Part shown: piece by piece, positions 1 to 64,000 of the stretch
Numbering within the stretch: position 1 is the first letter of the stretch
Layout of the letters: the number at the start of each line of letters is the position of its first letter
NCBI GenBank assembly: GCA_965216955.1
Contig: CBDCGV010000016.1
Coordinates: forward strand, 13,592-77,591
Direction of reading: 5' to 3'
Origin: Chitinophagales bacterium
GTDB taxonomy: Bacteria; Bacteroidota; Bacteroidia; Chitinophagales; JADIYW01
DNA length: 64,000 nt
Made by a program: the position numbers and the translations under genes
Notes under the pieces: model-generated
What the model was told of the DNA's origin: nothing
Databases searched by the model: none
What the model saw: the letters and a program-made list of their open reading frames with translations, nothing else

Positions 1-339
1 TCTAACGGCCGCTACTATTTCATCATTAATTTGAATATTATCCCACGCAGCAGGTTCTTTAACACGATAAAATTGTCCCTCTTCTCCTCCAACAATGACA
101 TCAACTGATCCCGTTTCTAAAGTATTATCAATTTGAATAAAATCTGTTACCGCATTTAATGTTTTTAAATGATTCAAAAGTCCTTTACCAGCTTCATCAT
201 TTCCAACACGAGATATAAGGGCCGCTTTATGACCTAAAGTATTCATATGAAGGGCTATATTCATTGGCACGCCCCCAGGTAATCTATCCGTAGGTAAATT
301 ATCCCATAAAATCTCTCCAAAACTAATTACTCGATACAT
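1..339 (-). CDS. PfkB-family carbohydrate kinase (fructokinase-like), N-terminal part only; the gene runs off the left edge
   Basis: Absent from the ORF track because it is truncated. Reverse-strand translation from the ATG at 339-337 gives MYRVISFGEILWDNLPTDRLPGGVPMNIALHMNTLGHKAALISRVGNDEAGKGLL..., and the frame stays open to position 1. The FGE-x-LxD ... GGxPxNxA N-terminus is typical of PfkB fructokinases. Confidence 0.6.
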   Translation of the reverse strand, partial: MYRVISFGEILWDNLPTDRLPGGVPMNIALHMNTLGHKAALISRVGNDEAGKGLLNHLKTLNAVTDFIQIDNTLETGSVDVIVGGEEGQFYRVKEPAAWDNIQINDEIVAAVR

Positions 340-482
340 AAAACAATATTGTTTGTGTTATTAAGACACTAAGATAATTAAATATATAATTTTACTTCCA
401 TATTTGCCAATATTAATCAGCTAGATATGATGTGTTTATGTTACGTACAAACTTTAGAAATATTAATACTTCTTTTTATCTA

Positions 483-1385
483 TTAAATTGACTTAACTAA
501 TGAATGCTTCAATTTTCCATTCTTATCCCAAAGCCCCCAAAAAGCTCCCACATCGCCTTCTGAACCGACCTTCCAAGATTCATCAAATGAGGTAAAGTAA
601 AAAACATCAATATTCTCTTCTCTAGACCATTTTTGCGTATTAATAAAATACTTCAAGGCATTTTCTTTAGAAGGTTGCGCTGAGCCACAATTAGTACCCT
701 CACTTGGCCAACCAGTTTCTGTAACAATTACTTTTTTTCCATTTCCTGCTATAGTAGCTTGATGGAACATCTGTTTCATGTATAACAAAGAATAATCCAT
801 ATGACATTCTTCCCAAAACGGATAACAATTGGAGAGGATGACATCACATGCTTCGGTAACTCTAGGACGGAGTGTAAACTCATAATAAGCATCAACATAA
901 CCTACATCTATATTAGGCAGCTCTTTTTTTACTTTATATATATTTTCCAAAAGTTCATCTTCTGTAAGATCTTTTCTATAAAGCACTTCATTCCCAACCG
1001 CTGCTATATCGACATAACCTTGATTAGCCAATTCAATCAGCCCTTCTATTTCTAGTTCATTAAGGGCTTTATCCTTACCCAACCACGCACCAACTAGTGT
1101 CTTAAGTCCAAACTCATGAGCTACCTGTGCTATTAATTCATTACCCTCTATGCAAGAAAAAGTCCGCACCCATTTTGTATAGGGAGCAATTATTTCCATT
1201 CTTCTTCTGATCTGATCCAAGCTTAGAATATCACCAGGTTTTTGGCCTTCTTCATAGGCACTAAAGCATAAGCCATGCATCCCATTACTCAGCACTTCAT
1301 AAAATAAATCCTGTATTTCTAAGGACGTTTTTCCTCGGTAATCTAATCCTGCAAGTGAAAATTGCCTTTGCTTTCTATACGACAT
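483..1385 (-). CDS. Glycoside hydrolase family 17 (beta-1,3-glucanase/transglycosylase-like), no signal peptide, so predicted cytoplasmic
   Basis: 300-aa ORF. It has the clan GH-A motifs AAVGNEVLYR (acid/base Glu) and VIVTETGWPSEG (nucleophile Glu) typical of GH17. The N-terminus MSYRKQRQFSLAGLDYRG is hydrophilic. Confidence 0.8.
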   Translation of the reverse strand: MSYRKQRQFSLAGLDYRGKTSLEIQDLFYEVLSNGMHGLCFSAYEEGQKPGDILSLDQIRRRMEIIAPYTKWVRTFSCIEGNELIAQVAHEFGLKTLVGAWLGKDKALNELEIEGLIELANQGYVDIAAVGNEVLYRKDLTEDELLENIYKVKKELPNIDVGYVDAYYEFTLRPRVTEACDVILSNCYPFWEECHMDYSLLYMKQMFHQATIAGNGKKVIVTETGWPSEGTNCGSAQPSKENALKYFINTQKWSREENIDVFYFTSFDESWKVGSEGDVGAFWGLWDKNGKLKHSLVKSI

Positions 1386-1404
1386 CTTTAATAACTACTA
1401 AACT

Positions 1405-2967
1405 TTATAATTCTCCTCTTCTACTAACCAATTCCTCTTTAATTTTCCTAGCCCTATCTTCTGATAAGCTATAATTCCACATCACTACAATTGCTAAAAG
1501 TGCTGTTGCCGCAGGAATTGCAATATCTGCAATACGTAAATTAGTCATGGTTTCAATAGTTTGTGTTGGAGCATCAGATATAAAACCAACTAGCTTCAAA
1601 ACTAATCCACCTAGAACCAATGCCAAAGCTTGTCCCAGTTTTACCATCCACCAATAAATTGCACCAAAAGTTCCTTCTTTTCGGGGCATTCCGTTTTCTA
1701 ATTCATCCAAATCACACACATCAGCTGTCATACTCATCATTAATGTAAACAATCCTCCCAAACCAAATGCTATAAAAGGAATAGGAATAAAGATTAACCA
1801 TGGTATTCCATTGCTTGCATCTATACTAAACCAAGACATTCCTATGCTATTCAATACAGGGTCCAAAAAGTTAAATATTGAAGTAATCACTCCATTTAAA
1901 GATTGTCCTAATCCAGTTTGGTTAAACCTTTCATTTAAAGTATTATCAAACCCCCACCATTTCAGGACATAACCAATAATAGATATCAGAGTAGAAATTA
2001 TAAACGCTTTTCTTTTACCCCATTTATTAGACATCCATGATATGATAGGAATAACAATAAACGCGGTTAACACCGCAGTGATTGTTGAAAACCATGCCGG
2101 CCATGTTCCTGCATCAGCATAACTTCCGTTAAACATATAAAAGACAATGATATAAACACTAAAAGCAGCTACCATCTGAAAGCCATTAAAAACCAAAAAT
2201 GTTGCTCCACAAAGTCGCATAAATGGCTTATTCTTTGCTACTTGTGCTATACCACGAAAGAGGTCCATCAAATTAGAAGATAACGTTTTCAATGATATCT
2301 CCTTTCTGTTTTCCATATTAGCAGAATCAATTCCTCTACAAAAAATGGCCGGAAATATTCCCAAAACCATACACACTCCACCAACAATCATAGATAATTG
2401 TCTTACACCAACAGCCTGGTTTTCAAATATTTCAGGATCAGCAATTATCACCCAAAACCACGGTACTATCATCCAGGCTATTTGTCCCATAGTATTGGCA
2501 AAAGCCATTAAGCGTGTACGCTCATTGTAGTCAGAAGTCATTTCATACCCCAGACCTACCAATGGAGTTGCAAACATCGTATTCCCAATTAAAAACAACA
2601 GTGAGAAGACCAAGAAATACCAAAAATTATAGGTTTCAGAATTATGTTCATTCAATTGCCATAGCAAAATAAAAAGTATGCCACTTAAAATGGCCCCCAC
2701 AAAAATATAAGGTCTTCTTCTTCCCCATCTAGACTTTGTGTTATCAGAGATAAATCCCATAATAGGATCTGTTAACGCATCAAAGATGCGAGGAAGTCCA
2801 CCCAACAGGCCTGCTAAAAAAGGATCCATACCAAAAGCGGTCAACAAGAAGAAAGAAAAGAAACCTAGTGCCCCTGGTAATAAATTTAATACTAAATGGC
2901 CCGCTCCAAATGCTGCCTTCTGCCCTAATGGAACTCTGTAATCAGCCGATGTCTTGTATTTTGACAT
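1405..2967 (-). CDS. Glycoside-pentoside-hexuronide (GPH)/MFS-type sugar:cation symporter
   Basis: 520-aa polytopic membrane ORF. It has the GPH signature DPIMGFISDNTKSRWGRRRPYIFVGA and about 12 hydrophobic segments. It sits between glucanase genes. Confidence 0.8.
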   Translation of the reverse strand: MSKYKTSADYRVPLGQKAAFGAGHLVLNLLPGALGFFSFFLLTAFGMDPFLAGLLGGLPRIFDALTDPIMGFISDNTKSRWGRRRPYIFVGAILSGILFILLWQLNEHNSETYNFWYFLVFSLLFLIGNTMFATPLVGLGYEMTSDYNERTRLMAFANTMGQIAWMIVPWFWVIIADPEIFENQAVGVRQLSMIVGGVCMVLGIFPAIFCRGIDSANMENRKEISLKTLSSNLMDLFRGIAQVAKNKPFMRLCGATFLVFNGFQMVAAFSVYIIVFYMFNGSYADAGTWPAWFSTITAVLTAFIVIPIISWMSNKWGKRKAFIISTLISIIGYVLKWWGFDNTLNERFNQTGLGQSLNGVITSIFNFLDPVLNSIGMSWFSIDASNGIPWLIFIPIPFIAFGLGGLFTLMMSMTADVCDLDELENGMPRKEGTFGAIYWWMVKLGQALALVLGGLVLKLVGFISDAPTQTIETMTNLRIADIAIPAATALLAIVVMWNYSLSEDRARKIKEELVSRRGEL

Positions 2968-2970
2968 AGT

Positions 2971-4464
2971 TTATTTTTTAAATGGTTTAATTACGATGGT
3001 TTGAATAGCTTGGGCTCCAATCTGAACGACTGTTGATTGTTGCAGTAGTGTTATTTCAAAATTCTTAGCTTTTTTATCTTGATTAAATACAACTATACTT
3101 ATTGAGTTATCAGGATTTTGAGCAGCTGTCACCATTAATGATTTATCAGAATAACTTGCATCAATCACTTGAGCACCTGGTCTAATGTACTTACTAAAAT
3201 GAGCCATAACATAGTACAACGGCGTAAAATAAACCTCGTCATTTACTTCGTCTACAATTACGGGAGCTACACACCAATTCTCAAACCAATTAGGCCCTCC
3301 TTGTTTATTCAGAACCATATTCCAATCTACCCATCCATCTACCCAATTATTCAAACAGCCAATAATATCTCTTGCATATCGGTTTACAGGAGCATATTTA
3401 GGATGTAAATATTTTTGATCTTCTGCAGCCCAGTCCCAGCCCCAATCGGTCGCCTCTTTACTCCAATACCAATCATCATCTTGCCATTTTGGAACTTCTG
3501 AATCAACGCAACCTTCTGTCTCTAATAAATATTTATCAGGGGCTTTGTTATGCGCATATTGTAATGCTTCAGGAAAAACTTCATAAGTACTTTCATACCA
3601 ATGAATCGCTGTTCCATCATAATATTTTGATGAAGCTTCATCTTTATACATTACATCAACCCATTCTTTTAAACCCGCTCGATTTTGATCATAACCCAAA
3701 ATTACAAGCTCTCCCTTTCCATCAGCCTCTAACTTAGGTCCTAGATGGTGTTGAACAAAATCTGTCATTTCTTCAGGAGTAAAATGCATACTTTCCCAGT
3801 TATCGCCATTGCCATGTGGCTCATTTTCCACTGTAAATCCCCAAAGATCAATACCCTCAGCTTTATATGCATCAACATATTTAGAAAAGAAAAGTGCCCA
3901 AGTATCATAGTATTTTGGAAGCAGTCTTCCACCTACCCAATGTTTATTATCTTTCATCCATGGCGGAGCTGTCCAAGGTGATGCAAAGATTTTAAACCCA
4001 TCCTCAGAGATAGCCATTGCATCTTTTATCATAGGTATAAGATCATCTAAATCCTCTTTTACAGAAAAATTCTCTAAAGTCATATCATCTTCTACCGGTG
4101 CATATGAATATTGACTCAAAGAAAAATCGCAAGAGTTCATATGTGTTCGTGTGAGAGAATAATTTGCCCCTTCTTTTCCGAAATATGCCTTTAAAATTTT
4201 ATCTCTATTTTTTTTGCTTAATCGGTTTAGTAGATATGCTGACGATTCTGTAAATGCTCCTCCAAACCCTGTAATGGTTTGATATTGTTTTTCAGGGGAT
4301 AATATAATTTTCGAAACATTTTCCGGATGTGAAAATTCGGAGACTGGAGTTAATTTATTCCCACTAATAGAAGTCTCATAAACCTCAACCTCTAAACTAT
4401 GTTCTTGAGAACAACTACTCATTATTAAAAAGACTATTAGAATTAAATAAATGTTTTGTTTCAT
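2971..4464 (-). CDS. Glycoside hydrolase family 30 lipoprotein (beta-1,6-glucanase/glucosylceramidase-like)
   Basis: 497 aa. Lipoprotein signal MKQNIYLILIVFLIMSSC. GH30-type motifs ITGFGGAFTESSAYLL, FTVENEPHG (acid/base) and LLETEGC (nucleophile). Confidence 0.8.
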   Translation of the reverse strand: MKQNIYLILIVFLIMSSCSQEHSLEVEVYETSISGNKLTPVSEFSHPENVSKIILSPEKQYQTITGFGGAFTESSAYLLNRLSKKNRDKILKAYFGKEGANYSLTRTHMNSCDFSLSQYSYAPVEDDMTLENFSVKEDLDDLIPMIKDAMAISEDGFKIFASPWTAPPWMKDNKHWVGGRLLPKYYDTWALFFSKYVDAYKAEGIDLWGFTVENEPHGNGDNWESMHFTPEEMTDFVQHHLGPKLEADGKGELVILGYDQNRAGLKEWVDVMYKDEASSKYYDGTAIHWYESTYEVFPEALQYAHNKAPDKYLLETEGCVDSEVPKWQDDDWYWSKEATDWGWDWAAEDQKYLHPKYAPVNRYARDIIGCLNNWVDGWVDWNMVLNKQGGPNWFENWCVAPVIVDEVNDEVYFTPLYYVMAHFSKYIRPGAQVIDASYSDKSLMVTAAQNPDNSISIVVFNQDKKAKNFEITLLQQSTVVQIGAQAIQTIVIKPFKK

Positions 4465-4473
4465 TTCGAACTA

Positions 4474-5772
4474 TTAATGTGCCACTACGATTTCCTGTTT
4501 TATTGGCGGAAGATCAACTATTTCTAACAACGTCTCCTTATCACCATCATAGGTTTTAGTAATAGTATTTCCATTTCGAGACAAATCATTAAACCGCCCT
4601 TCATCTACTAAATCCCAGAGCGCATACTTTGCTTTCCCATCCACAGTAAATAAACCAAAATGATTTTCAGAACCTTTATCGTTATGCGCATCCTTCCAAG
4701 GCTCATCAAAGGCTTCAAAATAAAAGCAAGAAATGCCTTCTTTATTAGTCCATTCACGCATTAATTGATAATATAACCCCTCTTTATATTCATCTGTAGC
4801 TTTAGAACCATGTGGTCCATAATGACCATTGGATACGGTTGCCCAACCTGTTTCTCCAATATGGACTGGCTTATCAACTCCTAAACTTTTCATGTAATCA
4901 GTAACCGCTTTGAATTGAGCTTTTGCAAAATCTCTTGCCCGAATCATTGCAGCATCTATTTTCTCAATATCTGAAAGGCCCTCCTCTTCGATATGAATAC
5001 CCCAGAAATCAGGATTGTAATGTGTGTTGTGATAAGGATAGGTATGCATTGATATATAGTCTACTGCTTTGATTAAAGCCTCTAAATCATCAACATGATA
5101 GCTGGTATCGCCCCCACCCCATGACGAAAAATCATCAGAGCTGGTAATCCATAAATCCTTTGAAAGTTTGCCAGACGCTTTAAGGTCTTGCAAATAATTT
5201 ACCCACTTCAATATCACATTCGGTTGCACGTAATAACTAGTGGCCCATTTAACCATTGCTTCGTTACCAACCGCAATAATTTTAACAATATCGGGATACT
5301 TATTTGCCAAAATTATCGCCCTCTCAATCTCGCCTGCATTTTGCTCATGCTCAATGTTATGATCAGGAGGATAATCAGACCAAGCATTCTTACAATCAAT
5401 CCAAGCTCCTAACATCATATACATTTCAAAATTACTATCCTCCTCTTTCAACTCACGAATTGCTTTTAACAAATTAGATGCCTGCGCTAATTGAACATTA
5501 TATGTTCGAATCAACTTAACGTTCATAGCATAAAGAATCTTCATATCTTCCTTTAGCTCTTCAATAGTTGGCTGAATATCACGCGTCTTCATGCGATATC
5601 CTCCATAAGAAATTGCCAAATAATCTGGATTGCCTAATATATCTTTAGCTGTCACCTCCTTTTTTGTTTGCTGATGTTGATTCGTTTCTCTCTTTGTCGA
5701 TTGATTGCTACAAGAAATACTAATTATCAGTAGCATCAAGCTTGAAATTAATATTTTAAATAATAGCTTCAC
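4474..5772 (-). CDS. Glycoside hydrolase family 17 lipoprotein (endo-beta-1,3-glucanase-like)
   Basis: 432 aa. Lipobox LLIISISCSN. Motifs IAVGNEAMVKW and VHIGETGWATVSNG. Paralogous to the 300-aa GH17 but carries an export signal. Confidence 0.8.
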   Translation of the reverse strand: MKLLFKILISSLMLLIISISCSNQSTKRETNQHQQTKKEVTAKDILGNPDYLAISYGGYRMKTRDIQPTIEELKEDMKILYAMNVKLIRTYNVQLAQASNLLKAIRELKEEDSNFEMYMMLGAWIDCKNAWSDYPPDHNIEHEQNAGEIERAIILANKYPDIVKIIAVGNEAMVKWATSYYVQPNVILKWVNYLQDLKASGKLSKDLWITSSDDFSSWGGGDTSYHVDDLEALIKAVDYISMHTYPYHNTHYNPDFWGIHIEEEGLSDIEKIDAAMIRARDFAKAQFKAVTDYMKSLGVDKPVHIGETGWATVSNGHYGPHGSKATDEYKEGLYYQLMREWTNKEGISCFYFEAFDEPWKDAHNDKGSENHFGLFTVDGKAKYALWDLVDEGRFNDLSRNGNTITKTYDGDKETLLEIVDLPPIKQEIVVAH

Positions 5773-5773
5773 T

Positions 5774-8700
5774 TTATTTCAATTCTGATTCCATAATATG
5801 AACAATTATCTTAAGTACTTGACCTGTTCTTTCAAAAATTTGACTACTCGTTGTTGCATCTAAGCTCAAAGTTTCAAGCTTAGCCGTTGTCCCATTTTCT
5901 TTTATCACCTCTAAACTATTCTTCGAAGCAATCTTATAAACTATTGGCACTTGACAATATGTAAAACATAGGGTGCCTTTTTCTAAGCCCAACTGCTTAA
6001 TAACACCATGTACATTTACATATTCTAAAACTTTTGTTTCTTCTAAAAACTCATCTTTTCTTAGTAGGCAAGGATTAAAATACAATTGACCTGCTGCTAC
6101 AAAAGCCCCTAATTCGCCAAACCTACATAGTATATCTTCTTTCACCTGTCCAGTCATCCCAGGTTGTTGAGCTCCCTTTCCAGCTGGAGTATGGGAATAT
6201 GGATCTGTTGGAAAGGCACCATAAAGAGACGGTGACTTATGTACACCGATACCTTCATTAATTTCATAGTAATGCTCTAACAACTTACCAACAATTACCG
6301 CATCCTCTCCATGCCTTATTGCACTCAAACAGCATTCTTGCACAGCCAATTGCAATTTGGAAACCATATGCCAATAAATAGACCCTAGACCCTCATATCC
6401 AAAAAAAGTTCCTGACCTCCCAGTAAAAGCTTTATGATTGAATACTTCTTCATAAACCTCTAAGATTCGTCCCTTTTCTTCAGATATTAATTTGCCATAC
6501 CTATTTTGATCCAACAATTTCAGTGTTTTTTGCAGGTCATTGGCATTTTTAAAATTACTATTAAAGTGGTAAGTACCTTGAATATCCTTTTCAATGATCT
6601 GACTATTCCCGTCTTCAACTAACTGCTTCAATAATACAGATTCTAAAATCAATTCTATTGGCACATTATTTTTCTTTAAAAACCGAGGCAAATCCTTATT
6701 TGGATAAAGTAAATAACTATACTGATCATCTCTAAAAAGAGCGCTACTCTTCAATGCATCAAGCACTTCTAAAGACTGTTTTGCGGTTAAATATCCCGAA
6801 CTTAAAACTGCAACCTGTCCCTCCAGCATTTCACTTAGATATGAAATAGATATTTTATTCTCACTTTTAATAGACATTAAATTATAAGCATGATACAAAT
6901 TATCCTGTCTCTTATTAGCTCTAATAGTGTGTTCCATATACTTGAGGCTAACATTAATGAAACGTTTCAATCCTTTTGCAGATATGGTTCTTTTCTCCCC
7001 CCAGAAATTCTGTTTATAAATATGTTGTCTATAATCACTCGCCGCTTGTCCTAGACCATCCAAAATAAGTTTACGGTTTTCATCACTTATAGCTTCGGAC
7101 AAAAGACTTTCGTGATTATCGAAAACTTCTCGGCATCGTTTATAAAAAATTATAAGTTCATTAGACAACTCAAATCTTTCAATTTCTGACTTCTCTAAAA
7201 GTTCTCCAAAGAATTTCAAAAACCGCCTTAGATAACAAAGTGTAACAACAGAAACGCCATTCCCTACTAGTGCATTATTGGCATCATTCCACTCTGGACG
7301 TTGCGTATTCATCCAAATACCTCCTTCAGGAATATAATTGGACAACTTAATTAATAGAGTAACTAATATTTTTTCAATGAAATTTACTGTATATATAGAC
7401 TGGTTCTCATCTCTAAGTAAGGTTGCGTCTGCACCTATAATTTCTTTTTCTTGTCGTAACTGACGATCTAAATCATAATCAAACTCAATAGTATCCTTTG
7501 AGTCGATAAGAATATCTTCATAACCTTTAATTTTATAGGGAATATTTGCATAAACAAAATCCTTCTTATCGAAATAGCTTAATAGTTTTCCGGGATGATG
7601 TTTTTCTGCAAACTCCAAAAATTTCAATAAATAAATAATCTGATGATCTCCCCAGTAACCAATATAAGACCAAGGGTTATCAGGTTCTATAGATTCCCAA
7701 TCAAAACCATCTTTTGTAACTCTATAAGGATTATACCCATCAAAAGTAGAAGCATTTAAAAATTTATAGATCATGCTTTCTATGAATTCAGGGTATGAAT
7801 GTGCCAATGCTTCCCAATTTTGGAAAATATCTCGCCAATTCCCCTCATAATCCAAGAGTTTTGACCCATCATTTTTGCGCATATTGATAGAGAACTTATT
7901 CCATGGCCTGCTGGGATCACCATGTCTTCTACTAAACTTCAATGGCATATACTCCATACATAACCTTCTGAAGGCAGCATCTTCACTTTGTTCAGCTATT
8001 GCTCTCAATTTTGTTATAGAAAACAAATCAGGAAGCTTTTCAACTTCATGAATAAACTTTTCAAACACCTCTTTATTCGCTCTTAAGAGATAATTTTCGA
8101 CATCCCATTTTTCTACTTGGTAGTTAAAATCAAAAACTCCACCCCTCATAATGTTGAATAAGACATTTGAAAAATGCCTAGTATCACGAAGATTATCAGA
8201 AGTCAATTGAAGTCCATCAGCAGCGGCATTTAGTTGCACTAAACGCTTTGAGCCTAACTGAATATCTTCTATAACAAGTTGCACCAAATTTTCTTCAACT
8301 TGGATCGTATTCAAAAGTTTAGCTATTGAAGCATGATTCTTATTTACATCTGCAACAATCATCCATTCCTTTTTTCCATTAGGAGGAAGCATAATATCGG
8401 CATTGATAAAATAAGCCCCTTTTTCTCCTTTAATATCTTCTTCTTCATGAAGTGATTGTCCTTTTCTAAATCTTTTTAACTGTGATGATGAAAGCAGGTG
8501 AATCACTTTTGACAACCCTAAGGACCAAACCACATTGGCCTTTAATGCCTCGCTTGGTTCTGCTCTATCTACAATTATTGCACTTAATGAGAATATTCCT
8601 AAACCACTATCTTTTATCAATTCACTTCGTTTATAGGCATCCACTAGATTGCTATATTGATTCTGCAAATCGCTTCCCACACTAGAAGGTATAATATTTT

Positions 8701-9229
8701 GAATACCATCTAAAACCGATAATCGTATTTCATTTTGAGTGTTATTTATGATTTCTGATTTTTTTACAAAACCAAAGGCATCACTTGAATTCCAGGAATA
8801 TCGAAACGCTATCCCTAAATCATGGTTAATTTCTTCGAAAAGAACTTTATTGCCATAAATACTTTTATAAAGGTTTCTGCTAATCTCATACCTCCCTTCA
8901 CATCTTATAGAAAAAGGCTCCCAAACATGTAATCTATTGTCTTCTCTTACTTGTATGATTGTCTTACTACCGGTATTCTCTGCAGATTCAGTAATCTTAT
9001 CATCGGTATAATATGGGAATAAAGCGCTTTCCGCATTCTTTCTCCCTGCACTTAAACCTCCATTACTTGATATAAACATCCAGTGGTTTCCATCACTTAC
9101 CACATTCATAAAAAAAGGACGAAGCAGATCACTATTTGAAATTTTATAGAATCTTTCTTCTCCAATTAATACGTCATTAATTTCAATATTAGATGTTTCC
9201 AAATCCGGCATCAATGAAAAAGTATACAT
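5774..9229 (-). CDS. Large cytoplasmic protein, candidate GH94/GH149-type beta-1,3-glucan phosphorylase
   Basis: 1151 aa with no signal peptide and a 1-bp gap to the downstream GH17. The segment NTQRPEWNDANNALVGNG resembles the W-N-D catalytic-loop motif I recall from GH94-clan phosphorylases. The call rests on size, locus context and that motif only. Confidence 0.5.
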   Translation of the reverse strand: MYTFSLMPDLETSNIEINDVLIGEERFYKISNSDLLRPFFMNVVSDGNHWMFISSNGGLSAGRKNAESALFPYYTDDKITESAENTGSKTIIQVREDNRLHVWEPFSIRCEGRYEISRNLYKSIYGNKVLFEEINHDLGIAFRYSWNSSDAFGFVKKSEIINNTQNEIRLSVLDGIQNIIPSSVGSDLQNQYSNLVDAYKRSELIKDSGLGIFSLSAIIVDRAEPSEALKANVVWSLGLSKVIHLLSSSQLKRFRKGQSLHEEEDIKGEKGAYFINADIMLPPNGKKEWMIVADVNKNHASIAKLLNTIQVEENLVQLVIEDIQLGSKRLVQLNAAADGLQLTSDNLRDTRHFSNVLFNIMRGGVFDFNYQVEKWDVENYLLRANKEVFEKFIHEVEKLPDLFSITKLRAIAEQSEDAAFRRLCMEYMPLKFSRRHGDPSRPWNKFSINMRKNDGSKLLDYEGNWRDIFQNWEALAHSYPEFIESMIYKFLNASTFDGYNPYRVTKDGFDWESIEPDNPWSYIGYWGDHQIIYLLKFLEFAEKHHPGKLLSYFDKKDFVYANIPYKIKGYEDILIDSKDTIEFDYDLDRQLRQEKEIIGADATLLRDENQSIYTVNFIEKILVTLLIKLSNYIPEGGIWMNTQRPEWNDANNALVGNGVSVVTLCYLRRFLKFFGELLEKSEIERFELSNELIIFYKRCREVFDNHESLLSEAISDENRKLILDGLGQAASDYRQHIYKQNFWGEKRTISAKGLKRFINVSLKYMEHTIRANKRQDNLYHAYNLMSIKSENKISISYLSEMLEGQVAVLSSGYLTAKQSLEVLDALKSSALFRDDQYSYLLYPNKDLPRFLKKNNVPIELILESVLLKQLVEDGNSQIIEKDIQGTYHFNSNFKNANDLQKTLKLLDQNRYGKLISEEKGRILEVYEEVFNHKAFTGRSGTFFGYEGLGSIYWHMVSKLQLAVQECCLSAIRHGEDAVIVGKLLEHYYEINEGIGVHKSPSLYGAFPTDPYSHTPAGKGAQQPGMTGQVKEDILCRFGELGAFVAAGQLYFNPCLLRKDEFLEETKVLEYVNVHGVIKQLGLEKGTLCFTYCQVPIVYKIASKNSLEVIKENGTTAKLETLSLDATTSSQIFERTGQVLKIIVHIMESELK

Positions 9230-9235
9230 ATTATT

Positions 9236-10063
9236 TTACTGATACACCCTCACCCAATCTACAAGCATAGTTTGAGGGAATACGGTTTGACCATTTGGAC
9301 TTCCTACAAAAGTACCTCCTACGGCAAGATTAAGAATGATGTAAAAAGGATGATCATATACCCATTCTCCAGACACCGCAGTTACATCGCTTGGAGTAAT
9401 TTGTTGGTATAAAAAGTCGTCAACAAAAAAACTGATATAATCAGTGCCCCACTCAATGGCAAATACGTGAAAATCTAGATCAAATCTGTCATTTACCAAT
9501 GTATATTCTTTGGTTATCGCATCTCCGGCAAAATGACCAGGACCATGAATAGAACCACTATTAACGTTAGGTACCTGCCCTCTATATTCCATAATATCAA
9601 TTTCCCCACATTGTGGCCAACCCACTTCATCAATATTCGCTCCTAACAACCAAAAAGCTGGCCAAATTCCCTGTCCCCATGGCAATTTAATTCGCGCTTC
9701 AAAACGGCCATATGCTTGCTCAAATACCCCCTGGGTTTTTATTCTTGCAGAGGTATATGATGCCCCCAGATAGCTTTCGTTTACAGCTCTAATTGCTAAA
9801 TTACCTTCACCATCTAATGAAACGTTTTCTGCACGATCTGTATAGTATTGAAATTCCTGGTTGCCCCATCCATCTTCACCTCTTCCAATATCGTAATTCC
9901 ACTTAGTAGAATCAACAAGTGCTCCCGCTTCTCCTTCAAAATCATCTTCCCAAACCAGTTGCCAATTATTGTCTTTGACTCTATCATCTTCTTGACATGC
10001 AGAAATAGCAATTAACAATGCGCACATTATCAAGCTGTTCGTTAATATTTTCATTTTTATCAT
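9236..10063 (-). CDS. Glycoside hydrolase family 16 laminarinase-type lipoprotein
   Basis: 275 aa. Lipobox LLIAISACQEDD, with an acidic stretch after the Cys consistent with surface export. Catalytic ExDxxE motif GEIDIMEY, plus WPAFWLLG. Confidence 0.85.
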   Translation of the reverse strand: MIKMKILTNSLIMCALLIAISACQEDDRVKDNNWQLVWEDDFEGEAGALVDSTKWNYDIGRGEDGWGNQEFQYYTDRAENVSLDGEGNLAIRAVNESYLGASYTSARIKTQGVFEQAYGRFEARIKLPWGQGIWPAFWLLGANIDEVGWPQCGEIDIMEYRGQVPNVNSGSIHGPGHFAGDAITKEYTLVNDRFDLDFHVFAIEWGTDYISFFVDDFLYQQITPSDVTAVSGEWVYDHPFYIILNLAVGGTFVGSPNGQTVFPQTMLVDWVRVYQ

Positions 10064-10099
10064 TCTAATTATTTTAACAAAGGAATGTTGACTTTAAAA

Positions 10100-10390
10100 T
10101 TAATTTGTAAGCATTATGTCGTCTATATAATAAACAGAACCGTCGGCTGGCCCGTTATCTACATCATCTGGAATTATAACAAACTTATCATAAACATTTG
10201 TTCCAGATGTAAATGGCTGATCGTTAAAATCAAATGTTAACTCTGTCCATGCATTAGCATTTGTGATAGTAGCTGTTTTTTGATAAGTTACAATTGGCCC
10301 CTGATTACCTTCCTTTTCTATTTGAAATCTTACAACCACATTCGCTTTTGGCGACCAAATTTTCATTTTAAACACCTTAGTCGTGGTCAT
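10100..10390 (-). CDS. C-terminal fragment of the upstream glycan-binding lipoprotein, separated from it by a frameshift
   Basis: The 96-aa ORF MTTTKVFKMKIWSPKANVVVRFQIEKEGNQG... matches the second half of an internal module of ORF 10392-14987 (DMTTNKVFKMKIWSPKANVIVRFQIEKEGNQG...). It has no signal peptide of its own. Confidence 0.7.
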   Translation of the reverse strand: MTTTKVFKMKIWSPKANVVVRFQIEKEGNQGPIVTYQKTATITNANAWTELTFDFNDQPFTSGTNVYDKFVIIPDDVDNGPADGSVYYIDDIMLTN

Positions 10391-10391
10391 A

Positions 10392-13300
10392 TCAAAATTT
10401 GACGGAAAAAATGTGAAAAATACCTGAATACCAAGCGGCCCCAGATACTTTGTTAAATTGATACACTTTATCCGTCGTATTAATCCCTGTCTTATTAGGA
10501 TTTTCTGCTGGAAACCCTGTTACACCATCACCATCTTCAAACACTCCCGATAAATTCTCACAGTTCTCAAAATCAATTGGGAAAGTCGTCAAATTAGGAG
10601 CTTGTGGTGTAGAACATCCTCCAGAACTTGAAGTTTTATAGAAATAGATATTGTCTATCCAGATATTTGATGGATTCGTGCCTCCTTGTCCATCAAATTT
10701 TAATTGTAAAATATCTCCAAAAGATACACCTGTGAAATCTGAAAGTGGAATATCATAGCTGTTCCATTCGCCAGAAGTAATTGGCGTCAGGTTTACTAAA
10801 AACTCCCCTGTACTTGCACTTATTGGTGTGAACTTAATATCCGTCGCATCAGCCGTCCATACATCGATATGTACAAACTCCATCGAAGACATATCTTCAT
10901 TACCCGTAAACTGGGTTCCCTGATAATTAAAGTTATCGTACTTCAACGTATTGTTACCTGAAACACTCACCTGACTTGCTGATCCTGATTGTCCCCAATT
11001 TGGATTAAAGTCCGATACATTTATATCTGTATAGGCATCACTAAATACAGAGATTACATCTGCTGCGTCTCGTGTTGGTGTTGGTGCTGCTGTTGTTGGC
11101 TCTGTTGCCGAACTTGGCTCCTTATAAAAGTAGATATTGTCTATCCAGATATTTGATGGATTCGTACCTCCTTGTCCATCAAATTTTAATTGTAAAATAT
11201 CTCCAAAAGATACACCTGTGAAATCTGAAAGTGGAATATCATAGCTGTTCCATTCGCCAGAAGTAATTGGCGTCAGGTTTACTAAAAATTCCCCTGTGCT
11301 TGCACTTATTGGTGTGAACTTAATATCCGTCGCATCAGCCGTCCATACATCGATATGTACAAACTCCATCGAGGACATATCTTCATTACCCGTAAACTGG
11401 GTTCCCTGATAATTAAAGTTATCATACTTCAACGTATTGTTACCTGAAACACTCACCTGACTTGCTGATCCTGATTGTCCCCAATTTGGATTAAAGTCCG
11501 ACACATTTATATCTGTATAGGCGTCACTAAATACAGAGATCACATCTGCTGCGTCTCGTGTTGGTGTTGGTGCTGCTGTTGTTGGCTCTGTTGCCGAACT
11601 TGGCTCCTTATAAAAGTAGATATTGTCTATCCAGATATTTGATGGATTCGTACCTCCTTGTCCATCAAATTTTAATTGTAAAATATCTCCAAAAGATACA
11701 CCTGTGAAATCTGAAAGTGGAATATCATAGCTGTTCCATTCGCCAGAAGTAATTGGCGTCAGGTTTACTAAAAACTCCCCTGTACTTGCACTTATTGGTG
11801 TGAACTTAATATCCGTCGCATCAGCCGTCCATACATCGATATGTACAAACTCCATCGAGGACATATCTTCATTACCCGTAAACTGGGTTCCCTGATAATT
11901 AAAGTTATCATACTTCAACGTATTGTTACCTGAAACACTCACCTGACTTGCTGATCCTGATTGTCCCCAATTTGGATCCGACACATTTATATCTGTATAG
12001 GCATCACTAAATACAGAGATCACATCTGCTGCGTCTCGTGTTGGTGTTGGTGCTGCTGTTGTTGGCTCTGTTGCCGAACTTGGCTCCTTATAAAAGTAGA
12101 TATTGTCTATCCAGATATTTGATGGATTCGTGCCTCCTTGTCCATCAAATTTTAATTGTAAAATATCTCCAAAAGATACACCTGTGAAATCTGAAAGTGG
12201 AATATCATAGCTGTTCCATTCGCCAGAAGTAATTGGCGTCAGGTTTACTAAAAATTCCCCTGTGCTTGCACTTATTGGTGTGAACTTAATATCCGTCGCA
12301 TCAGCCGTCCATACATCGATATGTACAAACTCCATCGAGGACATATCTTCATTACCCGTAAACTGAGTTCCCTGATAATTAAAGTTATCGTACTTCAACG
12401 TATTGTTACCTGAAACACTCACCTGACTTGCTGATCCTGATTGTCCCCAATTTGGATTAAAGTCCGACACATTTATATCTGTATAGGCATCACTAAATAC
12501 AGAGATCACATCTGCTGCGTCTCGTGTTGGTGTTGGTGCTGCTGTTGTTGGCTCTGTTGGTGTTGAACCTCCTGTTGTAAGCTCAATATCATCAATGTAA
12601 TAAATAGAACCATCAGCAGGTCCATTATCCTCATCATCAGGAATAATGACAATTTTATCATATTCTATTGGTCCAGTTAACGCATCACCAGAAAAATCAA
12701 AGGTTAACTCTGTCCATGTATTTGCAGTTGCAACGGTTTGCGTTTTATTGAAAGTAGCGATTGGTCCTTGATTCCCTTCTTTTTCAATTTGAAATCTTAC
12801 AATCACATTTGCTTTTGGTGACCAAATCTTCATTTTAAAGACTTTGTTGGTCGTCATGTCAAAATTTGACGGAAAAATGTGAAATAGACCAGAATACCAT
12901 GCCGCTCCAGAAACTTTATTTAATTGATACACTTTATCTGATGTATTAATCCCTGTCTTATCAGGATTCTCTATTGGTGCACCTGTTACTCCATCTCCTG
13001 ATTCAAACACTCCAGAAAGATCCTCACAATTCTCAAAATCAATTGGTAAAGATGTCAAACTTGGACTTTGAGGTGTAGAACAATCTCCACCTGTACTTGA
13101 AGTTTTATAGAAATAAATATTATCTATCCAGATGTTAGATGGATTGGTTCCCCCTTGTCCATCAAATTTTAATTGACCTACTTGACTAAAATCTACATCA
13201 GTAAATTCCGATAGTGGAATATCATAACTTACCCATTGTCCTGAAGTAATTGGCGTTAAACCAACCAATGTTTCGCCGTCTCCGATAGGTGTGAATTTTA

Positions 13301-14987
13301 CATCTGTGGCATCAGTCGTCCACATATCAATATGTACAAACTCCATATCTGACAAGTCTTCATTACCTGTAAACTGAGTACCTTGATAATTGAAATTGTC
13401 ATATTTCAAAGTATTGTTACCATCTACACTGACCTGACTTGCTGCACCTGATTGCCCCCAGTTAGGATTAAAATCTGATACACCAATATTTGTATATGCA
13501 TCACTAAATACAGAAATCACATCTGCCGCATCACGTGTTGGTGTAGGTGCCGCTTCTGTCGGTCCATTATTACCTACATCTTCATTTCCTATATAGAAGT
13601 AAATGTTATCTACAAAAACATTTGGTATATCTCCAGACAATACTATTAGCGCTAATTTTGTTTTTGTACTTGGTAGTGGAATATCTAAGCTTACCCATTC
13701 TCCCGTCTCCAAAGCCGGACTCATAAAAGTAGTTTCAGAAACGATATCATCGCCACCACCTATAGCTCCATCTGGACCTGCATCAAATACTTCAATCTTA
13801 AACTGCTTACCAGCGGTTTCGTCCGGTGTCCAAATATCCATATGTAAATGTGTCATTTCAGAAGCATCTACTGTAGGATTGGCAAATTGAATACCTACAA
13901 AATTGAGCAACTTATACCTTATCATATCGTCTCCATCGACTTGTGGATAATCCTCTACCGTAGTAGAACCATCACCTGTCCAATATCCATTAAAGAAATC
14001 TACCGGTACATTGTTATAAACATTACTATACAAAGAAATTACACTATCGGAATTAACAGTTGGCACAGGAGCTGTTGGCGGTAATATAGCCTCTCCTGTT
14101 GACACAATAGCTAATGACCCCACAGCATCAACATCTCCCATTTTGGCTGTTATTACTGCAGTACCTGCATCAAGTACCATTGCTACACCTAGGCTACTAA
14201 CCGTAGCAACAGATGTTTCAGAAGATGTGAATGTCAAATACGAAGGTGAAATTTCGACCAATTGTTCGATGTCGTCTAATAGACTAACTGTTAAAATCAA
14301 TTCTTCAACAGTTATATTCTGACCTGTTTCAGCACTTACTGTATCATTTCTTTTTCCTTGAATACCAGCTTCATAGTGTGCCAATGTACCTAAACTTTCA
14401 AATTGAACTTCATCAACCCAAAAGGAATATCCTGCTCCATTGTCATTTAAAGTTCCATCTGAAAAAAAGAATAATCCTTTTTCTTGAATAAGTTTAGATG
14501 GATCTGGAATTGGAATAATCACTTTTTCCCATGCAGTGCTAACTTTCAAATCCTTTAAAGTCACCCTATATTCAGAATCCCCCTCACCAAACTCATCACC
14601 AAATCCTAATTGATCTATTGTAGCAGATTGAGAAGCTCTTACCCAAAAAGTAAGTGCATTAAACCCTGACAAATCACGTCCATCCGCCACATAAAAAGCA
14701 CCCCCAGCATAATTACCGGTTGGATCATCTGGATTTGGAACATCAAACCTCATTGACGCCTCGCCATCATAAACAATATCATTATCCACCTGAAAAGCCG
14801 TTAATTTTGATCCTCCATAGGCACCATACTCTAAACCGCTACTAAATCCATCAATAAACACTTCTCCGTTGGTAGAGAAAGTTGCAGGATCTAAGTCATC
14901 AAAATCTCTTTTACAACTAATAATGACAGATGACAAGATAAATGTCATTAATAGAATAGTTACCGAAAAACTTCTTTTATTCCTCAT
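10392..14987 (-). CDS. Multi-module surface glycan-binding lipoprotein (CBM-like jelly-roll modules plus a Big_2-like Ig domain), truncated by a frameshift
   Basis: 1531 aa. Lipobox SSVIISCKRDFDDLD. Repeated modules of about 160 aa end in NPSNIWIDNIYFYK, and two modules of about 150 aa end in YYIDDI(E/M)LT. PT-rich linkers join them. The position after GH16 matches the SGBP slot of a PUL. Confidence 0.7.
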   Translation of the reverse strand: MRNKRSFSVTILLMTFILSSVIISCKRDFDDLDPATFSTNGEVFIDGFSSGLEYGAYGGSKLTAFQVDNDIVYDGEASMRFDVPNPDDPTGNYAGGAFYVADGRDLSGFNALTFWVRASQSATIDQLGFGDEFGEGDSEYRVTLKDLKVSTAWEKVIIPIPDPSKLIQEKGLFFFSDGTLNDNGAGYSFWVDEVQFESLGTLAHYEAGIQGKRNDTVSAETGQNITVEELILTVSLLDDIEQLVEISPSYLTFTSSETSVATVSSLGVAMVLDAGTAVITAKMGDVDAVGSLAIVSTGEAILPPTAPVPTVNSDSVISLYSNVYNNVPVDFFNGYWTGDGSTTVEDYPQVDGDDMIRYKLLNFVGIQFANPTVDASEMTHLHMDIWTPDETAGKQFKIEVFDAGPDGAIGGGDDIVSETTFMSPALETGEWVSLDIPLPSTKTKLALIVLSGDIPNVFVDNIYFYIGNEDVGNNGPTEAAPTPTRDAADVISVFSDAYTNIGVSDFNPNWGQSGAASQVSVDGNNTLKYDNFNYQGTQFTGNEDLSDMEFVHIDMWTTDATDVKFTPIGDGETLVGLTPITSGQWVSYDIPLSEFTDVDFSQVGQLKFDGQGGTNPSNIWIDNIYFYKTSSTGGDCSTPQSPSLTSLPIDFENCEDLSGVFESGDGVTGAPIENPDKTGINTSDKVYQLNKVSGAAWYSGLFHIFPSNFDMTTNKVFKMKIWSPKANVIVRFQIEKEGNQGPIATFNKTQTVATANTWTELTFDFSGDALTGPIEYDKIVIIPDDEDNGPADGSIYYIDDIELTTGGSTPTEPTTAAPTPTRDAADVISVFSDAYTDINVSDFNPNWGQSGSASQVSVSGNNTLKYDNFNYQGTQFTGNEDMSSMEFVHIDVWTADATDIKFTPISASTGEFLVNLTPITSGEWNSYDIPLSDFTGVSFGDILQLKFDGQGGTNPSNIWIDNIYFYKEPSSATEPTTAAPTPTRDAADVISVFSDAYTDINVSDPNWGQSGSASQVSVSGNNTLKYDNFNYQGTQFTGNEDMSSMEFVHIDVWTADATDIKFTPISASTGEFLVNLTPITSGEWNSYDIPLSDFTGVSFGDILQLKFDGQGGTNPSNIWIDNIYFYKEPSSATEPTTAAPTPTRDAADVISVFSDAYTDINVSDFNPNWGQSGSASQVSVSGNNTLKYDNFNYQGTQFTGNEDMSSMEFVHIDVWTADATDIKFTPISASTGEFLVNLTPITSGEWNSYDIPLSDFTGVSFGDILQLKFDGQGGTNPSNIWIDNIYFYKEPSSATEPTTAAPTPTRDAADVISVFSDAYTDINVSDFNPNWGQSGSASQVSVSGNNTLKYDNFNYQGTQFTGNEDMSSMEFVHIDVWTADATDIKFTPISASTGEFLVNLTPITSGEWNSYDIPLSDFTGVSFGDILQLKFDGQGGTNPSNIWIDNIYFYKTSSSGGCSTPQAPNLTTFPIDFENCENLSGVFEDGDGVTGFPAENPNKTGINTTDKVYQFNKVSGAAWYSGIFHIFSVKF
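10630..12565 (-). repeat. Four near-identical in-frame tandem repeats (486, 486, 480 and 486 bp) encoding a CBM-like module
   Basis: The landmark gatattgtctatccagat recurs at 10647, 11133, 11619 and 12099, spaced 486, 486 and 480 bp. One unit carries a 6-bp deletion near 11975 (SDPNWG versus SDFNPNWG). Confidence 0.9.
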
Positions 14988-15019
14988 TTGTGAAATTTTA
15001 TTAATTATTATTTATTTTC

Positions 15020-18000
15020 TTATTTACCTATACTGAATTGGAAATATGTTCTGATTTCCCATTCTCTTCCATTATCAAACCCAATTGCATCAGGATCGCA
15101 TACCACAGCACCCGTTGCATCTACTTGTTGTGTAGGACAATATCTAGGTGAATACTGATTCAGAGATCTCCATGTATAACTTATTCCAATTCTTGTATCT
15201 GGCTTAATAAACCACGATGGTTTACCTACCGTTGTAGACAAATCAAACTTTAATTGTACAGGGAAAGTTTGATTAAAATCTCGATGGTAATCGTAAGGCC
15301 CCCAATCATTTACTTTAACGCTAGAAATTAACTTAGCCTTTTTATATATCATTCTTAAGTCTGTTCCGAATCGCTTAATTAATCGCTCATCGCTTCCATT
15401 TGACTGTCCATTTCCTCCATATATGTTTGCAATAAATCCAAAGTCTGGACTTATTTTAGAAACAATGCGTGTATTGACTTCCCATAAATCTTCTGCCGGT
15501 GGTGCTCCCGAAAATGGAAAGTTTCCACCATCTGCAAAGGTTCCTATAGCGGCATCTTGCGTAGTAGGATGATGTTTAAATACCACCCCTGCACTCATTG
15601 CAAACTTCGCATCTTCTGCTTCATCATTATTCCATTCATACATCCATGTAGCAGGTGTAGGATCGAAAGTGATTAATAATTCTCCACCAATCGTTTCTCT
15701 ATTACTTCTAACAACGAAAGGATCATCTAAAATATTTCTTGCTCTTCCAGGAGCCGCAACATCTCCAGAAATTGGACCTACAACTGGTTTTTGCCATAAG
15801 AAGTTAGGTGCAATTTGGAAATTTCCAAACCCTAATGTAAACCCTGTTAAAAAGTTATATTGATTTCCACTACCACTGTCTTTCAATCTCCAACCTGTAA
15901 AAGTCTGGGTATAATCACCGCCTCCATTGGCTACTAACCCCATGGCAGCACCTTGCATATACCAGTTAAACATACCTTTTGAGAAAGTAAATTTCCCCTT
16001 AATACCAAAGGCATCCTTAGCTTCAATTTCATCTTGGTACACCGTTCCATCTGAATCATCTACAATTTGGAAGCTTCTACCAACTAAAGGCTGGCCTCCC
16101 CAAATACCACCAAGCTCGATACCTACGGGTCCGAATTCTCTTTCGGCATGCAATGTTAATCGTCTTGTTTTAGGAGCAGGAATACTAAAAGATCGTTGAT
16201 TATCACCATTTTGTGTTCCAATATCCTCATGAAAAATTGCAGTTAACTGCGTCTTTTTAATATGTCTAGAATACTTTAAGAGTAATGCTGGATTTGCTCC
16301 CCACCATAATTCAGGTCCTATTGCAGCTTTTAATCCTTTTGCTTTTTTCTTTCCTTCAATTTCGATTCCGATTGGAGCATTGCCATTATAGATATCTAAA
16401 TTCGGTCCATAATTCGCTTCTGGATACAATCCAAAAAAGTCTCCTTCATACCCCCAATGATAATGTCCTACTCGATAAAACCCTTTTAAGTCAAAATATT
16501 TGTGGTTCCAACTAAACTCTGCATTGTATACCTGAAAACGCTTAACATCTTCTAATTCTGTAGTACCATTAGGTGTCGAAACGGTTACAGGAAGCCCTCT
16601 ATTTTCATAAAATATTTCATTGATCGGATTATTAGGAATATTACCTAAAACATTAAAATTCACACTAGCTCTAACATTTGGTGTAGGCATAGCCTCTACT
16701 CCAAAATAAAAAGATTGTAAGTGGTCAAATCCAACTTCATCTCGATCATTTTCATCAGATATCTCAATATTTTTACCTCCTGTGTTAATTGTTGCCATAT
16801 CAATTCTCAAATCACTCATACGCACCTTACTGCCTTTTTCACCAGTTAAAGCAGCTTTATCTCCTCTTGCTCTCAGTACTGCATCTGCCAATTGAATATT
16901 AGAAAAATAATTATTTATATATGCTAGTGAAGCTCCTTCTGCATATGGATTTAATCTATGTGCCTCTTTCAAAGCGTAATAGGCCGCTCGAGGATACAAT
17001 TGATATATTCCTCGCGCATCTGTTTCACCTTTAGCACAAACGCCAAACCACTCTTCATTCATATTATTTTCTCCTTCCGAATAGTCATTTCGGTATCCCC
17101 CATTACTCCAAGAGGCATTATTATCGTGAACACTTAGATTTTTAGTTTGTCCGTATTTCCACCAGCCATCACTAAATTGAAAAGTAAAACCTCCTAAAGA
17201 ATTACCTGTCTTTCCTAAGCCAGCAGCATTTTCATAAATTTCCTTCCAATTCTCAACCATATAGAATGCCTGAGCTTGTTGATCTTCTGAATTAGATATG
17301 GCGTTAAAAGCATCCGCACCAAATTCTGTAAAAAGAATAGGCTTATTCAACTCCTCTTTTACTTTCTGAAAAGCATCTCCAAAAGATGATCCACGATACA
17401 TATTGGTACCAAATATGTCAATGTCTTTACATTCTTCTTTGATAATATCTAGGAACAACAAATCACCATTACAAATTGCAACCGGGTGATTTTTGTCAAT
17501 GGCTTTCATTTCTACCACAGCTTCATTGAATAATTTATACATGTGGCGTGCTCTTATTGTAGATTTTCTATCCTCAATAGGAATATCTTCCGTTTCTGCC
17601 CCTCCCCAGAAAAGGCCATAATTATTTTCATTACCCAATAAATAAAGAAGCAATCCAGGTGTACCTTTATAAGATTCAGCCATCTGCTTTACTTCAGAAA
17701 TCAATAATTCCTTTGCACGTGGATCAGAATATTCGGTATTACCAACCCAGCTTCCAGATAAAGTCAAACCATAACGACCAAATGAATGGTTAAGCATGGT
17801 ATATATTCCATATTTTTCGTAAATATATTTTATCCATTTTGCAGGAACACCAGTGTATACTCTAATTGCATTGACGCCCATATTTTTCAATAAAGACATT
17901 TCAGCATCAAGAGCCGCTCTAATAACATCATCAGACTGTTTCCACAAACTATAATTGTAATTGGTTCCAATGGGAAAGTAATCCCAATTCATACCATTAA

Positions 18001-18181
18001 CCATAAAATCGTCGCCATTCACGACCAATTTCATACCTGATTCATTATTTACAATAGCTACCTCATTGGTTTGTGCCATCCCAACAGTAACTAAAAAAGA
18101 GAAAATAATGCTTAGAAAAGTATTTCGTACCATATTCATATTTATATTAAGGTTTAACAACGAGACTGTCCTTTTGTTCAT
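15020..18181 (-). CDS. Secreted clan GH-A (beta/alpha)8 glycosidase domain fused to a roughly 600-aa putative outer-membrane beta-barrel
   Basis: 1053 aa with a signal peptide (..FLVTVGMAQ). It has LLGNENNYG (acid/base Glu) and PILFTEFGAD (nucleophile Glu). The C-terminal half is Gly/aromatic-rich with alternating-polarity strands and ends REWEIRTYFQFSIGK. The start may instead be one of the internal Mets at 18139 or 18133. Confidence 0.55.
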   Translation of the reverse strand: MNKRTVSLLNLNINMNMVRNTFLSIIFSFLVTVGMAQTNEVAIVNNESGMKLVVNGDDFMVNGMNWDYFPIGTNYNYSLWKQSDDVIRAALDAEMSLLKNMGVNAIRVYTGVPAKWIKYIYEKYGIYTMLNHSFGRYGLTLSGSWVGNTEYSDPRAKELLISEVKQMAESYKGTPGLLLYLLGNENNYGLFWGGAETEDIPIEDRKSTIRARHMYKLFNEAVVEMKAIDKNHPVAICNGDLLFLDIIKEECKDIDIFGTNMYRGSSFGDAFQKVKEELNKPILFTEFGADAFNAISNSEDQQAQAFYMVENWKEIYENAAGLGKTGNSLGGFTFQFSDGWWKYGQTKNLSVHDNNASWSNGGYRNDYSEGENNMNEEWFGVCAKGETDARGIYQLYPRAAYYALKEAHRLNPYAEGASLAYINNYFSNIQLADAVLRARGDKAALTGEKGSKVRMSDLRIDMATINTGGKNIEISDENDRDEVGFDHLQSFYFGVEAMPTPNVRASVNFNVLGNIPNNPINEIFYENRGLPVTVSTPNGTTELEDVKRFQVYNAEFSWNHKYFDLKGFYRVGHYHWGYEGDFFGLYPEANYGPNLDIYNGNAPIGIEIEGKKKAKGLKAAIGPELWWGANPALLLKYSRHIKKTQLTAIFHEDIGTQNGDNQRSFSIPAPKTRRLTLHAEREFGPVGIELGGIWGGQPLVGRSFQIVDDSDGTVYQDEIEAKDAFGIKGKFTFSKGMFNWYMQGAAMGLVANGGGDYTQTFTGWRLKDSGSGNQYNFLTGFTLGFGNFQIAPNFLWQKPVVGPISGDVAAPGRARNILDDPFVVRSNRETIGGELLITFDPTPATWMYEWNNDEAEDAKFAMSAGVVFKHHPTTQDAAIGTFADGGNFPFSGAPPAEDLWEVNTRIVSKISPDFGFIANIYGGNGQSNGSDERLIKRFGTDLRMIYKKAKLISSVKVNDWGPYDYHRDFNQTFPVQLKFDLSTTVGKPSWFIKPDTRIGISYTWRSLNQYSPRYCPTQQVDATGAVVCDPDAIGFDNGREWEIRTYFQFSIGK

Positions 18182-18270
18182 TTTTTGTTAAGACAGCGTT
18201 AAGGTATGGTTTCCACAACAATAAGACATTACGATTACACTTCACAAACAGATAATTCAACAGCATTTTA

Positions 18271-18320
18271 ACTCACACTGCTTTTAACCACCTACTCATT
18301 TACTACTCAAAGACTACTCA
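18271..18320 (+). promoter_or_regulatory. Phased ACTCA/TACTCA direct repeats in the divergent control region (candidate operator)
   Basis: TACTCA occurs at 18293, 18304 and 18315, exactly 11 bp apart, and ACTCA occurs at 18271. The motifs lie 40-90 bp upstream of the regulator ATG at 18362. Confidence 0.3.
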
Positions 18321-18361
18321 CTTCTGGTTTTTTCTCCTAACTTTAGGAATAATACGTAACT

Positions 18362-21241
18362 ATGTCTGCCAAAATCAAATACTCATTATGTATTTTTCTA
18401 ATAACCTGCCAAGCGTATGTTATTTTTGGTAATTACGATATAGGAACACCATTTATCGAATCATTCTCTGCGGAAGACAATAAAACAGGAGCCCAAAATT
18501 GGGATATCGCTCAAGATTCGAGGTACGTAATGTATTTTGCCAACAATGATGGGCTACTAGAATTTGATGGTTTTAATTGGAATATCTACCCACTACCTAA
18601 CAAAACCATTGTTAGATCTGTTGAAGTTGATAGGAATGGTCAAATTTATACTGGTGGTCAAAACGAATTAGGAAGATTTATACCTAATTCTAAAGGAGCC
18701 TGGGAATATGAATCTCTTAAGCCCTCAATACCATTGGAATTTAGAGATTTTGAAGATGTTTGGGATCTCAATGTATTTAACAATAATATTGTTTTTAGAT
18801 CCTCAGGAAAACTCTATTTCTATAGGAATAATCAATGGGAAATAGACAACCAGCTTTCAATTAAGTTTCTCAAAAATATAAATGATGAGATACTAGTTCA
18901 AGATGATGATGGACTATTACACTGGTATGAGCAAAAGCAATGGAAACAAGTAAACGACTCTGAAAAATTGAGAGGAAGCACCATAAATGGAATAATTCCA
19001 CTAAATAAATCACATTTCCTAATTACAACAGTTGAAAAAGGTATTTTTGAATACAAAAATAGCTCTATTGAAAAATGGACAACTACGCTCTATGATTTTT
19101 TCTCAACAAATCTAATCAATTGTGCTACTCAACTATATGATGGAAGCATTGCCATTGGAACTTACCTTTCTGGACTCGTAATTATTGACCCCAATGGCCA
19201 TCTCAAGTATCATATTACTAAGAATGATGGACTCCTTAGTAACAATATATCGAGTCTTTATAGCGACGCTAGCAATAACTTGTGGGTAGGTTTAGGAAAT
19301 GGGATTAATCTTGTTAAGGTCAATTTTCCATTTTTACGAATCTATCCAGATGGAGAACTTGGAGGAACCGGGTATGCGATAAAGGTATTTGACAAAAAAT
19401 TATACCTAGGAACGAGCAATGGTCTCTTTAGTATACCCTGGACACAAGAATCACAGAAAATAACAGATTTGAAAAAATTTGTCCCTATTGAAGGGACAAG
19501 TGGTCAAACTTGGGGCCTCAATATTGTGAATGGATCATTAATACTAAGTCACCACAAAGGCGCTTTTTTTATTAAACATAACAAAGCCTTTGAGGCGCTA
19601 AAAGAAACAGGGGTATGGTTGATGAATGAATATAAAAGTGGCATATGTATAATCGGCACTTATGAAGGCATTACATTTTATAATAATCAATCGGGAAATT
19701 TTGATAAAACTCCCATATCCTCAGCATTCAAAGAATCTAGTCGATTTGTTGAACAAGATATCGATGACAATATATGGATCTCACATCCGTACAGAGGAGT
19801 TTTTAAATTAACCGTAGAGCGAGATACGTTGATCGTAAATCACTATGGTTCTGAAGATGGACTCCCCAACAATTTACATAATCACTTATTCAAGATTAAA
19901 AATGAAATTATTGTTTGTGGAGAAACAGGAATATTCAATTATGACAGCAATTCTAATCAATTTGTCCCTCATCAAACATTAAATGAAATACTTGGAGAAA
20001 ATGTAAAGATTAGAAGATTATTTGAAGCCCCTAATGGAGATATATGGTTTATTACTCAAGATAAGGTCGGATTGCTAAAAGTTACTGATAAGTTGTTGGA
20101 AAAGGATGTTATTCAAATTGAATTTCCAGCGTTAAGATCTTATCTAAATGATGGATTTGAATTAATTTATCCTTATAATGACAAACACGTTTTCTTAACT
20201 GCCAGACAAGGATTTATACATTATTTGCCTCAAAAAAAGATAACCACGGATTCATCCTTTCATCTATTACTAAACGAAGTGAAAATATATGGAAAGCCAG
20301 ATAGTATTGTTTTTTCAGGTATTTTTAATGAAAACGAATCGATCACGCCTCACCAGCCTCTTAAAATGAAACATCATTTTGATCGACGTATCAGGGGATT
20401 ACAATTTGCCTATTCAGCTAGTGATTTTACAAACAATAAGGAATTACTATTTAGGCATCAGCTATTAGGTTTTGATAAAGGTTGGTCAAAATGGACAAAG
20501 CAGCGAATTAAAGAATACACCAACTTACCAGCGGGTGAATACTCCTTTAAAGTTCAAGCAAAGCGTTTGAATGGCGACCTTACTCCTCCCTTTTCTTATG
20601 ACTTTGTGATCAAGCAGCCATGGTATGCAACCAAAGGAGCAAAACTTCTATATGTATTTTTATTTTGTTTAGCAGGTATATTACTCTATAGACTCAATCG
20701 TAAGAAGTTTGAAAACGTAAGAGAAGAAGCGCATCAAACTGTGCAAAGGTCGCAACAAGAAATAGATCGATTGGAAAAGAAAAATATTAAAAGCCAACTA
20801 GAGCACAAGAACAGGGAGCTTGTTTCATCGGCATTACACATTTCCAGAAAAAATGAAATTCTGACGCAGATTACCAATAAATTAAGCAAGATAGAAACAG
20901 AATGTACTGATGAAAGCACCGTTAACCAACTTAAAAAACTTAAACACTTGTTGCGAAATGAAGAAATTGTGGAAGAAGGTTGGGAAAACATTATGTTTCA
21001 TTTTAATGAATTAAACGGGGAGTACATTAATGAACTAAAAAAGAAACACCCCTCTCTTTCACCTAAAGATCTTAAACTTTGCACCTACTTAAAAATGAAT
21101 TTATCTACTAAAGAAATTGCGTCAATGATGAATGTCAGCATCCGTTCAGTTGAAGCAAGTCGTTATCGCTTAAGAAAAAAAATGAACTTATCCAGCAATG
21201 ATAACCTTACTGAAGTGCTAATGAATTTTGAGTGGCAGTAA
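18362..21241 (+). CDS. Transmembrane one-component regulator: periplasmic beta-propeller/Y_Y_Y sensor plus cytoplasmic LuxR-type HTH
   Basis: 959 aa with an N-terminal signal/anchor and long propeller-like repeats. The Y_Y_Y-like region is KEYTNLPAGEYSFKVQAK and the single TM helix is LLYVFLFCLAGILLY. A coiled coil follows, then the LuxR HTH LSTKEIASMMNVSIRSVEASRYRLRKKM. No kinase or receiver motifs are present. Confidence 0.8.
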   Translation: MSAKIKYSLCIFLITCQAYVIFGNYDIGTPFIESFSAEDNKTGAQNWDIAQDSRYVMYFANNDGLLEFDGFNWNIYPLPNKTIVRSVEVDRNGQIYTGGQNELGRFIPNSKGAWEYESLKPSIPLEFRDFEDVWDLNVFNNNIVFRSSGKLYFYRNNQWEIDNQLSIKFLKNINDEILVQDDDGLLHWYEQKQWKQVNDSEKLRGSTINGIIPLNKSHFLITTVEKGIFEYKNSSIEKWTTTLYDFFSTNLINCATQLYDGSIAIGTYLSGLVIIDPNGHLKYHITKNDGLLSNNISSLYSDASNNLWVGLGNGINLVKVNFPFLRIYPDGELGGTGYAIKVFDKKLYLGTSNGLFSIPWTQESQKITDLKKFVPIEGTSGQTWGLNIVNGSLILSHHKGAFFIKHNKAFEALKETGVWLMNEYKSGICIIGTYEGITFYNNQSGNFDKTPISSAFKESSRFVEQDIDDNIWISHPYRGVFKLTVERDTLIVNHYGSEDGLPNNLHNHLFKIKNEIIVCGETGIFNYDSNSNQFVPHQTLNEILGENVKIRRLFEAPNGDIWFITQDKVGLLKVTDKLLEKDVIQIEFPALRSYLNDGFELIYPYNDKHVFLTARQGFIHYLPQKKITTDSSFHLLLNEVKIYGKPDSIVFSGIFNENESITPHQPLKMKHHFDRRIRGLQFAYSASDFTNNKELLFRHQLLGFDKGWSKWTKQRIKEYTNLPAGEYSFKVQAKRLNGDLTPPFSYDFVIKQPWYATKGAKLLYVFLFCLAGILLYRLNRKKFENVREEAHQTVQRSQQEIDRLEKKNIKSQLEHKNRELVSSALHISRKNEILTQITNKLSKIETECTDESTVNQLKKLKHLLRNEEIVEEGWENIMFHFNELNGEYINELKKKHPSLSPKDLKLCTYLKMNLSTKEIASMMNVSIRSVEASRYRLRKKMNLSSNDNLTEVLMNFEWQ

Positions 21242-21360
21242 GAATCATTCATCTATGCAAAAGGTTTTAAAGGTATACTCTTTTATTAAATATAAAATTA
21301 GTGTGCGTTTATTCATATTATATAAGTTATTTTAGGTCATTAATAATTAGTGTTTTATAA

Positions 21361-22521
21361 ATGAAAAAGATATTGTTATTAGGATCTGGAGAATTAGGGA
21401 AAGAATTTGTAATTGCCGCAAAGAGGCTAGGCCAATATGTTATTGCTGCTGACAGCTATGATAATGCTCCTGCTATGCAAGTAGCTGATGATAAAGAGGT
21501 TCTTAATATGTTAGACGGGAAAGAACTAGATAGAATAGTTACAAAACACCAACCAGATATAATTGTTCCAGAAGTAGAAGCTATAAGAACCGAACGATTT
21601 TACGATTATGAAAAGCAACATATACAAGTTGTTCCTAGTGCTAAAGCGGCCAATTATACTATGAATAGGAAGGCTATAAGAGACTTAGCTGCAAATAAAC
21701 TAGGCTTAAAAACTGCTAAGTTTTGCTATGCTAAAAGCGAAGAAGAGCTAATCAATGCAACTAAGGCAATAGGACTACCATGTGTTGTAAAACCTTTAAT
21801 GTCTTCTTCAGGAAAAGGGCAATCGACAATAAAAAAAGAAGAGGATATCTCTACCGCATGGAAATACGCTATAGAAGGATCTAGAGGTGATGTTGTTGAG
21901 GTAATTGTAGAAGAATTTATCACCTTTGATTTAGAAATCACATTGCTTACACTTACCACTAAAGATGGCAATGTACTTTATTGCCCACCAGTTGGACATA
22001 GACAAGAACGTGGAGATTATCAAGAAAGCTGGCAGCCGGCTTTAATAAAAGAAAAGCACCTTTTAAAAGCGCAAAACATGGCGCAGAAAGTTACTCAAGA
22101 ATTGGGTGGTGCAGGCATTTGGGGTATAGAGTTTTTTATTACAAAAGATGACGTTTACTTCTCTGAATTATCTCCCAGACCCCATGACACAGGGATGGTA
22201 ACTTTAGGTAACACTCAAAATTTAAATGAATTTGAACTTCATGCAAGAGCAATACTAGGACTTCCCATTCCAGAAATCAGGCAGCAACAGTTTGGTGTTA
22301 GCGCTGTAATCTTAGCAAAAAAAGATAGTATACACCCTATCCTTTCAGGAATTGAAAATGCTTTGCAACACCCATTAGTTGATCTAAAAATTTTTGGAAA
22401 ACCAACTTCTCGCCCTTACAGAAGAATGGGTGTTATAACAGTGTCAGACGAAATAGGGAGTGATCTTGATCACTTAAGAAAACTTGCAAAACAAGCCGCT
22501 GATAAAATTAAGATTGATTAA
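21361..22521 (+). CDS. purT: Formate-dependent phosphoribosylglycinamide formyltransferase (GAR transformylase 2)
   Basis: 386 aa with an ATP-grasp fold. The N-terminus [24 protein letters not shown] and the overall pattern are typical of PurT. Confidence 0.9.
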
Positions 22522-22530
22522 TCTCCTTAA

Positions 22531-23463
22531 TCAAAATCCATATTTTTTCTTTAAAACTTTTGCCCGTTCATCAGGCCCATCATGCTTCCAGCCCGGAGAT
22601 CTAAAAATATAAGACAACTTATTTCCAAGCCCTGGTGCTTTGATAACATCTTTTAAAATAGCAATCAATTCATGAGAAGCTATTTTAAAGAGATTCCTTG
22701 TATGGATATTATGTGTAAGTCCATACTTAGCTTTTTCTTCTTCTGCTTGAAAACTACCAAACATCCTATCCCAAATGATTAATATTCCACCATAATTCCT
22801 ATCTAGATATTTAATATTAGCACCGTGGTGCACTCTATGATGTGATGGCGTATTCATAAATAGTTCAAGAAAACCCAACTTATTTATATATTCTGTATGA
22901 ATCCAGAATTGATATATAAGACTTAAAGACATCTGCGTTAACACCATTATCGGATGAAAGCCTAGTAAAGGCAACCATAGCCAAAGCAAATATTTATACA
23001 TATACTCCCACCATCCTTGTCTTAATGCAGTTGCCAGATTATAATCTTCAGAAGAATGATGATTAACATGCCCTGCCCACAAAATCCTAACCTCGTGCCC
23101 CAGTCTGTGATGTACATAAAAAGTGAGATCTTCTAAAAAGAAAAGTAATACCCAAAGATACCAATGCGACTTATGCCAACTTAACTGTTTTAATTCTTCA
23201 AAAGAATCAGGTGCAAGGTTATCAAAAATTCTATATTTAAATAGAACAAAAAAAACTCCAACGTACAACGCTTTGCTTCCTAAATTTATAAATACAGACC
23301 CCAATCCCATACCTATACTTGCTATCGCTTCTTTAACGTCATAATTCTTCTGATTTCTTTTAACCAAAAAATACTCAAACAAGATCAACACAATAAAAAA
23401 GGGAACAGCAAACGCAACGGGATCATTAAAACTAAGTGGATTGTAAAAACTAAAAATGATCAT
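22531..23463 (-). CDS. Fatty acid hydroxylase/sterol desaturase-family membrane protein
   Basis: 310 aa and polytopic. It has the di-iron histidine boxes HHRLGHE, HVNHHSSEDYN and HHRVHH. Confidence 0.75.
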   Translation of the reverse strand: MIIFSFYNPLSFNDPVAFAVPFFIVLILFEYFLVKRNQKNYDVKEAIASIGMGLGSVFINLGSKALYVGVFFVLFKYRIFDNLAPDSFEELKQLSWHKSHWYLWVLLFFLEDLTFYVHHRLGHEVRILWAGHVNHHSSEDYNLATALRQGWWEYMYKYLLWLWLPLLGFHPIMVLTQMSLSLIYQFWIHTEYINKLGFLELFMNTPSHHRVHHGANIKYLDRNYGGILIIWDRMFGSFQAEEEKAKYGLTHNIHTRNLFKIASHELIAILKDVIKAPGLGNKLSYIFRSPGWKHDGPDERAKVLKKKYGF

Positions 23464-23566
23464 TGCAAAAAATTCTAAATGAAAGGTATCTCTTTTTTGA
23501 CAAAATGGTATAGTTATTCCGGTAGAATCTGCAAATACTAATATTATTTGCCATTTATCAAAAAGA

Positions 23567-24040
23567 CTACTCTCTTTTTATTTTCAGATCTATCACCTTC
23601 GATGCTTTAACCGGAACTTTAAATTCCTTTTTAACAGCTTTAATTGTAACTGTACCCTTAATTTTTAATTGAGCTTCCTTAGACCTAAACATACTCCCTA
23701 AACCACCTAGAAACAAGTTTTTCAAAACTTCATCAGGTTCAAATATGTACTTAATCGGTATAGAAAATTCTTGTTTTGCCTTTACTTTAAAAGGTATTGT
23801 CTGAACAACATTTCCAATATTTTTTTCATTTATTTGAATGTCGAAGGTAGATTTTGAAACTGTAATTCCAACTGAATTAGGGTTATACATAACTACATCG
23901 GCAGCAATTTGCATCTTACCATCTTTTCTATTGAAATCAATATTTTCAAGTCTTTGAAAGGAAGGTTCTATATCTTTTTTACAAGCAACAATTGTACTAA
24001 TAAAAATAAATCCTATCAAAATCTGCTTAAAGTACTTCAT
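23567..24040 (-). CDS. Small lipoprotein, LEA14/LEA_2-like beta-sandwich (function unknown)
   Basis: The track ORF extends to 24073, but the Met at 24040 gives a canonical lipoprotein signal, MKYFKQILIGFIFISTIVACKKD. The family call is weak. Confidence 0.4.
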   Translation of the reverse strand: MKYFKQILIGFIFISTIVACKKDIEPSFQRLENIDFNRKDGKMQIAADVVMYNPNSVGITVSKSTFDIQINEKNIGNVVQTIPFKVKAKQEFSIPIKYIFEPDEVLKNLFLGGLGSMFRSKEAQLKIKGTVTIKAVKKEFKVPVKASKVIDLKIKRE

Positions 24041-24085
24041 AAGTTTTATTTTATACAAGAGATCAAATAACATTATTTTTTGACC

Positions 24086-24967
24086 TTAACTATCTTTATT
24101 AAAAAAATCTAACAAATACTTATTTACCTTTTCTGGAGCGTCTTGTTGTACCCAATGACTGCACTCTGAAATATATTTAATTTCTAACACTCCCTCAAAA
24201 TATTTATCCATTCCATAAGTCAATTCCTTACCGAGTGCCTGATCATTTTCTCCCCAAATAAGTATTGTTGGCACAGTAATCTTTCTATGTTGTCTAGTCC
24301 CCCCTTTTAAAGACATTCTAATTCCAGCTCTATAGTAATTAAGACTAGAAGTTAAAGCATTTGGCTGCGAATAAGCGTCTACGTACTTTTGAATAGTAGC
24401 ATCATCAAAAGCAGATTTATTAAAAGACCATCCCCTAAAGGCATTCTCAAATGTCTTTTTAAGATTTATTTTTAAAAACAATTCTGGTAGAAAGGGTAAT
24501 TGAAAGAAAAACATATACCAGCTTTTTCTTAACTGGCTAAAATTTGTTTTTAGGGCTTTAATAAAAATTGCAGGATGTGGGCTATTTAAAACTGCCAATC
24601 TATCTACAATATATGAATGAGAAATTCCAAGATTCCAAGCTACCGCACCTCCCCAATCATGCCCAACAATATGTGCCTTTTCATATCCAAGATATTTAAT
24701 TAATTCAACAATATCGCTGGCGACCTCATCCATTGTATAATGTTCAATTCCCTTTGGTTTGTCAGACTTATTAAACCCTCTTAAATCAGGAACAACCACT
24801 CTATAATTTTTAGACAAATCAGGAATCTGTGCTCTCCAACTATACCAAAACTCCGGCCATCCATGCAATAAAACGATCAACTTATCACCCTTACCTGCAG
24901 TTACATAATGTAGGTTAATTCCATTAACCTTTGCATATTCATGCACCCAATTATCTTTATCTACCAT
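24086..24967 (-). CDS. Alpha/beta hydrolase, epoxide hydrolase/haloalkane dehalogenase-like
   Basis: 293 aa. It has the HGWPEFWYSWRAQIP oxyanion region and the Asp nucleophile elbow VGHDWGG. Confidence 0.8.
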   Translation of the reverse strand: MVDKDNWVHEYAKVNGINLHYVTAGKGDKLIVLLHGWPEFWYSWRAQIPDLSKNYRVVVPDLRGFNKSDKPKGIEHYTMDEVASDIVELIKYLGYEKAHIVGHDWGGAVAWNLGISHSYIVDRLAVLNSPHPAIFIKALKTNFSQLRKSWYMFFFQLPFLPELFLKINLKKTFENAFRGWSFNKSAFDDATIQKYVDAYSQPNALTSSLNYYRAGIRMSLKGGTRQHRKITVPTILIWGENDQALGKELTYGMDKYFEGVLEIKYISECSHWVQQDAPEKVNKYLLDFFNKDS

Positions 24968-25015
24968 CTATCCCAATTATTAAATAAAGTTACAAACATA
25001 GATGATATCATTATA

Positions 25016-25050
25016 ACAAAAAAGCGACTTCCATTTTGATGGAAGCCGCT
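25016..25050 (-). terminator. Rho-independent terminator downstream of the giant adhesin gene
   Basis: A 12-bp stem with one mismatch (agcgacttccat / atggaagccgct) and loop tttg spans 25023-25050. On the minus strand it is followed by a run of 8 T (25023-25016). It lies 41 bp after the stop at 25091. Confidence 0.7.
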
Positions 25051-25090
25051 TTAGAAATTTAAAATCGACTAAATATAATAACTAATAATA

Positions 25091-28000
25091 CTAATCAATA
25101 ACTGAAAGTTTCTTAGCTACTTCATCTTTCCCTGTATTAATATTTACTATGTAATTTCCTTTTGCAAGGTCAGATACATCAATATTAGCGATTCGACTAA
25201 CACCTGCTTCAATTACCGTATTTAATACTTTAACTTCTTTACCCAATACATTGAATATTTTCAGTTCCACTTCACCGCTATATGGTGACGTAATATCTAT
25301 ATTGGTTGTATTGTTAGCCGGGTTAGGAACAAATTCTCCAACTGAGAAACCGTTAATTGCATTCCCTAATGAAGCGCTTACTACATCAGAGTACTCGTTA
25401 GCACCATCAAAATCAATTTGATTTAATTGATAGTAATACGTCACTCCCGAAACAACATCCTCATCAATGTATTGATATTCTGACAACTCGTTAGTCGTTC
25501 CGTTACCATCTATGGTAGCTATTGGGAAGAAATCTAACCCATTTACACTTTTCAATACTACAAAATGATCGTTATTAAGCTCTGCAGCTGTTTCCCAATC
25601 CAACTGAATAACATCGCCTGTTGCCATAGCCGTAAAGCTAATCAACTCAACCGGTAGTGGCCCTCCGCCACCATCACCAGCACCTGCAGCACCACCACCA
25701 CCAGAGAAGCTAGTAATAGTAAAGTCTACAAAGTCAATGTTATTGTTTTTACCTGAATTTATTGGTGCCAAAGCAATTACGTTAGGACCAATCATACCAG
25801 CTGGCGAAACATCTGTAAGTGGGTTATAATTATCAGATTTAAACCATTCAAACCCTTGATATGCCACACTTTGAGCAGTAGCAAAACCTTGTGCTTGTGT
25901 AATTACATCTGTTCTTTCTGATGGACTATAATAAAACCTAACTGTTACTTCATCATCTAAACTTTCATTTGTAACATTCCAGTGTCTCCTCATTGGATAC
26001 GTAGCCGAAGTGTAAGGTGCTCCGAACCATTGTTGATCTACATCATCCCAGCTATTGAAGACCGTAACAGAAGGTACTGCGTTCGCTTTAGCAGTTGTAT
26101 TACCTCCATCTAAGTCCGGATCCCAATTGATAGCAAAAGCTAATTTAGATTGGTCTGTAGTCATACCATAGAAAACCCAAGTTCCTAGATCACATCTAAA
26201 ATCAAGACCATTACCATCAATAGCATCTCCATCTTGAGCTAAGTACACTAAATCTAATGGTGTTTTCACATCAATAGAAATACTTGCACATCCTGTTTGT
26301 GTACCACAATCATCTTCGGCTCTTACATAATATGAAGTAGTAGTTGTAGAGCCTGCCAATGTTACTGTATGTGTTCTACTAGTACCTGAAGAGCCTACAG
26401 AAGTACCTCCACAAGATCCAGAATACCATTCCCATTCTCCACCATCATCTGAAGATAAAGAACCTCCATTAACCGTTAACTCAATTTCTCCTCCAAAACA
26501 AGAAGCCGTTGGACCATCAATGCTAGTAGGAACTGTAGACTGTTCTTTTACTACCACTTCTAGAGAAGCATCTGCTGTATTATTACACGCTCCTTCTGCT
26601 CTCACATAATACGTAGTCGTACTAGCTGGTGATGGACTTATGGAAGTTCCACTTCCAACATTAGTCCCCGTACCACCAGGACCTGTATACCACTCCCAAG
26701 TAGCTCCAGTTGCTAAACTACCGCCCACTACCGATAAGGTAGTACTGGAACCATTACATATTGGAGTAGTACCATTTACACTAGTTGCTGCTACAGATGC
26801 CGGATCCACCGTTATCGTGCCCGTTGCATTAAAGCTTCCACAACCTCCTGTTAATGGTATGCTATAGTTAAACGTACCACTTGCTGTTGGTGTACCACTA
26901 ATAGTAATCGTATTCGATGCCCATGCGGCCGTTACCCCTGAAGGCAAGCCACTCGCTGCTCCAATACCTGTTGCACCAGTCGTACTATGTGTAATATTCG
27001 TCAATGCTGTGTTAATACATAACGTTGGTGTTGATGATGCAGCACCTACTGTATTATCTTCTGTTACTGTTATTGTACCCGTTGCATTCACACTTCCACA
27101 ACCACCTATCAATGGCACAGTATAATTAAATGTACCACTTGCTGTTGGTGTACCACTAATGGTAATCGTATTTGATGCCCATGCCGCCGTTACTCCTGAA
27201 GGCAAGCCACTCGCTGCTCCAATGCCTGTTGCACCAGTCGTACTATGTGTAATATTCGTTAATGCTGTATTGATACACAATGTCGGTGTTGATGAGGCAG
27301 CACCAGCTGTATTGTCTGGTGTTACTGTTATTGTACCCGTTGCATTAAAGCTTCCACAACCTCCTGTTAATGGTACACTATAGTTAAACGTACCACTTGC
27401 TGTTGGTGTACCACTAATGGTAATCGTATTCGATGCCCATGCAGCCGTTACCCCTGAAGGCAAGCCACTCGCTGCACCAATACCTGTTGCACCTGTTGTT
27501 GCATGTGTAATATTTGTCAATGCTGTATTAATACATAATGTTGGTGTTGATGACGCAGCACCTACTGTATTATCCGGATCTACCGTGATCGTACCTGTTG
27601 CATTAAAGCTGCCACAACCTCCCGTCAATGGTATGCTATAATTAAACGTACCACTTGCTGTTGGTGTACCACTAATGGTAATCGTATTCGATGCCCATGC
27701 AGCCGTTACCCCTGAAGGCAAACCACTCGCTGCTCCAATGCCTGTTGCACCAGTCGTCGCATGTGTAATATTCGTCAATGCTGTGTTAATACACAATGTT
27801 GGTGTTGACGAAGCAGCACCTACCGTATTATCCGGATCTACCGTGATCGTACCCGTAGCATTCACACTTCCACAACCACCTATCAATGGTACTGTATAAT
27901 TAAACGTACCACTTGCTGTTGGGGTACCACTAATAGTAATCGTATTCGATGCCCATGCAGCCGTTACCCCTGAAGGCAAGCCACTTGCTGCTCCAATACC

Positions 28001-31000
28001 TGTTGCACCTGTTGTACTATGTGTAATATTTGTCAATGCTGTATTGATACACAATGTTGGTGTTGATGACGCAGCACCTACCGTATTATCCGGTGTTACT
28101 GTTATCGTACCTGTTGCATTCACACTTCCACAACCACCTATCAATGGTATGCTATAATTAAACGTACCACTTGCTGTTGGTGTACCACTGATCGTAATCG
28201 TATTTGATGCCCATGCGGCCGTTACTCCTGAAGGCAAGCCGCTCGCTGCGCCAATGCCTATTGCACCTGTTGTACTATGTGTAATATTCGTCAATGCTGT
28301 GTTAATACACAATGTTGGTGTTGATGATGCAGCACCTACTGTATTATCCGGATCTACTGTAATCGTACCCGTAGCATTCACACTTCCACAACCACCTGTC
28401 AATGGTATGCTATAGTTAAACGTACCACTTGCTGTTGGTGTACCACTGATGGTAATCGTATTCGATGCCCATGCAGCCGTTACCCCTGAAGGCAAGCCGC
28501 TCGCTGCACCAATACCTGTTGCACCTGTTGTTGCATGTGTAATATTTGTCAACGCTGTATTGATACACAATGTTGGTGTTGATGACGCAGCACCTACCGT
28601 ATTATCCGGTGTTACCGTTATCGTACCCGTTGCATTGAAAGTTCCACAACCACCTGTCAATGGTATGCTATAGTTAAACGTACCACTTGCTGTTGGTGTA
28701 CCACTGATCGTAATCGTATTTGATGCCCATGCAGCCGTTACCCCTGAAGGCAAGCCGCTCGCTGCACCAATACCCGTTGCACCCGTTGTGGCATGTGTAA
28801 TATTCGTTAATGCTGTATTAATACATAACGTTGGTGTTGATGATGCAGCACCTACTGTATTATTGGCTATGCCTGTCCAGCTATATGTAACCACTGAAGA
28901 CTCATCACAACCATCGCCATCGCAGATGGTTTTGATAGCTATAGTATTCGCACCCACTGCCGCTGTTATTGGCATCAATGTATTTACCCATCCAGCACCA
29001 TTATGATTATACCATATTGCACAGCTTCCAGCACCGCCACTGCCAAGAGCTGCCCCTACCAATGTTAACGATGTGCCTTCACAAGCACTCGCCACATTTG
29101 GCGACTTTCCTGCGGATGGTGCAGCAGGATCGCTATTTACTATAACTGTTGCGGAGTTAGATGCAGGATCATTACAATCACTGCCATTGTCCGTAACCTG
29201 ACACCTATACAGATAAGATCCTGTAGCCGTTATTCCAGATACTGTAAAGTTATTTGCACTGGCAACATTTGAATAAGAAGCCCCTGCAGGTGTTCCATTA
29301 GATACATTCACCCAACTACCACCATTCCAATATACCCATTGGTATGTTTTATTAACACCATTAATGGCCGTTATACTCATAGCATGCGATCCTCCAACAC
29401 ATATGGTTGCTCCTGACGGATGTGCTGTTATACTAGGCTCAGCATTTACCGTTACCGTAGCAGAATTTGACGCAACATTATTACAACCATTGCCACTGCC
29501 ATTACCATTATCTGTTACTTGGCACCTATACTGATAAGCACCTACAGCTGTTATTCCAGCTACTGTAAAGTTACTTGTACTTGTAACATTAGAATATATA
29601 GCACCTGCTGGCGTACCATTTGATGTATTCACCCAACTGCTGCCATTCCAATATTTCCATCTGTAAGTTTTATTTATTCCTCCGGTAGCAGAGATGCTCA
29701 TTACATGCGACCCACCAACACAGATGGATCCACTTGTAGGATTAGAAGTAATACTTGGATCTGCATTTACCGTTACAGTAGCAGAATTTGAATTGATATT
29801 ATTACAACCATTGCCACTACCATTACCATTATCTACCAATCGGCACCTATACTGGTAATCACCTACAGCTGTTATTCCAGATACTGTAAAGTTGCTTGCA
29901 CTGGTAACATTTGAATAGCTTGCACCTGTAGGTGTTCCATTGGATACATTCACCCAGCTACTGCCATTATAATACTGCCACTGATACGTTTTATTTATTC
30001 CTCCGGTAGCACTAACGCTCATTGAATGCGACCCTCCTTGACATATAGTCTCTCCAGATGGGTTAGAAGTAAATGTCGGATCCGGATTTACCGTAACCGT
30101 AACCACATTTGACCATGCATAACAACTTCCATTCGTTGCTGACCGAACTCTTCTTTGATAATAGGTTGTCTGAGTTAGTGAACCTGGATCATAAGTTGAA
30201 CCTGTGGCACTACCAATAGAACTATATCCGCCTGCTGGCGAAGAACCTGTACCAGATTGCCCTGATGGATTAGATGTAGATTGATACCATTGATATGCAT
30301 AACTATTTGACAAACCACCTGACGGTGAAGCCGTATTTGTTAAAGCTGAAGGATTACCTCCCGAACATATCGTTTGGGCATTACCAATTGACCCTGCATT
30401 TAATGCTGTAAAACCTGGTACATTTATGCTCGGAGAATAGGTTCCATTTCCTCCTCCATAACCAGTGTTATCTCCAACACCTCCAGAACCTCCATTCCAA
30501 AATGCTGTAGGACTTATAGTATTAGCGGCACATGGATTTCTAAATATTTTAATACGGCCACCGCCACCACCGGCACCACCACGTACATTATTAGTACAAG
30601 AATAGGTAGATGCCCTTGGCAAACCAGAATTACCACCATTACCTCCACGTACATCAAGTGTTCCTGTTACGGTGACTAAATTATCTCCTCTTAGAAGAAT
30701 TCCACCACCAGAACCACCAGCACCACCAGCACCAGCACCACCGGCAGCATCATAAGTTCCTTGGCAGGCTGCTGCCCAACAACTATGTCTATTATATCTA
30801 GGAGATTCGCAGCTATAACTACAATTATTATATTGCTTACCGCCATGTCCACCATTACCACCATTATTTCCTCTCATAGTAATGGATCCTGTTGCACTAA
30901 GGTTGTTGGTAGCATATAACCATACACCGCCACCGCCGTCACCGCCGCCGCCGCCGTTAGTTCCCCAGTAGCTTCCGCCACCGCCACCACCAGCGCCACC

Positions 31001-32443
31001 GCCACCAGCACCATAGCCTATCTGATAGCCACTTGTATTTCCTACTGTATTATCGGAGCCTGTAGTGCCTCCACCCCATGGAACACCCGAGATAGCAGAC
31101 CAGTTACCACCATGATTACCCTGACCACCGGTACCTCCTCGACCACCATAAGATCCCCCAGCACCGCCGCCGCCGCCGCCGCCGCCTTCAGCTAAACCGT
31201 TATGCGCACATTGTTCTGCAGATCCACCAAAAACACCTGAACAGTTATTATTACAAATACCTCCCCACGTACCACAACTGGAACTACGTGCTTTGTGTCC
31301 TCCGCTAGTACCGTTTTTTCCGGTATTACCACCACCGCCATAGGTACCATTACCACCAGAACCACCACCACCACCATAACGACCACCACGATGTGTACTT
31401 GGACCGCCACTACAGTTATTACCGTTTATGGATTCATAATAACCTCTACTACCGCCGCCGCCGCCATTACCGCCACGACCATTACCATTTATAGTGCCAC
31501 TCACCGTAATATTATTAGCCGTCACTCTTAGCAAGCATCGGTCTCTAACCGTTACAGTTACCCCAGAATTCACGGTAAAGTTTCCTGAGACGGTAAAAGT
31601 ACCTCCTAAGGTCATATTTTGAGTAATGGTTAAATTACCACTGTGTGTTCCTCTATTTACATATACTACATTACTGTATAGGCCACCATCTCGACCACAG
31701 TTTTTAGCATACGCGCGATAAAAAGTTCCGACAGAAGGATTCACATCGTAAGTAGCGGAGCCGCCATTACTAGGCGCCTGTCTACTATTGGCAATAGTAG
31801 ACCAAGAACTTCCATTAGTAGATTGTTGCCACTCTACCCAGCCTCTTCTTGAGCTTAAGGTCAATCTAACGGTTCCGGAATTACTACATCCCTGATTGGT
31901 GGACAACGAACCAATTTGAGTTGTATAACACTCTAGTATTGTTCTTTGTGATTGCCCTCCTGTAAATTCCCAGTGATCTACTCTAAAAGTATAAGTACCA
32001 TTCATTGTATAAGCACCCGTCCATCCATCTGCGTTGCTACATAAACCATTATACTGCCAGCTAGCACCATCATTTATGCTAAATCTATGTCTATCGTCTG
32101 ATGATGAGTAAAAGCGATATACCCCAGCACGCCCATTTGCCAAAGTCAATGCCTTTGTCATTCTAAACCTTGTAAGGAAATGCTCAGAAGTACCTCCACA
32201 ATTTGGGATACTCCAATTCATCTCATGACGATAACCATTATTTTGAGCATTTGGCACATCACCTTGACATTGAGTTCCACCTGCAGGGCCGCCACAACCC
32301 CAAGGCGTAAAAGTATTATACACGGTATTATTATTACTCCATATATAATAACGCCAATAATCGTTTCCTGGCGTTTGCGCTAGTAAGTCGGATGAAATAA
32401 TGGAGGAGGCTAATACAATTAGTAGTGTGTAAATTTTCTTCAT
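25091..32443 (-). CDS. Giant T9SS-secreted surface adhesin-like protein (Gly-rich region, Ig-like repeats, C-terminal sorting domain)
   Basis: 2450 aa with a signal peptide. Features include a poly-Gly/Cys-containing low-complexity region, three repeats of about 107 aa and eight repeats of 86 aa. The type-A T9SS CTD-like end is [14 protein letters not shown]...[22 protein letters not shown]. Confidence 0.8.
26805..28868 (-). repeat. Eight in-frame tandem repeats of 258 bp (86-aa Ig-like module)
   Basis: The module [19 protein letters not shown](A/S)TTGA(T/I)[47 protein letters not shown] occurs eight times. Mirror-strand ORFs start at 27159, 27417, 27675 and 28449, spaced in multiples of 258 bp. 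Confidence 0.9.
29100..30070 (-). repeat. Three diverged tandem repeats of about 310-321 bp (about 107-aa Cys-containing Ig-like module)
   Basis: The pattern IC.GGSH.MS..A..G.NKTY.W.Y.NG.SWVN.SNGTP.GA.YSNV....NFTV.GITA.G.Y.YRC occurs three times. The landmark ggcacctata recurs at 29521 and 29842, 321 bp apart. Confidence 0.8.
31164..31186 (-). repeat. (CCG)7 trinucleotide microsatellite encoding poly-Gly
   Basis: ccg occurs seven times at 31164-31184, followed by cc. It lies in frame and encodes [11 protein letters not shown]. Shorter (ccg)n runs lie near 30942 and 31453. Confidence 0.9.
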
Positions 32444-32640
32444 ATAGTATATTTTATAAACTGTAGCACTAAGAACACCTTATTGGTAGTATATTCACTA
32501 ACGAAAATATAAATAATTTTTAAGAAAAACTTCTTTTTTTAAAAAAAACTCTTAGACTTGTTGATAACTTCATTTTTTTGAGGGCTTGTTTTTAGCGACA
32601 TATGCATAGAAAAACTATGAACAAATCTAAATAAGGTATT

Positions 32641-34569
32641 TTGAGTAAATTGAAAGGCCATCAAAAAAAATGGCATGTAGTACATTCGAATAAAATACAG
32701 GCAATCACCATAGTATTTTTTTCCATTTTACTTTACTTACCTACCATTCAATTTGATTTTAATTTAGATGATCATCATATTTTAGACGAGTTGCCCCCCA
32801 AAGAAGCCGGATTTGCCGGATATATTGATATTTTCAATTCTGATTTTGGAGGTGCTGATTACCGGCCAATTGTAGTGGCTACTTTTTATACTGAATTATT
32901 GATTTCAGGAACGATAAACCCCAAAATGTCCCATTTTATTAATGCTTTGCTTTATGCGCTCGCCTGCTTTCTGGCCTTTATATTTCTTAAGGGTTTACCG
33001 CTCCCAAATAAAAAATTTATTGTATTTACAACTATTTTATTCTTTGTCTTTCATCCTATTCATGCCAACGTGGTTAGCAGCTTAAAAAACAGAGACATTT
33101 TGTTGAGTTTTAGTTTCGTAATGTTGTCCCTTATTTGTTTACATCCCATTATAAATGAAGCTTTACATTTTAAAAAATTAAGATTGGTATTTTGGAGTGG
33201 CGTTTGTTTTCTTTTAGGGTTATTATCAAAATTAGATGCTGCGGGCCTTTTAATTTTAGCACCTTTAACTATCTTATTATTTAATATTAAGGATTTTAAA
33301 AAGTGGGGAATTGCCCTATTAATTGGTGCTTTTTACTTTGGTATATTTAAACTAAGAATGGATGTAATAGGCCAATCCATCATCGAATTTGAAGATATTA
33401 ACCCTGTAAGTTTCACAGAAAACCCATTAATCGTTTATGATTCTTTATTAGCTAAAATTAATGCTGCTCTGGCATCCTTGTTCTATTACATAAAATTTTT
33501 AATCTATCCCAAAGGATATTATTTATATTTTGGCTATAATACTATAGATACTGCCGGATTTGGAATTCCTCAAGCAATAGGTGCTGTAATTGCCATTTTA
33601 TCCATAGCCATTTTTATTTACGGTTTAAAAAGAAATAGGGCATTAAGTTTTGGCATTCTGTTTTTTTATGCCACTATATTTTACTGTTTAAACCTATATC
33701 AATTGGTTAATGGTATTGTTGCCCCCAGGTTAGCATTCATAGCATCTTTAGGTTTTTGCATGTGTCTGGCCATAGTAGTGTGGAATGTAAAGTCTAGAAT
33801 TAAGCAACCTTATCTCAGCCTTTTCCCTATTGGATTGCTCCTCCTTGCCTATTCGTTTTTTACTGTAGACCGTACGAAAGATTGGAAAAACCTGGAAACC
33901 CTATTAGAAGCAGACATGCCTCATTTAACAAAATCTTATCAAGCGAACAGGATCGCAGTAGAGACCTATTTAAAATGGGCCATGGAAAGTAAGGATAAGT
34001 ACACGGGACTTAAATTTTCAAAAAAAGCATTCATATGCGCCAAAAATGGAAATGCTGTTTTTAATAAGAATGTTTATATGCAAGAGGCGTTAGGGTTATC
34101 GGCATTTTTGTCGGGCAAATATACATTTGCGAAAGCAACTTTTATCAATGTTATTGAAAAATGGCCAACAACAGAACTCTCTTATGAAAAGCTGGGGGAT
34201 ATATATATGATTGAGAGCAAGTTTGATAGTGCTGCGCTTTATTACAAAAAACAAATTGATGTTATTCCCGACTACTTCAAAGCTTATTTTAATTATAATA
34301 TAGCCATGGTTCAAGCCAACAGGATTGATGAAGCCATTGCTGCGAATATGCAATATATAGAAAGATATCCTGACTATTATTTTCCCTATGAGGGTATAGG
34401 CTTTTTATATTTTAAGAAAAATGAAGTATTTAAAGCTGCCCCTTATATTATTAAAGCATTGCAAAAAGGAAGTCCAAACAAAGCATATCTAAAAGATTTT
34501 GAAGCCATTTATAAAGAAGAAGGCATGCTGGCGGAATGGAAAGCAATCACTAAAAACATTCAATATTAG
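32641..34569 (+). CDS. Polytopic GT-C-like (PMT/TMTC/ArnT-like) membrane glycosyltransferase candidate with a C-terminal TPR domain
   Basis: 642 aa with a TTG start; there is no in-frame ATG near the 5' end. It has about 10 or more hydrophobic helices. An acidic first-loop motif, FDFNLDDHHILDE, resembles the GT-C catalytic DD/DE loop. The C-terminal roughly 200 aa is TPR-like (YEKLGDIYMIESKFDSAALYYKKQI...). Confidence 0.55.
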   Translation: MSKLKGHQKKWHVVHSNKIQAITIVFFSILLYLPTIQFDFNLDDHHILDELPPKEAGFAGYIDIFNSDFGGADYRPIVVATFYTELLISGTINPKMSHFINALLYALACFLAFIFLKGLPLPNKKFIVFTTILFFVFHPIHANVVSSLKNRDILLSFSFVMLSLICLHPIINEALHFKKLRLVFWSGVCFLLGLLSKLDAAGLLILAPLTILLFNIKDFKKWGIALLIGAFYFGIFKLRMDVIGQSIIEFEDINPVSFTENPLIVYDSLLAKINAALASLFYYIKFLIYPKGYYLYFGYNTIDTAGFGIPQAIGAVIAILSIAIFIYGLKRNRALSFGILFFYATIFYCLNLYQLVNGIVAPRLAFIASLGFCMCLAIVVWNVKSRIKQPYLSLFPIGLLLLAYSFFTVDRTKDWKNLETLLEADMPHLTKSYQANRIAVETYLKWAMESKDKYTGLKFSKKAFICAKNGNAVFNKNVYMQEALGLSAFLSGKYTFAKATFINVIEKWPTTELSYEKLGDIYMIESKFDSAALYYKKQIDVIPDYFKAYFNYNIAMVQANRIDEAIAANMQYIERYPDYYFPYEGIGFLYFKKNEVFKAAPYIIKALQKGSPNKAYLKDFEAIYKEEGMLAEWKAITKNIQY

Positions 34570-35800
34570 AAAGACTATACCACATATAATTGTTAGACTG
34601 GCTATTTTGATTTTATTTGCTTTAAAAACAAAATCAGTATTGGCAAACAACCTTAGTACAATCAACTTTGGATATACCATTTTGCTCTTTCTTGCTTTCA
34701 TAATTACTTTGGAAACTATACTGATTTTATTAACCGATTTAAAAAAAGAAAATAGGTATTTATTACTTTTTAGTTTATTCATAAGCTTAATAGCTGTTGA
34801 AGCTTTTCTAAAATTTGGACAAGACAACTACAAAGTCTATTCAGAAATAAATGAGGGGTTTTATAGCTCCAGATACACAAATAACCGCGCCTTGGTTAAT
34901 AATCTAAAGAAAAGAGGCTCCTATAAGGAAGTGCTTTTTCAAGCGCCTAATTCTACTCAAGAGATTATAAAAAAAGAATTTCAATACACTTTTCGTTATA
35001 ACGAATTAGGCCTACCTGACCAATCCATAGATACAAGTTCAAAAGATACAACTACGCAACGTATCATTGCTTTGGGCGACTCTTTTACGGAAGGTATCGG
35101 CGCTCCTCAAGATTCTAGCTGGGTGAATTTATTAGAATTAAAAATGAATAAAAAGTACCCACATATATCTGTCGATATATTGAATGCAGGGAAAGCGGGC
35201 AATGACCCTATTTATAGCTTTGAAATGCTTAAAAACTTATTGCATTTACAGCCTAATTTGGTACTGCTAGCCATTAACGAAACTGAACTAGGAGAAATAC
35301 AAGCAAGAGGAGGTATAAACCGATTTGAAAATGGGCAGTTAAATTTAAAAACCGGCCCTTGGTGGGAAGTTTTGTATGCCTCCAGCTTTATTGTTAGATA
35401 TTATGTACAAGGCATTTTGAATTATGATTATGATTTTAATGCTAAATATAAAATAAAAGCAATTGTTAATGAGACCTATTCCGTGCTCATAGAATCGTTA
35501 AAAAAATATATTGAATTGGCGAAAAAAAACAACTTTGCTTTTATGGTTATTCTTCAACCACATGTATCAGAATTATACAATGGCCGACTTATTCTAGATC
35601 AGGAGCATTTGGCATCGAGCCTTAACCATGAGATTGGCTTTTTAAATCTTATACCCTGCATGGGATATAAAATAAAATCTAAAAACGAACTTCCTTCCGA
35701 TTATTATTGGAAATTAGATGCACATTGCAACAGTAAGGGGTATAATCTAATGGCTGAATGCCTGATGGAAATGCTGGCCCCGCCATCGGAGAAAGACTAA
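34499..35800 (+). CDS. Membrane-anchored SGNH/GDSL-family hydrolase or acyltransferase-like protein
   Basis: 433 aa with N-terminal TM helices. Block I is IIALGDSFTEGIGAP and the C-terminal motif is WKLDAHCNSKGY. The start is uncertain: the ATG at 34499 overlaps the upstream gene by 71 nt, and a TTG at 34607 is an alternative. Confidence 0.6.
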   Translation: MKPFIKKKACWRNGKQSLKTFNIRKTIPHIIVRLAILILFALKTKSVLANNLSTINFGYTILLFLAFIITLETILILLTDLKKENRYLLLFSLFISLIAVEAFLKFGQDNYKVYSEINEGFYSSRYTNNRALVNNLKKRGSYKEVLFQAPNSTQEIIKKEFQYTFRYNELGLPDQSIDTSSKDTTTQRIIALGDSFTEGIGAPQDSSWVNLLELKMNKKYPHISVDILNAGKAGNDPIYSFEMLKNLLHLQPNLVLLAINETELGEIQARGGINRFENGQLNLKTGPWWEVLYASSFIVRYYVQGILNYDYDFNAKYKIKAIVNETYSVLIESLKKYIELAKKNNFAFMVILQPHVSELYNGRLILDQEHLASSLNHEIGFLNLIPCMGYKIKSKNELPSDYYWKLDAHCNSKGYNLMAECLMEMLAPPSEKD

Positions 35801-35804
35801 GCGG

Positions 35805-36236
35805 TTATTCCTTATTGTTTTTTATCAATTTAAATGTGTTTGCATCTTCTATGGCCCCCACTTCTACAAGTCGAATTACGTTATCAGAAACAACATTTAC
35901 TTTAAATTTCATTTCAGTACTATCATCGATAATGATTTTCATCACATCATTATCGTCAAGTGATATAGGTGCTTCTTTTAACTCGCCATCATTAGCGTAT
36001 GTCGCTATTCCCTTATCCATATCAAAATTAACCTGATACGGTTCCTGATCCAGTTCTTTTACCTCTCCATTCTCTTCAAAGCCTATTGTATCTATACTCC
36101 AGCTACCTCTTAGAATATCCTTTACTTCCGTTGGACGTTCATTGCTATTTCCTGAGTTGTCTATTTTATTGTTACATCCGATTATAAATGAAGTAAAAAT
36201 TGCAAGGAAAAATAGTTGTTTAAATGGAAAATTCAT
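35805..36236 (-). CDS. Small lipoprotein of unknown function
   Basis: The track ORF extends to 36341. The Met at 36236 gives the lipoprotein signal MNFPFKQLFFLAIFTSFIIGCNN. I recognise no family. Confidence 0.4.
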   Translation of the reverse strand: MNFPFKQLFFLAIFTSFIIGCNNKIDNSGNSNERPTEVKDILRGSWSIDTIGFEENGEVKELDQEPYQVNFDMDKGIATYANDGELKEAPISLDDNDVMKIIIDDSTEMKFKVNVVSDNVIRLVEVGAIEDANTFKLIKNNKE

Positions 36237-36386
36237 TTTAATAAGCTTTGTTCTAGGATTAAAAGTAAATAAGATATTGTATAAATCAACAATTTTCTTT
36301 GCAATTTTTAAAAAGCGTGCATAACTCATTGCTATTACCAATAGTCACAATATTAGAAATATTGTGGCGACTAAAGTTATATGAAA

Positions 36387-38561
36387 CTATTCTTTTATAA
36401 GCTTTACAACATCCAAAACATTATTGTCGCCAACGATATTCAGTAGATACATCCCAGATTTAATCTTAGCAACATTAGCATTGCTTATAGGAGCATTTAA
36501 TTCTCCACTCAACACTTTTTTACCTTCCAAAGAATGAAGTTCATACAACAAATTCTCAAATTGACTCACCCACTTTAAAGGAATTTCTATTCTGACAAAG
36601 TTCTGGCTGGGTGTAGGAAATAGTTTAGTTTCTCCCGCTAATTGATTATTAAATATTGGAGTAACTGTTGTATCTTTTATTATGGTCAAATCTATCACGG
36701 TAGTATCGCAACTATTATCTTCACACATAACAATACAGAATTGTTCATTTGTAGGCTCAATATTTTCTCCATTAAAATTGACTCCCTTATTATTCTGATC
36801 AAAGACAGCATTAATTGATGAACCAGAACTACATAAAAAGAACGCATTTGGCATAAATCCAATGGGTAGTGCACTACTTTGGCTCAAATTAATTGTAGTA
36901 TCCACATTTCCCGAGGATAATACTTCTACATAAATTGTGTCTTTTGTTATACCTATGCTTTCCCAAATTGTATGCAATTGGTTTTCGGTCAATGAATATT
37001 CGGTTTGCCTATAACCGTTTGGCCAAAAAATAACAATAGAATCTACTTTTGCTGTTCCCAAACCAAAATGCACATAAGGACTATTCGAAGAAGCGTGTGT
37101 TGAACCTCCATCCACTTCTCTAAGCTGAACGGCTCCCTCCGTATCGTATAAATATACATGAGCACCATAAGCGTTGGGGTTTGAAACAGTACCTTTCAAA
37201 ATCAATGAGATAGCATTTTTGGAGTTATCTATTTCATTTATATAAACCGCTACATTTTTATTATATATGGTATCTAACTCCCCTTCTTGAGAAACAGCAA
37301 CAAACACAACATCCAGATCTCCATCGAGATCTAAATCTCCATAAGCGCCCCCCCGATAATTTGAACCGTCATCCATATTCATTTCAAGAGAAACATCCCT
37401 AAAAGAGCCATCTCCTTCATTTAAGAACAAAGTATTTTGATTGTATAGGGGATTAAACAACTCTCTTGCAGAAAGGATATGTCCATTACTTACAAATAAA
37501 TCTAAGTCTTTATCATTATCATAGTCAAAAAATCCAGTTCCCCAACCGGTTTTTAGTCCTGAGCTATCATTAAGGGGTGAACTATCATTTTGTAACGAAT
37601 CTTGCACTCCAGCATGATTCGTCACATCTATAAATGTTCGATCTCCATTGTTTTGTAATAACACGTTACGACCTAGGTTGGTGACATAATAATCTAGATC
37701 AAGATCTCCATCGTAATCCCCAATAGCAACTCCCATAGCAAACATACCAATATCAGCTCCAGAAGATTGACTTATATCTTGAAACGAGTTTTGAGGATAA
37801 TTATTCATATATAATTCATTTGGATAAACATCATGGCCAAAATCATTAATCACATAAAGATCAACATCATTATCATTATCGAAATCTGTGAATGCCCCCA
37901 GAAATGTAGTACCGGAATCTGATAGCTGATAATCTTCCGTTACATTAATAAACGTTCCATCCCCTTGATTTAAATAAAGGTCATTTGCAAACGCTTTATG
38001 TATAAATATTGTATTGCCCAAAGAATCCAACGCAAAATCACTCTGATCAATATAACTCCCAATAAAAACATCTAGGAAACCATCTTTGTTTATGTCTCCC
38101 AACGCAGCACTTATACTAAATTTATTTTCATTACCTCCTAGTTGTTCTATTGGGGCTGCTTTAAATCGACTATTACCATTATTAAGTAACACTAAATTTG
38201 AAAAGTTTCTTGACGTGCATAATATAAGGTCGTTGAATCCATCATTATTTACATCTCCCGCACATACACCATGAAAGTCCCCTCTATAATATGCTAAATC
38301 ATCAACCACCAAATATTCTGTTACTAAATCGAAGCCGTTTCCGTTGTTGATATAAAGTGCATTCGGAGATAATCCTCCAACAACAAAAAGATCTAGCAAC
38401 TTGTCATTATTGACATCAAAAATTGCAACACCACCACCAAGTCTTTCGCCATTAATATACTTGTGATCAACACCCCATTCATCTGCTACATCCGAAAATT
38501 GAGCATATGGTGTTTTGCAAATAAAAAGAAGAATAAATAAGTAAAAGTAAATAATTCTCAT
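36387..38561 (-). CDS. CRTAC1/ASPIC-UnbV family FG-GAP (VCBS) repeat protein with a T9SS C-terminal sorting domain
   Basis: 724 aa with a signal peptide. It has many DxNxDGxxD FG-GAP calcium-type motifs and the UnbV_ASPIC-like REVDGGSTHASSNSPYVHFGLGTAKVDSIVIFWPNGYRQ. The CTD-like end is KLFPTPSQNFVRIEI...GMYLLNIVGDNNVLDVVKLIKE. Confidence 0.8.
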   Translation of the reverse strand: MRIIYFYLFILLFICKTPYAQFSDVADEWGVDHKYINGERLGGGVAIFDVNNDKLLDLFVVGGLSPNALYINNGNGFDLVTEYLVVDDLAYYRGDFHGVCAGDVNNDGFNDLILCTSRNFSNLVLLNNGNSRFKAAPIEQLGGNENKFSISAALGDINKDGFLDVFIGSYIDQSDFALDSLGNTIFIHKAFANDLYLNQGDGTFINVTEDYQLSDSGTTFLGAFTDFDNDNDVDLYVINDFGHDVYPNELYMNNYPQNSFQDISQSSGADIGMFAMGVAIGDYDGDLDLDYYVTNLGRNVLLQNNGDRTFIDVTNHAGVQDSLQNDSSPLNDSSGLKTGWGTGFFDYDNDKDLDLFVSNGHILSARELFNPLYNQNTLFLNEGDGSFRDVSLEMNMDDGSNYRGGAYGDLDLDGDLDVVFVAVSQEGELDTIYNKNVAVYINEIDNSKNAISLILKGTVSNPNAYGAHVYLYDTEGAVQLREVDGGSTHASSNSPYVHFGLGTAKVDSIVIFWPNGYRQTEYSLTENQLHTIWESIGITKDTIYVEVLSSGNVDTTINLSQSSALPIGFMPNAFFLCSSGSSINAVFDQNNKGVNFNGENIEPTNEQFCIVMCEDNSCDTTVIDLTIIKDTTVTPIFNNQLAGETKLFPTPSQNFVRIEIPLKWVSQFENLLYELHSLEGKKVLSGELNAPISNANVAKIKSGMYLLNIVGDNNVLDVVKLIKE

Positions 38562-38695
38562 ACACGACTATTTGGGATTGACAATAAAGAAAACATAGCA
38601 CTAAGCACCTTAACTTCTTCTTAAATTTAATAAATATTTGAAAAAAAATGGATTAGAAATATATAAGTGCCCCAGCGGTGTTGTAGGTAATGCTA

Positions 38696-40399
38696 TTATT
38701 GCTTTACAAACTGTCCGGTTCCAAAAGCCCCATCTAAATTTCTAAATAAAAGAAAGTAATTCCCGGCGACAATGGTTGAGACATCTATTTTGTAATTCTT
38801 ATTCAATTTACCCTTTAAAACTATTTTCCCATTTTCGTCATAAATGCTATAATTGCCCAATTTAGTATCTTCTATTCGAATAAAATCATTTGCTAGTGAT
38901 GGTACAATTCCAATACTATTTATAGTATTCTCTCTTATTGGGGTATTGATATTTCTATTATCGTAAATGCTGTTGGCGTCATTTCCATAGTATTGCCCCC
39001 ATAAGATAGAAGAGGCCGGTATATCTGTGTCAAGGCACTTAATATGAACCTTTGATTGGGAACTATAGGAAAAAATTAATTCCGCAAGATTGTCGTTGTC
39101 TATATCCTTTAGCAAAGGTGTTGAGAAAAAATTCAAACCTTCGGTAGTATCCACAATGTAATTATAAGTATCCCCATCGATATTATACTCTGCAATAGAC
39201 AACCCAAATTTTGAATTATCAATTAAAAAGTTAGAAACATATATTAGGTTAGACTTTGCACTTTGAGTATAGGATAGATTGGAGGCTAATTGAAACATAT
39301 TCCCCTTGTTATTGGTCCATTCACTTATAGTTCCATCTTTACCGTCAATAAAAACACTTCTAAAGCTATCATACCCCATTATCTCATTAAAAAAGCCTTT
39401 TGAAAGTGTTAAATTGACATCTAGAAAAAGGTCATTATTGTAGTTTACCAAAGTAGGTTCAGTGTACATTTCATATCCTTCAAAAGTATGCTGCCATACT
39501 TTTGAAAAGTCTGATCCATCAATTAGGCCAATTCTTCCATCAAAGTTTATAGACAAAATATCGTATTGATTATCAGCATTAAAATCTGAAATAATGCATG
39601 GTTGAATAAAACCCTTTTGATAGGGACCATCTAACCTCTTAGAATTTGATCTCAATTTTCCGTCAACAAAATCTTGAAGAGCACATATCCATAAAGAACC
39701 GGAATCCGTTTCACCACCTGTACCATATATTACATCTAGTTGTTGGTTATTGTCAAAATCCAATAATATAGGGCTAAAGTAAGTTTCTTTGTTGTCAGGA
39801 ACAGAATCTAATTGAAGGATATTCCCATTGGCAGCATTTATAGTCATTAGATAACCAGTTTGTCGGTTGGGGCCATTAGGTGCTATATTGGGGTTACCAC
39901 CATTACTAACTAAAATATCATTAATTTGATCGCCATTTTGGTCGGGAATGCTTTTAGGGTTATAAAAGTTATACGAATTGAGAATTGAAGATGAGCCAAA
40001 GTGATCTCTTGCATTCCAAATTACTATTCCATCATGGCCATTCAAACACATTAAAGCTCCATCTCTGCCAGATAAAATTATGTCATCAACATTATCGTCA
40101 TTTACATCAAGAAATAGTGCGCTACCAAATATGGATTCACTTGATTTAGTATGCCAAAGTATATTGCCATTTGATCCATCAATGCAAATAATTCCTGCTC
40201 GTGCAGTATCATTGTTAGCATCCAATACAGAAAAAACAACATCTTCTGTTCCATCATTATTGAGGTCTGCACTCCTTAGAGAAGCAACAGCACTGTTATA
40301 ATCAACTAAAACCTCCCATGAGAAAAAGAAATTTGTCGCATTACAAAAATTGTAGTTGAACAAAAGGCATATTAACCAAATTAAAGAAGTTTTAGCCAT
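38696..40399 (-). CDS. FG-GAP/PQQ-like beta-propeller protein with a T9SS C-terminal sorting domain
   Basis: 567 aa with a signal peptide. Repeats include DLNNDGTEDVVFS, DVNDDNVDDIILSG and DGxxxW. The CTD-like end is GIVPSLANDFIRIED...AGNYFLLFRNLDG. It is a paralog of 43426-45117. Confidence 0.6.
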   Translation of the reverse strand: MAKTSLIWLICLLFNYNFCNATNFFFSWEVLVDYNSAVASLRSADLNNDGTEDVVFSVLDANNDTARAGIICIDGSNGNILWHTKSSESIFGSALFLDVNDDNVDDIILSGRDGALMCLNGHDGIVIWNARDHFGSSSILNSYNFYNPKSIPDQNGDQINDILVSNGGNPNIAPNGPNRQTGYLMTINAANGNILQLDSVPDNKETYFSPILLDFDNNQQLDVIYGTGGETDSGSLWICALQDFVDGKLRSNSKRLDGPYQKGFIQPCIISDFNADNQYDILSINFDGRIGLIDGSDFSKVWQHTFEGYEMYTEPTLVNYNNDLFLDVNLTLSKGFFNEIMGYDSFRSVFIDGKDGTISEWTNNKGNMFQLASNLSYTQSAKSNLIYVSNFLIDNSKFGLSIAEYNIDGDTYNYIVDTTEGLNFFSTPLLKDIDNDNLAELIFSYSSQSKVHIKCLDTDIPASSILWGQYYGNDANSIYDNRNINTPIRENTINSIGIVPSLANDFIRIEDTKLGNYSIYDENGKIVLKGKLNKNYKIDVSTIVAGNYFLLFRNLDGAFGTGQFVKQ

Positions 40400-40619
40400 T
40401 GACTAATTATACTAAATGAAAATGGATTTTCAAAAATTAAGGTTTGAAAAAGTTGGGGCATATCTATCCGATTTCTTAAAACATCTTTTAACAACTCCTT
40501 TAATCAGCTCTATAGTTTTCTACTTTGTCGAGTTCATTATAAAACTTTTTCGAGTTGCCTTTTGGCAAACCCTCCTACTCCCTTTAACAATAAGTTCCTA
40601 CAAATACTTACAATAGCAT

Positions 40620-41774
40620 TTAAAGGTAATCCATCCGCTCTAATTTCGCCATCATTTCTAAAAGTATTACCCCCGATAGATGATCAGACAAATAAGACAC
40701 CTCCCAATTTATATTTCCTGTAGCAGCCCAATTCCCTGTAAATATATTTAGATCGGGCTCACGAGCGTTATTCCACAACGCATTGGCATTTGTCTGAAGA
40801 AAATTAACATAAGCAGCTTCTTTCGATCCATCTAAATCGCCATATAAGATCAACTCTGTCAAATATCTCACAAAGATACCTTTGAACAAACCACCATCCC
40901 GTCCATTTTCATCAATTCTTAAAATACCATTTTCAGTATAGTTGTTTATGAAATAATCGGCTGTTCGTATAGCTTCCAGAATGTACTGATAATTCCCTGA
41001 TATCCTATACAATTCCGTATTTTCACCAATGTAAGTGCCCTGATTATAAGCATATATATCTTTTAAAACACCTGTTGTTTGTATCCCATCCCAAACTATC
41101 CCTGTTACAGGATCAACAAGTATTTCCTTCTGCCAGTCATGAATCTTAATGGCCCATGAAGAATCACTTTTATTACCAAATTGTCGATATAATCGTGACG
41201 CCAAAATAGATGCCGGAGCATTTGAAGGGGTATTTTTGAATTTCAAACTGGATAAAAATTGTTCTTCCAACGACCAATAGATGCCGCCGTCATGAGGACT
41301 ATTAGACCAGCCTGTTTTTATTCCACCCCACAATTCAGTTGTAACTCTTTTAAATTTTGATTTGTTCATTATTTCATGTGCTCTTTGATACGCTAAAGCC
41401 AGCCAGAGCATGTCGTCATAAGAGGTAGTGAGATAACTAAAAAAGAAAACATATTGGTTGTAAAAGGTTGATTCCAATTTTAGTAATCGTCGCTGATAAA
41501 ATTCGTCGCCTGTTCTTAGATAGCCATCTACCATTACTTCTGCTGCATGCGCGTTCCACCAATAGATGTTACCTCCATCATCGTTACTAAATTCTTTGTA
41601 TCTATAAGTTTGAGGAATCCAAAAAGTCTCATTTAAAGCTGTTTGTGAGATAGCGGCACGTTGACTCCATATTGGATTGTCAGGTGTGGCTGGAGTAGGG
41701 AACTCTAGATCTGGCAGACAGCCTGTAAAAAATAATGTGCTAACTATTGATAGAAGAATAATTCTCATTTTCAC
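40620..41774 (-). CDS. Glycoside hydrolase family 76-like lipoprotein (alpha-1,6-mannanase family)
   Basis: 384 aa with lipobox LFFTGCLP. YWWNAHAAEVMVDGYLRTGD and the tandem-Asp motif SYDDMLWLALAYQRAHE resemble GH76 signatures. The assignment is by eye. Confidence 0.6.
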   Translation of the reverse strand: MKMRIILLSIVSTLFFTGCLPDLEFPTPATPDNPIWSQRAAISQTALNETFWIPQTYRYKEFSNDDGGNIYWWNAHAAEVMVDGYLRTGDEFYQRRLLKLESTFYNQYVFFFSYLTTSYDDMLWLALAYQRAHEIMNKSKFKRVTTELWGGIKTGWSNSPHDGGIYWSLEEQFLSSLKFKNTPSNAPASILASRLYRQFGNKSDSSWAIKIHDWQKEILVDPVTGIVWDGIQTTGVLKDIYAYNQGTYIGENTELYRISGNYQYILEAIRTADYFINNYTENGILRIDENGRDGGLFKGIFVRYLTELILYGDLDGSKEAAYVNFLQTNANALWNNAREPDLNIFTGNWAATGNINWEVSYLSDHLSGVILLEMMAKLERMDYL

Positions 41775-41865
41775 ATAACTTTAATGAGGTTGTAAAATAC
41801 ATTTATTTTGGGACGATATATCCGTTTTAAAATTAATCACTTTAGGAATTCATACCATTGGTGAA

Positions 41866-43341
41866 CTAAATAGGCGCTATTGGTGAACTAAATATTAGTG
41901 TTGAATCAAATTCTAACGGTAAGTTGTCGTAATCGAACTTTTCTTCAAGATCAAAACAATGATGATACAAATACACATTTGTAATATCGTCTGAATAGTG
42001 TTTATTAAGATAGTTACTTAGATAATATCTATACCATCCATATGCATCATCATCATACACTTCATCAGAGATTCCAAGGAGCCTCCACACATGCACAAAT
42101 TGGTGATACGCTACATACCTTTCCGTTAAACAGGAAAAACATCTCTCATATTTAGTATCATCAAAACTGCGATAAGTTTTCATTACGGTTTCTCTTGAGT
42201 TATCCTTTCTTTCGACTACCATTGTAAAATACCCTACCCACCTGTAAGGTTCTGGAGCATAAAGTGCCCATGCCTGCCAGAAAAAAGAGGCTCTCGTTTT
42301 GGAAAGATCTTCATTTATCCAGCTAAAAACTTTCATCTCCTGAAATTTAGCAGCGGTCTTACTATGCTCCCTACAAAAAACAAAGTGATAATAGACATTG
42401 TGTTGCAAAATGAAAATTATAAAAATTATGCTTGCAGCACTAAGTGCTTTTCTCAAAACCGCACTTCCTTTAAAATTAAACCTGAAACGTTCAGTCAGCG
42501 TTTCCAGTTTAAGTTTAGTCCAATGTTTTGGCAATGGTATTAATAATGCGATTACAGGCAGGACTGCAAATTTAAAATGTCCAAATTCTGAAAAAAGATC
42601 TAATGACCAGTGAAAAGTCAATAAAAAGACAACAAGAAAAGACCGTACCCATTTGCTCTGGAATGACAGTAATAATAATATAGGAAAAGTATATTCTATT
42701 ATTAATGTAACAAAGTTTAACCCTCTGACCAAAAAAGGGAACTCTAAAATAGAATAGGCTAATGGTTTGGTAAATGATACATTTAAAAGAACTCTTGCAG
42801 CAGCAGATCCATTTAACCAGGAAACACCAGTTTTATTAATCCCGTTAAAAAAGTAAATAACTGTTATCTGGATAAAAATAAGTGCGAATAACCACCCACT
42901 AACTTCTATTTTCTTTTTGTCTTTAGATTGTGCTACATAATAAAGTGCAATTAAGATATTAAGAAAAAGAAGTACAATAAAATAAGAATCGAATCCACCA
43001 TGAACCATTTCATATCTACGTGCAATAATTACATAAAAGGCATAAGATACAATTGAGGCAATTAAGGGATAAAAGTTAAGTGCCATTGCCAAATAACTAC
43101 AGCATGCTAGCAATAATGTGAACGTTAAAGTTGTTTCATTCGCAAATAAGAACCCAAAATATCCTTTATAATGAAGATCTGCATAATTGGTCCCCAATAA
43201 TCCAACATATGGAGAATATACTTCTTGAAAACAACCAACTTTAATTAAGAGTAAACTGATAATAAGGGTAATACCTAATGCAAACCTGAAACATAAGATA
43301 TTGGTGTAATCAATCTTAAAATTTGCCTTATCAAATGACAT
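41866..43341 (-). CDS. Polytopic membrane protein, HTTM-like (vitamin K-dependent gamma-carboxylase-related) N-terminal domain plus a roughly 200-aa C-terminal soluble domain
   Basis: 491 aa with about 8 hydrophobic helices in the first 300 aa. FRFALGITLII and IQITVIYFFNGINKTGVSWLNGSA resemble HTTM conserved blocks. This is a weak call made by eye. Confidence 0.45.
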   Translation of the reverse strand: MSFDKANFKIDYTNILCFRFALGITLIISLLLIKVGCFQEVYSPYVGLLGTNYADLHYKGYFGFLFANETTLTFTLLLACCSYLAMALNFYPLIASIVSYAFYVIIARRYEMVHGGFDSYFIVLLFLNILIALYYVAQSKDKKKIEVSGWLFALIFIQITVIYFFNGINKTGVSWLNGSAAARVLLNVSFTKPLAYSILEFPFLVRGLNFVTLIIEYTFPILLLLSFQSKWVRSFLVVFLLTFHWSLDLFSEFGHFKFAVLPVIALLIPLPKHWTKLKLETLTERFRFNFKGSAVLRKALSAASIIFIIFILQHNVYYHFVFCREHSKTAAKFQEMKVFSWINEDLSKTRASFFWQAWALYAPEPYRWVGYFTMVVERKDNSRETVMKTYRSFDDTKYERCFSCLTERYVAYHQFVHVWRLLGISDEVYDDDAYGWYRYYLSNYLNKHYSDDITNVYLYHHCFDLEEKFDYDNLPLEFDSTLIFSSPIAPI

Positions 43342-43425
43342 ATACAGTAAATTTAATATTTAATTGGTTTACCATATTTAGATAGTTTTGAATACAATGG
43401 TATTTATTCCCCTATTTTAAGATCT

Positions 43426-45117
43426 TCAATATTTATAAAAAATACTGCTAAAAGTGGGTACTCCTTTTTGTTCCCAGACTAAGCAATAAACTCCCAGTTT
43501 TAAGGAGGTAATATTGACCTTTTCATTATACGTGCCCTTCTGTACAATTTGCCCTAGACTATTCACTATTTTATAGGAATCTATACTAAAATGATTATCA
43601 CTTGATTTAATTGCTATAAAATCGCTACTTGGGTTAGGGAAGACTGCTACTTTAGAAATCTTTGATTCGAATATAGATACGGGTGTTTCTTCTGAGCAAT
43701 TTGTTTCTACTATTGCTGTATTATCTCCCATATATCCTTGCCAAAAGCTGGATTTCAAATCTGTATTGTATACAGATAATTTAAAGGATGAATTCCTAAA
43801 ATTAAGTACATCTGCATCATTCGTCACTTTGATCAATTCAAGTAAATTATTGTTATCTAGATCTGTCAATAAAGGAGAGTTACCATAAGCCAAATGGTTA
43901 GAATCGCTGATTAATACTTCATTTTGTTGGGATATTGGGTCATACAATGCCATTTCGTTATAGATGACACCATTGATTAAATGATTTCTTGAATATATTA
44001 CTCCTGAACTGAATGCTGAATTATCAAATGAAACTCCGGTAGAAAATTCGTATTGATAACCTACAGTATCAATAAGCGTTACTCCCCCATCCTTCCCGTC
44101 AATTAAATATTGTTCAAATCCCGAATAAACTGGCCATGCACCATATGATACGGTTGTAAAAAAGTCTAAAATAGAATCTCCACCAGCATAAAACCCTGGT
44201 GTAATACCCGAATAAATTTCTGAAACCGGTATTACTGACTCCCATATTAAGCTATTATCGACACCATCAAAAGCTACTATTCGGCTATTTAAATTAGGAG
44301 CTATAATATCATACCACCCATCGCAATTAATATCTGCAATTACTGGAGGCTGAATAAAGCCTTTATCATCATCTGAGGCTAAAATTGTATATGATGAGAT
44401 ACTATCATCATTCAATTCCGTCAGTTCCATCTTTAGCAATTCTCCTCCATGCTGTTCTCCTCCAGTTCCAATAATAATGAAAGTAGTATCCTTAACATCA
44501 ATTAGTACCGGAGACATAAACGTTTCTGATTCCGTAGGCAGTAATGCTTCATTGATGATCTTACCATCAGCCGAAGAAATAACCAATAATTTTGGCGTAA
44601 CATTTTCACCATTAAAGGAAATTAGAAGATCCTTTTTGCTGTCATCATTCCAATCTCCTATTACTTGTGGATTATAGTAATTCGAATTTGATGCCTTTTG
44701 ATTATTACTTTCATTAAGCGTCCATATTTTATCTCCTGTTAAACCATCTATAGCCAATAGCGCGCCTCCTCTTCCATTGATGATTACATCTTCAGTGTCA
44801 TCTCCATTTACTTTCATAAAAATGGCATAACCAAATACCCCACCCATGTCGTGCACATAATCCCATAAAATATCTCCGTTTAAACCATTAAAGGCCATAG
44901 CACCTGATCTTATTATCCCAGTAGTATCTTGCGGACTGCTATATCCAATTACAACATCTAGCACATTATCGCCATTTAAATCAAATGTTTTAGGTGATGA
45001 TAACGTATTAATCCCATCCATTTGTTTTTCCCATACCTGATCAGTAATTGACTGACTAAAACCCAAAACTGAAATCAAACAGAATGCACAAATTATTACT
45101 ACCTGTTTTTTTTGCAT
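43426..45117 (-). CDS. FG-GAP/PQQ-like beta-propeller protein with a T9SS C-terminal sorting domain (paralog of 38696-40399)
   Basis: 563 aa. It aligns by eye with the 567-aa protein, for example ILWDYVHDMGGVFGYAIFMKVNGDDTEDVIINGRGGALLAIDGLTGDKIW versus ILWHTKSSESIFGSALFLDVNDDNVDDIILSGRDGALMCLNGHDGIVIW. The CTD-like end is VFPNPSSDFIAIKS...GVYCLVWEQKG. Confidence 0.6.
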   Translation of the reverse strand: MQKKQVVIICAFCLISVLGFSQSITDQVWEKQMDGINTLSSPKTFDLNGDNVLDVVIGYSSPQDTTGIIRSGAMAFNGLNGDILWDYVHDMGGVFGYAIFMKVNGDDTEDVIINGRGGALLAIDGLTGDKIWTLNESNNQKASNSNYYNPQVIGDWNDDSKKDLLISFNGENVTPKLLVISSADGKIINEALLPTESETFMSPVLIDVKDTTFIIIGTGGEQHGGELLKMELTELNDDSISSYTILASDDDKGFIQPPVIADINCDGWYDIIAPNLNSRIVAFDGVDNSLIWESVIPVSEIYSGITPGFYAGGDSILDFFTTVSYGAWPVYSGFEQYLIDGKDGGVTLIDTVGYQYEFSTGVSFDNSAFSSGVIYSRNHLINGVIYNEMALYDPISQQNEVLISDSNHLAYGNSPLLTDLDNNNLLELIKVTNDADVLNFRNSSFKLSVYNTDLKSSFWQGYMGDNTAIVETNCSEETPVSIFESKISKVAVFPNPSSDFIAIKSSDNHFSIDSYKIVNSLGQIVQKGTYNEKVNITSLKLGVYCLVWEQKGVPTFSSIFYKY

Positions 45118-45499
45118 AAAGTTCTTATCAAATTAAAAAATGTTCACTTAAATATTATTAAAGTTGATTTACAAGAAACCTACTTCAACTGTATATGGCA
45201 TAACCTAAGACAAGCATCTATTTATCCTTTAGTTAATGAGATTAAAAATCAAATATCAAAGACTAAAACACCTCACTTGCTTGCTTTTTATCACACCCTC
45301 TTCTCAGATGAGGCAAGATACGATTTATAACAAGATGTTTACGAAAACATGCGCATAATTTAGACCATCCATTATCCACTCAACCATGGTCGGCACTCTG
45401 TTTAATTTGGAAAAATCTCTTTTATTACTATTATTTTTGGAGATGCATATTTTAATTTGCACTTACTATCAATCCCAATTTAAGTAAGGTTACGTAATA

Positions 45500-46657
45500 C
45501 TAGGGTTTGGTCATTTTAATTGACACATAGTCGTCCAACGAAGTTTCAAACGCTCTTAATTTGATACTACCTTCTAAAAAGTTGCTTTCAATCGAAGAGA
45601 TTGCTACCACCTTTGCAGGGAAGTCTACTGGCTTCAGCACTATATATTTTCCAGTTAAGCTAAGTTCCCATTTACCATTAAGGTCAGCAACATAGCTCTC
45701 TTCTCTTTTAGGATACTTAACCTTTAAAGATTTATGTAAATTAAAAGTACTATCAGCATTAAATGTAATCTCAAACACCGGATCTTCCATTTTACAGGAA
45801 TCTGCACACACCTTAAATGGATTATTAGTTGCACGCCACGCACCTATTAAGTTTTTATAAATAGTATCTAATTCTGCCTTTTCGAGTACTTCATCCTGAT
45901 AGAATTCGATTCCCCGATTTTGAGGAGGTTTATAGGCATATGAATTAATGTAAGTACTTCCAGCAATTTTACTTTGTTTTTGAGAATTAAGGTGAAGAAC
46001 TTTAACCCCTGAAGGGCTTTCATCATACAAGAATATAAAATAATTACCCTTATAATTATACGATTTATACTTCCCATAGTTTGACTCAATCAGACCATTC
46101 TTATGCGTCAATATAATTGCTTCATCATTCTCAAAAAAATGAAGATCGTATAGTATTTCTGAGGAGCTACCATTAGATACCACCCAATTACTATTAACTA
46201 AGCTATTACTGTCTATATCGAGGTGATGTTCTCTTGTGACTGAAGGGATTTTTTTTAAAACTAACTCCCTTATAGTATTTGCATCCGCTGTAAGTATCAA
46301 TCTTATTTCATTTTCTGTAAATGAACCTGATACATTTTCATTCCTTTTTCTTATTGTAAGCTTATTTCCACTTCTAGAGTACTTGTGTTGAAATTCAGTA
46401 CCTGGTCCAATTATCCTTACTTTCCCCTGTTTAGAGAATTCGAAAATCATGTGATTATTGAAATATGTAGTATCTCTGGTAGCATTAATTAGCAGTTCAG
46501 CATATGATTCATTTGTTTGCTCATCGACCGATATTGTTCTTGTATTAATGGTCTTTTCATATATAGCGATCCAAGTTCCTTCAATACCTTGCGACATAAC
46601 ATCAAAAGACATTAAAAAAAATAGCAGTAACAATAGATTAAAAAATTTCATATTCAT
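45500..46657 (-). CDS. Secreted hypothetical protein (possibly lipocalin-like repeats)
   Basis: 385 aa with the signal peptide MNMKFFNLLLLLFFLMSFDVMSQ. G-x-W motifs recur (GTWIAIYEK, GAWRATNNP, GKWELSL). I recognise no family. Confidence 0.4.
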   Translation of the reverse strand: MNMKFFNLLLLLFFLMSFDVMSQGIEGTWIAIYEKTINTRTISVDEQTNESYAELLINATRDTTYFNNHMIFEFSKQGKVRIIGPGTEFQHKYSRSGNKLTIRKRNENVSGSFTENEIRLILTADANTIRELVLKKIPSVTREHHLDIDSNSLVNSNWVVSNGSSSEILYDLHFFENDEAIILTHKNGLIESNYGKYKSYNYKGNYFIFLYDESPSGVKVLHLNSQKQSKIAGSTYINSYAYKPPQNRGIEFYQDEVLEKAELDTIYKNLIGAWRATNNPFKVCADSCKMEDPVFEITFNADSTFNLHKSLKVKYPKREESYVADLNGKWELSLTGKYIVLKPVDFPAKVVAISSIESNFLEGSIKLRAFETSLDDYVSIKMTKP

Positions 46658-46740
46658 TTCAACGATTAAATATAGACAGCATATTTGTTAAAAGGATATA
46701 ATAGAAACACATAAGATAATTTCATCTAACTAGAATTTCA

Positions 46741-47529
46741 TCATTTTCTTACACGTCCTTCTTGCTTATGCAAATTCTTTATATTTTTCAAAGGCCTTCC
46801 AAGCAGAGTTTCGGCTGCCTCAACTCCTTCTAGTTTTTGTTCTGAAGTCAACTGCGCTTCTAATTCAAATATCTCGTTTATTGCTGTTTCCTGATCTTCA
46901 TAAGGAAAGTCACTTTTAGATTCATTAAATATCAGGTACCAAACATATCCCAAGAAAATATCCCGATCAATAAACATTCCTGAGATATACATTCTCGCTA
47001 AATTCCATCTGGTAGCTGTAACGTATCCACTGTTATCTAAATCTTCTGGGTTTTGTAATTTTCCAAGTCTTACCGCCCATTTCAGGAATTCATTTTTATT
47101 TATTTCTGTTCCAATACCATCCATGTAACAATTTATAACATTGAACAGGCACATAATATGATCATTTTCTGCACATCTTAATGCAAACGATAAAGCCTTT
47201 TCATCACTTTGTGGCACACCATCACCTTTTCCATGCACAAACATCATTGCAACAATGGCATCATTATATCCGCTTTCAGCTGACTTCGAGAACCATTCTA
47301 TTGCCTTTTGGACATCTTTTTCAACTCCATTTCCAGTGGCATAAAAATCCCCTAATAAATATTGTGCCTCCGAATCACCAAGTTCTGCAACTAGCGTCAA
47401 TAATGGTATAGCTTTTTCAATATCATTTGATTCAATCAGTGTTTTTGCTTGTGATTTTAAGCCTGTATAATCCTGACCATGCGCAAATGAAGCAATTAAA
47501 AATATAAATGGTATAAGCTTAAAATTCAT
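46741..47529 (-). CDS. Sel1-repeat (TPR-like) secreted protein
   Basis: 262 aa with a signal peptide. It has the Sel1 motif GDSEAQYLLGDFYATGNGVEKDVQKAIEWFSKSAESGYNDA. Confidence 0.75.
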   Translation of the reverse strand: MNFKLIPFIFLIASFAHGQDYTGLKSQAKTLIESNDIEKAIPLLTLVAELGDSEAQYLLGDFYATGNGVEKDVQKAIEWFSKSAESGYNDAIVAMMFVHGKGDGVPQSDEKALSFALRCAENDHIMCLFNVINCYMDGIGTEINKNEFLKWAVRLGKLQNPEDLDNSGYVTATRWNLARMYISGMFIDRDIFLGYVWYLIFNESKSDFPYEDQETAINEIFELEAQLTSEQKLEGVEAAETLLGRPLKNIKNLHKQEGRVRK

Positions 47530-47783
47530 AGATTGTTCTTTCTCTATTTATTTAAACAAAAATTATGCCCTTTTTCAATCCAATATAGAACTAATTACAC
47601 AAATTGTCTTAACTCCTCTAATATTCATTTTAAACTAATCACATTACAATTTTCATAAAACTTATCTGACTATTTAGAAAGCTAAAATAGCTGGCAATAT
47701 CACAATAAGGCAATATTTAATCCCCCTAATATTGAAAATCTATAGTCAGAAAATTTATCTTCACGATATTATTATATTCAATA

Positions 47784-48983
47784 ATGAATGATTCAAAAGT
47801 CGTTGTAAATGGTATAGCAACCTCACTACCACATCAAATATGTAAAAGATGTGTTCAAGATACAACGGTCCCAGGAATATCTTTCGATCAATCAGGCATT
47901 TGCAATTTTTGTCACTTACATGATGAAATGACAAAAATATACCCCAATGGTGCAATGGGAAGAGAAAAATTAGCCTCTATTTTTAAAACAATTAAAAAAG
48001 CAGGTAAAAAGAAAAAATATGATTGCGTTGTAGGTATAAGCGGAGGAAGAGACAGCACCTACCTTTTGTGGAAAGTAGTAAAAGAATGGGGACTAAGGCC
48101 CCTTGCCGTCCATTTTAATGATGGCTTTGACAATCCTGTTGGAGGAGAAAATATGATGAATGCAGTTACTAAGCTAGGCGTTGAGCTAAGAACTATAACT
48201 TCTGATTGGCGAGAAGCAAAGGATTTAAAAATCACCTTTTTGAAAGCTTCTGTACCGGATTTGAATTTAGGAACAGACATTGGAATTGCCACTGCGCTTT
48301 ATGGAGTTGCTCATCAAGAGGGAATAAAATATATTCTTATTGGACAATCCTTTAGAACCGAAGGTGTAAAACCGCTTTCATGGTCCTATTTTGATGGAGA
48401 CTACCTAAGAAATGTACAAAAAAAATTTGGTACGAGACCGCTACGAAAATGGACTCCAAATGACCCTGGATTTAATTTGGGAATAAAAGAGCTCACCTAT
48501 TATACGGTTTATAAAAGTATTAAAACAATAACTCCTATGTATTATACTGATTATATCCGCAAAGAAGCTGAAGCCATTATTACAAAAGAACTCAGCTGGA
48601 AGTACCCTGGCGCACATTATTTTGATGATTTATATCATAGCATAATTAAATATGTTCATCGAGTTAAATTCAATATAGATTTAAACATGAATAGTGATTC
48701 TGCTCTAGTTAGATCTAATCAAATGGATAGAGCAAAAGCATTAGAGCGAGCGCATAGCATCTATAAGATCGAAAGCGATAGAATTATTGATTTATGCATT
48801 AAGAGATTGGGCATTAGTCGAGACGAATTTGAATCTTATCTGCAACTCCCTCCAAGAACATTTAGAGACTATAAAACAAGTTATCGCTTTATTAGAACTA
48901 TGAAATATCCTATTTGGATGGCCTCACAATTAAACCTAGTACCTAAAATAGCATACAACAAATATTTCAATTGTGGCAAATAA
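47784..48983 (+). CDS. N-acetyl sugar amidotransferase (WbpG/PseA-like PP-loop ATPase)
   Basis: 399 aa. It has an N-terminal Cys4 ribbon, CKRCVQDT...CNFCHLH, and a PP-loop, VVGISGGRDSTYL. Confidence 0.8.
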   Translation: MNDSKVVVNGIATSLPHQICKRCVQDTTVPGISFDQSGICNFCHLHDEMTKIYPNGAMGREKLASIFKTIKKAGKKKKYDCVVGISGGRDSTYLLWKVVKEWGLRPLAVHFNDGFDNPVGGENMMNAVTKLGVELRTITSDWREAKDLKITFLKASVPDLNLGTDIGIATALYGVAHQEGIKYILIGQSFRTEGVKPLSWSYFDGDYLRNVQKKFGTRPLRKWTPNDPGFNLGIKELTYYTVYKSIKTITPMYYTDYIRKEAEAIITKELSWKYPGAHYFDDLYHSIIKYVHRVKFNIDLNMNSDSALVRSNQMDRAKALERAHSIYKIESDRIIDLCIKRLGISRDEFESYLQLPPRTFRDYKTSYRFIRTMKYPIWMASQLNLVPKIAYNKYFNCGK

Positions 48984-50601
48984 ACCTACATATGTACTTG
49001 GAATAAATGGTGGTGTTAGAATGGGATATCAAGATATCTCTGCTGCGCTTTCAAAAAATGGAGAAATTATTGCTGCGATAGAGGAAGAGCGGTTAAATCG
49101 CATAAAGCATTCTCCTGGTCAAATCCCCTATTTATCAATAAAAAAAGTATTACAAATTGCCCAAATAAATTTGGAAGAGGTTGACTTAGTGGTTAGCCAT
49201 GGAAGTACCTGGGGTGAAGCATATGAAAGTGTATTGAGAAAGCATTTTAAGATGTATTTCAATTATTGCCCTCCCATAAATAGGGTTCATCATCATTTAG
49301 CACATGCAGCTTCTACCTATTATGCCTCAGGTTTTAAAGAAGCCATGGTGCTATCCATTGATGCCTCAGGGGATGGCATCAGTTTACAAAAGGCTATTGG
49401 ATCTGATGGTAATTTAGAAATAGTTGAACAAATACCCAGAACCAATAGCTTAGGAATTTATTATTCTCTAATAACCCAGTTTTGCGGTTTTACCAGAGAT
49501 AGTGATGAGTACAAACTGATGGGCTTAGCACCGTATGGAGATCCAAATAAAATAAAATTAGACTGGTTGTTAGATACAATAGATGGTGGATATAAGTTTA
49601 ATCAAAACTATATTCAAAAATTAGAGCCGGGTCAACCTCAACCTTCAAGACAACAAGCCATATATGATGACAAAATATTTGAAATTTTAGGCAACCCTAG
49701 AATTCCCGGAAGTATACTAACTCAACATTATAAAGATGTTGCTGCAGCTGCCCAATTAAAGCTTGAAGATACTTTAATACAAATAGTAACTGATTTTCAT
49801 AAAAAAACAGGCTTAAGAAAGCTTTGTTTGGCGGGAGGCGTTGCTCTAAATTGCTCGGCAAATATGCTTTTAATGAATCTTCCATGGTTAAATGATGTTT
49901 ATATTCAACCTGCTGCAGGAGACAATGGAATCTCGCTGGGTTGTGCATACCTTGGATCTAAAGCTTTAAATGAAACTCCTCAAAAAATGGCTTCTGCATA
50001 TTTAGGAGATTCATATAGCAATTCTGAAATTGAGCAATATCTGAAGCTTTTCAATTTATCTTATCAAAAAATCATATCTCCTGAAAAGGAGGCCGCAAAA
50101 TTGGTTGCTCAAGGAAAAGTGATAGGCTGGTTTCAAGGAAAAATGGAGTTTGGGCCTCGAGCTCTTGGCTCCAGGAGTATTCTCGCCTCACCACTTATAC
50201 CTGAAATGAAAGCAATTATAAATCAAAAAATTAAGTTTAGAGAAGGTTTTCGGCCTTTTTGCCCTTCAGTTTTAGAAGAAGACTTTTCAGAATATTTTGA
50301 AGGCAAGCAGCACAAATCACCCTATATGACCATTAATTATAAAGTTATATCAACAAAAATTCCCAGTGCTACGCATGTTAATGGAACAGCAAGAATCCAA
50401 ACCGTAAATAAAACTCAAAACCCTTTATTCTATAACTATTTATTGGAATTGAAGCATATTTCAGGTCATGGCATATCTCTAAACACTAGTTTTAACAGGA
50501 GCAATGAACCAATTGTAGCATCTCCAAAAGATGCGGTTTCCGTATTTTATGGATCAGGATTAGATGCGTTAATAATTGGAAATTTTCTCTTAATTAAATA
50601 A
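48973..50601 (+). CDS. Carbamoyltransferase (NodU/CmcH family)
   Basis: 542 aa with a GTG start that overlaps the upstream stop by 11 nt. The conserved N-terminus YVLGINGG...DISAAL...EEERLNRIKH and the HHLAHAAS motif are present. Confidence 0.85.
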   Translation: MANKPTYVLGINGGVRMGYQDISAALSKNGEIIAAIEEERLNRIKHSPGQIPYLSIKKVLQIAQINLEEVDLVVSHGSTWGEAYESVLRKHFKMYFNYCPPINRVHHHLAHAASTYYASGFKEAMVLSIDASGDGISLQKAIGSDGNLEIVEQIPRTNSLGIYYSLITQFCGFTRDSDEYKLMGLAPYGDPNKIKLDWLLDTIDGGYKFNQNYIQKLEPGQPQPSRQQAIYDDKIFEILGNPRIPGSILTQHYKDVAAAAQLKLEDTLIQIVTDFHKKTGLRKLCLAGGVALNCSANMLLMNLPWLNDVYIQPAAGDNGISLGCAYLGSKALNETPQKMASAYLGDSYSNSEIEQYLKLFNLSYQKIISPEKEAAKLVAQGKVIGWFQGKMEFGPRALGSRSILASPLIPEMKAIINQKIKFREGFRPFCPSVLEEDFSEYFEGKQHKSPYMTINYKVISTKIPSATHVNGTARIQTVNKTQNPLFYNYLLELKHISGHGISLNTSFNRSNEPIVASPKDAVSVFYGSGLDALIIGNFLLIK

Positions 50602-50644
50602 CCTTCTGTATTAAAAAAGCAGTTTGATACGATTTGGGAAGTCC

Positions 50645-52819
50645 TTAGTCCACAATTATTATTTCTTGAAAAAGCCCATTGTCATTTGAAATTTTCAAAA
50701 CATTTATTCCCTGAACAAAGTTTTTAGTAGAAATAGTAAGCAAATTATTGTGGGGTATAGCTAACTGTTTATGATGAACTTTTCCAGCCACATCAATTAT
50801 TTCGACTTTATAGTTTTGCGTTCCACCTTCAACTTGAATCGTTAAAAGTTCTCCTTTATTAATAGGGTTAGGATAAATGGTTAGCCGTTTACTCTTTTCA
50901 GGGTAAATTGAAGTTGTAATTCCAAAATGTTCTTTTGCTTTTTCAAATGCTCTATTGCCTATTTTCTCTCCAATCAACCTACCTGGGATATCGTCAACCG
51001 GCGGGTGAATTCCTCCCCAAATTCTTGACAAACTGCATTGATCTGATGCGTCTTTATATGTTGCCCACTGAAGTTTACAATTTATACTAGGCCCTTCTTC
51101 AAATACCAAAAATTCGTTCTTTACAACATCAAACTCTCCGATTCCACCAGGAAAATAAGTATCCCCCGTCAATTTTGACAATACTTCTGCTGCAGCTCTT
51201 GAATAAGTGGAATGGCCTGATACATAACCAGCGAATGGTGGGGTTACAAAAGAAGGCCTTTGATATGGCCACCAATTTTCTGCTAAAATCCATCCAACAC
51301 CAGCTTGATCTGTTTCCGGCTCATCAATATAGTCAGGGCCTCGCCATGAATACACTTTTATTTTGCCTACATTTTCATTTCCTGAACCTGCTAAAGGATC
51401 TCCTTGCATTACAACTTCAATAAAATTGGGCACCAAAGGAATTCCATTTTTATTAAAATTTGATAAAGTAGTATCTGAACACTGTCCTTGACTGGTCATA
51501 TATCTAATAGCAGATACCGGCCTTATATAATCATACCAACCTTTAATACTCCATGCTGCTATCGCACAATCGTGCATAGCGCCACCCAAAATAAAATAGG
51601 ATTTAACATCCCATTCCAAATCATTAAGGACTGCTCCGCTGCCCTCAAATCTTTTCTCCAATAACTGATGATCGTTTACATAGTTAAGTATTGTAAACCA
51701 ATGCCCAGGCGGAGTTTCAGAATCAGGGCCATCTGCCCAGAATTCTGCTAAAATTCTACTATAATCACCTCTTGGTATTATTTGCGTCTCATAAGAATTT
51801 CCTGTTATAGGATTAACGGTATATCCCGTGCCAGGATCTCCTCCCTCAAAGAAGTCGTAAAATTCTTGATACTCTTCAAAAGTATTTGGATACTGTTGAA
51901 TATTCCCAATTGAATTGGGTGATATATCCCATAAAACACCATCGGCCGGATCAAGATGTGATGCCCAAGCAACTACTAAACTAAAATTCCACTTATATTC
52001 TTCCGACAAACTGTCTTCACCAATCAATGGCGGTGTCCCCGGGTCCATATAAACGTTGTAATTATTATTGTCTCTAGACCTAACCGTTACATCACTAACA
52101 CTTAACGAAAATGGAAATACATTTCCCCATTCAGGGCTTAAAAAGTCTGGTGTATCATCATTAGTAACATTACCCGATTGATCAATAAATTGTTCCAAGG
52201 TCAATGGCTGCCAACGGTTAGGGTTTATAATACTGGGGTTCCCTGAACTATCAACAATTAGTGGAGGATTAATTGGACTGTAATATTCGTTCTCATATTC
52301 ATTCGCTTCATTTGCTCCATCTTGATTACCAAAATTAATTATACATTCTGCAATGTAATTTCCTAAGGCAGGCAATGAACCATTTTGATAATCAATACTT
52401 GTTTCCTCTAAACTGTATCCCAGACCTGTCATCAGTGTATCAAATCTCACTTTAGTACTAATAGGATTTGGTGAGTTTACGAAACGATGTCTTAAAAGCC
52501 TATGTGCTGCATAACTCATCACCTCCTCTTGCGCCTTTTGGACATCAGTAGGAGCTTCTATAGGAATATATTCACAAAAGAAATTCCCGATAGTATTACC
52601 TAATAAATAAGGTTGAGTTCCTTCCTCAAATATGGCCCACGAATCGTATAATGCAATTGCCGTATGAAAGAGATTTCGAGCATGAACCGTAGGTCTTGCG
52701 TAATCGTCCCTTATTGCTTCCAACAACACCTCATTCCACTTTCTAGCAACTGAATGTTGAGAAAAGGAGTTAAAAGTCAAAAAAAATAGTATTAAAAAAG
52801 TAAAACTTCTTATTACCAT
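50645..52819 (-). CDS. PAP2-superfamily/vanadium-dependent haloperoxidase-like protein with a T9SS C-terminal sorting domain
   Basis: 724 aa with a signal peptide. PAP2/VHPO-like motifs are YQRP, GYVSGHSTYSRAAAEV and SRIWGGIHPPVDD. The CTD-like end is LTIYPNPINKGELLTIQV...LKISNDNGLFQEIIIVD. Confidence 0.6.
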   Translation of the reverse strand: MVIRSFTFLILFFLTFNSFSQHSVARKWNEVLLEAIRDDYARPTVHARNLFHTAIALYDSWAIFEEGTQPYLLGNTIGNFFCEYIPIEAPTDVQKAQEEVMSYAAHRLLRHRFVNSPNPISTKVRFDTLMTGLGYSLEETSIDYQNGSLPALGNYIAECIINFGNQDGANEANEYENEYYSPINPPLIVDSSGNPSIINPNRWQPLTLEQFIDQSGNVTNDDTPDFLSPEWGNVFPFSLSVSDVTVRSRDNNNYNVYMDPGTPPLIGEDSLSEEYKWNFSLVVAWASHLDPADGVLWDISPNSIGNIQQYPNTFEEYQEFYDFFEGGDPGTGYTVNPITGNSYETQIIPRGDYSRILAEFWADGPDSETPPGHWFTILNYVNDHQLLEKRFEGSGAVLNDLEWDVKSYFILGGAMHDCAIAAWSIKGWYDYIRPVSAIRYMTSQGQCSDTTLSNFNKNGIPLVPNFIEVVMQGDPLAGSGNENVGKIKVYSWRGPDYIDEPETDQAGVGWILAENWWPYQRPSFVTPPFAGYVSGHSTYSRAAAEVLSKLTGDTYFPGGIGEFDVVKNEFLVFEEGPSINCKLQWATYKDASDQCSLSRIWGGIHPPVDDIPGRLIGEKIGNRAFEKAKEHFGITTSIYPEKSKRLTIYPNPINKGELLTIQVEGGTQNYKVEIIDVAGKVHHKQLAIPHNNLLTISTKNFVQGINVLKISNDNGLFQEIIIVD

Positions 52820-52974
52820 AAATAATGTTTAGTATAAATATCTTTTGAAAAGTCTCTGATATAAGTACATTTCCTATTTTACGACTTCAAAGTATATTTT
52901 CAATATAAAAGTAACTAGATATTTGCTCTTTTGCTAAAAACTACATTTAGTAGATAACTATCTCTATTTACCGT

Positions 52975-54066
52975 TCAAAACTTATTGATCATTTCTATTA
53001 CACAATCAACTTCTTCATCTGTCATTTCAGGAAAAAGAGGTAGAGAGACACATTTATTTGCATGATACTCTCCTATCGTAAAATCACCATTTTTATAATT
53101 TAAAAACTGATATGCTCTCTCTAAATGCAAAGGCGTTTTGTAGTGAATCGCATACCCTATTCCATTATCCCTTAAATATTCTATAAATTTCTCTCTTTCT
53201 TTCACATGCACCACGAAAAGATGGTATACAGATTGTGCTCCTTCAATTATCTTTTGAAAGATTATCTTATCATTTTTGATCTGTTCCAAATAAAGTGCAG
53301 CTATTGCTCTTCTTCTTAGATTCCATGCATCTAAGTAGACCAATTTCTTCGACAATATAAATCCCTGAAAACCATGCATTCTATAATTGTATCCTATGGT
53401 AGGAAAAGCATCATTAACTTTCCCACAATTTCTTAAGGATATTAATTGATCAACTAGATCTTTATCATTCAATATTAATGCTCCTCCCTCACCATAAGCT
53501 CCTAAGTTTTTACTTGGATAAAAGCTAAAACATCCAATATCACCAAATGTGCCCACATTTTGGTTTTTAAATATTGCTCCATGCGCCTGTGCTGTATCCT
53601 CTATCACTTTTAATCGATGTTGTTTTGCCAACGATAAAACAGCATCTATATTTGCTGGAGTCCCATATAAATGAACAACCATAATCGCCTTTGTTCTATT
53701 CGTAATCGCGGCCTCAATCTTAGTTATGTCTACATTCCAGGTATGTTCATCTATATCTACAAAGACAGGTTTTGCACCTGTATAAACTATCGCATTAGCG
53801 GAACTAATAAATGTATTTACCGGGACAATTACTTCATCACCTTCTTTAATACCAAGGGTTAAAAGTGCTAGATGTAAAGCCGCTACCCCACTGCTAACAG
53901 CAACCGCATATTTGACATTATTGTATTCGGCAAAATCACGCTCAAATTGTTCAACATATTTCCCTGAAGAATATGCAGTTGACTTAAAGAATTCATCCAA
54001 GTCGCGAAAGATATCGTCTTTTAATTTAGCATACTGTCTGTTAAGATCAAAAAAAGGAATGTTCAT
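52975..54066 (-). CDS. DegT/DnrJ/EryC1/StrS-family PLP-dependent sugar aminotransferase
   Basis: 363 aa. It has SSGKYVEQFERDFAEYNNVKYAVAVSSGVAALHLAL and the FSFYPSKNLGAYGEGGA Lys region. Confidence 0.85.
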   Translation of the reverse strand: MNIPFFDLNRQYAKLKDDIFRDLDEFFKSTAYSSGKYVEQFERDFAEYNNVKYAVAVSSGVAALHLALLTLGIKEGDEVIVPVNTFISSANAIVYTGAKPVFVDIDEHTWNVDITKIEAAITNRTKAIMVVHLYGTPANIDAVLSLAKQHRLKVIEDTAQAHGAIFKNQNVGTFGDIGCFSFYPSKNLGAYGEGGALILNDKDLVDQLISLRNCGKVNDAFPTIGYNYRMHGFQGFILSKKLVYLDAWNLRRRAIAALYLEQIKNDKIIFQKIIEGAQSVYHLFVVHVKEREKFIEYLRDNGIGYAIHYKTPLHLERAYQFLNYKNGDFTIGEYHANKCVSLPLFPEMTDEEVDCVIEMINKF

Positions 54067-54788
54067 TTACTTTTTGTCTTTTTAATCCTAAATTTTATTA
54101 TTTCCCAAACAAGTTTAAACAGCTCAAAAGTAGCTTTACTAACAGTTCTAATCGAACCACCCTTTGAGTTTCCAAAATCTCGGTTTAAGTATTTTGATTC
54201 CACCTCTATAACTTTGAAGCCCAGTAAATTTAATTTCGCGCAAATTTCACTTTCGATTAATGAACTTCTCAGATTCATATTGATTACACTTAGTTGCTTT
54301 ATTTTATAAACCTTAATCCAATTAACATCCAACAAATTTAACCTGAGAAACAATTTGTTAGTTTGCCTATTAAAACTTGACAAAAAATTCCTAAACCATG
54401 TATAGCCTTCCTTTTGAGGTCGATAAAAAGAAATATAGTTTTCTTCTGGAAAATCAAGATAATCACTAAGCTCAAAAATATCAAATTGCCCATCTCCTGG
54501 GATGGCACAAATATTTTCATATTTACATGCACGGTAGCCTTTTAACAGGGCATTTCCTATGCCCATATTAGATTCATTTCTTAAAAGTACAAAATGGGCA
54601 TTTCTTTTAGTAAAATCAAGAATATACTCTTCTGAGCCATCATTACTTCCATCATCTACTACAATAACTTCATATTCTCTATTGTAAAAATGATCTTTAC
54701 AAAGAGATCTGACTGACTGTAACACCTTTTGAATATTTCCAGCTTCATTAAAAGAAAAAATTACTAATGACCAAGATTGCAACATCAA
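54063..54788 (-). CDS. Family 2 glycosyltransferase (DPM1/ArnC/GtrB-like)
   Basis: 241 aa. It has VIFSFNEAGNI and EVIVVDDGSNDGS. Its stop overlaps the downstream gene's start by 4 nt, and its start directly abuts the upstream oxidoreductase's stop. Confidence 0.75.
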   Translation of the reverse strand: MMLQSWSLVIFSFNEAGNIQKVLQSVRSLCKDHFYNREYEVIVVDDGSNDGSEEYILDFTKRNAHFVLLRNESNMGIGNALLKGYRACKYENICAIPGDGQFDIFELSDYLDFPEENYISFYRPQKEGYTWFRNFLSSFNRQTNKLFLRLNLLDVNWIKVYKIKQLSVINMNLRSSLIESEICAKLNLLGFKVIEVESKYLNRDFGNSKGGSIRTVSKATFELFKLVWEIIKFRIKKTKSK

Positions 54789-55796
54789 CTAAATTAATAC
54801 TTCCACACCTCCCTTAATAACTGATTCGTTGGCTTTTTCAATAATAGACACAACACTCAATGCTGATTGCCAATTTGCCATTGGCGTTTTGTTATTAATA
54901 ACAGCATCATAAAAATCCTTTGCCATTAAAGACAATGGCTCCTCCAAATTAAATTTGGGCACTAAGATATCTCCAAGTCTATAATCTACCAATACCTCGT
55001 CTTTTTTATCCTTTGAGATATAAACAAAATTCTTTTCATAAATTTTCAGTTTATCACTTGGCTCAATATCGTCATAAACGATCATTTTATGCTCTCCCCC
55101 AATTAACATCCTCCTTATTTTAACCGGAGACGACCACGAAACATGCATATGCACAATTAAATTACTTTCATAATTTAAAGTTATATATGCTATATTCTCT
55201 ACTTTATTTGGCAAGTGGGAAATAGCGTTTACCTGAACAGAATAAGGGCGTTCATCCAATAGATAATTGATAATTGATATATCGTGGCAAGCTAAATCCC
55301 AGATAACATTCACATCGTTTTGAATGATGCCTAAATTAATACGAACGGCATCAATATTTATAATTTTCCCAAAATCATCAGACTTAGAAATCTCCTTAAT
55401 TTTTCTAACTGCGCCATTATATAAGAAAGTATGATCCACCATTAAAACCTTATTGTTTTTCTGGGCTAAATCTATTAATGTCTTTAACTGAGCAGTTTGT
55501 GTTACAATAGGCTTTTCAATTAAAACGTGCTTTTTATATTGTAAAGAAAGCAAGGCCAATTCGTAATGGTACAAAACAGATGTTGCAATGATAATCGCAT
55601 CACAATTGCCATTAATTATTAAGTCTTTCCCATCATTAAAAACCGTAACCGTAGGATATGACTTACTGATTAATTGCTGCTTTGCAGTGTCTTTTTCTGC
55701 AATGCCCTCAATAGTACACCCTTCGAGATGATAGAAATTTCTTACCAAATTAGGCCCCCAATATCCATATCCAATTATCCCTACCTTTAATCTCAT
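54789..55796 (-). CDS. Gfo/Idh/MocA-family NAD-dependent sugar oxidoreductase (WbpB/GnnA-like)
   Basis: 335 aa with the N-terminal Rossmann motif KVGIIGYGYWGPNLVRNF and the EKP motif VLIEKPI. Confidence 0.8.
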   Translation of the reverse strand: MRLKVGIIGYGYWGPNLVRNFYHLEGCTIEGIAEKDTAKQQLISKSYPTVTVFNDGKDLIINGNCDAIIIATSVLYHYELALLSLQYKKHVLIEKPIVTQTAQLKTLIDLAQKNNKVLMVDHTFLYNGAVRKIKEISKSDDFGKIINIDAVRINLGIIQNDVNVIWDLACHDISIINYLLDERPYSVQVNAISHLPNKVENIAYITLNYESNLIVHMHVSWSSPVKIRRMLIGGEHKMIVYDDIEPSDKLKIYEKNFVYISKDKKDEVLVDYRLGDILVPKFNLEEPLSLMAKDFYDAVINNKTPMANWQSALSVVSIIEKANESVIKGGVEVLI

Positions 55797-55850
55797 GATT
55801 TATTGTCACAAAATAATGGAAAATATATATCTTAACAATTCATTGCTTAC

Positions 55851-56621
55851 ATGAATACTTCAATAAATAATATTGAGCCGCCTTTATTTTTTTTGGATGA
55901 ACAAGATACCTATGCTGGTAACGCGCCATATTTCTACAATAAGGATAAATATGACTGGGTTAACACATTAGAAAAAAATTATCATATTATATTAGAAGAA
56001 TTCAGCCCATATATCAAAGGAGAAAAAGAATTAGAATCTACAAGTATAAACCCGCCTTATTTATCTTCCAAAGATGCCTGGCAAAATGTATATTTTTGGA
56101 ATTTCATGTGGAAAAAACATAAAAACTGTAAGCGGTTTCCCAAAACTTATCAGCTTTTAAAATCAATCCCCAACTTAACTTTTGCTGAGGTCACCGCACT
56201 AAAGCCCAATGCTCGTATTTTACCACATATTGGTGAAACAAATATCACCATCAGAGGACATCTCGGACTAAAAATACCCGGGGCGTTTCCTGATTTAGGC
56301 ATTCAAGTCGGTGATGAAAAAAGAGGATGGGAAGAAGGAAAAGTTGTATTGTTTAGTGATGCACACCGTCACACAGTTTGGAATGATACTGAGGAAAAGC
56401 GATTTGTGTTAGTTTTTGATGTCTTAAAAGATGAATATGCGAAACATAAGTATTGGATGAATGCACAATGCTTGGGTGCATTAACCATTAAGTTTTTTGA
56501 TGAACACATTAACTTGTTCAAGAAACTGCCGAATTTTTTATTGAACTTTTTCCATAAATTTTTCAGTATTCTATGGTATATATATCTTCCTGTGCAAAGG
56601 AATATTTCATTTTTGCCTTAG
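55851..56621 (+). CDS. Aspartyl/asparaginyl beta-hydroxylase (AspH/LpxO/OlsC) family Fe(II)/2OG oxygenase
   Basis: 256 aa. It has ARILPHIGETNITIRGHLGLKIP and WEEGKVVLFSDAHRHTVWN, which match the family's conserved blocks. The C-terminus is hydrophobic. Confidence 0.7.
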   Translation: MNTSINNIEPPLFFLDEQDTYAGNAPYFYNKDKYDWVNTLEKNYHIILEEFSPYIKGEKELESTSINPPYLSSKDAWQNVYFWNFMWKKHKNCKRFPKTYQLLKSIPNLTFAEVTALKPNARILPHIGETNITIRGHLGLKIPGAFPDLGIQVGDEKRGWEEGKVVLFSDAHRHTVWNDTEEKRFVLVFDVLKDEYAKHKYWMNAQCLGALTIKFFDEHINLFKKLPNFLLNFFHKFFSILWYIYLPVQRNISFLP

Positions 56622-56730
56622 CTAGTTAGATGGCCAATTGTAATTTCTTAAGCTTTTTACCCCCTCCTTACTCTGATATTTGTGATAATACATTCAAATT
56701 TCAATCTTTGTATAAAGTAAGCATTTAGCC

Positions 56731-57450
56731 TTGAATACGGTTTTAATTATTGGCGCTTCATCGGGAATAGGAAAAGCATTGGCAATTCATTATGCCAAAG
56801 CCAACAATAAAGTTATAGGAATTGCAAGACGAAATGAGCTACTCAATGAATTAGCAACAATTTTCCCTAATAATTTCATTCCAATTTGTTTAGATATTTC
56901 AAATGTTGGAAAGACTAGAGAAACATTAAAAAATATTGTCGTAGAATACCCAAATCTAGAACTTATTATTCACTGCGCAGCAATCGTTAAAGACAATAAA
57001 AATTTGGATTTTGAAATCGAAAAAGATACTCTTAGCATTAATGTTTGGGGATTTACAAACATTAGCGATTGGGCATATAATCATCTTAAATTAAAAAATA
57101 AGGGACGCTATGCTGTAATCACTTCTGTTTTTGGAAGTAGAGGAAGAAGGTTAGCCCCAGCATACAACGCATCTAAAGCATTTCAAATTAATTATTTAGA
57201 AGGCCTGAAACAAAAGGCTACATTTGAAAAATTAAAAATTAGCATTTTAGATATTAGAGCTGGTTTTGTTGATACCGCAATGGCTCCGGACAAGACAATG
57301 GGTTTACCTATTATAAGTGTAGATAAAGCTGCTTATAAAATTTCAAAGGCTGTATGTTCAAATGCTAGCGTATGTTATATTCCTTATTACTGGTATATCC
57401 TTGACTGGATACTAAAATTAATTCCAAAGAGAATTTTTTATAGGCTTTAA
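56731..57450 (+). CDS. Short-chain dehydrogenase/reductase (SDR)
   Basis: 239 aa with a TTG start. It has the Rossmann motif IIGASSGIGKALA and the catalytic YNASKAF. Confidence 0.8.
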   Translation: MNTVLIIGASSGIGKALAIHYAKANNKVIGIARRNELLNELATIFPNNFIPICLDISNVGKTRETLKNIVVEYPNLELIIHCAAIVKDNKNLDFEIEKDTLSINVWGFTNISDWAYNHLKLKNKGRYAVITSVFGSRGRRLAPAYNASKAFQINYLEGLKQKATFEKLKISILDIRAGFVDTAMAPDKTMGLPIISVDKAAYKISKAVCSNASVCYIPYYWYILDWILKLIPKRIFYRL

Positions 57451-57603
57451 ATTATTCTAAGTAAATATTCAGGCAATAAAGAGAATTGTCAATACTATAC
57501 TTGTCACCTAATTAATTGAACCAATTTCAACTTGATATAGTAGCAACTAGTATGATAATTAAATATATTAACTTCGATTAATAGAATATTACTTATTACT
57601 AAT

Positions 57604-59148
57604 ATGAAAATTTGCCTTATAAATCCACCTGTTTTAGGCGTACTAGAGCCTTGGTATGACCAGCCAGATTTTGGTCGTACTGGATTAGCGTATTTAGCAG
57701 GCTATTTAAGGCAATTTGAGGGATACGAAATTAACATTATTGACGCTAAATTCGAGCGAATTAATTTTCAAGAAGTATTACGAAGAGTGTTAGACTTACA
57801 ACCTGATATTGTCGGTTTAACAGCATTTACTAACGAAATTAAACCAGCTGCATATCAGGCTGCACTAATTAAAGAAAAATGTGCTGATATAGTGACTATT
57901 ATTGGTGGTGTGCATGTAACCGCTTTGCCAATTGAGACACTTAAAGAGTTTTCTTCTTTTGATATTGGAGTTGTTGGAGAAGGGGAAGTAACCTTACATG
58001 AACTTTGTACAGCACTTCAACATAAACAACCATTGGAAGAAATTGAGGGTTTGGTAATTAGACAATCTGGACAAATATTAAAAACGGCTACAAGAAAGAG
58101 AACCATTGACCTTGATACCATGCCACTTCCCGCGTGGGATTTATTGCCAAAAGCCGACACCTATTTTATTCAAACATTAAGAGGTTGTCCTTATGCCTGT
58201 AAATTCTGTATGAATCCTAATGGGCGAGTGGCCAGAAAACGCAGTGTCTCAAATGTCATCGATGAGCTGAATTGGATTATTCAAGATTTTCATCCTAAAC
58301 GGGTTTCTTACGGAGATGAATTGTTCAGCATTGATATTCCACGTACGAAAGCATTACTCATAGAAATGGCCGAAGAAGGTATTGGTGATCATGTAAAATG
58401 GGATGTTCAAACCCATGTTAATTATGTTAATTATGAGCTGTTTCAATTGTTTAAAAAAGCTAAGGTAGATAGAGTTGAATTAGGTATAGAGACAGGCGAT
58501 CTGGACATTATGCGCAAAATGGGTAAAGGCACTAATATAGATATGATTACAAAAGCCTATTCTGATGCCAAAAAAGCTGGAGTAAAAATTGGCACTTTCT
58601 TTATTATTGGGCAACCTAATGAGTCGAAACAAAGTATAAAAAGCACTATAAAACTGGCTCAAAAGATAAACCCCGAATTACCAATGTTTGGTGTAATGAC
58701 GCCCTATCCGGGAACTGCTGTAGCGAAGATGGCCGCTAAAGGAGAAGGGGGTTACAAGCTCTTATCAACTGACTGGGATGAATATAATAAGCAAATTGGA
58801 GGAGCCATGGAGTTTGCTAATTTAACACGTCGCCAAATTGAATGGATACAATTAAAAGCATATGCTAGTGTATTTTTAGGAAATGGTAGAATTTTAGATT
58901 TCTTAAAGCTAGTATGGGAGTACAGAGTCGGTGCCTTTAAATTGCTGAAAAAAATGTTGTTTAACAGAAAATCTTTGCATGCTACAATAATTAAACCCTC
59001 GAATTATGATACATTGCTCTCTTCAGACTTCTCTCCTACCGCAGAAGTTCTTATTGAATCAACTGAAAACTGGAATAAAACACAAAAAACATCATTAAAG
59101 CGGATCAAAGAAAAAATGCCGGAATTAACTAAATTAGAGCAAGCATAA
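57604..59148 (+). CDS. B12-binding-domain radical SAM enzyme
   Basis: 514 aa. The N-terminal cobalamin-binding-like domain runs IVGLTAFT...IIGGVHVTALP. The radical SAM motif CPYACKFC follows. Confidence 0.85.
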   Translation: MKICLINPPVLGVLEPWYDQPDFGRTGLAYLAGYLRQFEGYEINIIDAKFERINFQEVLRRVLDLQPDIVGLTAFTNEIKPAAYQAALIKEKCADIVTIIGGVHVTALPIETLKEFSSFDIGVVGEGEVTLHELCTALQHKQPLEEIEGLVIRQSGQILKTATRKRTIDLDTMPLPAWDLLPKADTYFIQTLRGCPYACKFCMNPNGRVARKRSVSNVIDELNWIIQDFHPKRVSYGDELFSIDIPRTKALLIEMAEEGIGDHVKWDVQTHVNYVNYELFQLFKKAKVDRVELGIETGDLDIMRKMGKGTNIDMITKAYSDAKKAGVKIGTFFIIGQPNESKQSIKSTIKLAQKINPELPMFGVMTPYPGTAVAKMAAKGEGGYKLLSTDWDEYNKQIGGAMEFANLTRRQIEWIQLKAYASVFLGNGRILDFLKLVWEYRVGAFKLLKKMLFNRKSLHATIIKPSNYDTLLSSDFSPTAEVLIESTENWNKTQKTSLKRIKEKMPELTKLEQA

Positions 59149-59164
59149 TTTGATTAATTATTCA

Positions 59165-60592
59165 ATGAAAAAAGTACTTGTACTTAATCTACCTTATCCC
59201 GAGCGGATTACAAGGCGCTATATGTGTTCTTACACGTCTCCAGAGTCGTTGTTTCCTCCACTTGAACTTATCTCTATTGCTGCTATTGGACGAGATTGGA
59301 AAAATGCGGATGTTACTTTGGTTGATGCCATTGCTATGGAATATAGCTTTGATGAAACATTGAGTCAAATTAAGAACTATCAACCTGATATGATTATTAC
59401 CTTAACCGGATTAGATTGTATTGAAGAAGATTGTGCTACTATTAAACGGCTTAAGGCAACAACCAAGAATGCTATTTGGGTAATTTTTGGTCATTATACA
59501 AAAGAATTTCCGAAAGAGGTATTAACAGCTTCAACCGCTGATTATGCTATTTTGGGAGAACCTGAACTTATTTTCTCAGATTTATATGATGCACTCTATA
59601 CGACAAAAAAGGCATTAAATGATGTTAATGGAATTGTGTATTCCTCTAATGGAAAATTGATACAAAACGGCACTGACAATAGGATCCCCGATCCAAATGT
59701 CATTCCTATGCCCGCATACAATTTATTACCCAAGGATAAATATTTTGAGCCTATGTTGAAACGTCCTTTTAGCATGATTCAAACTGCAAGAGGATGTCCA
59801 TACCCCTGTACCTATTGTGTTAAGTCGTATGGATCCAAACTAACTATTTTATCACCAGAAAGAGTGGTTGAAGAGATTATATACTTAAAGCAGCTCCATA
59901 ACATCAAGTCATTGAGATTTATTGATGATACTTTTACAATCAACAAAAAACGTGTCATCGAAATCTGTAAATTATTAGTTGAGAAAGATGTTCAGATTGA
60001 ATGGGCGTGTTTAAGTAGGACAGATAACCTGACCGAAGAGGTTTTGTACTGGATGAAAAAATCTGGTTGTAAAAGAATTTACTTTGGTTTAGAATCTGGA
60101 AGCCAGAGAATTTTAGATTTATACCGCAAAAAGGTAAATGTAAAAGAGGCTAAAGAAAGTTTATTATTAGTTAGAAAACATGGCATAGAAACGTCAGGGT
60201 TTTTCATGTCAGGATATCCACAAGAAACTGAAGAAGATTTTATTCAAACAGTACAGTTTGCCATTGATTCCAAATTAACATTTGCTTCTTTTAATCCCCT
60301 TACTCCTTATCCTGGAACAGCTATTTTTAATGAATTAAAGATGGACTTAAACTTCTCTATTTTACCTTACAAAAATGAATTTATTGATTCTTCTTTAGCA
60401 GAGAATTTTACAAGGCGAAAGAAAATTTTTTACAAGAAATTTTACTTAAGACCAAATTATATACTTATAAATTTTAAAAGCCTTATAATGAATTTTAGAG
60501 AGTTATACAATTATACAAGCAGCATGATCAATTATTTATTCTTTAAAGGGGGATTTGCCATTTCAGGAATCAAGGGTCCAAAGGATAAGTAA
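59165..60592 (+). CDS. B12-binding-domain radical SAM enzyme (paralog of the upstream gene)
   Basis: The ATG at 59165 (MKKVLVLNLPYPE...) is preferred over the track's TTG at 59150. It has the motif CPYPCTYC and the same domain order as the upstream gene. Confidence 0.85.
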   Translation: MKKVLVLNLPYPERITRRYMCSYTSPESLFPPLELISIAAIGRDWKNADVTLVDAIAMEYSFDETLSQIKNYQPDMIITLTGLDCIEEDCATIKRLKATTKNAIWVIFGHYTKEFPKEVLTASTADYAILGEPELIFSDLYDALYTTKKALNDVNGIVYSSNGKLIQNGTDNRIPDPNVIPMPAYNLLPKDKYFEPMLKRPFSMIQTARGCPYPCTYCVKSYGSKLTILSPERVVEEIIYLKQLHNIKSLRFIDDTFTINKKRVIEICKLLVEKDVQIEWACLSRTDNLTEEVLYWMKKSGCKRIYFGLESGSQRILDLYRKKVNVKEAKESLLLVRKHGIETSGFFMSGYPQETEEDFIQTVQFAIDSKLTFASFNPLTPYPGTAIFNELKMDLNFSILPYKNEFIDSSLAENFTRRKKIFYKKFYLRPNYILINFKSLIMNFRELYNYTSSMINYLFFKGGFAISGIKGPKDK

Positions 60593-60863
60593 ACTAAACA
60601 CGACTAAAAAGATAATAGTTGAACATTTCACTTGTAAAAGATATATGAAGGAATGTGTGATAGAAATTTGATATACATATTTGGAATGACAATTATTTTT
60701 TAAATTTAGGTATGATATATACTTTTACACTGTTATTTACTTTTTCTCTAAATACCTCCCATAAAAAAGTCCTAGATACCTCAACTGTTCATCGAGGCAT
60801 TGTTCAGACTTTTAATAATTTAAAGACTCCACGTTTGTTCTATTTTTTTGACTAGACCATTAT

Positions 60864-62081
60864 ATGGAAGTAAAAGAAAAAGCTATTAGCAAAGTTGAAA
60901 ACATATTTGTATTTGTTGTTTGTGGAGATAATGAACATATCACCACATTAAACTATTCTCTCAACTCACTTAAGCAGTTTACGGATAACAAGATCATTGT
61001 AGTAACAGATACTTCTCGTAACTCTTTAGAAATTGTTCATGACAATATTGTAGACATTATAACACCAAAGGAATACGATCATCACCAAGCAAGTATATTT
61101 CTTAAAACTAGTTTGCATAAGATATTACCCGTTGGAAATAACTATTGCTATATGGACTCAGATGTCATTACGCTTTCCAATGAGTGTGATCAAGTCTTTG
61201 ATCAATTTATACCTCCAATTAGATTCGCTCCAGATCACTGTAAACTACCAGCTTTTAGCCCTTCGGCTATTTATTGTGGCTGCTATGAAAAAAATCAAAG
61301 AGAAAAAAAGGAGCTGAGAGAATTGCTTATGAAATTTGATTTAAGCGAGAAGTTATCAGGTTATCAAAAGTTTCATCACAATGAATTATTAAAAATAATA
61401 TATAAAATCAGGTCAAAACCCTTTAGAAATATTAGCAAAATTCTTGGTTTTTTATTTTCATGTAATAAATTCCAATTGAACGAAACTTACTATTTCCTAA
61501 GAAAATCTAGAACCTGGCATTTGACAACTACTGATGAGCCTATTCTTTTTGACTTCAGGCTTATTATTAAAGATGTAGAAAGCCATTCATCATTTAGATG
61601 GAGTAGATATAAGATCGCTTGGATTAATGCAGATAATGAAAACATCTTCAACCCTACTTGTCAGCATTTGGCGGATAAAATCAAAGAAAAATTTGATATA
61701 AAAGTCGGAAAGAAAAAGTGGCAACATTGGAATGGAGGTGTATTTTTATTCAATGATAGTAGCAAAGCATTTCTGGACGCCTGGCATTCTAAGACAATTG
61801 CTGCATTTTATGACAAAGATTGGCGAACTAGAGATCAAGGAACCTTAGTGGCAACGGCCTGGGAATTTAACCTTCAAAAACATCCATTATTGGATAAAAA
61901 ATGGAATTTTATTGCTGATTACAACAATCAATTCTTAGAATTTGATGACGATAATAATATATCAGATAATGCATTTCAAACTAAGCATAAACCTGTGTTT
62001 ATTCATGTTTATCATAACTTCGGGAATGAGCAATGGGATGTATGGAACTGGATTGACAATCAATTAAAATCAGCGATCTAG
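60864..62081 (+). CDS. Hypothetical protein, GT-A-fold glycosyltransferase-like (GT8-like DXD)
   Basis: 405 aa. It has FVFVVCGDNEH, the DXD-type CYMDSDVITL and the GT8-like HWNGGVFLFNDSSKAFLDAW. This is a weak call made by eye. Confidence 0.4.
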   Translation: MEVKEKAISKVENIFVFVVCGDNEHITTLNYSLNSLKQFTDNKIIVVTDTSRNSLEIVHDNIVDIITPKEYDHHQASIFLKTSLHKILPVGNNYCYMDSDVITLSNECDQVFDQFIPPIRFAPDHCKLPAFSPSAIYCGCYEKNQREKKELRELLMKFDLSEKLSGYQKFHHNELLKIIYKIRSKPFRNISKILGFLFSCNKFQLNETYYFLRKSRTWHLTTTDEPILFDFRLIIKDVESHSSFRWSRYKIAWINADNENIFNPTCQHLADKIKEKFDIKVGKKKWQHWNGGVFLFNDSSKAFLDAWHSKTIAAFYDKDWRTRDQGTLVATAWEFNLQKHPLLDKKWNFIADYNNQFLEFDDDNNISDNAFQTKHKPVFIHVYHNFGNEQWDVWNWIDNQLKSAI

Positions 62082-62129
62082 TTTTTGCTATAAAAGCAAT
62101 AATGTTTAATAGGATTAAGATGTGTAAGA

Positions 62130-63152
62130 ATGAAATTAAATACCACTATTAAGAAGTGCTTAATTTCATTAACCCTATTTCTAGTAACACTGGAAATAGG
62201 ATTAAGGATAACAGGACAATTCAAAACTTATGCTGAGCGCAATGCTGGAAAATATATAAGTTATTGGAGTAAAGCCAGAGCAACAACTTGGTATCATAAT
62301 TGGCGGCCCAATGAACTCATACAATATAACAACAAAGAATTTAAATACAGTTACCCGGCCAATTCATTAGGGTTAAGAGAAATAGAATACGTTAAAAATG
62401 TAGATAAATCATTAGTCATAACTATTGGAGATTCCTTTACCGAAGGAGATGGTGCTCCTTATGAAGGGGCTTATCCAAGGCACCTAGAACAATTACTAAA
62501 TGACAGAGCTGAAAAAGTAAAACCAGCGAGTGTATATAATGCCGGAGTCTGTGGAAGTGATGTCTGGTTTAGCTATACTTTAATTCGAGATAAACTACTG
62601 GCCTATCATCCAGATCTGATTATTGTAGCAATTAACACATCAGACATTAATGATCTTTTTATAAGAGGTGGAAAGGAAAGATTTCAACCTAATATGAATG
62701 TCAAGTATAAAAATGGCCCATGGTTCAAAGAGTTATTTCGTATCAGTCACATTGTTAGAGGTATTGTTCACTATGCTGGTTATGATGATGATTTAATTAA
62801 TAGTTGGAAAAAAGAGCAATTAAGAAATGAATCCATAATAAGTATCATTGAGGCAATACGGCATATTAATTTTGAATGTAAATCAAACAACACGAAATGT
62901 GTTTTTGTCTTACATCCAGTACCGGGAATACCGCCGGATTCTGATCTTGATTTCAGAACTATTAAAGATGTACTACCTTCGCATTATCCAATATACGATA
63001 TTTACAAAGATATGGACTTTGCCACGAAAGACCTTGACGCAAATGATTTTTTTTGGCCAATTAATGGACATTATAATGAATATGGATATAAAATAATGGC
63101 AGAAATAATATATCGTCTACTAAAAAAAGAAAACCATTTAAAAGATATCTAA
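62130..63152 (+). CDS. Membrane-anchored SGNH/GDSL-family protein (paralog of 34499-35800)
   Basis: 340 aa with an N-terminal TM helix. Block I is LVITIGDSFTEGDGAP and the C-terminal motif is FFWPINGHYNEYGY. Confidence 0.6.
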   Translation: MKLNTTIKKCLISLTLFLVTLEIGLRITGQFKTYAERNAGKYISYWSKARATTWYHNWRPNELIQYNNKEFKYSYPANSLGLREIEYVKNVDKSLVITIGDSFTEGDGAPYEGAYPRHLEQLLNDRAEKVKPASVYNAGVCGSDVWFSYTLIRDKLLAYHPDLIIVAINTSDINDLFIRGGKERFQPNMNVKYKNGPWFKELFRISHIVRGIVHYAGYDDDLINSWKKEQLRNESIISIIEAIRHINFECKSNNTKCVFVLHPVPGIPPDSDLDFRTIKDVLPSHYPIYDIYKDMDFATKDLDANDFFWPINGHYNEYGYKIMAEIIYRLLKKENHLKDI

Positions 63153-63375
63153 GCTACCAATGCTTATCTTCTTCTCAATAAAAGAGAACTTTAAAATATT
63201 TACAATGCAATAAATGATGCAGTTCATAAATAAAATCTTATTCCATATAAACCAATTTAAGCAATACCAAAAGTTAAAGGGTAATGCCAAAAACTTGAAA
63301 GACCGCACTATTGCCCCAACAGTTGATTCGAATAGTCTGCATGAGTATAACAAAGGTCGAAATAAAAAGAAGAAA

Positions 63376-64000
63376 ATGTTACTCTGTTTTGCACCATTTT
63401 CTAATCTTTATTTTTCGAGTAAAGGTGCCGTTGGAGTTTGTTGCCATAATCGAAAATATACCGTAGGCAACTACCCTGAAGAAAGTATTCTAGATATTTG
63501 GAATGGAGAAAAAATAAATCTGCTTCGCAAACATATCGTAAATAATAATTTATCGCTAGGTTGTCAATTCTGCCAATATGATTTTGACAAAAAAAGATAT
63601 AATTCATTACAAGCGCTCCATTTTGATCAGATTCCTCTAAATAGCCAATATCCATCCATGATGGAATTTGAGTTAGACATTACCTGCAATCTAGAATGCA
63701 AAATGTGCAATGGAGATTTTTCCTCTTTGATTCGAAAAAAAAGAGATAACCTACCACCTTTAGAAAAAAAGTATGATGATAACTTCGTTGAAGAGTTAAA
63801 GCCGTTTTTCAAACATCTAAAAGAAGCCAGATTCAGTGGAGGTGAGCCATTTTTAATAGAAATCTATTATAAGATCTGGAAATCTCTAATAGAAATAAAT
63901 CCATCGTGTTTAATTATTGTACAATCAAATGGAACGGTATTAAATGAAAAAGTGAAATCTATTTTGAATGATGGTCGCTTTGAAATAGGCGTTTCTCTCG
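63376..64000 (+). CDS. Radical SAM protein with an N-terminal twitch/SPASM-like Cys-rich domain, 5' part only; runs off the right edge
   Basis: Absent from the ORF track because it has no stop in the window. Translation from the ATG at 63376 gives MLLCFAPFSNLYFSSKGAVGVCCHNRKYTVGNYPEESILDIWNGEKINLLRKHIVNNNLSLGCQFCQ...MMEFELDITCNLECKMCNG...ARFSGGEPFL. That is a SPASM-type block, then the CxxxCxxC core, then the SAM-binding GGEP. Confidence 0.7.
   Translation, partial: MLLCFAPFSNLYFSSKGAVGVCCHNRKYTVGNYPEESILDIWNGEKINLLRKHIVNNNLSLGCQFCQYDFDKKRYNSLQALHFDQIPLNSQYPSMMEFELDITCNLECKMCNGDFSSLIRKKRDNLPPLEKKYDDNFVEELKPFFKHLKEARFSGGEPFLIEIYYKIWKSLIEINPSCLIIVQSNGTVLNEKVKSILNDGRFEIGVSL

Follow-up and report, generated by a model that had tools for sequence, protein, structure and literature searches.

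How laminarin could cross the outer membrane is the question raised by a gene cluster of a Chitinophagales bacterium, in which glucan-degrading enzymes are encoded together without a SusC/SusD importer in the 64-kb stretch of DNA that was analysed (hereafter, the window). The ORF list revealed eight tightly packed genes on the minus strand from position 483 to 18181, in nine coding segments, two of which make up a split gene for a glycan-binding (CBM) lipoprotein. The preliminary description had counted seven genes in eight segments, which was wrong, and had given a spacing of 1-36 bp, which held: in transcription order the gaps are 32, 1, 36, 6, 1, 9, 3, and 19 bp. Its guesses of GH16, GH17, GH30 and the other families were all confirmed by Pfam and NCBIfam HMMs. 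We consider it very probable that these genes form a laminarin (beta-1,3/1,6-glucan) catabolic operon with cytoplasmic phosphorolysis.

No scanned ORF in the 64-kb window matched a TonB-dependent receptor, SusD or GH3, so the lack of SusC, SusD and GH3 pointed out earlier extends over the whole window. The sole ORF of at least 900 aa outside the operon and its neighboring regulator gene encodes a 2450-aa T9SS adhesin-like protein. Among 36 related loci whose sequence reaches 5 kb or more beyond GH17B, only one has a susC/susD pair on that downstream side, and none of four Saprospiria-type loci has a pair within 10 kb upstream; judging from these relatives, a pair just left of position 1 would be unlikely.

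The first gene of the operon (18181..15020, minus strand; 1053 aa) was analysed with AF2 models, Foldseek searches and residue conservation in 51 homologues, all of which bore out the GH-A/barrel fusion that had been proposed from the sequence. The modelled protein has two domains. An SPI signal peptide (residues 1-36, ending at AQ before T) is followed by a clan GH-A, GH158-like (beta/alpha)8 domain (TIM barrel; residues ~40-415, nt 18064-16937), a helical linker between enzyme and barrel (residues 419-450) and, in the AF2 model, a ~26-strand outer-membrane beta-barrel (residues ~452-1051, nt 16828-15029). A helix right before strand 1 is also a hallmark of autotransporter linkers. The only Pfam match was GH2_C (residues 90-299, 27.9 bits), and the C-terminal 600 aa matched no Pfam or NCBIfam model, the barrel being covered by no curated family; literature names for this gene range over 'GH2', 'GH158' and 'GH0'. 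With the N-terminal half, Foldseek ranked the GH158 endo-laminarinase structures 9p26 and 6pal at the top. Assignment to GH158 is one of fold, with sequence E-values of 0.005-0.015. N184-E185 and E286 are invariant across the 51 homologues, and the catalytic NE and TEFG glutamates align with those of GH158(Pro). BuGH158 (PDB 6PAL) and GH158(Pro) (PDB 9ORO/9P26) resemble the fusion in their clan GH-A fold and in the two catalytic glutamates, although their identity to its N-terminal domain is only 13-16%; both are without a barrel, the former being a surface lipoprotein and the latter a soluble enzyme.

With the C-terminal half, every Foldseek match was an outer-membrane barrel. These matches are large barrels such as SusC-like transporters, FepA, BtuB, LptD, MtrB and FimD, none of them a close structural relative (TM <= 0.40), and the model itself, with 26 strands, is of moderate confidence (pLDDT 76, pTM 0.76). 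The strand amphipathicity of 2.65 exceeded that of all 1000 shuffles (1.62±0.24). Compared with SusC-like proteins, the barrel lacks a plug, a TonB box, a carboxypeptidase-like N-terminal domain and a SusD partner, has no Pfam TonB_dep_Rec match, and has ~26 strands rather than 22. Turns after even-numbered strands are mostly of two residues, whereas loops after odd-numbered strands reach 36, a pattern that places the N-terminus of the barrel, and therefore the enzyme domain, on the periplasmic side. Several loops are better conserved than the strands (0.56-0.81 versus 0.45), a pattern not expected of an inert anchor. The barrel family comprises 494 clusters at 50% identity, and all its long members share the N-terminal GH domain, which marks the fusion as old and retained.

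The second gene encodes the CBM lipoprotein in two frames (14987..10392, 1531 aa, and 10390..10100, 96 aa; minus strand). Its lipobox (...IISC) is followed by KRDFDD. Besides an N-terminal and an Ig-like domain, the protein has six 'A' modules of ~160 aa and two 'B' modules of ~170 aa, an architecture that parallels the laminarin-binding Cf-SGBP. Pfam gave weak Big-like and CBM_4_9 matches, a B module matched PDB 8QX6 (a 165-aa piece, 'PKD domain-containing protein') with E=4e-5, and homologues occupy the equivalent position in 71 of 80 loci. The sequence bears out the split noted earlier: a +1 frameshift breaks the last B module at a T6 run (10406..10411, minus strand), where the intact paralogous module at ~12870 has T5, and deleting one T restores ...FHIFPSNFDMTT... 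The frameshift lies near the 3′ end of the gene and may be a homopolymer sequencing error. Tandem Repeats Finder detected four tandem copies of a 486-bp unit (10636..12559, minus strand; 162 aa, the 'A' module) with 97% matches, which indicates recent amplification or possibly assembly collapse or expansion.

The activities of the following proteins are predicted from characterised orthologues. GH16 (10063..9236, minus strand, 275 aa; Pfam 80.3 bits) is a predicted endo-beta-1,3(4)-glucanase lipoprotein, and its CQEDD motif after the lipobox is of the surface-export type; this motif, CKRDFDD of the CBM protein and the lipoprotein signals reported before were all found in the translations. The 432-aa GH17 (5772..4474, minus strand; Pfam 36.5 bits, cut-off 28.2) is a lipoprotein (…ISISCSNQ), syntenic in 76 of 80 loci, and its positional orthologues FbGH17A and MlGH17A are endo-beta-1,3-glucanases (PMC6246565, PMC13188888). 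GH30 (4464..2971, minus strand, 497 aa; Pfam GH30 268 bits, GH30C 44 bits), also a lipoprotein, scored 247 bits with the NCBIfam endo-1,6-beta-glucanase model, under the equivalog cut-off; by position and family, it is a predicted exo-beta-1,6-glucosidase that would debranch laminarin, the function of FbGH30 having been characterised (PMC6246565). The preliminary description had called the surface enzymes all lipoproteins, a statement that we keep for GH16 and the CBM protein but not for GH17A and GH30, because the latter two lack the acidic motif and their Formosa orthologues were judged periplasmic (PMC6246565).

The 520-aa transporter (2967..1405, minus strand) is a predicted inner-membrane sugar:cation symporter; it matched Pfam MFS_2 with 200.8 bits, in agreement with the GPH-type symporter called earlier, and TIGR00792 gph with 187 bits, below the cut-off of 231. 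The 1151-aa protein (9229..5774, minus strand) scored 1783 bits with the NCBIfam equivalog NF058639 (cut-off 1150) and matched PDB 6HQ6/6HQ8 (Pro_7066) over residues 15-1151 (E=0, 1662 bits), by which it is identified as a GH149 beta-1,3-(oligo)glucan phosphorylase. It has no signal peptide and is therefore taken as cytoplasmic, as the phosphorolysis branch of the preliminary description had implied. Pro_7066, likewise without a signal peptide, belongs to a cluster of Bacteroidota type that also encodes GH16, GH17 and GH30 (PMC5827456, PMC6484121); the protein in the window is a different orthologue, and its activity is predicted. The 300-aa GH17 (1385..483, minus strand; Pfam 47 bits, cut-off 28.2), present in 64 of 80 loci, also lacks a leader and so is assigned to the cytoplasm; its positional orthologue MlGH17B is a beta-1,3-glucanosyl-transglycosylase (PMC11005184). 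As described before, a PfkB gene lies 143 bp past the stop of this GH17 gene (1..339, minus strand; the N-terminal 113 aa, running off the window; Pfam PfkB E=4e-11), but none of 160 related loci has a PfkB homologue downstream of GH17B, so the kinase gene is no conserved companion of the operon, and the adjacency is unique to this genome.

Divergent from the operon, a gene on the plus strand (18362..21241) encodes a 959-aa protein that starts with a hydrophobic leader, continues with Reg_prop/Y_Y_Y sensor domains and a single TM helix (residues ~765-782), and ends in a GerE/LuxR HTH; Pfam detected no kinase or receiver domain in it. This architecture matches BguR (bioRxiv 10.64898/2026.01.10.698779), and a homologous regulator adjoins the cluster in 45 of 80 related loci, suggesting a BguR-type membrane-spanning one-component regulator that probably controls the operon. 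Between the two transcription units, three direct CTACTCA heptamers (18292-98, 18303-09 and 18314-20, plus strand) with 11-bp spacing were read from the sequence as a candidate operator, to which the regulator may bind. Upstream of the orthologous first gene, CYAYWCA heptamers occurred 46 times versus 5.5 expected from shuffles, and their commonest spacing was 11 bp.

The order regulator/fusion/CBM/GH16/GH149/GH17A/GH30/MFS/GH17B is conserved over 80 genome loci of at least three families, spanning Saprospiraceae, Lewinellaceae and Flavobacteriaceae (Flavobacterium, Kordia, Winogradskyella, Tenacibaculum, Dokdonia, and others), and such recurrence is beyond chance. The cluster is of a known and widespread marine Bacteroidota laminarin type, whose architecture has already been published: a 2018 paper mentions GH149 in CAZyme clusters 'lacking susCD' (PMC5827456), and the identical gene order was reported in Muricauda (PMC13188888). 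The locus of Muricauda lutaonensis ISCAR-4703 consists of a LuxR-type regulator, 'GH2', GH16, GH149, GH17A, GH30_1, MFS and leaderless GH17B, with no susC/susD described; its first gene was treated as a GH2 beta-glycosidase and the C-terminal 600 aa were left undiscussed (PMC13188888). The window differs from it by the downstream PfkB gene and by a far larger CBM lipoprotein, with its four near-identical repeats and frameshift. 'Variant B' PULs of Formosa, Polaribacter and F. agariphila (PMC6246565, PMC6298971, bioRxiv 10.64898/2026.01.10.698779) share with the window GH16, two GH17, GH30, GH149, GH158 and the BguR regulator; they are induced by laminarin, and their GH30 and GH17A are periplasmic. 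In contrast to the window, whose GH158-like enzyme carries a barrel, they have susC/susD right after the regulator. The MFS transporter and the second GH17 form one fused protein in Formosa, and MFS-GH17 fusions occur in related loci too, but the two are separate here.

The explanation that we regard as likely for the whole is a GH149-type ('variant B'/CAZyme-cluster type) laminarin operon under BguR-type control. At the surface, the multi-module lipoprotein, which like GH16 bears an acidic surface-export-type motif, would bind laminarin, and GH16 would cut it endo-wise. Chains would then pass through the ~26-strand barrel, probably along its conserved loops rich in aromatic residues, and the GH158-like endo-beta-1,3-glucanase domain tethered at the periplasmic end of the barrel would cut the entering chain. 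This cutting would keep transport running downhill and might draw the chain inward like a ratchet. In the periplasm, GH30 would take off beta-1,6 branches and GH17A would yield oligosaccharides of DP2-4 for import by the MFS_2/GPH symporter. In the cytoplasm, GH149 would release glucose-1-phosphate by phosphorolysis, GH17B would re-lengthen the short products so that more bonds could be phosphorolysed, in a MalQ/MalP-like cooperation, and residual glucose would be handled by a kinase. Within this scheme, the barrel as the outer-membrane entry route is proposed tentatively, at somewhat under even chances.

The main competitor, to which we give lower odds, holds that import is carried out by a SusC/SusD pair encoded at another laminarin locus or left of the window, the operon being a helper module whose barrel would do no more than hold a periplasmic endo-glucanase at the outer membrane's inner face, possibly beside SusC. 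Many marine Flavobacteriia do have two or three laminarin loci, some of them suggested helpers (PMC6298971, PMC6246565), the absence of the pair was established for the 64-kb window itself, and in L099, a metagenomic locus, a pair lies downstream of GH17B at a distance of ~3 kb. Moreover, susC/susD stands directly upstream of a full-length fusion in loci of Kordia (L027, L030, L043) and Winogradskyella (L064), so the two are not strictly alternative. However, a 600-aa, 26-strand barrel with conserved loops would be a costly anchor in Bacteroidota, which normally use a lipid anchor, and pairs are scarce around related loci, as the counts given above indicate. In most loci, the fusion gene, lying right after the regulator and ahead of the glycan-binding protein and GH16, fills the slot that susC/susD occupies in F. 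agariphila and in L014. Barrel-less versions of the enzyme, in turn, occur where susC/susD is adjacent: the pair lies upstream of the barrel-less gene in L014 and L042, though in L001, where the enzyme likewise lacks a barrel, no such pair lies within 8.6 kb.

These lone enzymes also bear on an autotransporter-like display, in which the helix at residues 431-450 would thread the barrel lumen and the GH158-like domain would be exposed on the cell surface, attacking polymeric laminarin alongside GH16 and the CBM protein. From N- to C-terminus, a signal peptide, a passenger enzyme, an alpha-helix and a barrel follow one another in the type Va arrangement, and the gut BuGH158 acts at the cell surface (PDB 6PAL title; PMC7157763). 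We nevertheless find this improbable: the barrel has ~26 strands rather than 12 and matched no autotransporter Pfam family, and Bacteroidota expose enzymes via lipoprotein export signals or T9SS, both of which are used in the window. The barrel-less homologues (L001, L014, L042 and L074; 62-76% identity) carry a plain SPI signal without a lipobox or T9SS tail, which implies that the lone enzyme is periplasmic. Still more remote, in our estimate, is the handling of a different beta-1,3-glucan, be it curdlan-like, of mixed linkage or a storage or periplasmic glucan of the cell itself, or a synthetic direction of GH149 and GH17B, even though GH149 is reversible in vitro (PMC5827456), an energy-storage role was proposed for MlGH17B (PMC11005184) and BguR relatives also govern beta-1,2-glucan loci (bioRxiv 10.64898/2026.01.10.698779). 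Orthologous loci are laminarin-induced and highly expressed in diatom blooms (PMC6246565, PMC10108472), the surface GH16, multi-CBM lipoprotein and GH30-type debrancher are all there, and an importer makes sense solely for an external branched beta-1,3/1,6-glucan.

The E. coli maltodextrin system (LamB, MalS, MalFGK2, MalQ, MalP, Glk) combines a TonB-independent sugar channel and an endo-enzyme of the periplasm with an inner-membrane importer and, in the cytoplasm, a transglycosylase, a phosphorylase and a kinase. The proposed pathway resembles, in its logic, a beta-1,3 counterpart of that system, which acts on alpha-1,4 linkages with other protein families throughout and whose channel, LamB, is an 18-strand trimer; unlike in E. 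coli, the channel and the periplasmic enzyme would here be one polypeptide. The under-described and new point of this otherwise known cluster is its first gene, in which a glucan-cleaving enzyme and an outer-membrane barrel are joined. We infer that the fusion protein could serve as a TonB-independent, enzyme-coupled entry gate for laminarin and, as such, may stand in for the missing SusC/SusD importer.

The minus-strand operon (483-18181) was resolved into nine ORFs separated by intervals of 32, 1, 36, 6, 1, 9, 3 and 19 bp, which agrees with the spacing of 1-36 bp given in the preliminary description; the seven genes in eight segments counted there are, by its own list, eight genes in nine coding segments. 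The HMM scans matched every family that had been proposed, all on the minus strand, including GH16 (275-aa protein), GH17 (432-aa and 300-aa proteins, GH17A and GH17B), GH30 with its beta-sandwich domain (497-aa protein), and MFS_2/GPH (520-aa protein). The 520-aa transporter scored 200.8 bits on Pfam MFS_2, exceeding the cut-off of 27, and 187 bits on the GPH model TIGR00792, under its cut-off of 231. A PfkB-family kinase, placed 143 bp past the last gene, indeed starts at 339 and leaves the window at its edge. CAZymes, a surface glycan-binding lipoprotein and a dedicated regulator are all co-located here, and a scan for sigma-70 promoters and terminators, which does not model Bacteroidota promoters, performed no better than on shuffled sequences.

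The 1151-aa protein of the operon has no match in Pfam. It scored 1783 bits on the NCBIfam equivalog model of the GH149 1,3-beta-D-glucan phosphorylase (NF058639, cut-off 1150), and aligned over residues 15-1151 with Pro_7066, a characterised metagenomic GH149 enzyme (PDB 6HQ6/6HQ8; E=0, 1662 bits), so that on both counts it is predicted to be a GH149 beta-1,3-glucan phosphorylase. It carries no signal peptide, and the downstream GH17B, which is leaderless too, corresponds in position to MlGH17B, an orthologue characterised as a cytoplasmic beta-1,3-glucanosyl-transglycosylase (PMC11005184). The GH149 score and the missing leaders bear out the earlier proposal of a cytoplasmic phosphorolysis branch. 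The neighbours of GH149 in the conserved order are GH16, a GH17 of the endo type, GH30_1, the MFS transporter and the second GH17; the founding paper of the family placed the GH149 genes of Bacteroidetes either in PULs or among 'CAZyme clusters lacking susCD-like gene pairs', alongside GH16, GH17 and GH30_1 (PMC5827456). The phosphorolysis branch is already published, and hence not new.

The loci of 80 genomes were fetched by the GH149 protein with 10-kb flanks, and all window proteins were mapped onto them. GH17A was present in 76 of the 80 loci, the CBM lipoprotein, GH16 and MFS in 71 each, GH30 in 67, and the first gene (hereafter the fusion) and GH17B in 64 each, genes being missing mostly at contig ends. 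The order regulator, fusion, CBM protein, GH16, GH149, GH17A, GH30, MFS and GH17B recurs in Saprospiraceae, Lewinellaceae and Phaeodactylibacter, as well as in Flavobacterium, Kordia, Winogradskyella, Tenacibaculum, Dokdonia and others. It is the order described for Muricauda (LuxR regulator, 'GH2', GH16, GH149, GH17A, GH30_1, MFS, GH17B; PMC13188888, 2026), and the synteny comparison suggested earlier thus found the window in the published GH149 cluster order, shared by most of the 80 loci. The PfkB kinase had no counterpart among 160 related loci and was rejected as a conserved operon member, which it probably is not. The best identities of the operon proteins to relatives in the genome collection were 69-73%, those of the CBM protein and MFS reached 82-84% to a Saprospiraceae MAG, and the closest metagenomic GH17B was 71% identical. 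The divergent regulator matches the Saprospiria-type layout, and a Saprospiria-like origin of the window is therefore likely. In many relatives (e.g., 16292-18661 of locus L002), MFS is joined to a GH17 in one 789-aa protein, as it is in Formosa, and a separate leaderless GH17B still follows; the fused, exo-acting GH17 and the GH17B of the transglycosylase type are accordingly distinct genes rather than alternatives. The window MFS is unfused (520 aa). Homology and synteny together support the interpretation as a putative laminarin operon, a further example of an already published cluster type that is instantly recognisable to a specialist.

The divergent regulator gene (18362-21241) encodes a protein of 959 aa in which Reg_prop and Y_Y_Y sensor domains are joined by one membrane helix, visible in the sequence, to a GerE/LuxR HTH. 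Reg_prop, Y_Y_Y and GerE were its only Pfam matches, with no HisKA, HATPase or receiver domain. Judged by this architecture and by its position beside a predicted beta-glucan locus, the protein is of the type of BguR, a recently described membrane-spanning one-component regulator (bioRxiv 10.64898/2026.01.10.698779). The intergenic region between regulator and operon (18182-18361) holds three direct copies of CTACTCA, exactly 11 bp apart (18292-18320). Heptamers of the CTATACA type were seen 46 times 5′ of the orthologous first gene in related loci against 5.5 expected from shuffles, and their commonest spacing was likewise 11 bp. The CTACTCA repeats are a candidate BguR operator, the sequence of which seems to be lineage-dependent.

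The CBM lipoprotein (10100-14987) consists of an N-terminal domain, an Ig-like domain, six 'A' modules of ~160 aa and two 'B' modules of ~170 aa. Four of the A modules lie in tandem as 486-bp repeats (10636-12559, minus strand; 97% matches) that encode near-identical 162-aa modules, one copy being two codons short (…VSDPNWGQ… vs …VSDFNPNWGQ…); the number of repeats may be unstable or a product of mis-assembly. A PDB search with the whole protein or the A module gave nothing significant. The B module matched PDB 8QX6 (E=4e-5), which covers 165 aa of a 'PKD domain-containing protein' and for which no citing paper was found in the literature searched; the module is a candidate laminarin-binding CBM. 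The split of this gene by a frameshift was confirmed: the last B module is broken at a T6 run (10406-10411) that is T5 in the intact copy, which costs the protein only its last ~100 residues and may be a homopolymer sequencing error.

As had been described, neither SusC, SusD nor GH3 was found among the ORFs scanned across the 64 kb. The Pfam models TonB_dep_Rec, Plug and SusD had zero matches in any ORF scanned, and no adjacent susC and susD occur within the window, so the locus as far as it is covered here lacks the pair that marks a Bacteroidota PUL in the strict sense. The sole other SusC-sized ORF is a 2450-aa adhesin-like Ig-repeat protein with a T9SS C-terminal sorting domain (25091-32443, minus strand). 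Its DNA has a G+C content of 44-46% vs ~32-38% elsewhere in the window, which could reflect repeat-driven composition bias or a foreign origin. At 32641-35800 (plus strand), a 642-aa ORF without Pfam match and a 433-aa ORF with a weak GDSL match overlap over 71 bp, each in a frame of its own; as both were called from TTG, their start assignments are doubtful. An FG-GAP/ASPIC protein, a pair of beta-propeller proteins, a GH76 (of the alpha-1,6-mannanase family) and an HTTM-domain membrane protein make up a run of secreted proteins at 36387-45117 (minus strand); T9SS tails are present on three of them, and the run may be a second glycan-related cluster, likewise without susC/susD. At 47784-63152 lies what looks like a cluster for the modification and biosynthesis of sugars or lipids; it encodes a carbamoyltransferase, a DegT-type aminotransferase, a GFO/IDH oxidoreductase, two radical-SAM proteins, of which one is B12-binding, and a GDSL lipase.

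The remaining interest of the operon lies in its first gene (15020-18181, minus strand), the 1053-aa product of which begins with an ordinary SPI signal (…VGMAQ|TNE). There are more than 5600 homologues, and the best 120 of them (1040-1077 aa, 67-73% identity) carry no annotation beyond 'GH2 TIM barrel-domain protein' or 'glycosidase'; published maps label the gene GH2, GH158 or GH0 (PMC13188888; bioRxiv 10.64898/2026.01.10.698779; PMC10108472). Pfam gave a weak GH2-type TIM barrel (PF02836, 27.9 bits, residues 90-299) and no match in the last 600 residues. The description of the protein as a GH-A/barrel fusion was upheld by an AlphaFold model and Foldseek, which gave a GH158-like domain followed by an outer-membrane barrel: the model shows a (beta/alpha)8 domain, helices at 419-450, and then long antiparallel hairpins, and the top matches of the first half were the GH158 endo-laminarinases 9P26 and 6PAL (E~1e-10). 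The catalytic motifs of clan GH-A (G-N184-E185-N and T-E286-F-G) were invariant across 51 homologues and aligned with GNE and TEFG in the structure of GH158(Pro), in agreement with the GH158 pattern of an acid/base Glu in an N-E motif and a nucleophile Glu after strand 7. At the sequence level, the comparison with 9ORO gave E=0.015 by phmmer and E=0.0054 by hmmsearch, at 13-16% identity. The GH2 assignment was rejected, since it rests only on the weak TIM-barrel match and the multi-domain architecture of GH2 is absent; no GH2 N-terminal or Ig-like domain was matched in the fusion, and the NCBIfam beta-galactosidase model gave 30 bits vs a cut-off of 1284. Residues 337-392 (FSDGWWK…NMNEEWFG) are inserted into the enzyme domain, vary hardly at all and were modelled at very low confidence (pLDDT <50); this insertion could be a mobile active-site lid or a contact surface with the barrel.

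The C-terminal 626 residues were modelled alone with a more diverse alignment, which yielded 26 long strands (pLDDT 76, pTM 0.76). All fold matches were outer-membrane barrels, namely FepA, PfeA, BtuB, OprC, MtrB, FimD and LptD, but the similarity was generic and none was close (TM ≤ 0.40). The strand amphipathicity was 2.65 vs 1.62±0.24 in within-strand shuffles, the maximum of 1000 shuffles being 2.43. Divergent homologues end in aromatic C-termini (...YFQYFF, ...YVLSF and ...TSISY), and the window protein ends in ...TYFQFSIGK. The domain thus has the general features of an outer-membrane beta-barrel. No Pfam or NCBIfam model matched residues 430-1053, there was no plug, TonB box or match to a TonB-receptor model, and the ~26 strands begin directly after the linker helix, unlike the 22 strands and plug of SusC and other TonB-dependent proteins. 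On these models, the domain is a predicted outer-membrane barrel that is not SusC. No mention of it was found in the literature searched. A barrel-only HMMER pass over 1.84 billion representatives returned 494 clusters only, and the same N-terminal GH domain is present in the full-length members down to 30-35% identity, which suggests that the fusion is old and maintained. Proteins of ~560-620 aa that appeared to be stand-alone barrels were rejected as an independent barrel gene: they have no signal peptides and begin mid-domain, and are therefore probably fragments.

The topology of the model would place the enzyme on the inner side of the membrane. The connections after even-numbered strands are mostly of 2 residues (2, 3, 6, 2, 2, 6, 2, 2, 21, 2, 2 and 9), and long ones (14, 36, 34, 7, 19, 5, 6, 26, 31, 25, 7, 11 and 32) follow the odd-numbered strands. 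By the usual outer-membrane rule, strand 1 would start on the periplasmic side, and the enzyme would accordingly be suspended in the periplasm. Four related loci (L001, 8606-9913; L014, 8591-9928; L042, 8649-10001; L074, 8520-9848) lend independent support; in each of them, a barrel-less enzyme of 435-450 aa (62-76% identity) lies directly upstream of GH149 and ends at the linker. These enzymes have an SPI signal and neither a lipobox nor a T9SS tail, which points to a periplasmic location.

The arrangement of the loci bears on the role of the barrel. In the ~58 loci with a full-length fusion, it is the first gene after the regulator, directly ahead of the glycan-binding protein and GH16, and in F. 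agariphila susC/susD fill the same slot (bioRxiv 10.64898/2026.01.10.698779). Upstream susC/susD together with a full-length fusion were present in four loci only (three Kordia and one Winogradskyella). No susC/susD lies upstream in four Saprospiria-type loci, where the 10 kb annotated hold the divergent regulator and then housekeeping genes, and a pair downstream of GH17B, the counterpart in relatives of the stretch left of position 1 in the window, was found in one of the 36 loci with at least 5 kb there. Among the four barrel-less loci, two have susC/susD nearby: L014 reads SusC, SusD, PKD protein, GH16, enzyme-only gene and GH149, and L042 has a SusD/CBM block followed by the regulator and the enzyme-only gene, while L001 has the enzyme-only gene with no visible susC/susD pair. 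This pattern, short of proof, favours the barrel as a supplier of outer-membrane passage.

We tentatively propose that the fusion could be a SusC-independent, enzyme-coupled laminarin gate, in which a plug-less, TonB-independent channel of ~26 strands is joined to a periplasmic GH158-like endo-beta-1,3-glucanase, possibly processive, and hydrolysis on the exit side may drive or rectify the entry of the laminarin chain. A main rival reading, in our judgement only slightly less probable, is that an unlinked SusC/SusD pair does the importing and the barrel is a tether for the enzyme. The Kordia and Winogradskyella loci, with susC/susD and a full-length fusion together, are in keeping with such a division of labour; they also led us to reject a strict either/or, and the Kordia loci imply that barrel and SusC/SusD are not strictly exclusive. 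Several barrel loops, however, are better conserved (0.56-0.81) than the strands (0.45), including residues 570-603 (HYHWGYEGDFFGLYPEANYGPN…), 625-631 (LWWGANP) and 819-860 (DDPF.VR.NRE…DPTPATW.Y.W.ND..EDA), which is unlike the expectation for an inert anchor. An autotransporter-like display of the enzyme at the cell surface would fit the alpha-helical linker (431-450), yet the ~26 strands differ from the 12-strand Pfam Autotransporter barrel, for which there was no model match, and the SPI signals of the barrel-less homologues, which come with no surface-targeting device, argue against exposure of the passenger enzyme; we consider this reading quite improbable.

In the most likely mechanism, the CBM lipoprotein would capture laminarin at the surface and GH16 would cleave it endo-wise, as suggested by lipoboxes followed by KRDFDD and QEDD and by analogy with Cf-SGBP and Cf-GH16_3. 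Laminarin may then enter via the barrel and be cut by the tethered GH158-like domain. A 2026 study reported that a large GH158 cluster is processive, and if this applies to the fusion domain, a hydrolysis-driven ratchet is conceivable, as a speculation. In the periplasm, GH30 would debranch and GH17A trim the products, as their Formosa and Muricauda orthologues suggest (PMC6246565, PMC13188888), and the MFS_2 symporter, by its family assignment, would import them. GH149 phosphorolysis would follow in the cytoplasm, with GH17B disproportionating short oligosaccharides and a kinase taking residual glucose; the activities are known from orthologues, and we infer that they may cooperate. The logic of the proposed pathway parallels that of the E. 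coli maltodextrin system (LamB, MalS, MalFGK, MalQ, MalP and Glk).

Laminarin is among the largest fluxes of the marine carbon cycle, and SusC/SusD counts and expression serve as proxies for the glycans that Bacteroidota consume. If the barrel is an import channel, a widespread laminarin route would be missed by surveys based on SusC/D, given more than 5600 homologues and the position of the gene as first in the operon in most of the 80 genomes, from at least three families. The fusion would also represent a rare enzyme-coupled, TonB-independent glycan gate, and a function would be found for the 'GH2/GH158/GH0' gene that is highly expressed in bloom metatranscriptomes, where a 'GH0' gene beside GH149 ranks among the top-expressed genes of bloom-associated MAGs (PMC10108472). 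Culturable relatives such as Muricauda, Kordia and Flavobacterium make a direct test of the hypothesis possible. If it is true, thousands of marine and freshwater Bacteroidota could import an abundant algal glycan without SusC/SusD.

Follow-up and report, generated by a model that had tools for sequence, protein, structure and literature searches.

We describe here a gene opening a putative laminarin locus of a Chitinophagales bacterium and coding for a single protein (hereafter GH-barrel) that embeds a GH158-like glycoside hydrolase domain and a large outer-membrane (OM) beta-barrel. We suggest, with moderate confidence, that the data are best explained overall by a plug-less, TonB-independent channel for laminarin oligosaccharides carrying a tethered periplasmic glucanase. 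The gene lies in a window of 64,000 nucleotides (the whole stretch of DNA analyzed; contig CBDCGV010000016.1), whose features are reported in Table 1. The analysis directly established which domains the protein has, the barrel fold (as a model), that a plug is lacking, that the gene neighbourhood is conserved and how far the family spreads across taxa. The ORF, which starts with an ATG on the minus strand, is not a chance one, since the protein has more than 5,600 full-length homologues (67-73% identity) and the order GH-barrel, SGBP-like lipoprotein and GH16 is maintained in all the 80 loci examined.

All the segments quoted in the preliminary description of this DNA were retrieved in the translation, that is LLGNENNYG (residues 181-189) and PILFTEFGAD (281-290) in the enzyme domain, and RLTLHAEREFGPVGIELGGIWGG (674-696), YNFLTGFTLGFGNFQIAPNFLW (775-796), TRIGISYTWRSL (996-1007) and REWEIRTYFQFSIGK (1039-1053) in the barrel. 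The signal peptide has a hydrophobic core (17-35) and a likely cleavage site between VGMAQ and TNE, and lacks a lipobox Cys; the true start may be Met15 or Met17. The idea that no hydrophobic helices follow it agrees with the hydropathy analysis (19-aa windows), in which residues 17-35 score KD 1.58 and the runner-up only 0.89. As for the composition attributed to the C-terminal part, the richness in Gly (11.1%) and Phe (6.7%) was confirmed, with Trp at 2.4%, whereas that in Tyr was not (3.9% vs 6.9% in the enzyme domain).

Table 1. Features of the GH-barrel gene, its product and the surrounding locus (positions in the window).
Feature	Position	Strand	Basis
GH-barrel gene (1053 aa; signal peptide, GH158-like domain, linker, OM barrel)	15020..18181	minus	ORF list, translation
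Signal peptide (residues 1-37; SPI)	18071..18181	minus	Sequence inspection, hydropathy
Clan GH-A (beta/alpha)8 catalytic domain, GH158-like (residues 38-430)	16892..18070	minus	Pfam, Foldseek, profile vs PDB
Glu185 in LLGNENNYG, predicted acid/base	17627..17629	minus	Aligns with GNE in the two solved GH158 enzymes
Glu286 in LFTEFGAD, predicted nucleophile	17324..17326	minus	Aligns with TEWG/TEFG of GH158 structures
Linker (residues 431-452)	16826..16891	minus	AF2 secondary structure, both models: helix 431-449
OM beta-barrel without plug, ~24 strands (residues 453-1053)	15023..16825	minus	AF2, fold matches, turn/loop alternation
Most conserved barrel segment (residues 570-631)	16289..16474	minus	Conservation 0.64-0.83 across phyla (alignment A2)
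Connection T8 (DPTPATWMYEWNNDEAEDAK), 20 residues, predicted periplasmic side	15605..15664	minus	Conservation 0.76
Divergent promoter region, regulator/GH-barrel gene	18182..18361		Repeat GAGTAG, three copies spaced by 11 bp
BguR-type one-component beta-glucan regulator (Reg_prop/Y_Y_Y sensor, GerE HTH)	18362..21241	plus	Pfam
1531-aa lipoprotein, SGBP-like	10392..14987	minus	Cys25 then KRDFDD; six or more repeats of a ~160-aa module
GH16 lipoprotein (Cys then QEDD)	9236..10063	minus	Pfam GH16 1.5e-22; N-terminus
GH149 beta-1,3-glucan phosphorylase, without signal peptide	5774..9229	minus	NCBIfam NF058639, 1783 bits vs cutoff 1150
GH17 lipoprotein, no acidic residues after Cys	4474..5772	minus	Pfam, N-terminus
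GH30 lipoprotein, likely beta-1,6 debranching	2971..4464	minus	Pfam 1.1e-79; NCBIfam endo-1,6-beta-glucanase below cutoff
MFS/GPH inner-membrane sugar symporter	1405..2967	minus	Pfam, NCBIfam
GH17 without signal peptide (cytoplasmic)	483..1385	minus	Pfam, N-terminus

Sequence comparison and modelling support the assignment of the enzyme domain to the retaining glycoside hydrolases of clan GH-A, closest to the GH158 endo-beta-1,3-glucanases. Pfam gave a partial match to Glyco_hydro_2_C (residues 90-299, 1.7e-6, 27.9 bits), and strand/helix units alternate in the AF2 model. The top Foldseek matches were BuGH158 (6pal, 6.8e-12), GH158(Pro) and GH157, and in the profile search against the PDB both 6pal (1.8e-6) and 9oro (1e-5) ranked above GH2, these matches spanning about 140-190 residues at 12-17% identity, that is remote homology; a single-sequence search against 9oro gave an E of 0.015. 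The presence of both clan GH-A catalytic contexts, already noticed in the preliminary description, is borne out by the alignment of the GNE and TEFG motifs and by their two Glu residues, 101 residues apart and invariant in 56 of 56 fused proteins from several phyla. The same motifs also align with the catalytic motifs of GH2 structures. A GH2 identity was discarded, as the protein has neither the N-terminal nor the Ig domains of GH2 and GH158 outranks GH2 in both the profile and the fold searches. The GH158 enzymes (BuGH158, 6pal; GH158(Pro), 9oro/9p26) share with the GH-barrel the TIM barrel, the aligned GNE and TE(F/W)G motifs and the type of locus; however, an Ig-like domain of eight strands follows the TIM barrel in those enzymes, a helix and an OM barrel of about 600 residues here. 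An endo-beta-1,3-glucanase activity might be assumed on the basis of the conserved laminarin loci.

The C-terminal half is supported, by modelling, as a large integral OM beta-barrel, as supposed in the preliminary description, whose family is undescribed in the literature searched, where no account of the GH-barrel proteins was found either. The AF2 model obtained with a diverse alignment (pLDDT 87.9, pTM 0.85) is a single unit in which about 24 amphipathic antiparallel strands, a number read, like the topology, from AF2 secondary structure, form one continuous meander devoid of internal repeats. Eight of the 11 odd connections (T1, T2, T4-T7, T9 and T10) have only 2-3 residues, the even ones 7-36, and both termini of the barrel are predicted on the short-turn side. 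The fold search against the PDB yielded 337 matches at E<=1e-3; the best 50 (probability 1.00, TM 0.3-0.4) are all integral OM barrels, including TBDTs, Occ porins, chitoporin, MOMP, LptD and FimD, with no sandwich or CBM fold among them. No Pfam or NCBIfam family, non-membrane ones included, matched this half (Pfam being searched to E<=10). Identity between barrels of different Bacteroidota orders is 61-70%. The most conserved segment comprises loop L3 (HYHWGYEGDFFG...), the short strands S6-S7 and loop L4 (LWWGANP), and is a candidate lumen constriction or substrate site. The T8 connection is conserved in stand-alone barrels, too, which begin at strand 1 and lack the linker, whose predicted helix directly precedes that strand in the GH-barrel. 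The C-terminal residue is Phe in 30 of 30 stand-alone barrels and F or Y in 33 of 38 non-Bacteroidota fusions; in the window protein and the Bacteroidota clade to which it belongs, the sequence finishes with ...F-S-I-G-K, that is, the last strand is kept with a 2-residue tail added.

The barrel appears to be TonB-independent, as previously supposed, since it has no plug and no TonB box was found in the protein. Indeed, Plug, TonB_dep_Rec and CarboxypepD_reg gave no match even at E<=10, while the true SusC proteins of four loci of our dataset (L043, L061, L069 and L071) match those models strongly. Like the SusC/SusD importers, the GH-barrel is an OM barrel located in laminarin catabolic loci as the first structural gene by a BguR-type regulator, with the genes for an SGBP-like lipoprotein and a surface GH16 coming next; homologous lipoproteins come after both SusD and the GH-barrel in L043 and L061. 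However, SusC has a plug, a CarboxypepD_reg extension, a TonB box, a SusD partner and 22 strands, whereas the GH-barrel (~24 strands) has none of the former, shows no sequence similarity to SusC, carries a covalently fused enzyme and is presumably passive rather than energised. It resembles LamB/ScrY, ChiP, CymA, KdgM and OprB in being a TonB-independent OM channel (as we propose) encoded inside the catabolic locus of its own oligosaccharide; however, with about 600 residues and ~24 strands it is roughly twice the size of those sugar porins (12-18 strands), and in most lineages of the family it is fused to a glycosidase. Membership of the LamB/ChiP/KdgM/OprB families was rejected: the fold matches include chitoporins and Occ porins, a generic resemblance alone, and no Pfam or NCBIfam porin model matched.

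A covalent link between a transporter and a beta-1,3-glucanase is also known from the Formosa laminarin PULs, where the MFS-GH17 fusion was argued to couple transport with hydrolysis (Unfried et al. 2018, PMC6246565). That protein joins an alpha-helical inner-membrane transporter to GH17, whereas the GH-barrel joins an OM beta-barrel to a GH158-like domain; an MFS-GH17 fusion lies downstream of the GH-barrel in two loci (L018 and L059). A soluble N-terminal domain followed by a C-terminal barrel also occurs in the 24-strand ushers FimD/PapC, LptD, PgaA, BcsC and EstA, and the conserved insertion between strands 5 and 8 may occupy a position similar to that of the usher plug. However, these proteins export pili, LPS or exopolysaccharide, or display a passenger (EstA-type), whereas the context of the GH-barrel is that of nutrient import. 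Type Va autotransporters, defined by a 12-strand barrel whose pore holds the linker helix, were discarded in view of ~24 strands over 600 residues and of the existence of passenger-free forms.

In the window, the GH-barrel gene opens, as stated in the preliminary description, a co-directional run in which it is followed by the genes for the 1531-aa lipoprotein, GH16, GH149, GH17, GH30, MFS and GH17. The lipoprotein is likened to Cf-SGBP by architecture, and the acidic surface-export-type motif of the GH16 lipoprotein makes it a probable surface endo-laminarinase. The divergently transcribed regulator has the same architecture as BguR (preprint 10.64898/2026.01.10.698779). The GAGTAG repeat of the region in between is not conserved among orthologous loci. 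Of the 36 ORFs listed for the window, the 30 scanned (120 aa or longer) include no SusC, SusD or TonB-dependent receptor. Without an adjacent susC/susD pair, the locus is, by the usual definition, a "CAZyme cluster" and not a canonical PUL.

Members of the GH-barrel family were counted in at least 597 species-representative genomes, including those of cultured Flavobacterium, Chryseobacterium, Cloacibacterium and Thalassobellus and many Saprospiria, Chitinophagales and Bacteroidales MAGs. A homologue of the 1531-aa lipoprotein is encoded directly downstream of the barrel gene wherever the locus has flank; the triad is usually followed by GH149, GH17, GH30 and MFS, with the BguR-type regulator adjacent (its homologue lies inside the fetched flanks of most of the 80 loci). 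The GH-barrel, adjoining this regulator and preceding an SGBP-like lipoprotein, does occupy the slot where a PUL carries SusC/SusD. A SusC/SusD pair was found in only four of the 80 loci and a lone TBDT-like ORF in three others, so that at least 73 loci encode no other OM transporter. The view of the GH-barrel as an alternative to the Sus system therefore stands for most loci but not as mutual exclusivity, the two coexisting in those four. Related forms exist in Gammaproteobacteria, Cloacimonadota, Desulfuromonadaceae and Rhodothermales. The gammaproteobacterial ones are stand-alone barrels with signal peptides, without fused enzyme and homologous lipoprotein, encoded in GH16 loci with LacI plus an ABC importer on one side and GH16 on the other. 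Fusions in other phyla belong to GH16/GH30/MFS loci with no TBDT.

To our knowledge, the short-turn side is periplasmic in all the characterised OMPs. Since both barrel termini lie on that side of the model, the glucanase domain most likely faces the periplasm, a reading toward which the barrels devoid of enzyme in Gammaproteobacteria were also counted. The earlier suggestion that the protein cleaves laminarin at the surface conflicts with this topology and with the surface-type GH16 lipoprotein that the locus already encodes. Channel function, substrate, enzyme activity, the side of the enzyme and any ratchet effect are what we infer from the findings above. According to the mechanism we propose, the protein would be exported by Sec via its SPI signal peptide and the C-terminal ~600 residues would insert in the outer membrane as a monomeric barrel, a TonB-independent, beta-1,3-glucan-specific channel whose pore is probably narrowed and lined by the conserved long loops 570-631, 799-829 and 961-971 entering the lumen, while the GH158-like retaining glucanase would hang off strand 1 by the short helical linker, most likely in the periplasm. 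The multi-repeat surface lipoprotein would bind laminarin and the surface GH16 lipoprotein would nick it, so that chains or oligosaccharides might pass into the barrel; the tethered glucanase would cut the emerging chains, thus preventing back-diffusion and keeping the inward gradient. GH17 and GH30 would then trim and debranch the products, the MFS symporter would import them and GH149 would phosphorolyse them in the cytoplasm, the whole locus being controlled by the BguR-type regulator.

A bolder version of this mechanism, which we advance very tentatively and regard as rather unlikely, is that of an import machine free of energy coupling, self-contained, in which a wide, glucan-specific OM channel takes whole or large laminarin and a processive GH158-type glucanase, held at the periplasmic mouth of the channel, pulls and traps the chain as a Brownian ratchet; this would amount to "selfish" SusC/SusD-free uptake in hundreds of Bacteroidota species, with the barrel alone as the missing laminarin channel of Gammaproteobacteria. 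In such a ratchet, the cleavage of glycosidic bonds would act as the driver in place of TonB and the proton-motive force.

Other explanations depend on where the enzyme resides and on what the barrel is for. The barrel might be a channel with the GH domain displayed outside like an autotransporter passenger, the linker helix threading back through the pore and the products of external cleavage diffusing in through that same protein. The order passenger, helix, barrel is that of type Va proteins, the SDP test is compatible with an external GH domain and BuGH158, an enzyme already characterised, is located at the surface. Nonetheless, we consider this unlikely: the strands are ~24 and not 12, a single helix is too small for a lumen of that size and the barrel, being conserved with no passenger attached in equivalent loci, is no dedicated translocator. 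Moreover, Bacteroidota rarely use type V secretion, their proteins normally reaching the surface by lipoprotein export or T9SS, and the GH-barrel protein bears neither signal. The barrel might instead serve as an anchor keeping the glucanase on the periplasmic face of the OM, or as a platform building a utilisome-like complex with the lipoprotein and GH16, uptake being left to general porins or to SusC/SusD encoded elsewhere. The constant adjacency of the three genes and the four loci with SusC/SusD would fit this idea, but the size of the barrel, its highly conserved loops and its identity between orders exceed by far the demands on a mere anchor, the beta-glucan loci of Gammaproteobacteria retain stand-alone barrels with no fused enzyme or homologous lipoprotein and other OM transporters are nearly always missing from the loci examined; thus, it appears quite improbable to us.

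Two further readings were already disfavoured. An all-beta C-terminal half with no Pfam match, in loci of a kind in which multi-CBM proteins are common, might be a soluble beta-sandwich or CBM array of an ordinary periplasmic or secreted multidomain glucanase; this is highly improbable, given that the half is predicted as one unit with the turn/loop alternation of OMPs and no repeats, that its best fold matches are all OM barrels and that its homologues finish in the Phe of the OMP beta-signal. Hardly credible is a secretion role, in which the barrel would release a beta-glucan made by the cell itself, in the manner of BcsC, PgaA or AlgE, with the fused hydrolase acting as BcsZ or PgaB: secretion porins with N-terminal periplasmic domains and partner periplasmic hydrolases are well known, but the surroundings are purely catabolic (GH16, GH17, GH30, GH149 phosphorylase, sugar importers, BguR or LacI), with no glycosyltransferase or synthase among the loci with annotated neighbours.

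Laminarin represents one of the largest carbon fluxes of the ocean, and its bacterial uptake has been explained and quantified, by metaproteomics and metatranscriptomics, almost entirely via SusC/SusD and other TonB-dependent transporters. The GH-barrel, in over 90% of the examined loci the only OM component, may be a widespread and unrecognised route of laminarin uptake. If it were a true channel, surveys relying on SusC/D markers would overlook a major route, and the GH-barrel would become the first nutrient-import protein to combine an enzyme with a porin, matching in the outer membrane what MFS-GH17 is in the inner one; its cultured hosts would also offer a tractable system to ask whether hydrolysis can replace TonB energy in glycan import.

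GH-barrel loci get classed as "CAZyme clusters" devoid of SusCD. The proteins themselves are publicly annotated as "GH2 TIM barrel-domain containing protein" or "glycosidase", and the NCBIfam beta-galactosidase model matches the window protein with 30 bits against a cutoff of 1284.

The GH-barrel gene, which joins a signal peptide, a GH-A domain and a C-terminal barrel, is a single open reading frame (see the table), and translation of the plus-strand frame over the same interval gives many stops. All the peptides quoted in the preliminary description are found in its product: LLGNENNYG at residues 181-189, PILFTEFGAD at 281-290, the three segments of alternating polarity at residues 674-696, 775-796 and 996-1007, and the C-terminus, REWEIRTYFQFSIGK. 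The signal sequence occupies residues 17-35, with likely cleavage between VGMAQ and TNE and no lipobox Cys; there is no hydrophobic helix beyond it, as had been stated for the remaining ~600 aa (the second-ranked 19-residue hydropathy window scores 0.89). The reported richness of the C-terminal part in Gly and Phe is correct, while that in Tyr is not notable. The GC content is 35%, and the nearest relatives belong to the Saprospiraceae.

Features of the laminarin locus and of its surroundings in the window
Feature	Position	Strand	Remarks
GH-barrel gene	15020-18181	-	one ORF, ATG start, 1053 aa
Reg_prop/Y_Y_Y + GerE regulator	18362-21241	+	Pfam; divergent, upstream of the GH-barrel gene
Lipoprotein of 1531 aa	10392-14987	-	Cys25-KRDFDD; at least six repeats of ~160 aa
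GH16 lipoprotein	9236-10063	-	Cys-QEDD
GH149 beta-1,3-glucan phosphorylase	5774-9229	-	1783 bits vs cutoff 1150
GH17 lipoprotein	4474-5772	-	
GH30 lipoprotein	2971-4464	-	
MFS/GPH symporter	1405-2967	-	
GH17 without signal peptide	483-1385	-	
Three direct GAGTAG repeats, 11 bp spacing	~18292-18325		within intergenic 18182-18361
Run of proteins with T9SS sorting domains	25091-45117		
GH76	40620-41774		

The C-terminal half has no match in NCBIfam or in Pfam (in the latter even at E<=10), and neither single-sequence nor profile searches of the PDB sequences retrieved a relative of the barrel. The AlphaFold2 model of the barrel was built with a diverse 87-sequence alignment of the family, in which fusions of Bacteroidota and of other phyla are combined with stand-alone homologues (23-71% identical to the query), and is a confident single domain (mean pLDDT 87.9, pTM 0.85). 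Its comparison with 350,542 PDB chains by Foldseek gave 337 matches at E<=1e-3, the best 50 of which are all outer-membrane barrels, including BtuB, FepA/PfeA, Cir, OprC, ZnuD, PirA, ChuA and a Bacteroides thetaiotaomicron B12 transporter, as well as Occ/OprD porins, chitoporin, MOMP, OmpF-type porins, LptD and the FimD usher. No beta-sandwich or CBM is present among these 50, and the reading of this half as soluble CBMs was rejected on the basis of these matches; a role in exopolysaccharide export was also rejected. The TM-scores to those barrels are 0.3-0.4, so that the domain is no close copy of any of them.

The predicted secondary structure of the barrel consists of 24 long amphipathic strands, in which the odd-numbered connections span 2-3 residues in eight cases out of 11 and the even-numbered ones 7-36 residues, and thus follows the turn/loop alternation of outer-membrane proteins (OMPs). 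The stand-alone homologues (575-600 aa) have their own signal peptides, immediately followed by strand 1, and end with the OMP beta-signal, Phe being the last residue in 30/30; Phe or Tyr is last in 33 of 38 non-Bacteroidota fusions, and the Bacteroidota clade retains the last strand with a two-residue tail (...F-S-I-G-K). Since the model, the fold matches, the strand topology and the homologues, four independent lines, all point to a barrel, rather than to the soluble sandwich, CBM arrays or known non-membrane family that would contradict it, there is strong support for the predicted C-terminal domain being, as previously proposed, an integral outer-membrane beta-barrel.

Neither a plug domain nor a TonB box was found in the barrel (Pfam to E<=10, and the stand-alone homologues), whereas the real SusC proteins of related loci strongly match Plug, CarboxypepD_reg and TonB_dep_Rec. 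Since TonB-dependent transporters possess both a plug and a TonB box, the barrel is not a member of this class, in agreement with the TonB independence originally suggested; it also belongs to none of the Pfam porin families. In its way of working, the fusion would resemble a substrate-specific porin that takes the SusC/SusD slot and also carries a covalently attached enzyme.

As to this enzyme, the sole Pfam match of the N-terminal domain is a partial one to Glyco_hydro_2_C (residues 90-299, 1.7e-6), and the NCBIfam beta-galactosidase model gives the fusion 30 bits against a cutoff of 1284. The structures that rank at the top in the Foldseek search of the full-length model are BuGH158 (6pal, 6.8e-12), GH158(Pro) (9p26, 9oro) and GH157 (9fz9), all solved endo-beta-1,3-glucanases, with GH2 glucuronidases below them. 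This ranking is also found with a profile derived from 87 varied members of the family (6pal 1.8e-6, 9oro 1e-5; GH2 beta-galactosidases behind at 8e-3), whose alignment places the GNE and TEFG of the query onto the matching motifs of GH158 enzymes. In the diverse alignment, Glu185 and Glu286 are conserved without exception among the 56 fused proteins. On these grounds the domain is predicted to be a clan GH-A retaining glycosidase, as the preliminary description had it, and a remotely GH158-like one; its identity to GH158 is 12-17%, which falls short of establishing family membership, and it is without the Ig-like C-terminal domain of GH158 enzymes. The gene context suggests a beta-1,3-glucan activity.

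The regulator combines a beta-propeller/Y_Y_Y sensor with a GerE HTH, without kinase or receiver domains, which is the architecture that a 2026 preprint (10.64898/2026.01.10.698779) reports for the one-component beta-glucan regulator BguR. In Formosa agariphila a SusCD pair lies directly downstream of BguR (10.64898/2026.01.10.698779), whereas in the window and in most related loci the neighbour is the GH-barrel gene, which therefore does occupy the SusC/SusD slot originally assigned to it. The GAGTAG triple repeat between the two genes could represent an operator; in the 87 fetched loci the region preceding the orthologous genes does not contain it.

Downstream of the GH-barrel gene, on the same strand, the genes follow in the order of the table from the 1531-aa lipoprotein to the GH17 without signal peptide; the last of these and the MFS are separate genes, 19 bp apart. 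No TonB-dependent receptor or SusD was detected in the 30 scanned window ORFs of at least 120 aa (36 are listed). In Bacteroidota, acidic residues directly past the lipidated Cys constitute the surface-export pattern, and since such residues are present in the GH16 lipoprotein and in the 1531-aa repeat protein, both would be located on the cell surface. In the latter no Pfam domain scores above threshold, and PDB sequences include no relative of it; in architecture it resembles the published laminarin-binding Cf-SGBP. Three of its modules form a tandem of near-identical copies, which share ~78% identity with the last repeat.

The family occurs very widely. A protein collection clustered at 90% contains more than 5,600 matches to the full-length architecture; the best 120 are all ~1045 aa long and 67-73% identical. 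A no-index search with the barrel only yielded 494 representatives at 50% clustering; most of these are the same fusion, some are stand-alone barrels, and some carry extra N-terminal modules, such as CBM_4_9 (P0235). Scanning one genome per species revealed the family in at least 597 genomes. Among them are the cultured Chryseobacterium aquaticum, Cloacibacterium rupense, Flavobacterium terrisoli, F. degerlachei and Thalassobellus sediminis, and MAGs assigned to Balneola, Aureispira, Haliscomenobacter, Lewinella, Marinilabiliaceae, Lentimicrobium, Chitinophagaceae and Bacteroidales, with barrels 61-70% identical to the query. Compared with 80 related loci, the barrel (15023-16825) is 61-70% identical across Saprospirales, Flavobacteriales, Bacteroidales, Chitinophagales and Balneolales; for an outer-membrane protein such identity is unusually high, which suggests either a strong constraint or a lateral transfer of the locus.

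The GH-barrel gene, a homologue of the 1531-aa lipoprotein and GH16 stand in this order in 80/80 fetched loci, wherever the flank exists. GH149, GH17, GH30 and MFS usually come next, and most loci have a BguR homologue in their flanks; the gene order was also checked by independent gene calls. In L018 and L059 the last ORF downstream of this triad matches both an MFS transporter and a cytoplasmic GH17, that is, a Formosa-type fusion, and in three loci (L019, L046 and L074, ~8700-11900) the GH domain and the barrel were called as separate adjacent ORFs, which could be due to a frameshift, an assembly error or a genuine split gene. A genuine, Pfam-verified SusC/SusD pair is found in four of the 80 loci (L043, 703-5190; L061, 352-4887; L069, 1072-5421; L071, 16428-20962), and a lone TBDT-like ORF in three further ones. 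Two of the four belong to Flavobacteriia genomes (Thalassobellus sediminis and a Flavobacterium sp.), the other two to one MAG each of Flavobacteriales and Bacteroidales. L043, where BguR stands first, and L061 share the order SusC, SusD, lipoprotein homologue, small ORF, GH-barrel, lipoprotein homologue, GH16; therefore, the same kind of lipoprotein stands behind both SusD and the GH-barrel.

Fusions were likewise detected in Chromatiales, Leucothrix, Desulfuromonadaceae, Cloacimonadota and Rhodothermales. On two non-Bacteroidota contigs (L003 and L004) the fusion is found with GH16, GH30, MFS or a homologue of GH149 (41% identical to that of the window), and is directly followed by a ~207-aa lipoprotein (13003-13629 and 13120-13743, respectively) that BLAST found to have no similarity to the Saprospiria multidomain lipoprotein and that might partner the barrel in place of it. 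These two lipoproteins are 35% identical to each other, look helix-rich and have no Pfam match. In Marinobacterium and in a contig from a marine metagenome, stand-alone barrels are flanked by a LacI gene and an Opp-type ABC importer on one side and by a GH16 on the other; the arrangement in these Gammaproteobacteria is importer, LacI, barrel (L001, 10001-11734; L002, 10001-11767), GH16. As these contexts, fused and stand-alone, show, the barrel accompanies beta-1,3-glucan catabolism in several phyla, whether or not the enzyme is attached, and nearly always without a TonB-dependent transporter. The paper on GH149 noted that an outer-membrane component is missing from the "Type I" ABC clusters, and one can speculate that the stand-alone barrel is that component; no GH149 gene was seen in L001 or L002.

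Domain identities, barrel fold, lack of a plug and gene context are shown by the analysis; beyond these, the barrel would represent the route by which chains derived from laminarin cross the outer membrane. According to the strand map, strand 1 begins and strand 24 ends on the side of the short turns, which, to our knowledge, is periplasmic in every characterised OMP. This position of the termini, the conservation of the barrel also without the enzyme, the presence in the locus of its own surface-type GH16, and the absence from the fusion of lipoprotein and T9SS signals lead us to consider it probable that the glucanase is placed at the periplasmic mouth of the barrel. There it might cut the chains on their emergence, which would stop their back-diffusion, and its products might supply GH17, GH30, MFS and GH149. 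The idea of a hydrolysis-ratcheted, TonB-free import of whole chains is a tentative one, and we regard it as rather unlikely.

The alternative, that the glucanase domain is displayed at the surface, might be favored by the N-passenger, helix, C-barrel order that the fusion shares with autotransporters, and by BuGH158 being a surface enzyme; the location of both barrel termini on the short-turn side is against it, and we find it improbable. A classical autotransporter was rejected, since theirs is a 12-strand barrel and here about 24 strands are predicted. A specificity-determining-position test for enzyme docking (nine strand, eight loop and no turn positions) and the full-length AF2 model from 68 close homologues, which is moderate (pLDDT 69.6), do not discriminate between the two placements of the enzyme.

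Thus, the observation contained in the preliminary description is confirmed overall, and its reading of barrel, GH-A enzyme, SusCD slot and TonB independence can be maintained; surface cleavage of laminarin is instead unlikely, because of the termini on the predicted periplasmic side and of the surface-type GH16 already in the locus. The idea of an alternative to Sus applies to most loci and not to the 4/80 with a SusC/SusD pair, where the co-occurrence shows that the system is able to complement Sus uptake rather than to replace it.

The conservation of the barrel peaks in the connections and not in the strands, namely at residues 570-631 (HYHWGYEGDFFG... to LWWGANP; 0.64-0.83), 840-859 (DPTPATWMYEWNNDEAEDAK; 0.76) and 961-971. 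Such conservation is unusual for surface loops, which suggests that these connections line or constrict the lumen. A geometric estimate for 24 strands, assuming a strand spacing of 4.4 Å and a tilt of 40 degrees, gives a C-alpha radius of ~22 Å, too small for the ~390-residue TIM barrel to act as a plug and too large for the pore to stay open, which fits the conserved loops filling part of the lumen.

From all this we infer a putative glycan-specific outer-membrane uptake channel, in which an enzyme is attached to a predicted barrel of a family so far undescribed. The inference on the structure is a strong one; the family is ecologically relevant, and has cultured hosts, Flavilitoribacter nigricans among them, in which it is directly testable. 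Public annotations name the protein "GH2 TIM barrel-domain containing protein", "glycosidase" or "hypothetical protein", and the enzyme domain alone has its GH158-like relationship as a family-level lead. The portions of the laminarin-locus literature considered mention GH158 or "GH2" genes and SusCD-less "CAZyme clusters"; in the portions covered by searches on architecture and context, neither the barrel nor the fusion is described, an absence that is no proof. Conceptually, the fusion comes closest to a Formosa protein of the inner membrane, the MFS-GH17 "transporter-CAZyme fusion" (PMC6246565). Elsewhere in the window, the run of proteins with T9SS C-terminal sorting domains, which includes a 2450-aa Ig-rich protein, FG-GAP/ASPIC proteins and beta-propellers, and the GH76 are unrelated to the laminarin locus.

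Follow-up and report, generated by a model that had tools for sequence, protein, structure and literature searches.

The block at positions 47784 to 64000 of the window (the whole 64-kb stretch of DNA that was analysed) is a real and uncharacterised gene cluster, which most likely serves to assemble, on a lipid carrier, an extensively modified amino sugar destined for a molecule of the cell surface. More specifically, we see about an even chance that it encodes a Gtr/Arn-like pathway, putting a radically tailored 3-amino sugar onto a surface glycoconjugate. We read the block as a conserved module for the tailored amino sugar, joined to the beginning of another surface-glycan module. All 12 enzymes listed in an earlier note on this DNA are present where they were placed, and each is confirmed by domain or profile matches, or by the fold of its AF2 model. 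The relevant genes, including two that lie left of the block, are:

32641–34569, + strand: GT-C-like polytopic membrane protein with C-terminal TPRs
34499–35800, + strand: SGNH paralog downstream of the GT-C-like gene (weak Lipase_GDSL_2)
47784–48983, + strand: WbuX/WbpG-family N-acetyl-sugar amidotransferase (PP-loop; TIGR03573)
48973–50601, + strand: NodU/CmcH/TobZ-type carbamoyltransferase, CarbT (Carbam_trans_N and Carbam_trans_C)
50645–52819, − strand: T9SS-secreted VCPO/PAP2-like protein, 724 aa (Por_Secre_tail, VCPO_2nd, DUF6851)
52975–54066, − strand: DegT-family sugar aminotransferase (PF01041, E 9e-114)
54063–54788, − strand: short GT2, 241 aa, ArnC/GtrB/DPMS-type by profile and fold
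54789–55796, − strand: Gfo/Idh/MocA oxidoreductase, GFO (GFO_IDH_MocA domains)
55851–56621, + strand: AspH-family Fe/2OG hydroxylase (PF05118, Asp_Arg_Hydrox, E 2e-37)
56731–57450, + strand: classical SDR with a hydrophobic C-terminus (adh_short)
57604–59148, + strand: rSAM1, class-B radical SAM (B12-binding and Radical_SAM, both above cutoff)
59150–60592, + strand: rSAM2, second class-B-type radical SAM (Radical_SAM, 89 bits)
60864–62081, + strand: K, DXD protein, 405 aa, GT8/GT24-like GT-A with an insertion of ~130 aa
62130–63152, + strand: SGNH/GDSL hydrolase or acyltransferase (Lipase_GDSL_2)
63376–64000, + strand: N-terminal-twitch radical SAM, cut by the window edge (SPASM, Radical_SAM, NF033640)

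The core set comprises WbuX, the carbamoyltransferase, DegT, the short GT2, GFO, the AspH-like hydroxylase, and the two class-B-type radical SAMs. It recurs, whole or largely, in at least seven other assemblies, one of them from Planctomycetota, mostly at 41–81% identity. The locus L088 (GCA_020635975.1) keeps the gene order of the window at 43–75% identity, with WbuX-CarbT, DegT-GT2-GFO on the opposite strand, and AspH-x-rSAM1-rSAM2. Five further loci (L086, L173, L174, L175, and L078) hold most of the core set in shuffled order, and the Pirellulaceae locus L170 groups rSAM1, DedA/VTT, GT2, DegT, GFO, WbuX, a HisF-like protein, CarbT, and SGNH (24–56% identity). Because the genes are co-conserved in other genomes, the outcome opposite to the one named in the earlier note as speaking against its reading, their grouping is not due to chance. 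Across genomes, the two radical SAMs keep company with GFO and GT2, in most cases also with AspH, WbuX, and DegT, and frequently with a carbamoyltransferase. This supports the earlier proposal of a single functional tailoring cluster around amino-sugar chemistry, to which the radical SAMs belong and which differs from the standard wzx/wzy type of O-antigen locus. The GC content of the block (31–36%) matches that of most of the window, and hence gives no sign of recent import.

The VCPO/PAP2-like gene sits inside the block and was skipped in the earlier note. None of the related loci has a homolog of it, and CarbT and DegT directly abut in L088; it is probably a non-conserved passenger, outside the pathway.

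WbuX scores 227.8 bits against TIGR03573 (cutoff 203), with no glutaminase partner adjacent, and its gene overlaps that of CarbT by 11 nt. WbuX orthologs (55–75% identity) adjoin the carbamoyltransferase or rSAM1 in ten loci (L088, L010, L078, L174, L175, L172, L020, L048, L050, and L044). The WbuX-CarbT pair, either adjacent or with one nitrilase-like gene between, is found in L088 and in five loci that contain K (L010, L020, L044, L050, and L078), while a sixth K-locus with WbuX, L048, is devoid of CarbT. DegT has QdtB (E 5.5e-96), DesV, WbpE, and NtdA as its best solved relatives and appears, from its sequence, closest to C-3 sugar aminotransferases. Its orthologs (41–48% identity) occur in L088, L173, L174, L170, and L020. 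Since L086 and L175 show no DegT in their visible parts, the 3-amino step is not a universal feature. The best NCBIfam match of GFO is UDP-GlcNAc 3-dehydrogenase, at 158 bits and under the cutoff of 450, which makes it a candidate nucleotide-sugar 3-dehydrogenase. The adjacency of GFO and GT2 is constant in L086, L088, L173, L174, and L175. No N-acetyltransferase is present.

The short GT2 bears on the scaffold. Its profile matches ArnC in the PDB over its full length (E 3e-17), and in a Foldseek search with its AF2 model (pLDDT 92.5), the top 24 matches are all ArnC, GtrB, or DPMS (TM 0.56–0.79; 0.72–0.79 for the ArnC chains). It ends in a long C-terminal helix (residues 213–240), without the transmembrane hairpin of ArnC/GtrB, and its NCBIfam match to PpgS is weak (26.7 bits). 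Judged by this model, GT2 is structurally a polyprenyl-phosphate glycosyltransferase of the ArnC/GtrB/DPMS type, and the scaffold is for that reason probably a lipid carrier.

The AspH-like hydroxylase shows the highest conservation in the block, with 81, 66, 59, and 57% identity in L086, L088, L174, and L173, respectively; it is absent from L170, L175, and L078. The SDR is kept only in L086 (53% identity). For rSAM1, the best 120 of 1406 homologs are 56–100% identical; orthologs lie inside the module in L086, L088, L173, L174, L175, and L170, and in L172 beside WbuX alone. In rSAM2, the B12-binding domain is sub-threshold (20.9 bits vs. a cutoff of 32.1), and a BchE/HpnJ-type alignment covers residues 34–463, including the N-terminal domain. 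Its orthologs (45–68% identity) are found in L001/L086, L088, L173, L174, L175, and L078. Neither rSAM1 nor rSAM2 reaches an NCBIfam equivalog cutoff. The sub-threshold matches of the radical SAMs are to AprD4 (74 and 119 bits for this family), ApyD, and RiPP C-methyltransferases, and the two enzymes may carry out C-methylation.

The right-hand genes (K, SGNH, and the N-twitch radical SAM) are the start of a second module, widespread in Bacteroidota. K has no Pfam match, and its AF2 model (pLDDT 92) adopts a GT8/GT24-like GT-A fold, with the UGGT catalytic domain, XXYLT1, glycogenin, WbbM, and LARGE1 among the Foldseek matches. D98xD100 is invariant in 35 homologs, as are H381 and H384. K, with 995 homologs and 346 genome loci, marks a locus that is widespread in Bacteroidota. 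The SGNH protein has one predicted TM segment, an N-terminal membrane anchor, and SGNH genes, often as 2–5 paralogs, follow K in L001, L085, L010, and others. In the N-twitch radical SAM, SPASM covers residues 4–66 and Radical_SAM 104–205, with 119.8 bits against NF033640 on 208 aa; its homologs adjoin K in 21 loci, with up to six paralogs (L096). The gene starts at 63376 and is cut by the window end, and the cluster does run past the right edge, as previously noted. Elsewhere, the K module contains UbiA, AsnB, an epimerase, a GT8-like protein, a PMT_2+TPR GT-C enzyme, and often an ABC-2 exporter. Among polytopic membrane proteins, only four recur around K: UbiA and the PMT_2+TPR GT-C enzyme (44 loci each), a 6-TM protein (20 loci), and the ABC-2 permease (16 loci); Wzx-like proteins are found in two loci only.

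The earlier note saw no scaffold, exporter, or polymerase. Among ORFs of at least 100 aa in the whole 64 kb, there is indeed no match to Wzx, Wzy, Wza, an ABC exporter, a phosphoglycosyltransferase, PKS, or NRPS, and neither a GtrC/DUF6056 homolog nor a flippase (GtrA, ArnE/F, Wzx, or DedA) was found in the window. Yet this picture stems largely from where the window ends and from a gene that the note passed over: the type of GT2 makes a lipid carrier the probable scaffold, and a GT-C-like gene lies at 32.6 kb. This gene and its SGNH paralog lie 12 kb left of the block, from which six unrelated genes separate the GT-C-like gene. The GT-C-like protein is 35% identical (E 6e-109) to a 678-aa protein closing the K-SGNH cluster of L001, and 22–35% identical, in local alignments, to PMT_2+TPR proteins of K-loci. 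Its first-loop DD motif (D43, D44) is invariant, its L002 homolog carries a PMT_2 annotation, and on this sequence basis, it is a candidate periplasmic transferase. The SGNH paralog resembles those of L001/L085 (32–37% identity with blastp, and as much as 39% with tblastn). Among relatives, membrane transferases of the GtrC type occur, as do PMT_2+TPR GT-C enzymes and ABC-2 exporters. The GtrC-like DUF6056/GT_STM0557_N proteins are encoded within the module or next to it, with a single one in each of L086/L001, L078, L010, and L173, and with three paralogs in the case of L174. At this position, L170 and L175 encode 8-TM proteins of some 540 aa. STM0557 is the gtrC gene of the gtrLT2_I cluster (PMC2909390).

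From the protein identities, the GT2 and K folds, and the co-conservation, we infer the chemical steps, lipid carrier, topology, and acceptor as follows. In the cytoplasm, the Gfo/Idh/MocA enzyme would oxidise C-3 of a UDP-HexNAc and DegT would aminate it; WbuX would convert an N-acetyl into an acetamidino group, and the carbamoyltransferase would attach a carbamoyl group. Further modifications (hydroxylation, redox steps, and probably C-methylation) may come from the AspH-type hydroxylase, the SDR, and the two class-B radical SAMs. GT2 would then transfer the sugar to polyprenyl phosphate and, after flipping, a polytopic membrane glycosyltransferase would pass it to a surface acceptor, possibly LPS, another glycan, or a glycoprotein. 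Candidates for this last step are the GtrC-like DUF6056 proteins or PMT_2/TPR GT-C enzymes in relatives and, in this genome, the GT-C-like protein or a gene past the right edge. The membrane-anchored SGNH proteins may work on the periplasmic side. No experimental or literature support for this Gtr/Arn-like reading was found. Against it stand the absence of a GtrC/DUF6056 homolog and of a flippase from the 64 kb, the distance of the GT-C-like gene from the block, the missing hairpin of GT2, the two loci without a visible DegT, the lack of an N-acetyltransferase, the failure of rSAM1 and rSAM2 to reach an equivalog cutoff, and the sub-cutoff match of GFO.

Several known systems share parts of this scheme. 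The Gtr system (GtrA/GtrB/GtrC; Salmonella, Shigella, and phages), which modifies O-antigen, likewise uses a GtrB-fold polyprenyl-phosphate GT2, and GtrC-family (PF19528) polytopic proteins are present in the relatives' modules. However, the window has neither a GtrA flippase nor a GtrC homolog, GT2 lacks the TM hairpin, and the sugar is not plain glucose, since 8–9 tailoring enzymes, including three radical SAMs, precede the transfer. The Arn pathway (PmrHFIJKLM, L-Ara4N lipid A) has the same logic of UDP-sugar oxidation, DegT transamination (ArnB family), transfer to undecaprenyl phosphate by an ArnC-like GT2, and GT-C transfer (ArnT/PMT_2 superfamily), and ArnC is the closest solved relative of GT2. 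Nevertheless, the oxidoreductase is of the Gfo/Idh/MocA type instead of ArnA, the aminotransferase is C-3-like and not C-4, formyltransferase, deformylase, and ArnE/F are missing, and the GT-C candidates bear TPR domains. The Pseudomonas aeruginosa Wbp pathway (WbpA/B/E/D/I and WbpG) to 2,3-diacetamido/acetamidino uronic acids shares the pair of Gfo-type 3-dehydrogenase and DegT C-3 aminotransferase, and the WbpG/WbuX-family amidotransferase. The cluster differs from it in having no WbpA dehydrogenase, WbpD acetyltransferase, WbpI epimerase, wzx, or wzy, and in its radical SAMs, AspH, and carbamoyltransferase, which are without equivalent in that pathway. In GalN decoration by mycobacterial PpgS/Rv3779, and of lipid A by Francisella FlmF2/FlmK, the logic is similar: the amino sugar is linked to polyprenyl-P by a short GT2 of the soluble type, and a GT-C enzyme then moves it to a cell-envelope glycan. 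Sequence similarity is marginal, and these systems are not known to involve radical SAM, amidino, or carbamoyl tailoring. The aminoglycoside class-B radical SAMs (GenK, GenD1, and the AprD4 family) also combine B12-binding and radical SAM domains and adjoin Gfo/DegT amino-sugar chemistry, but here no equivalog threshold is reached, and the context is one of membrane glycosyltransferases, not an aminocyclitol pathway.

Alternatively, the module may make only a cytoplasmic nucleotide sugar for a conventional polymer, either an ABC-transporter-dependent O-polysaccharide or a capsule built by K, the GT8-like protein, and other GTs, with GT2 as an ordinary glycan GT. ABC_tran genes (23 loci) and the ABC-2 permeases accompany K in other Bacteroidota, K and the second GT8-like GT are soluble GT-A enzymes, and Gfo/DegT/WbuX chemistry is classic for O-antigen precursors, as in the Wbp pathway. 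We nevertheless consider this unlikely: the fold and profile of GT2 are specific to polyprenyl-phosphate GTs, no initiating phosphoglycosyltransferase or chain-length/termination machinery is recurrent in 85 loci, relatives hold GtrC-like membrane GTs within the module, and the Planctomycete module (L170) includes a DedA protein and an 8-TM protein, yet lacks an ABC exporter.

A membrane lipid head group (lipid A or an aminolipid) as the target is quite improbable. The earlier note proposed a modified lipid head group; in such a scheme, the hydroxylase and SDR would act on acyl chains and the sugar would decorate lipid A, like L-Ara4N/GalN. The idea came solely from the AspH-family match of the hydroxylase; the match holds, and this family includes LpxO and OlsC, yet the protein scores far under both cutoffs (OlsC, 105 vs. 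450 bits; LpxO, 57 vs. 500 bits), and is rejected as an ortholog of either. Its high conservation, and the fact that Arn-like pathways normally end on lipid A, would suit such a target, while its absence from three modules, the lack of lipid A or ornithine-lipid synthesis genes near the block, and the TPR-bearing GT-C enzymes, which may point to protein or polymer acceptors, argue against it. This alternative overlaps the Gtr/Arn-like reading, in which the acceptor is not fixed. Still less credible is a diffusible specialised metabolite, aminoglycoside-like or a RiPP, with the radical SAMs acting as in gentamicin (GenK/GenD1) or in peptide maturation. Gfo and DegT, carbamoyltransferase, and B12 radical SAMs do form the toolkit of the kanosamine, gentamicin, and tobramycin pathways, the sub-threshold NCBIfam matches point the same way, and L088 has an SxtJ/DUF5989/carbamoyltransferase trio. 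However, the cluster shows no 2-deoxy-scyllo-inosose synthase, NRPS, or PKS, no dedicated efflux pump or resistance gene, and, in agreement with the earlier note, no plausible precursor peptide in the intergenic gaps; moreover, the module is set among membrane GTs, membrane-anchored SGNH proteins, and GT-C enzymes. With the Gtr/Arn-like pathway, the radical-SAM enzymes would take on a role in surface amino sugars that has not been reported so far.

The block at 47784-64000 holds 13 ORFs. Searches with Pfam and NCBIfam bore out all the gene identities that the earlier note had read from the sequence, and added one gene it had overlooked, encoding a T9SS-tailed VCPO/PAP2-like protein between the carbamoyltransferase and aminotransferase genes.

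Genes of the block at 47784-64000, in order (assigned by Pfam/NCBIfam unless stated)
WbuX/WbpG-family amidotransferase (WbuX), above the TIGR03573 cutoff
NodU/CmcH-type carbamoyltransferase (CarbT)
50645-52819, VCPO/PAP2-like protein (DUF6851 plus VCPO_2nd), T9SS-tailed, 724 aa
DegT aminotransferase
GT2 glycosyltransferase, 241 aa
Gfo/Idh/MocA oxidoreductase (GFO)
AspH-family hydroxylase
SDR
57604-59148 (rSAM1) and 59150-60592 (rSAM2), radical SAM proteins, both with an N-terminal B12-type domain (sub-threshold in rSAM2)
60864-62081, K, GT-A protein, 405 aa, by modelled fold
SGNH protein
63376-64000, radical SAM with an N-terminal SPASM/twitch domain (N-twitch rSAM), crossing the window edge

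The GC content of the block equals that of most of the window, and a recent horizontal island was rejected on this ground. Scans for sigma-70 promoters and terminators gave roughly what shuffling predicts: promoter-like sites exceeded it by about 2 sd, and terminators stayed within 1 sd of it. They delimited no transcription units, and the Bacteroides-type TAnnTTTG motif had no match in the intergenic gaps.

rSAM1 scores 67.7 bits for the B12-binding domain (cutoff 32.1) and 75 bits for Radical_SAM, and its CPYACKFC motif reads as a CX3CX2C-type core; by domain content, it is predicted to be a cobalamin-dependent (class B) radical SAM enzyme. The B12-binding domain of rSAM2 reaches just 20.9 bits (cutoff 32.1), and neither protein matches any characterised NCBIfam equivalog. 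The nearest relatives of DegT are C-3 aminotransferases (QdtB, DesV, WbpE, and NtdA), and the best family match of GFO is UDP-GlcNAc 3-dehydrogenase, below cutoff. The N-twitch rSAM scores 119.8 bits against NF033640 (cutoff 170) with only 208 of its ~470 residues inside the window; full-length homologs, 49-56% identical, adjoin K elsewhere, and a metagenome scan with the incomplete protein returned relatives at most 73% identical, on short contigs only. The presumed ammonia-donor partner of WbuX varies by lineage, being a nitrilase/CN-hydrolase in Bacteroidota loci and HisF-like in the Planctomycete one (L078 4945-5760; L010 15598-16434; L174 20905-21560; L175 15550-16107; L170 16784-17566). 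No nitrilase- or HisF-like partner for the window WbuX lies within the 64 kb.

By homolog searches, the organism falls among Chitinophagales-like Bacteroidota. The earlier note had treated these genes as one cluster, and comparative neighbourhoods agree. The block is a functional unit, because its gene set recurs across other genomes.

Loci related to the block (identity to the window proteins)
L088/L010 (both GCA_020635975.1), repeating the window arrangement: first WbuX 75% and CarbT 59%; second, on the opposite strand, DegT 48%, GT2 44%, and GFO 43%; last AspH 66%, an SGNH-like gene, rSAM1 59%, and rSAM2 60%
L086: GT2 59% and GFO 69%, divergent from AspH 81% and SDR 53%, then rSAM1 68% and rSAM2 68%
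L170 (Pirellulaceae), in one block: rSAM1 56%, DedA/VTT, GT2, DegT 41%, GFO 46%, WbuX 36%, HisF-like, CarbT 41%, and SGNH
L173, L174, L175, L078: most of the set, in a different gene order
L172: just WbuX and rSAM1, as a divergent pair

The VCPO-like gene lacks a counterpart in every related locus compared, and CarbT and DegT abut directly in L088; this gene is therefore read as a passenger, and a role as pathway phosphatase was rejected, since it is conserved in no related locus. The L086 module is itself interrupted by another T9SS-tailed gene, unrelated to the VCPO-like one. A carbamoyltransferase of 538-615 aa is accompanied by two small genes in three loci (L088 12994-15355, L089 6110-8471, L173 4495-6841). 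In L088 and L089 the small genes adjoin the module and are annotated as SxtJ and DUF5989 (a saxitoxin-cluster-like trio); in L173 they are unannotated.

Two modules can be distinguished. The stretch from 47.8 to 60.6 kb is a rarer radical-SAM amino-sugar module, often docked to a second module built around K, as seen in L086, L088/L010, and L078. K itself has no Pfam or NCBIfam match, and PF01501 appears on only one of its homologs among the matches listed. Its AF2 model (pLDDT 92) has a GT8/GT24-like GT-A fold, with the UGGT catalytic domain, XXYLT1, glycogenin, WbbM, and LARGE1 as neighbours (probability 1.0, target-normalised TM 0.5-0.62); D98xD100 and a C-terminal His are invariant in 35 homologs. 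Several protein families recur with K, when ORFs are clustered from 84 loci.

Families encoded beside K (number of loci)
AsnB-type amidotransferase: 54
Second GT8-like protein: 50
NAD-epimerase: 45
UbiA: 44
PMT_2 plus TPR GT-C: 44
PhyH: 34
ABC ATPase: 23
SGNH (two clusters): 18 and 22
N-twitch radical SAM: 21
CMAS-type methyltransferase: 20
ABC-2 permease: 16
CarbT: 15
DegT: 12
WbuX: 6
B12 radical SAM: 5

This widespread K module therefore begins at the right end of the window, with K, SGNH, and N-twitch rSAM. A near-constant triplet of CMAS-type methyltransferase, UbiA prenyltransferase, and AsnB lies upstream of K (for example L083 4114-7767 and L010 4767-8592). The UbiA protein matched no characterised subfamily (best 36 bits) and may be the lipid-linking enzyme of the K module. 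Paralog expansions also adjoin K, with up to six consecutive N-twitch radical SAM genes and, elsewhere, five consecutive SGNH genes (L096 7249-16164; L097 127-8582; L001 11263-17423; L010 11187-17638; L085 4612-10772). It looks as if the two families substitute for each other as a variable tailoring set.

A Gtr/Arn-like surface decoration scheme with a tailored amino sugar is given an even chance of being right; gene identities, folds, and synteny are established, and its chemistry, step order, topology, and acceptor are inferred. A UDP-HexNAc would be oxidised, then aminated, at C-3, and the product would then be amidinated and carbamoylated, with further alterations made by AspH, SDR, and the two putative class-B radical SAMs. 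GT2 would load the sugar onto polyprenyl phosphate, the lipid-linked sugar would be flipped, and a membrane glycosyltransferase would transfer it to a surface acceptor, with anchored SGNH proteins presumably working outside the cytoplasm.

The short GT2 is the linchpin of this scheme. A 41-sequence profile matches ArnC in the PDB over its full length (E 3e-17), and the top 24 Foldseek hits of its AF2 model (pLDDT 92.5) are ArnC, GtrB, and DPMS (TM 0.56-0.79, rmsd 2.9 Å). Its homologs are also short (~226-265 aa), and it has a long C-terminal helix. On profile and modelled fold, it is assigned to the polyprenyl-phosphate glycosyltransferase class (GtrB/ArnC/DPMS), though it is without the TM hairpin.

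Counting against the scheme, neither a flippase nor an in-module membrane glycosyltransferase is visible in the window; a DegT gene is missing from what can be seen of L086 and L175, and the radical SAMs match no characterised equivalog. No GtrA or ArnE/F flippase candidate was found there, and the sole related hint among relatives is the DedA/VTT protein of L170. Likewise, the window has no DUF6056/GtrC homolog. PF19528 (DUF6056/GT_STM0557_N) membrane proteins lie in or beside the module in the relatives (one each in L086/L001, L078, L010, and L173; three paralogs in L174), most of them followed by a small signal-anchored protein, and L170 and L175 have 8-TM proteins of ~540 aa at this place. 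In Salmonella, STM0557 is the gtrC gene of gtrLT2_I (PMC2909390).

A GT-C-like/TPR protein of 642 aa with an invariant DD motif is encoded 12 kb from the block (32641-34569) and shares 35% identity with the 678-aa protein closing the K-SGNH cluster in L001; in a PDB profile search with this family, TPR matches swamped the result and left the membrane domain uninformed. Its surroundings are as follows.

Other features of the window
483-21241, beta-glucan (laminarin-type) utilisation locus: two GH17-like, GH30, GH16, an MFS_2 transporter, large proteins, and a Y_Y_Y/LuxR hybrid regulator
25091-32443, giant T9SS-tailed Ig-repeat (Ig_7) protein, 2450 aa, GC 43-47% (remainder of the window ~33%)
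32641-35800, GT-C-like/TPR gene and downstream SGNH paralog, divergent from the giant protein
36387-47529, between the GT-C-like gene and the cluster: a T9SS cargo run (FG-GAP/ASPIC, two beta-propellers), GH76, a 491-aa HTTM-domain membrane protein, a 385-aa protein, and a Sel1-repeat protein

The beta-glucan locus is unrelated to the amino-sugar cluster, and the related loci carry no homolog of the genes at 36387-47529. The trio of GT-C-like gene, SGNH paralogs, and giant T9SS gene also occurs in L001, where it is contiguous with the K cluster. Many T9SS cargo proteins are encoded elsewhere in the window. A large gene, encoding at least ~800 aa and carrying a T9SS tail wherever its end can be seen, stands directly 3' of the PMT_2 plus TPR GT-C gene in ~9 of the ~36 loci with a downstream gene (L002, L011, L018, L021, L026, L063, L081, and L083), in genomes where T9SS cargo is dense. 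This arrangement may hint at TMTC-like glycosylation of giant adhesins by TPR-GT-C enzymes. A fuller proposal is doubtful: a Bacteroidota/Planctomycetota module, combining an amidotransferase, a carbamoyltransferase, and an AspH-type hydroxylase with two cobalamin-type radical SAMs, would make a hyper-modified 3-amino sugar on polyprenyl-phosphate, which, in these organisms rich in T9SS cargo, TPR-bearing PMT_2-type GT-Cs may transfer, TMTC-like, onto giant Ig-repeat T9SS adhesins and not onto LPS.

Other products and destinations have to be weighed. Of the window ORFs scanned, all 100 aa or longer, none matches Wzx, Wzy, Wza, an ABC exporter, a phosphoglycosyltransferase, PKS, or NRPS; the absence of exporter and polymerase genes observed in the earlier note thus stands, and the window does not have the gene set of a Wzx/Wzy-dependent O-antigen or capsule locus. 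Around K, the only recurrent polytopic membrane proteins are UbiA, GT-C, a 6-TM protein, and the ABC-2 permease; among those checked, Wzx-like proteins occur in 2 of 85 K-loci, and neither a Wzy nor a PGT candidate recurs across the 85. An unlikely alternative is a cytoplasmic nucleotide-sugar pathway supplying an ABC-exported polymer. A Wzm/Wzt-type ABC-2 permease and ATPase are absent from the window, and an exporter may sit past its right edge, because such genes adjoin K in 16-23 of the 85 loci.

That a lipid head group is the target appears quite improbable, and this reading overlaps the surface decoration scheme, whose acceptor could be lipid A. The hydroxylase scores 104.7 bits against the OlsC equivalog of NCBIfam (cutoff 450) and 57.4 against LpxO (cutoff 500); by score, it is classed as an AspH-family member only, and as neither LpxO nor OlsC. 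A diffusible product, either aminoglycoside-like or a RiPP, is very improbable. All ORFs in the gaps are AT-rich, spurious, and 15-71 aa long, the radical SAMs fall far under the NCBIfam RiPP equivalog cutoffs, and a RiPP cluster was rejected, as no precursor peptide was found.

The Gtr, Arn, and Wbp systems are the nearest known ones, as is PpgS/Rv3779-type GalN decoration. The cluster follows the logic of these systems but belongs to none: the window is without GtrA and GtrC, and without ArnA, ArnD, ArnE, and ArnF. From the Wbp (UDP-2,3-diacetamido uronic acid) pathway, only WbpB-like (GFO), WbpE-like (DegT), and WbpG-like (WbuX) proteins are present, and no UDP-sugar 6-dehydrogenase (WbpA), acetyltransferase (WbpD), or 2-epimerase (WbpI) was found. 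Compared with all four, the cluster has radical SAM, AspH, amidino, and carbamoyl tailoring in addition. Literature searches found no description of the gene combination, nor anything relevant on O-antigen clusters with cobalamin radical SAMs, polysaccharide loci with N-twitch radical SAMs, or DUF6056/DUF6438.

Bacteroidota of the Chitinophagales and Flavobacteriales type dominate many soils, waters, and sludges, and their surface glycans are, to our knowledge, almost unstudied in environmental members. The module is widespread, since the best 120 of 1406 rSAM1 homologs share 56-100% identity and the K alignment retrieved 346 relatives from species-representative genomes, nearly all labelled Bacteroidota (the closest at most 51% identical). 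We know of no case of this enzyme combination working together. The short ArnC-like GT2, WbuX, and the Gfo/DegT pair lend themselves to assay. Should the surface decoration model be wrong, co-conservation still points to one coherent pathway. If it is right, it would bring a new sugar structure, new substrates for radical SAM enzymes of class B and of the N-twitch type, and a new flavour of Gtr/Arn-type envelope decoration; and, should the hyper-modified 3-amino sugar reading hold, this would be the first class-B radical SAM chemistry in the decoration of a cell-envelope glycan.
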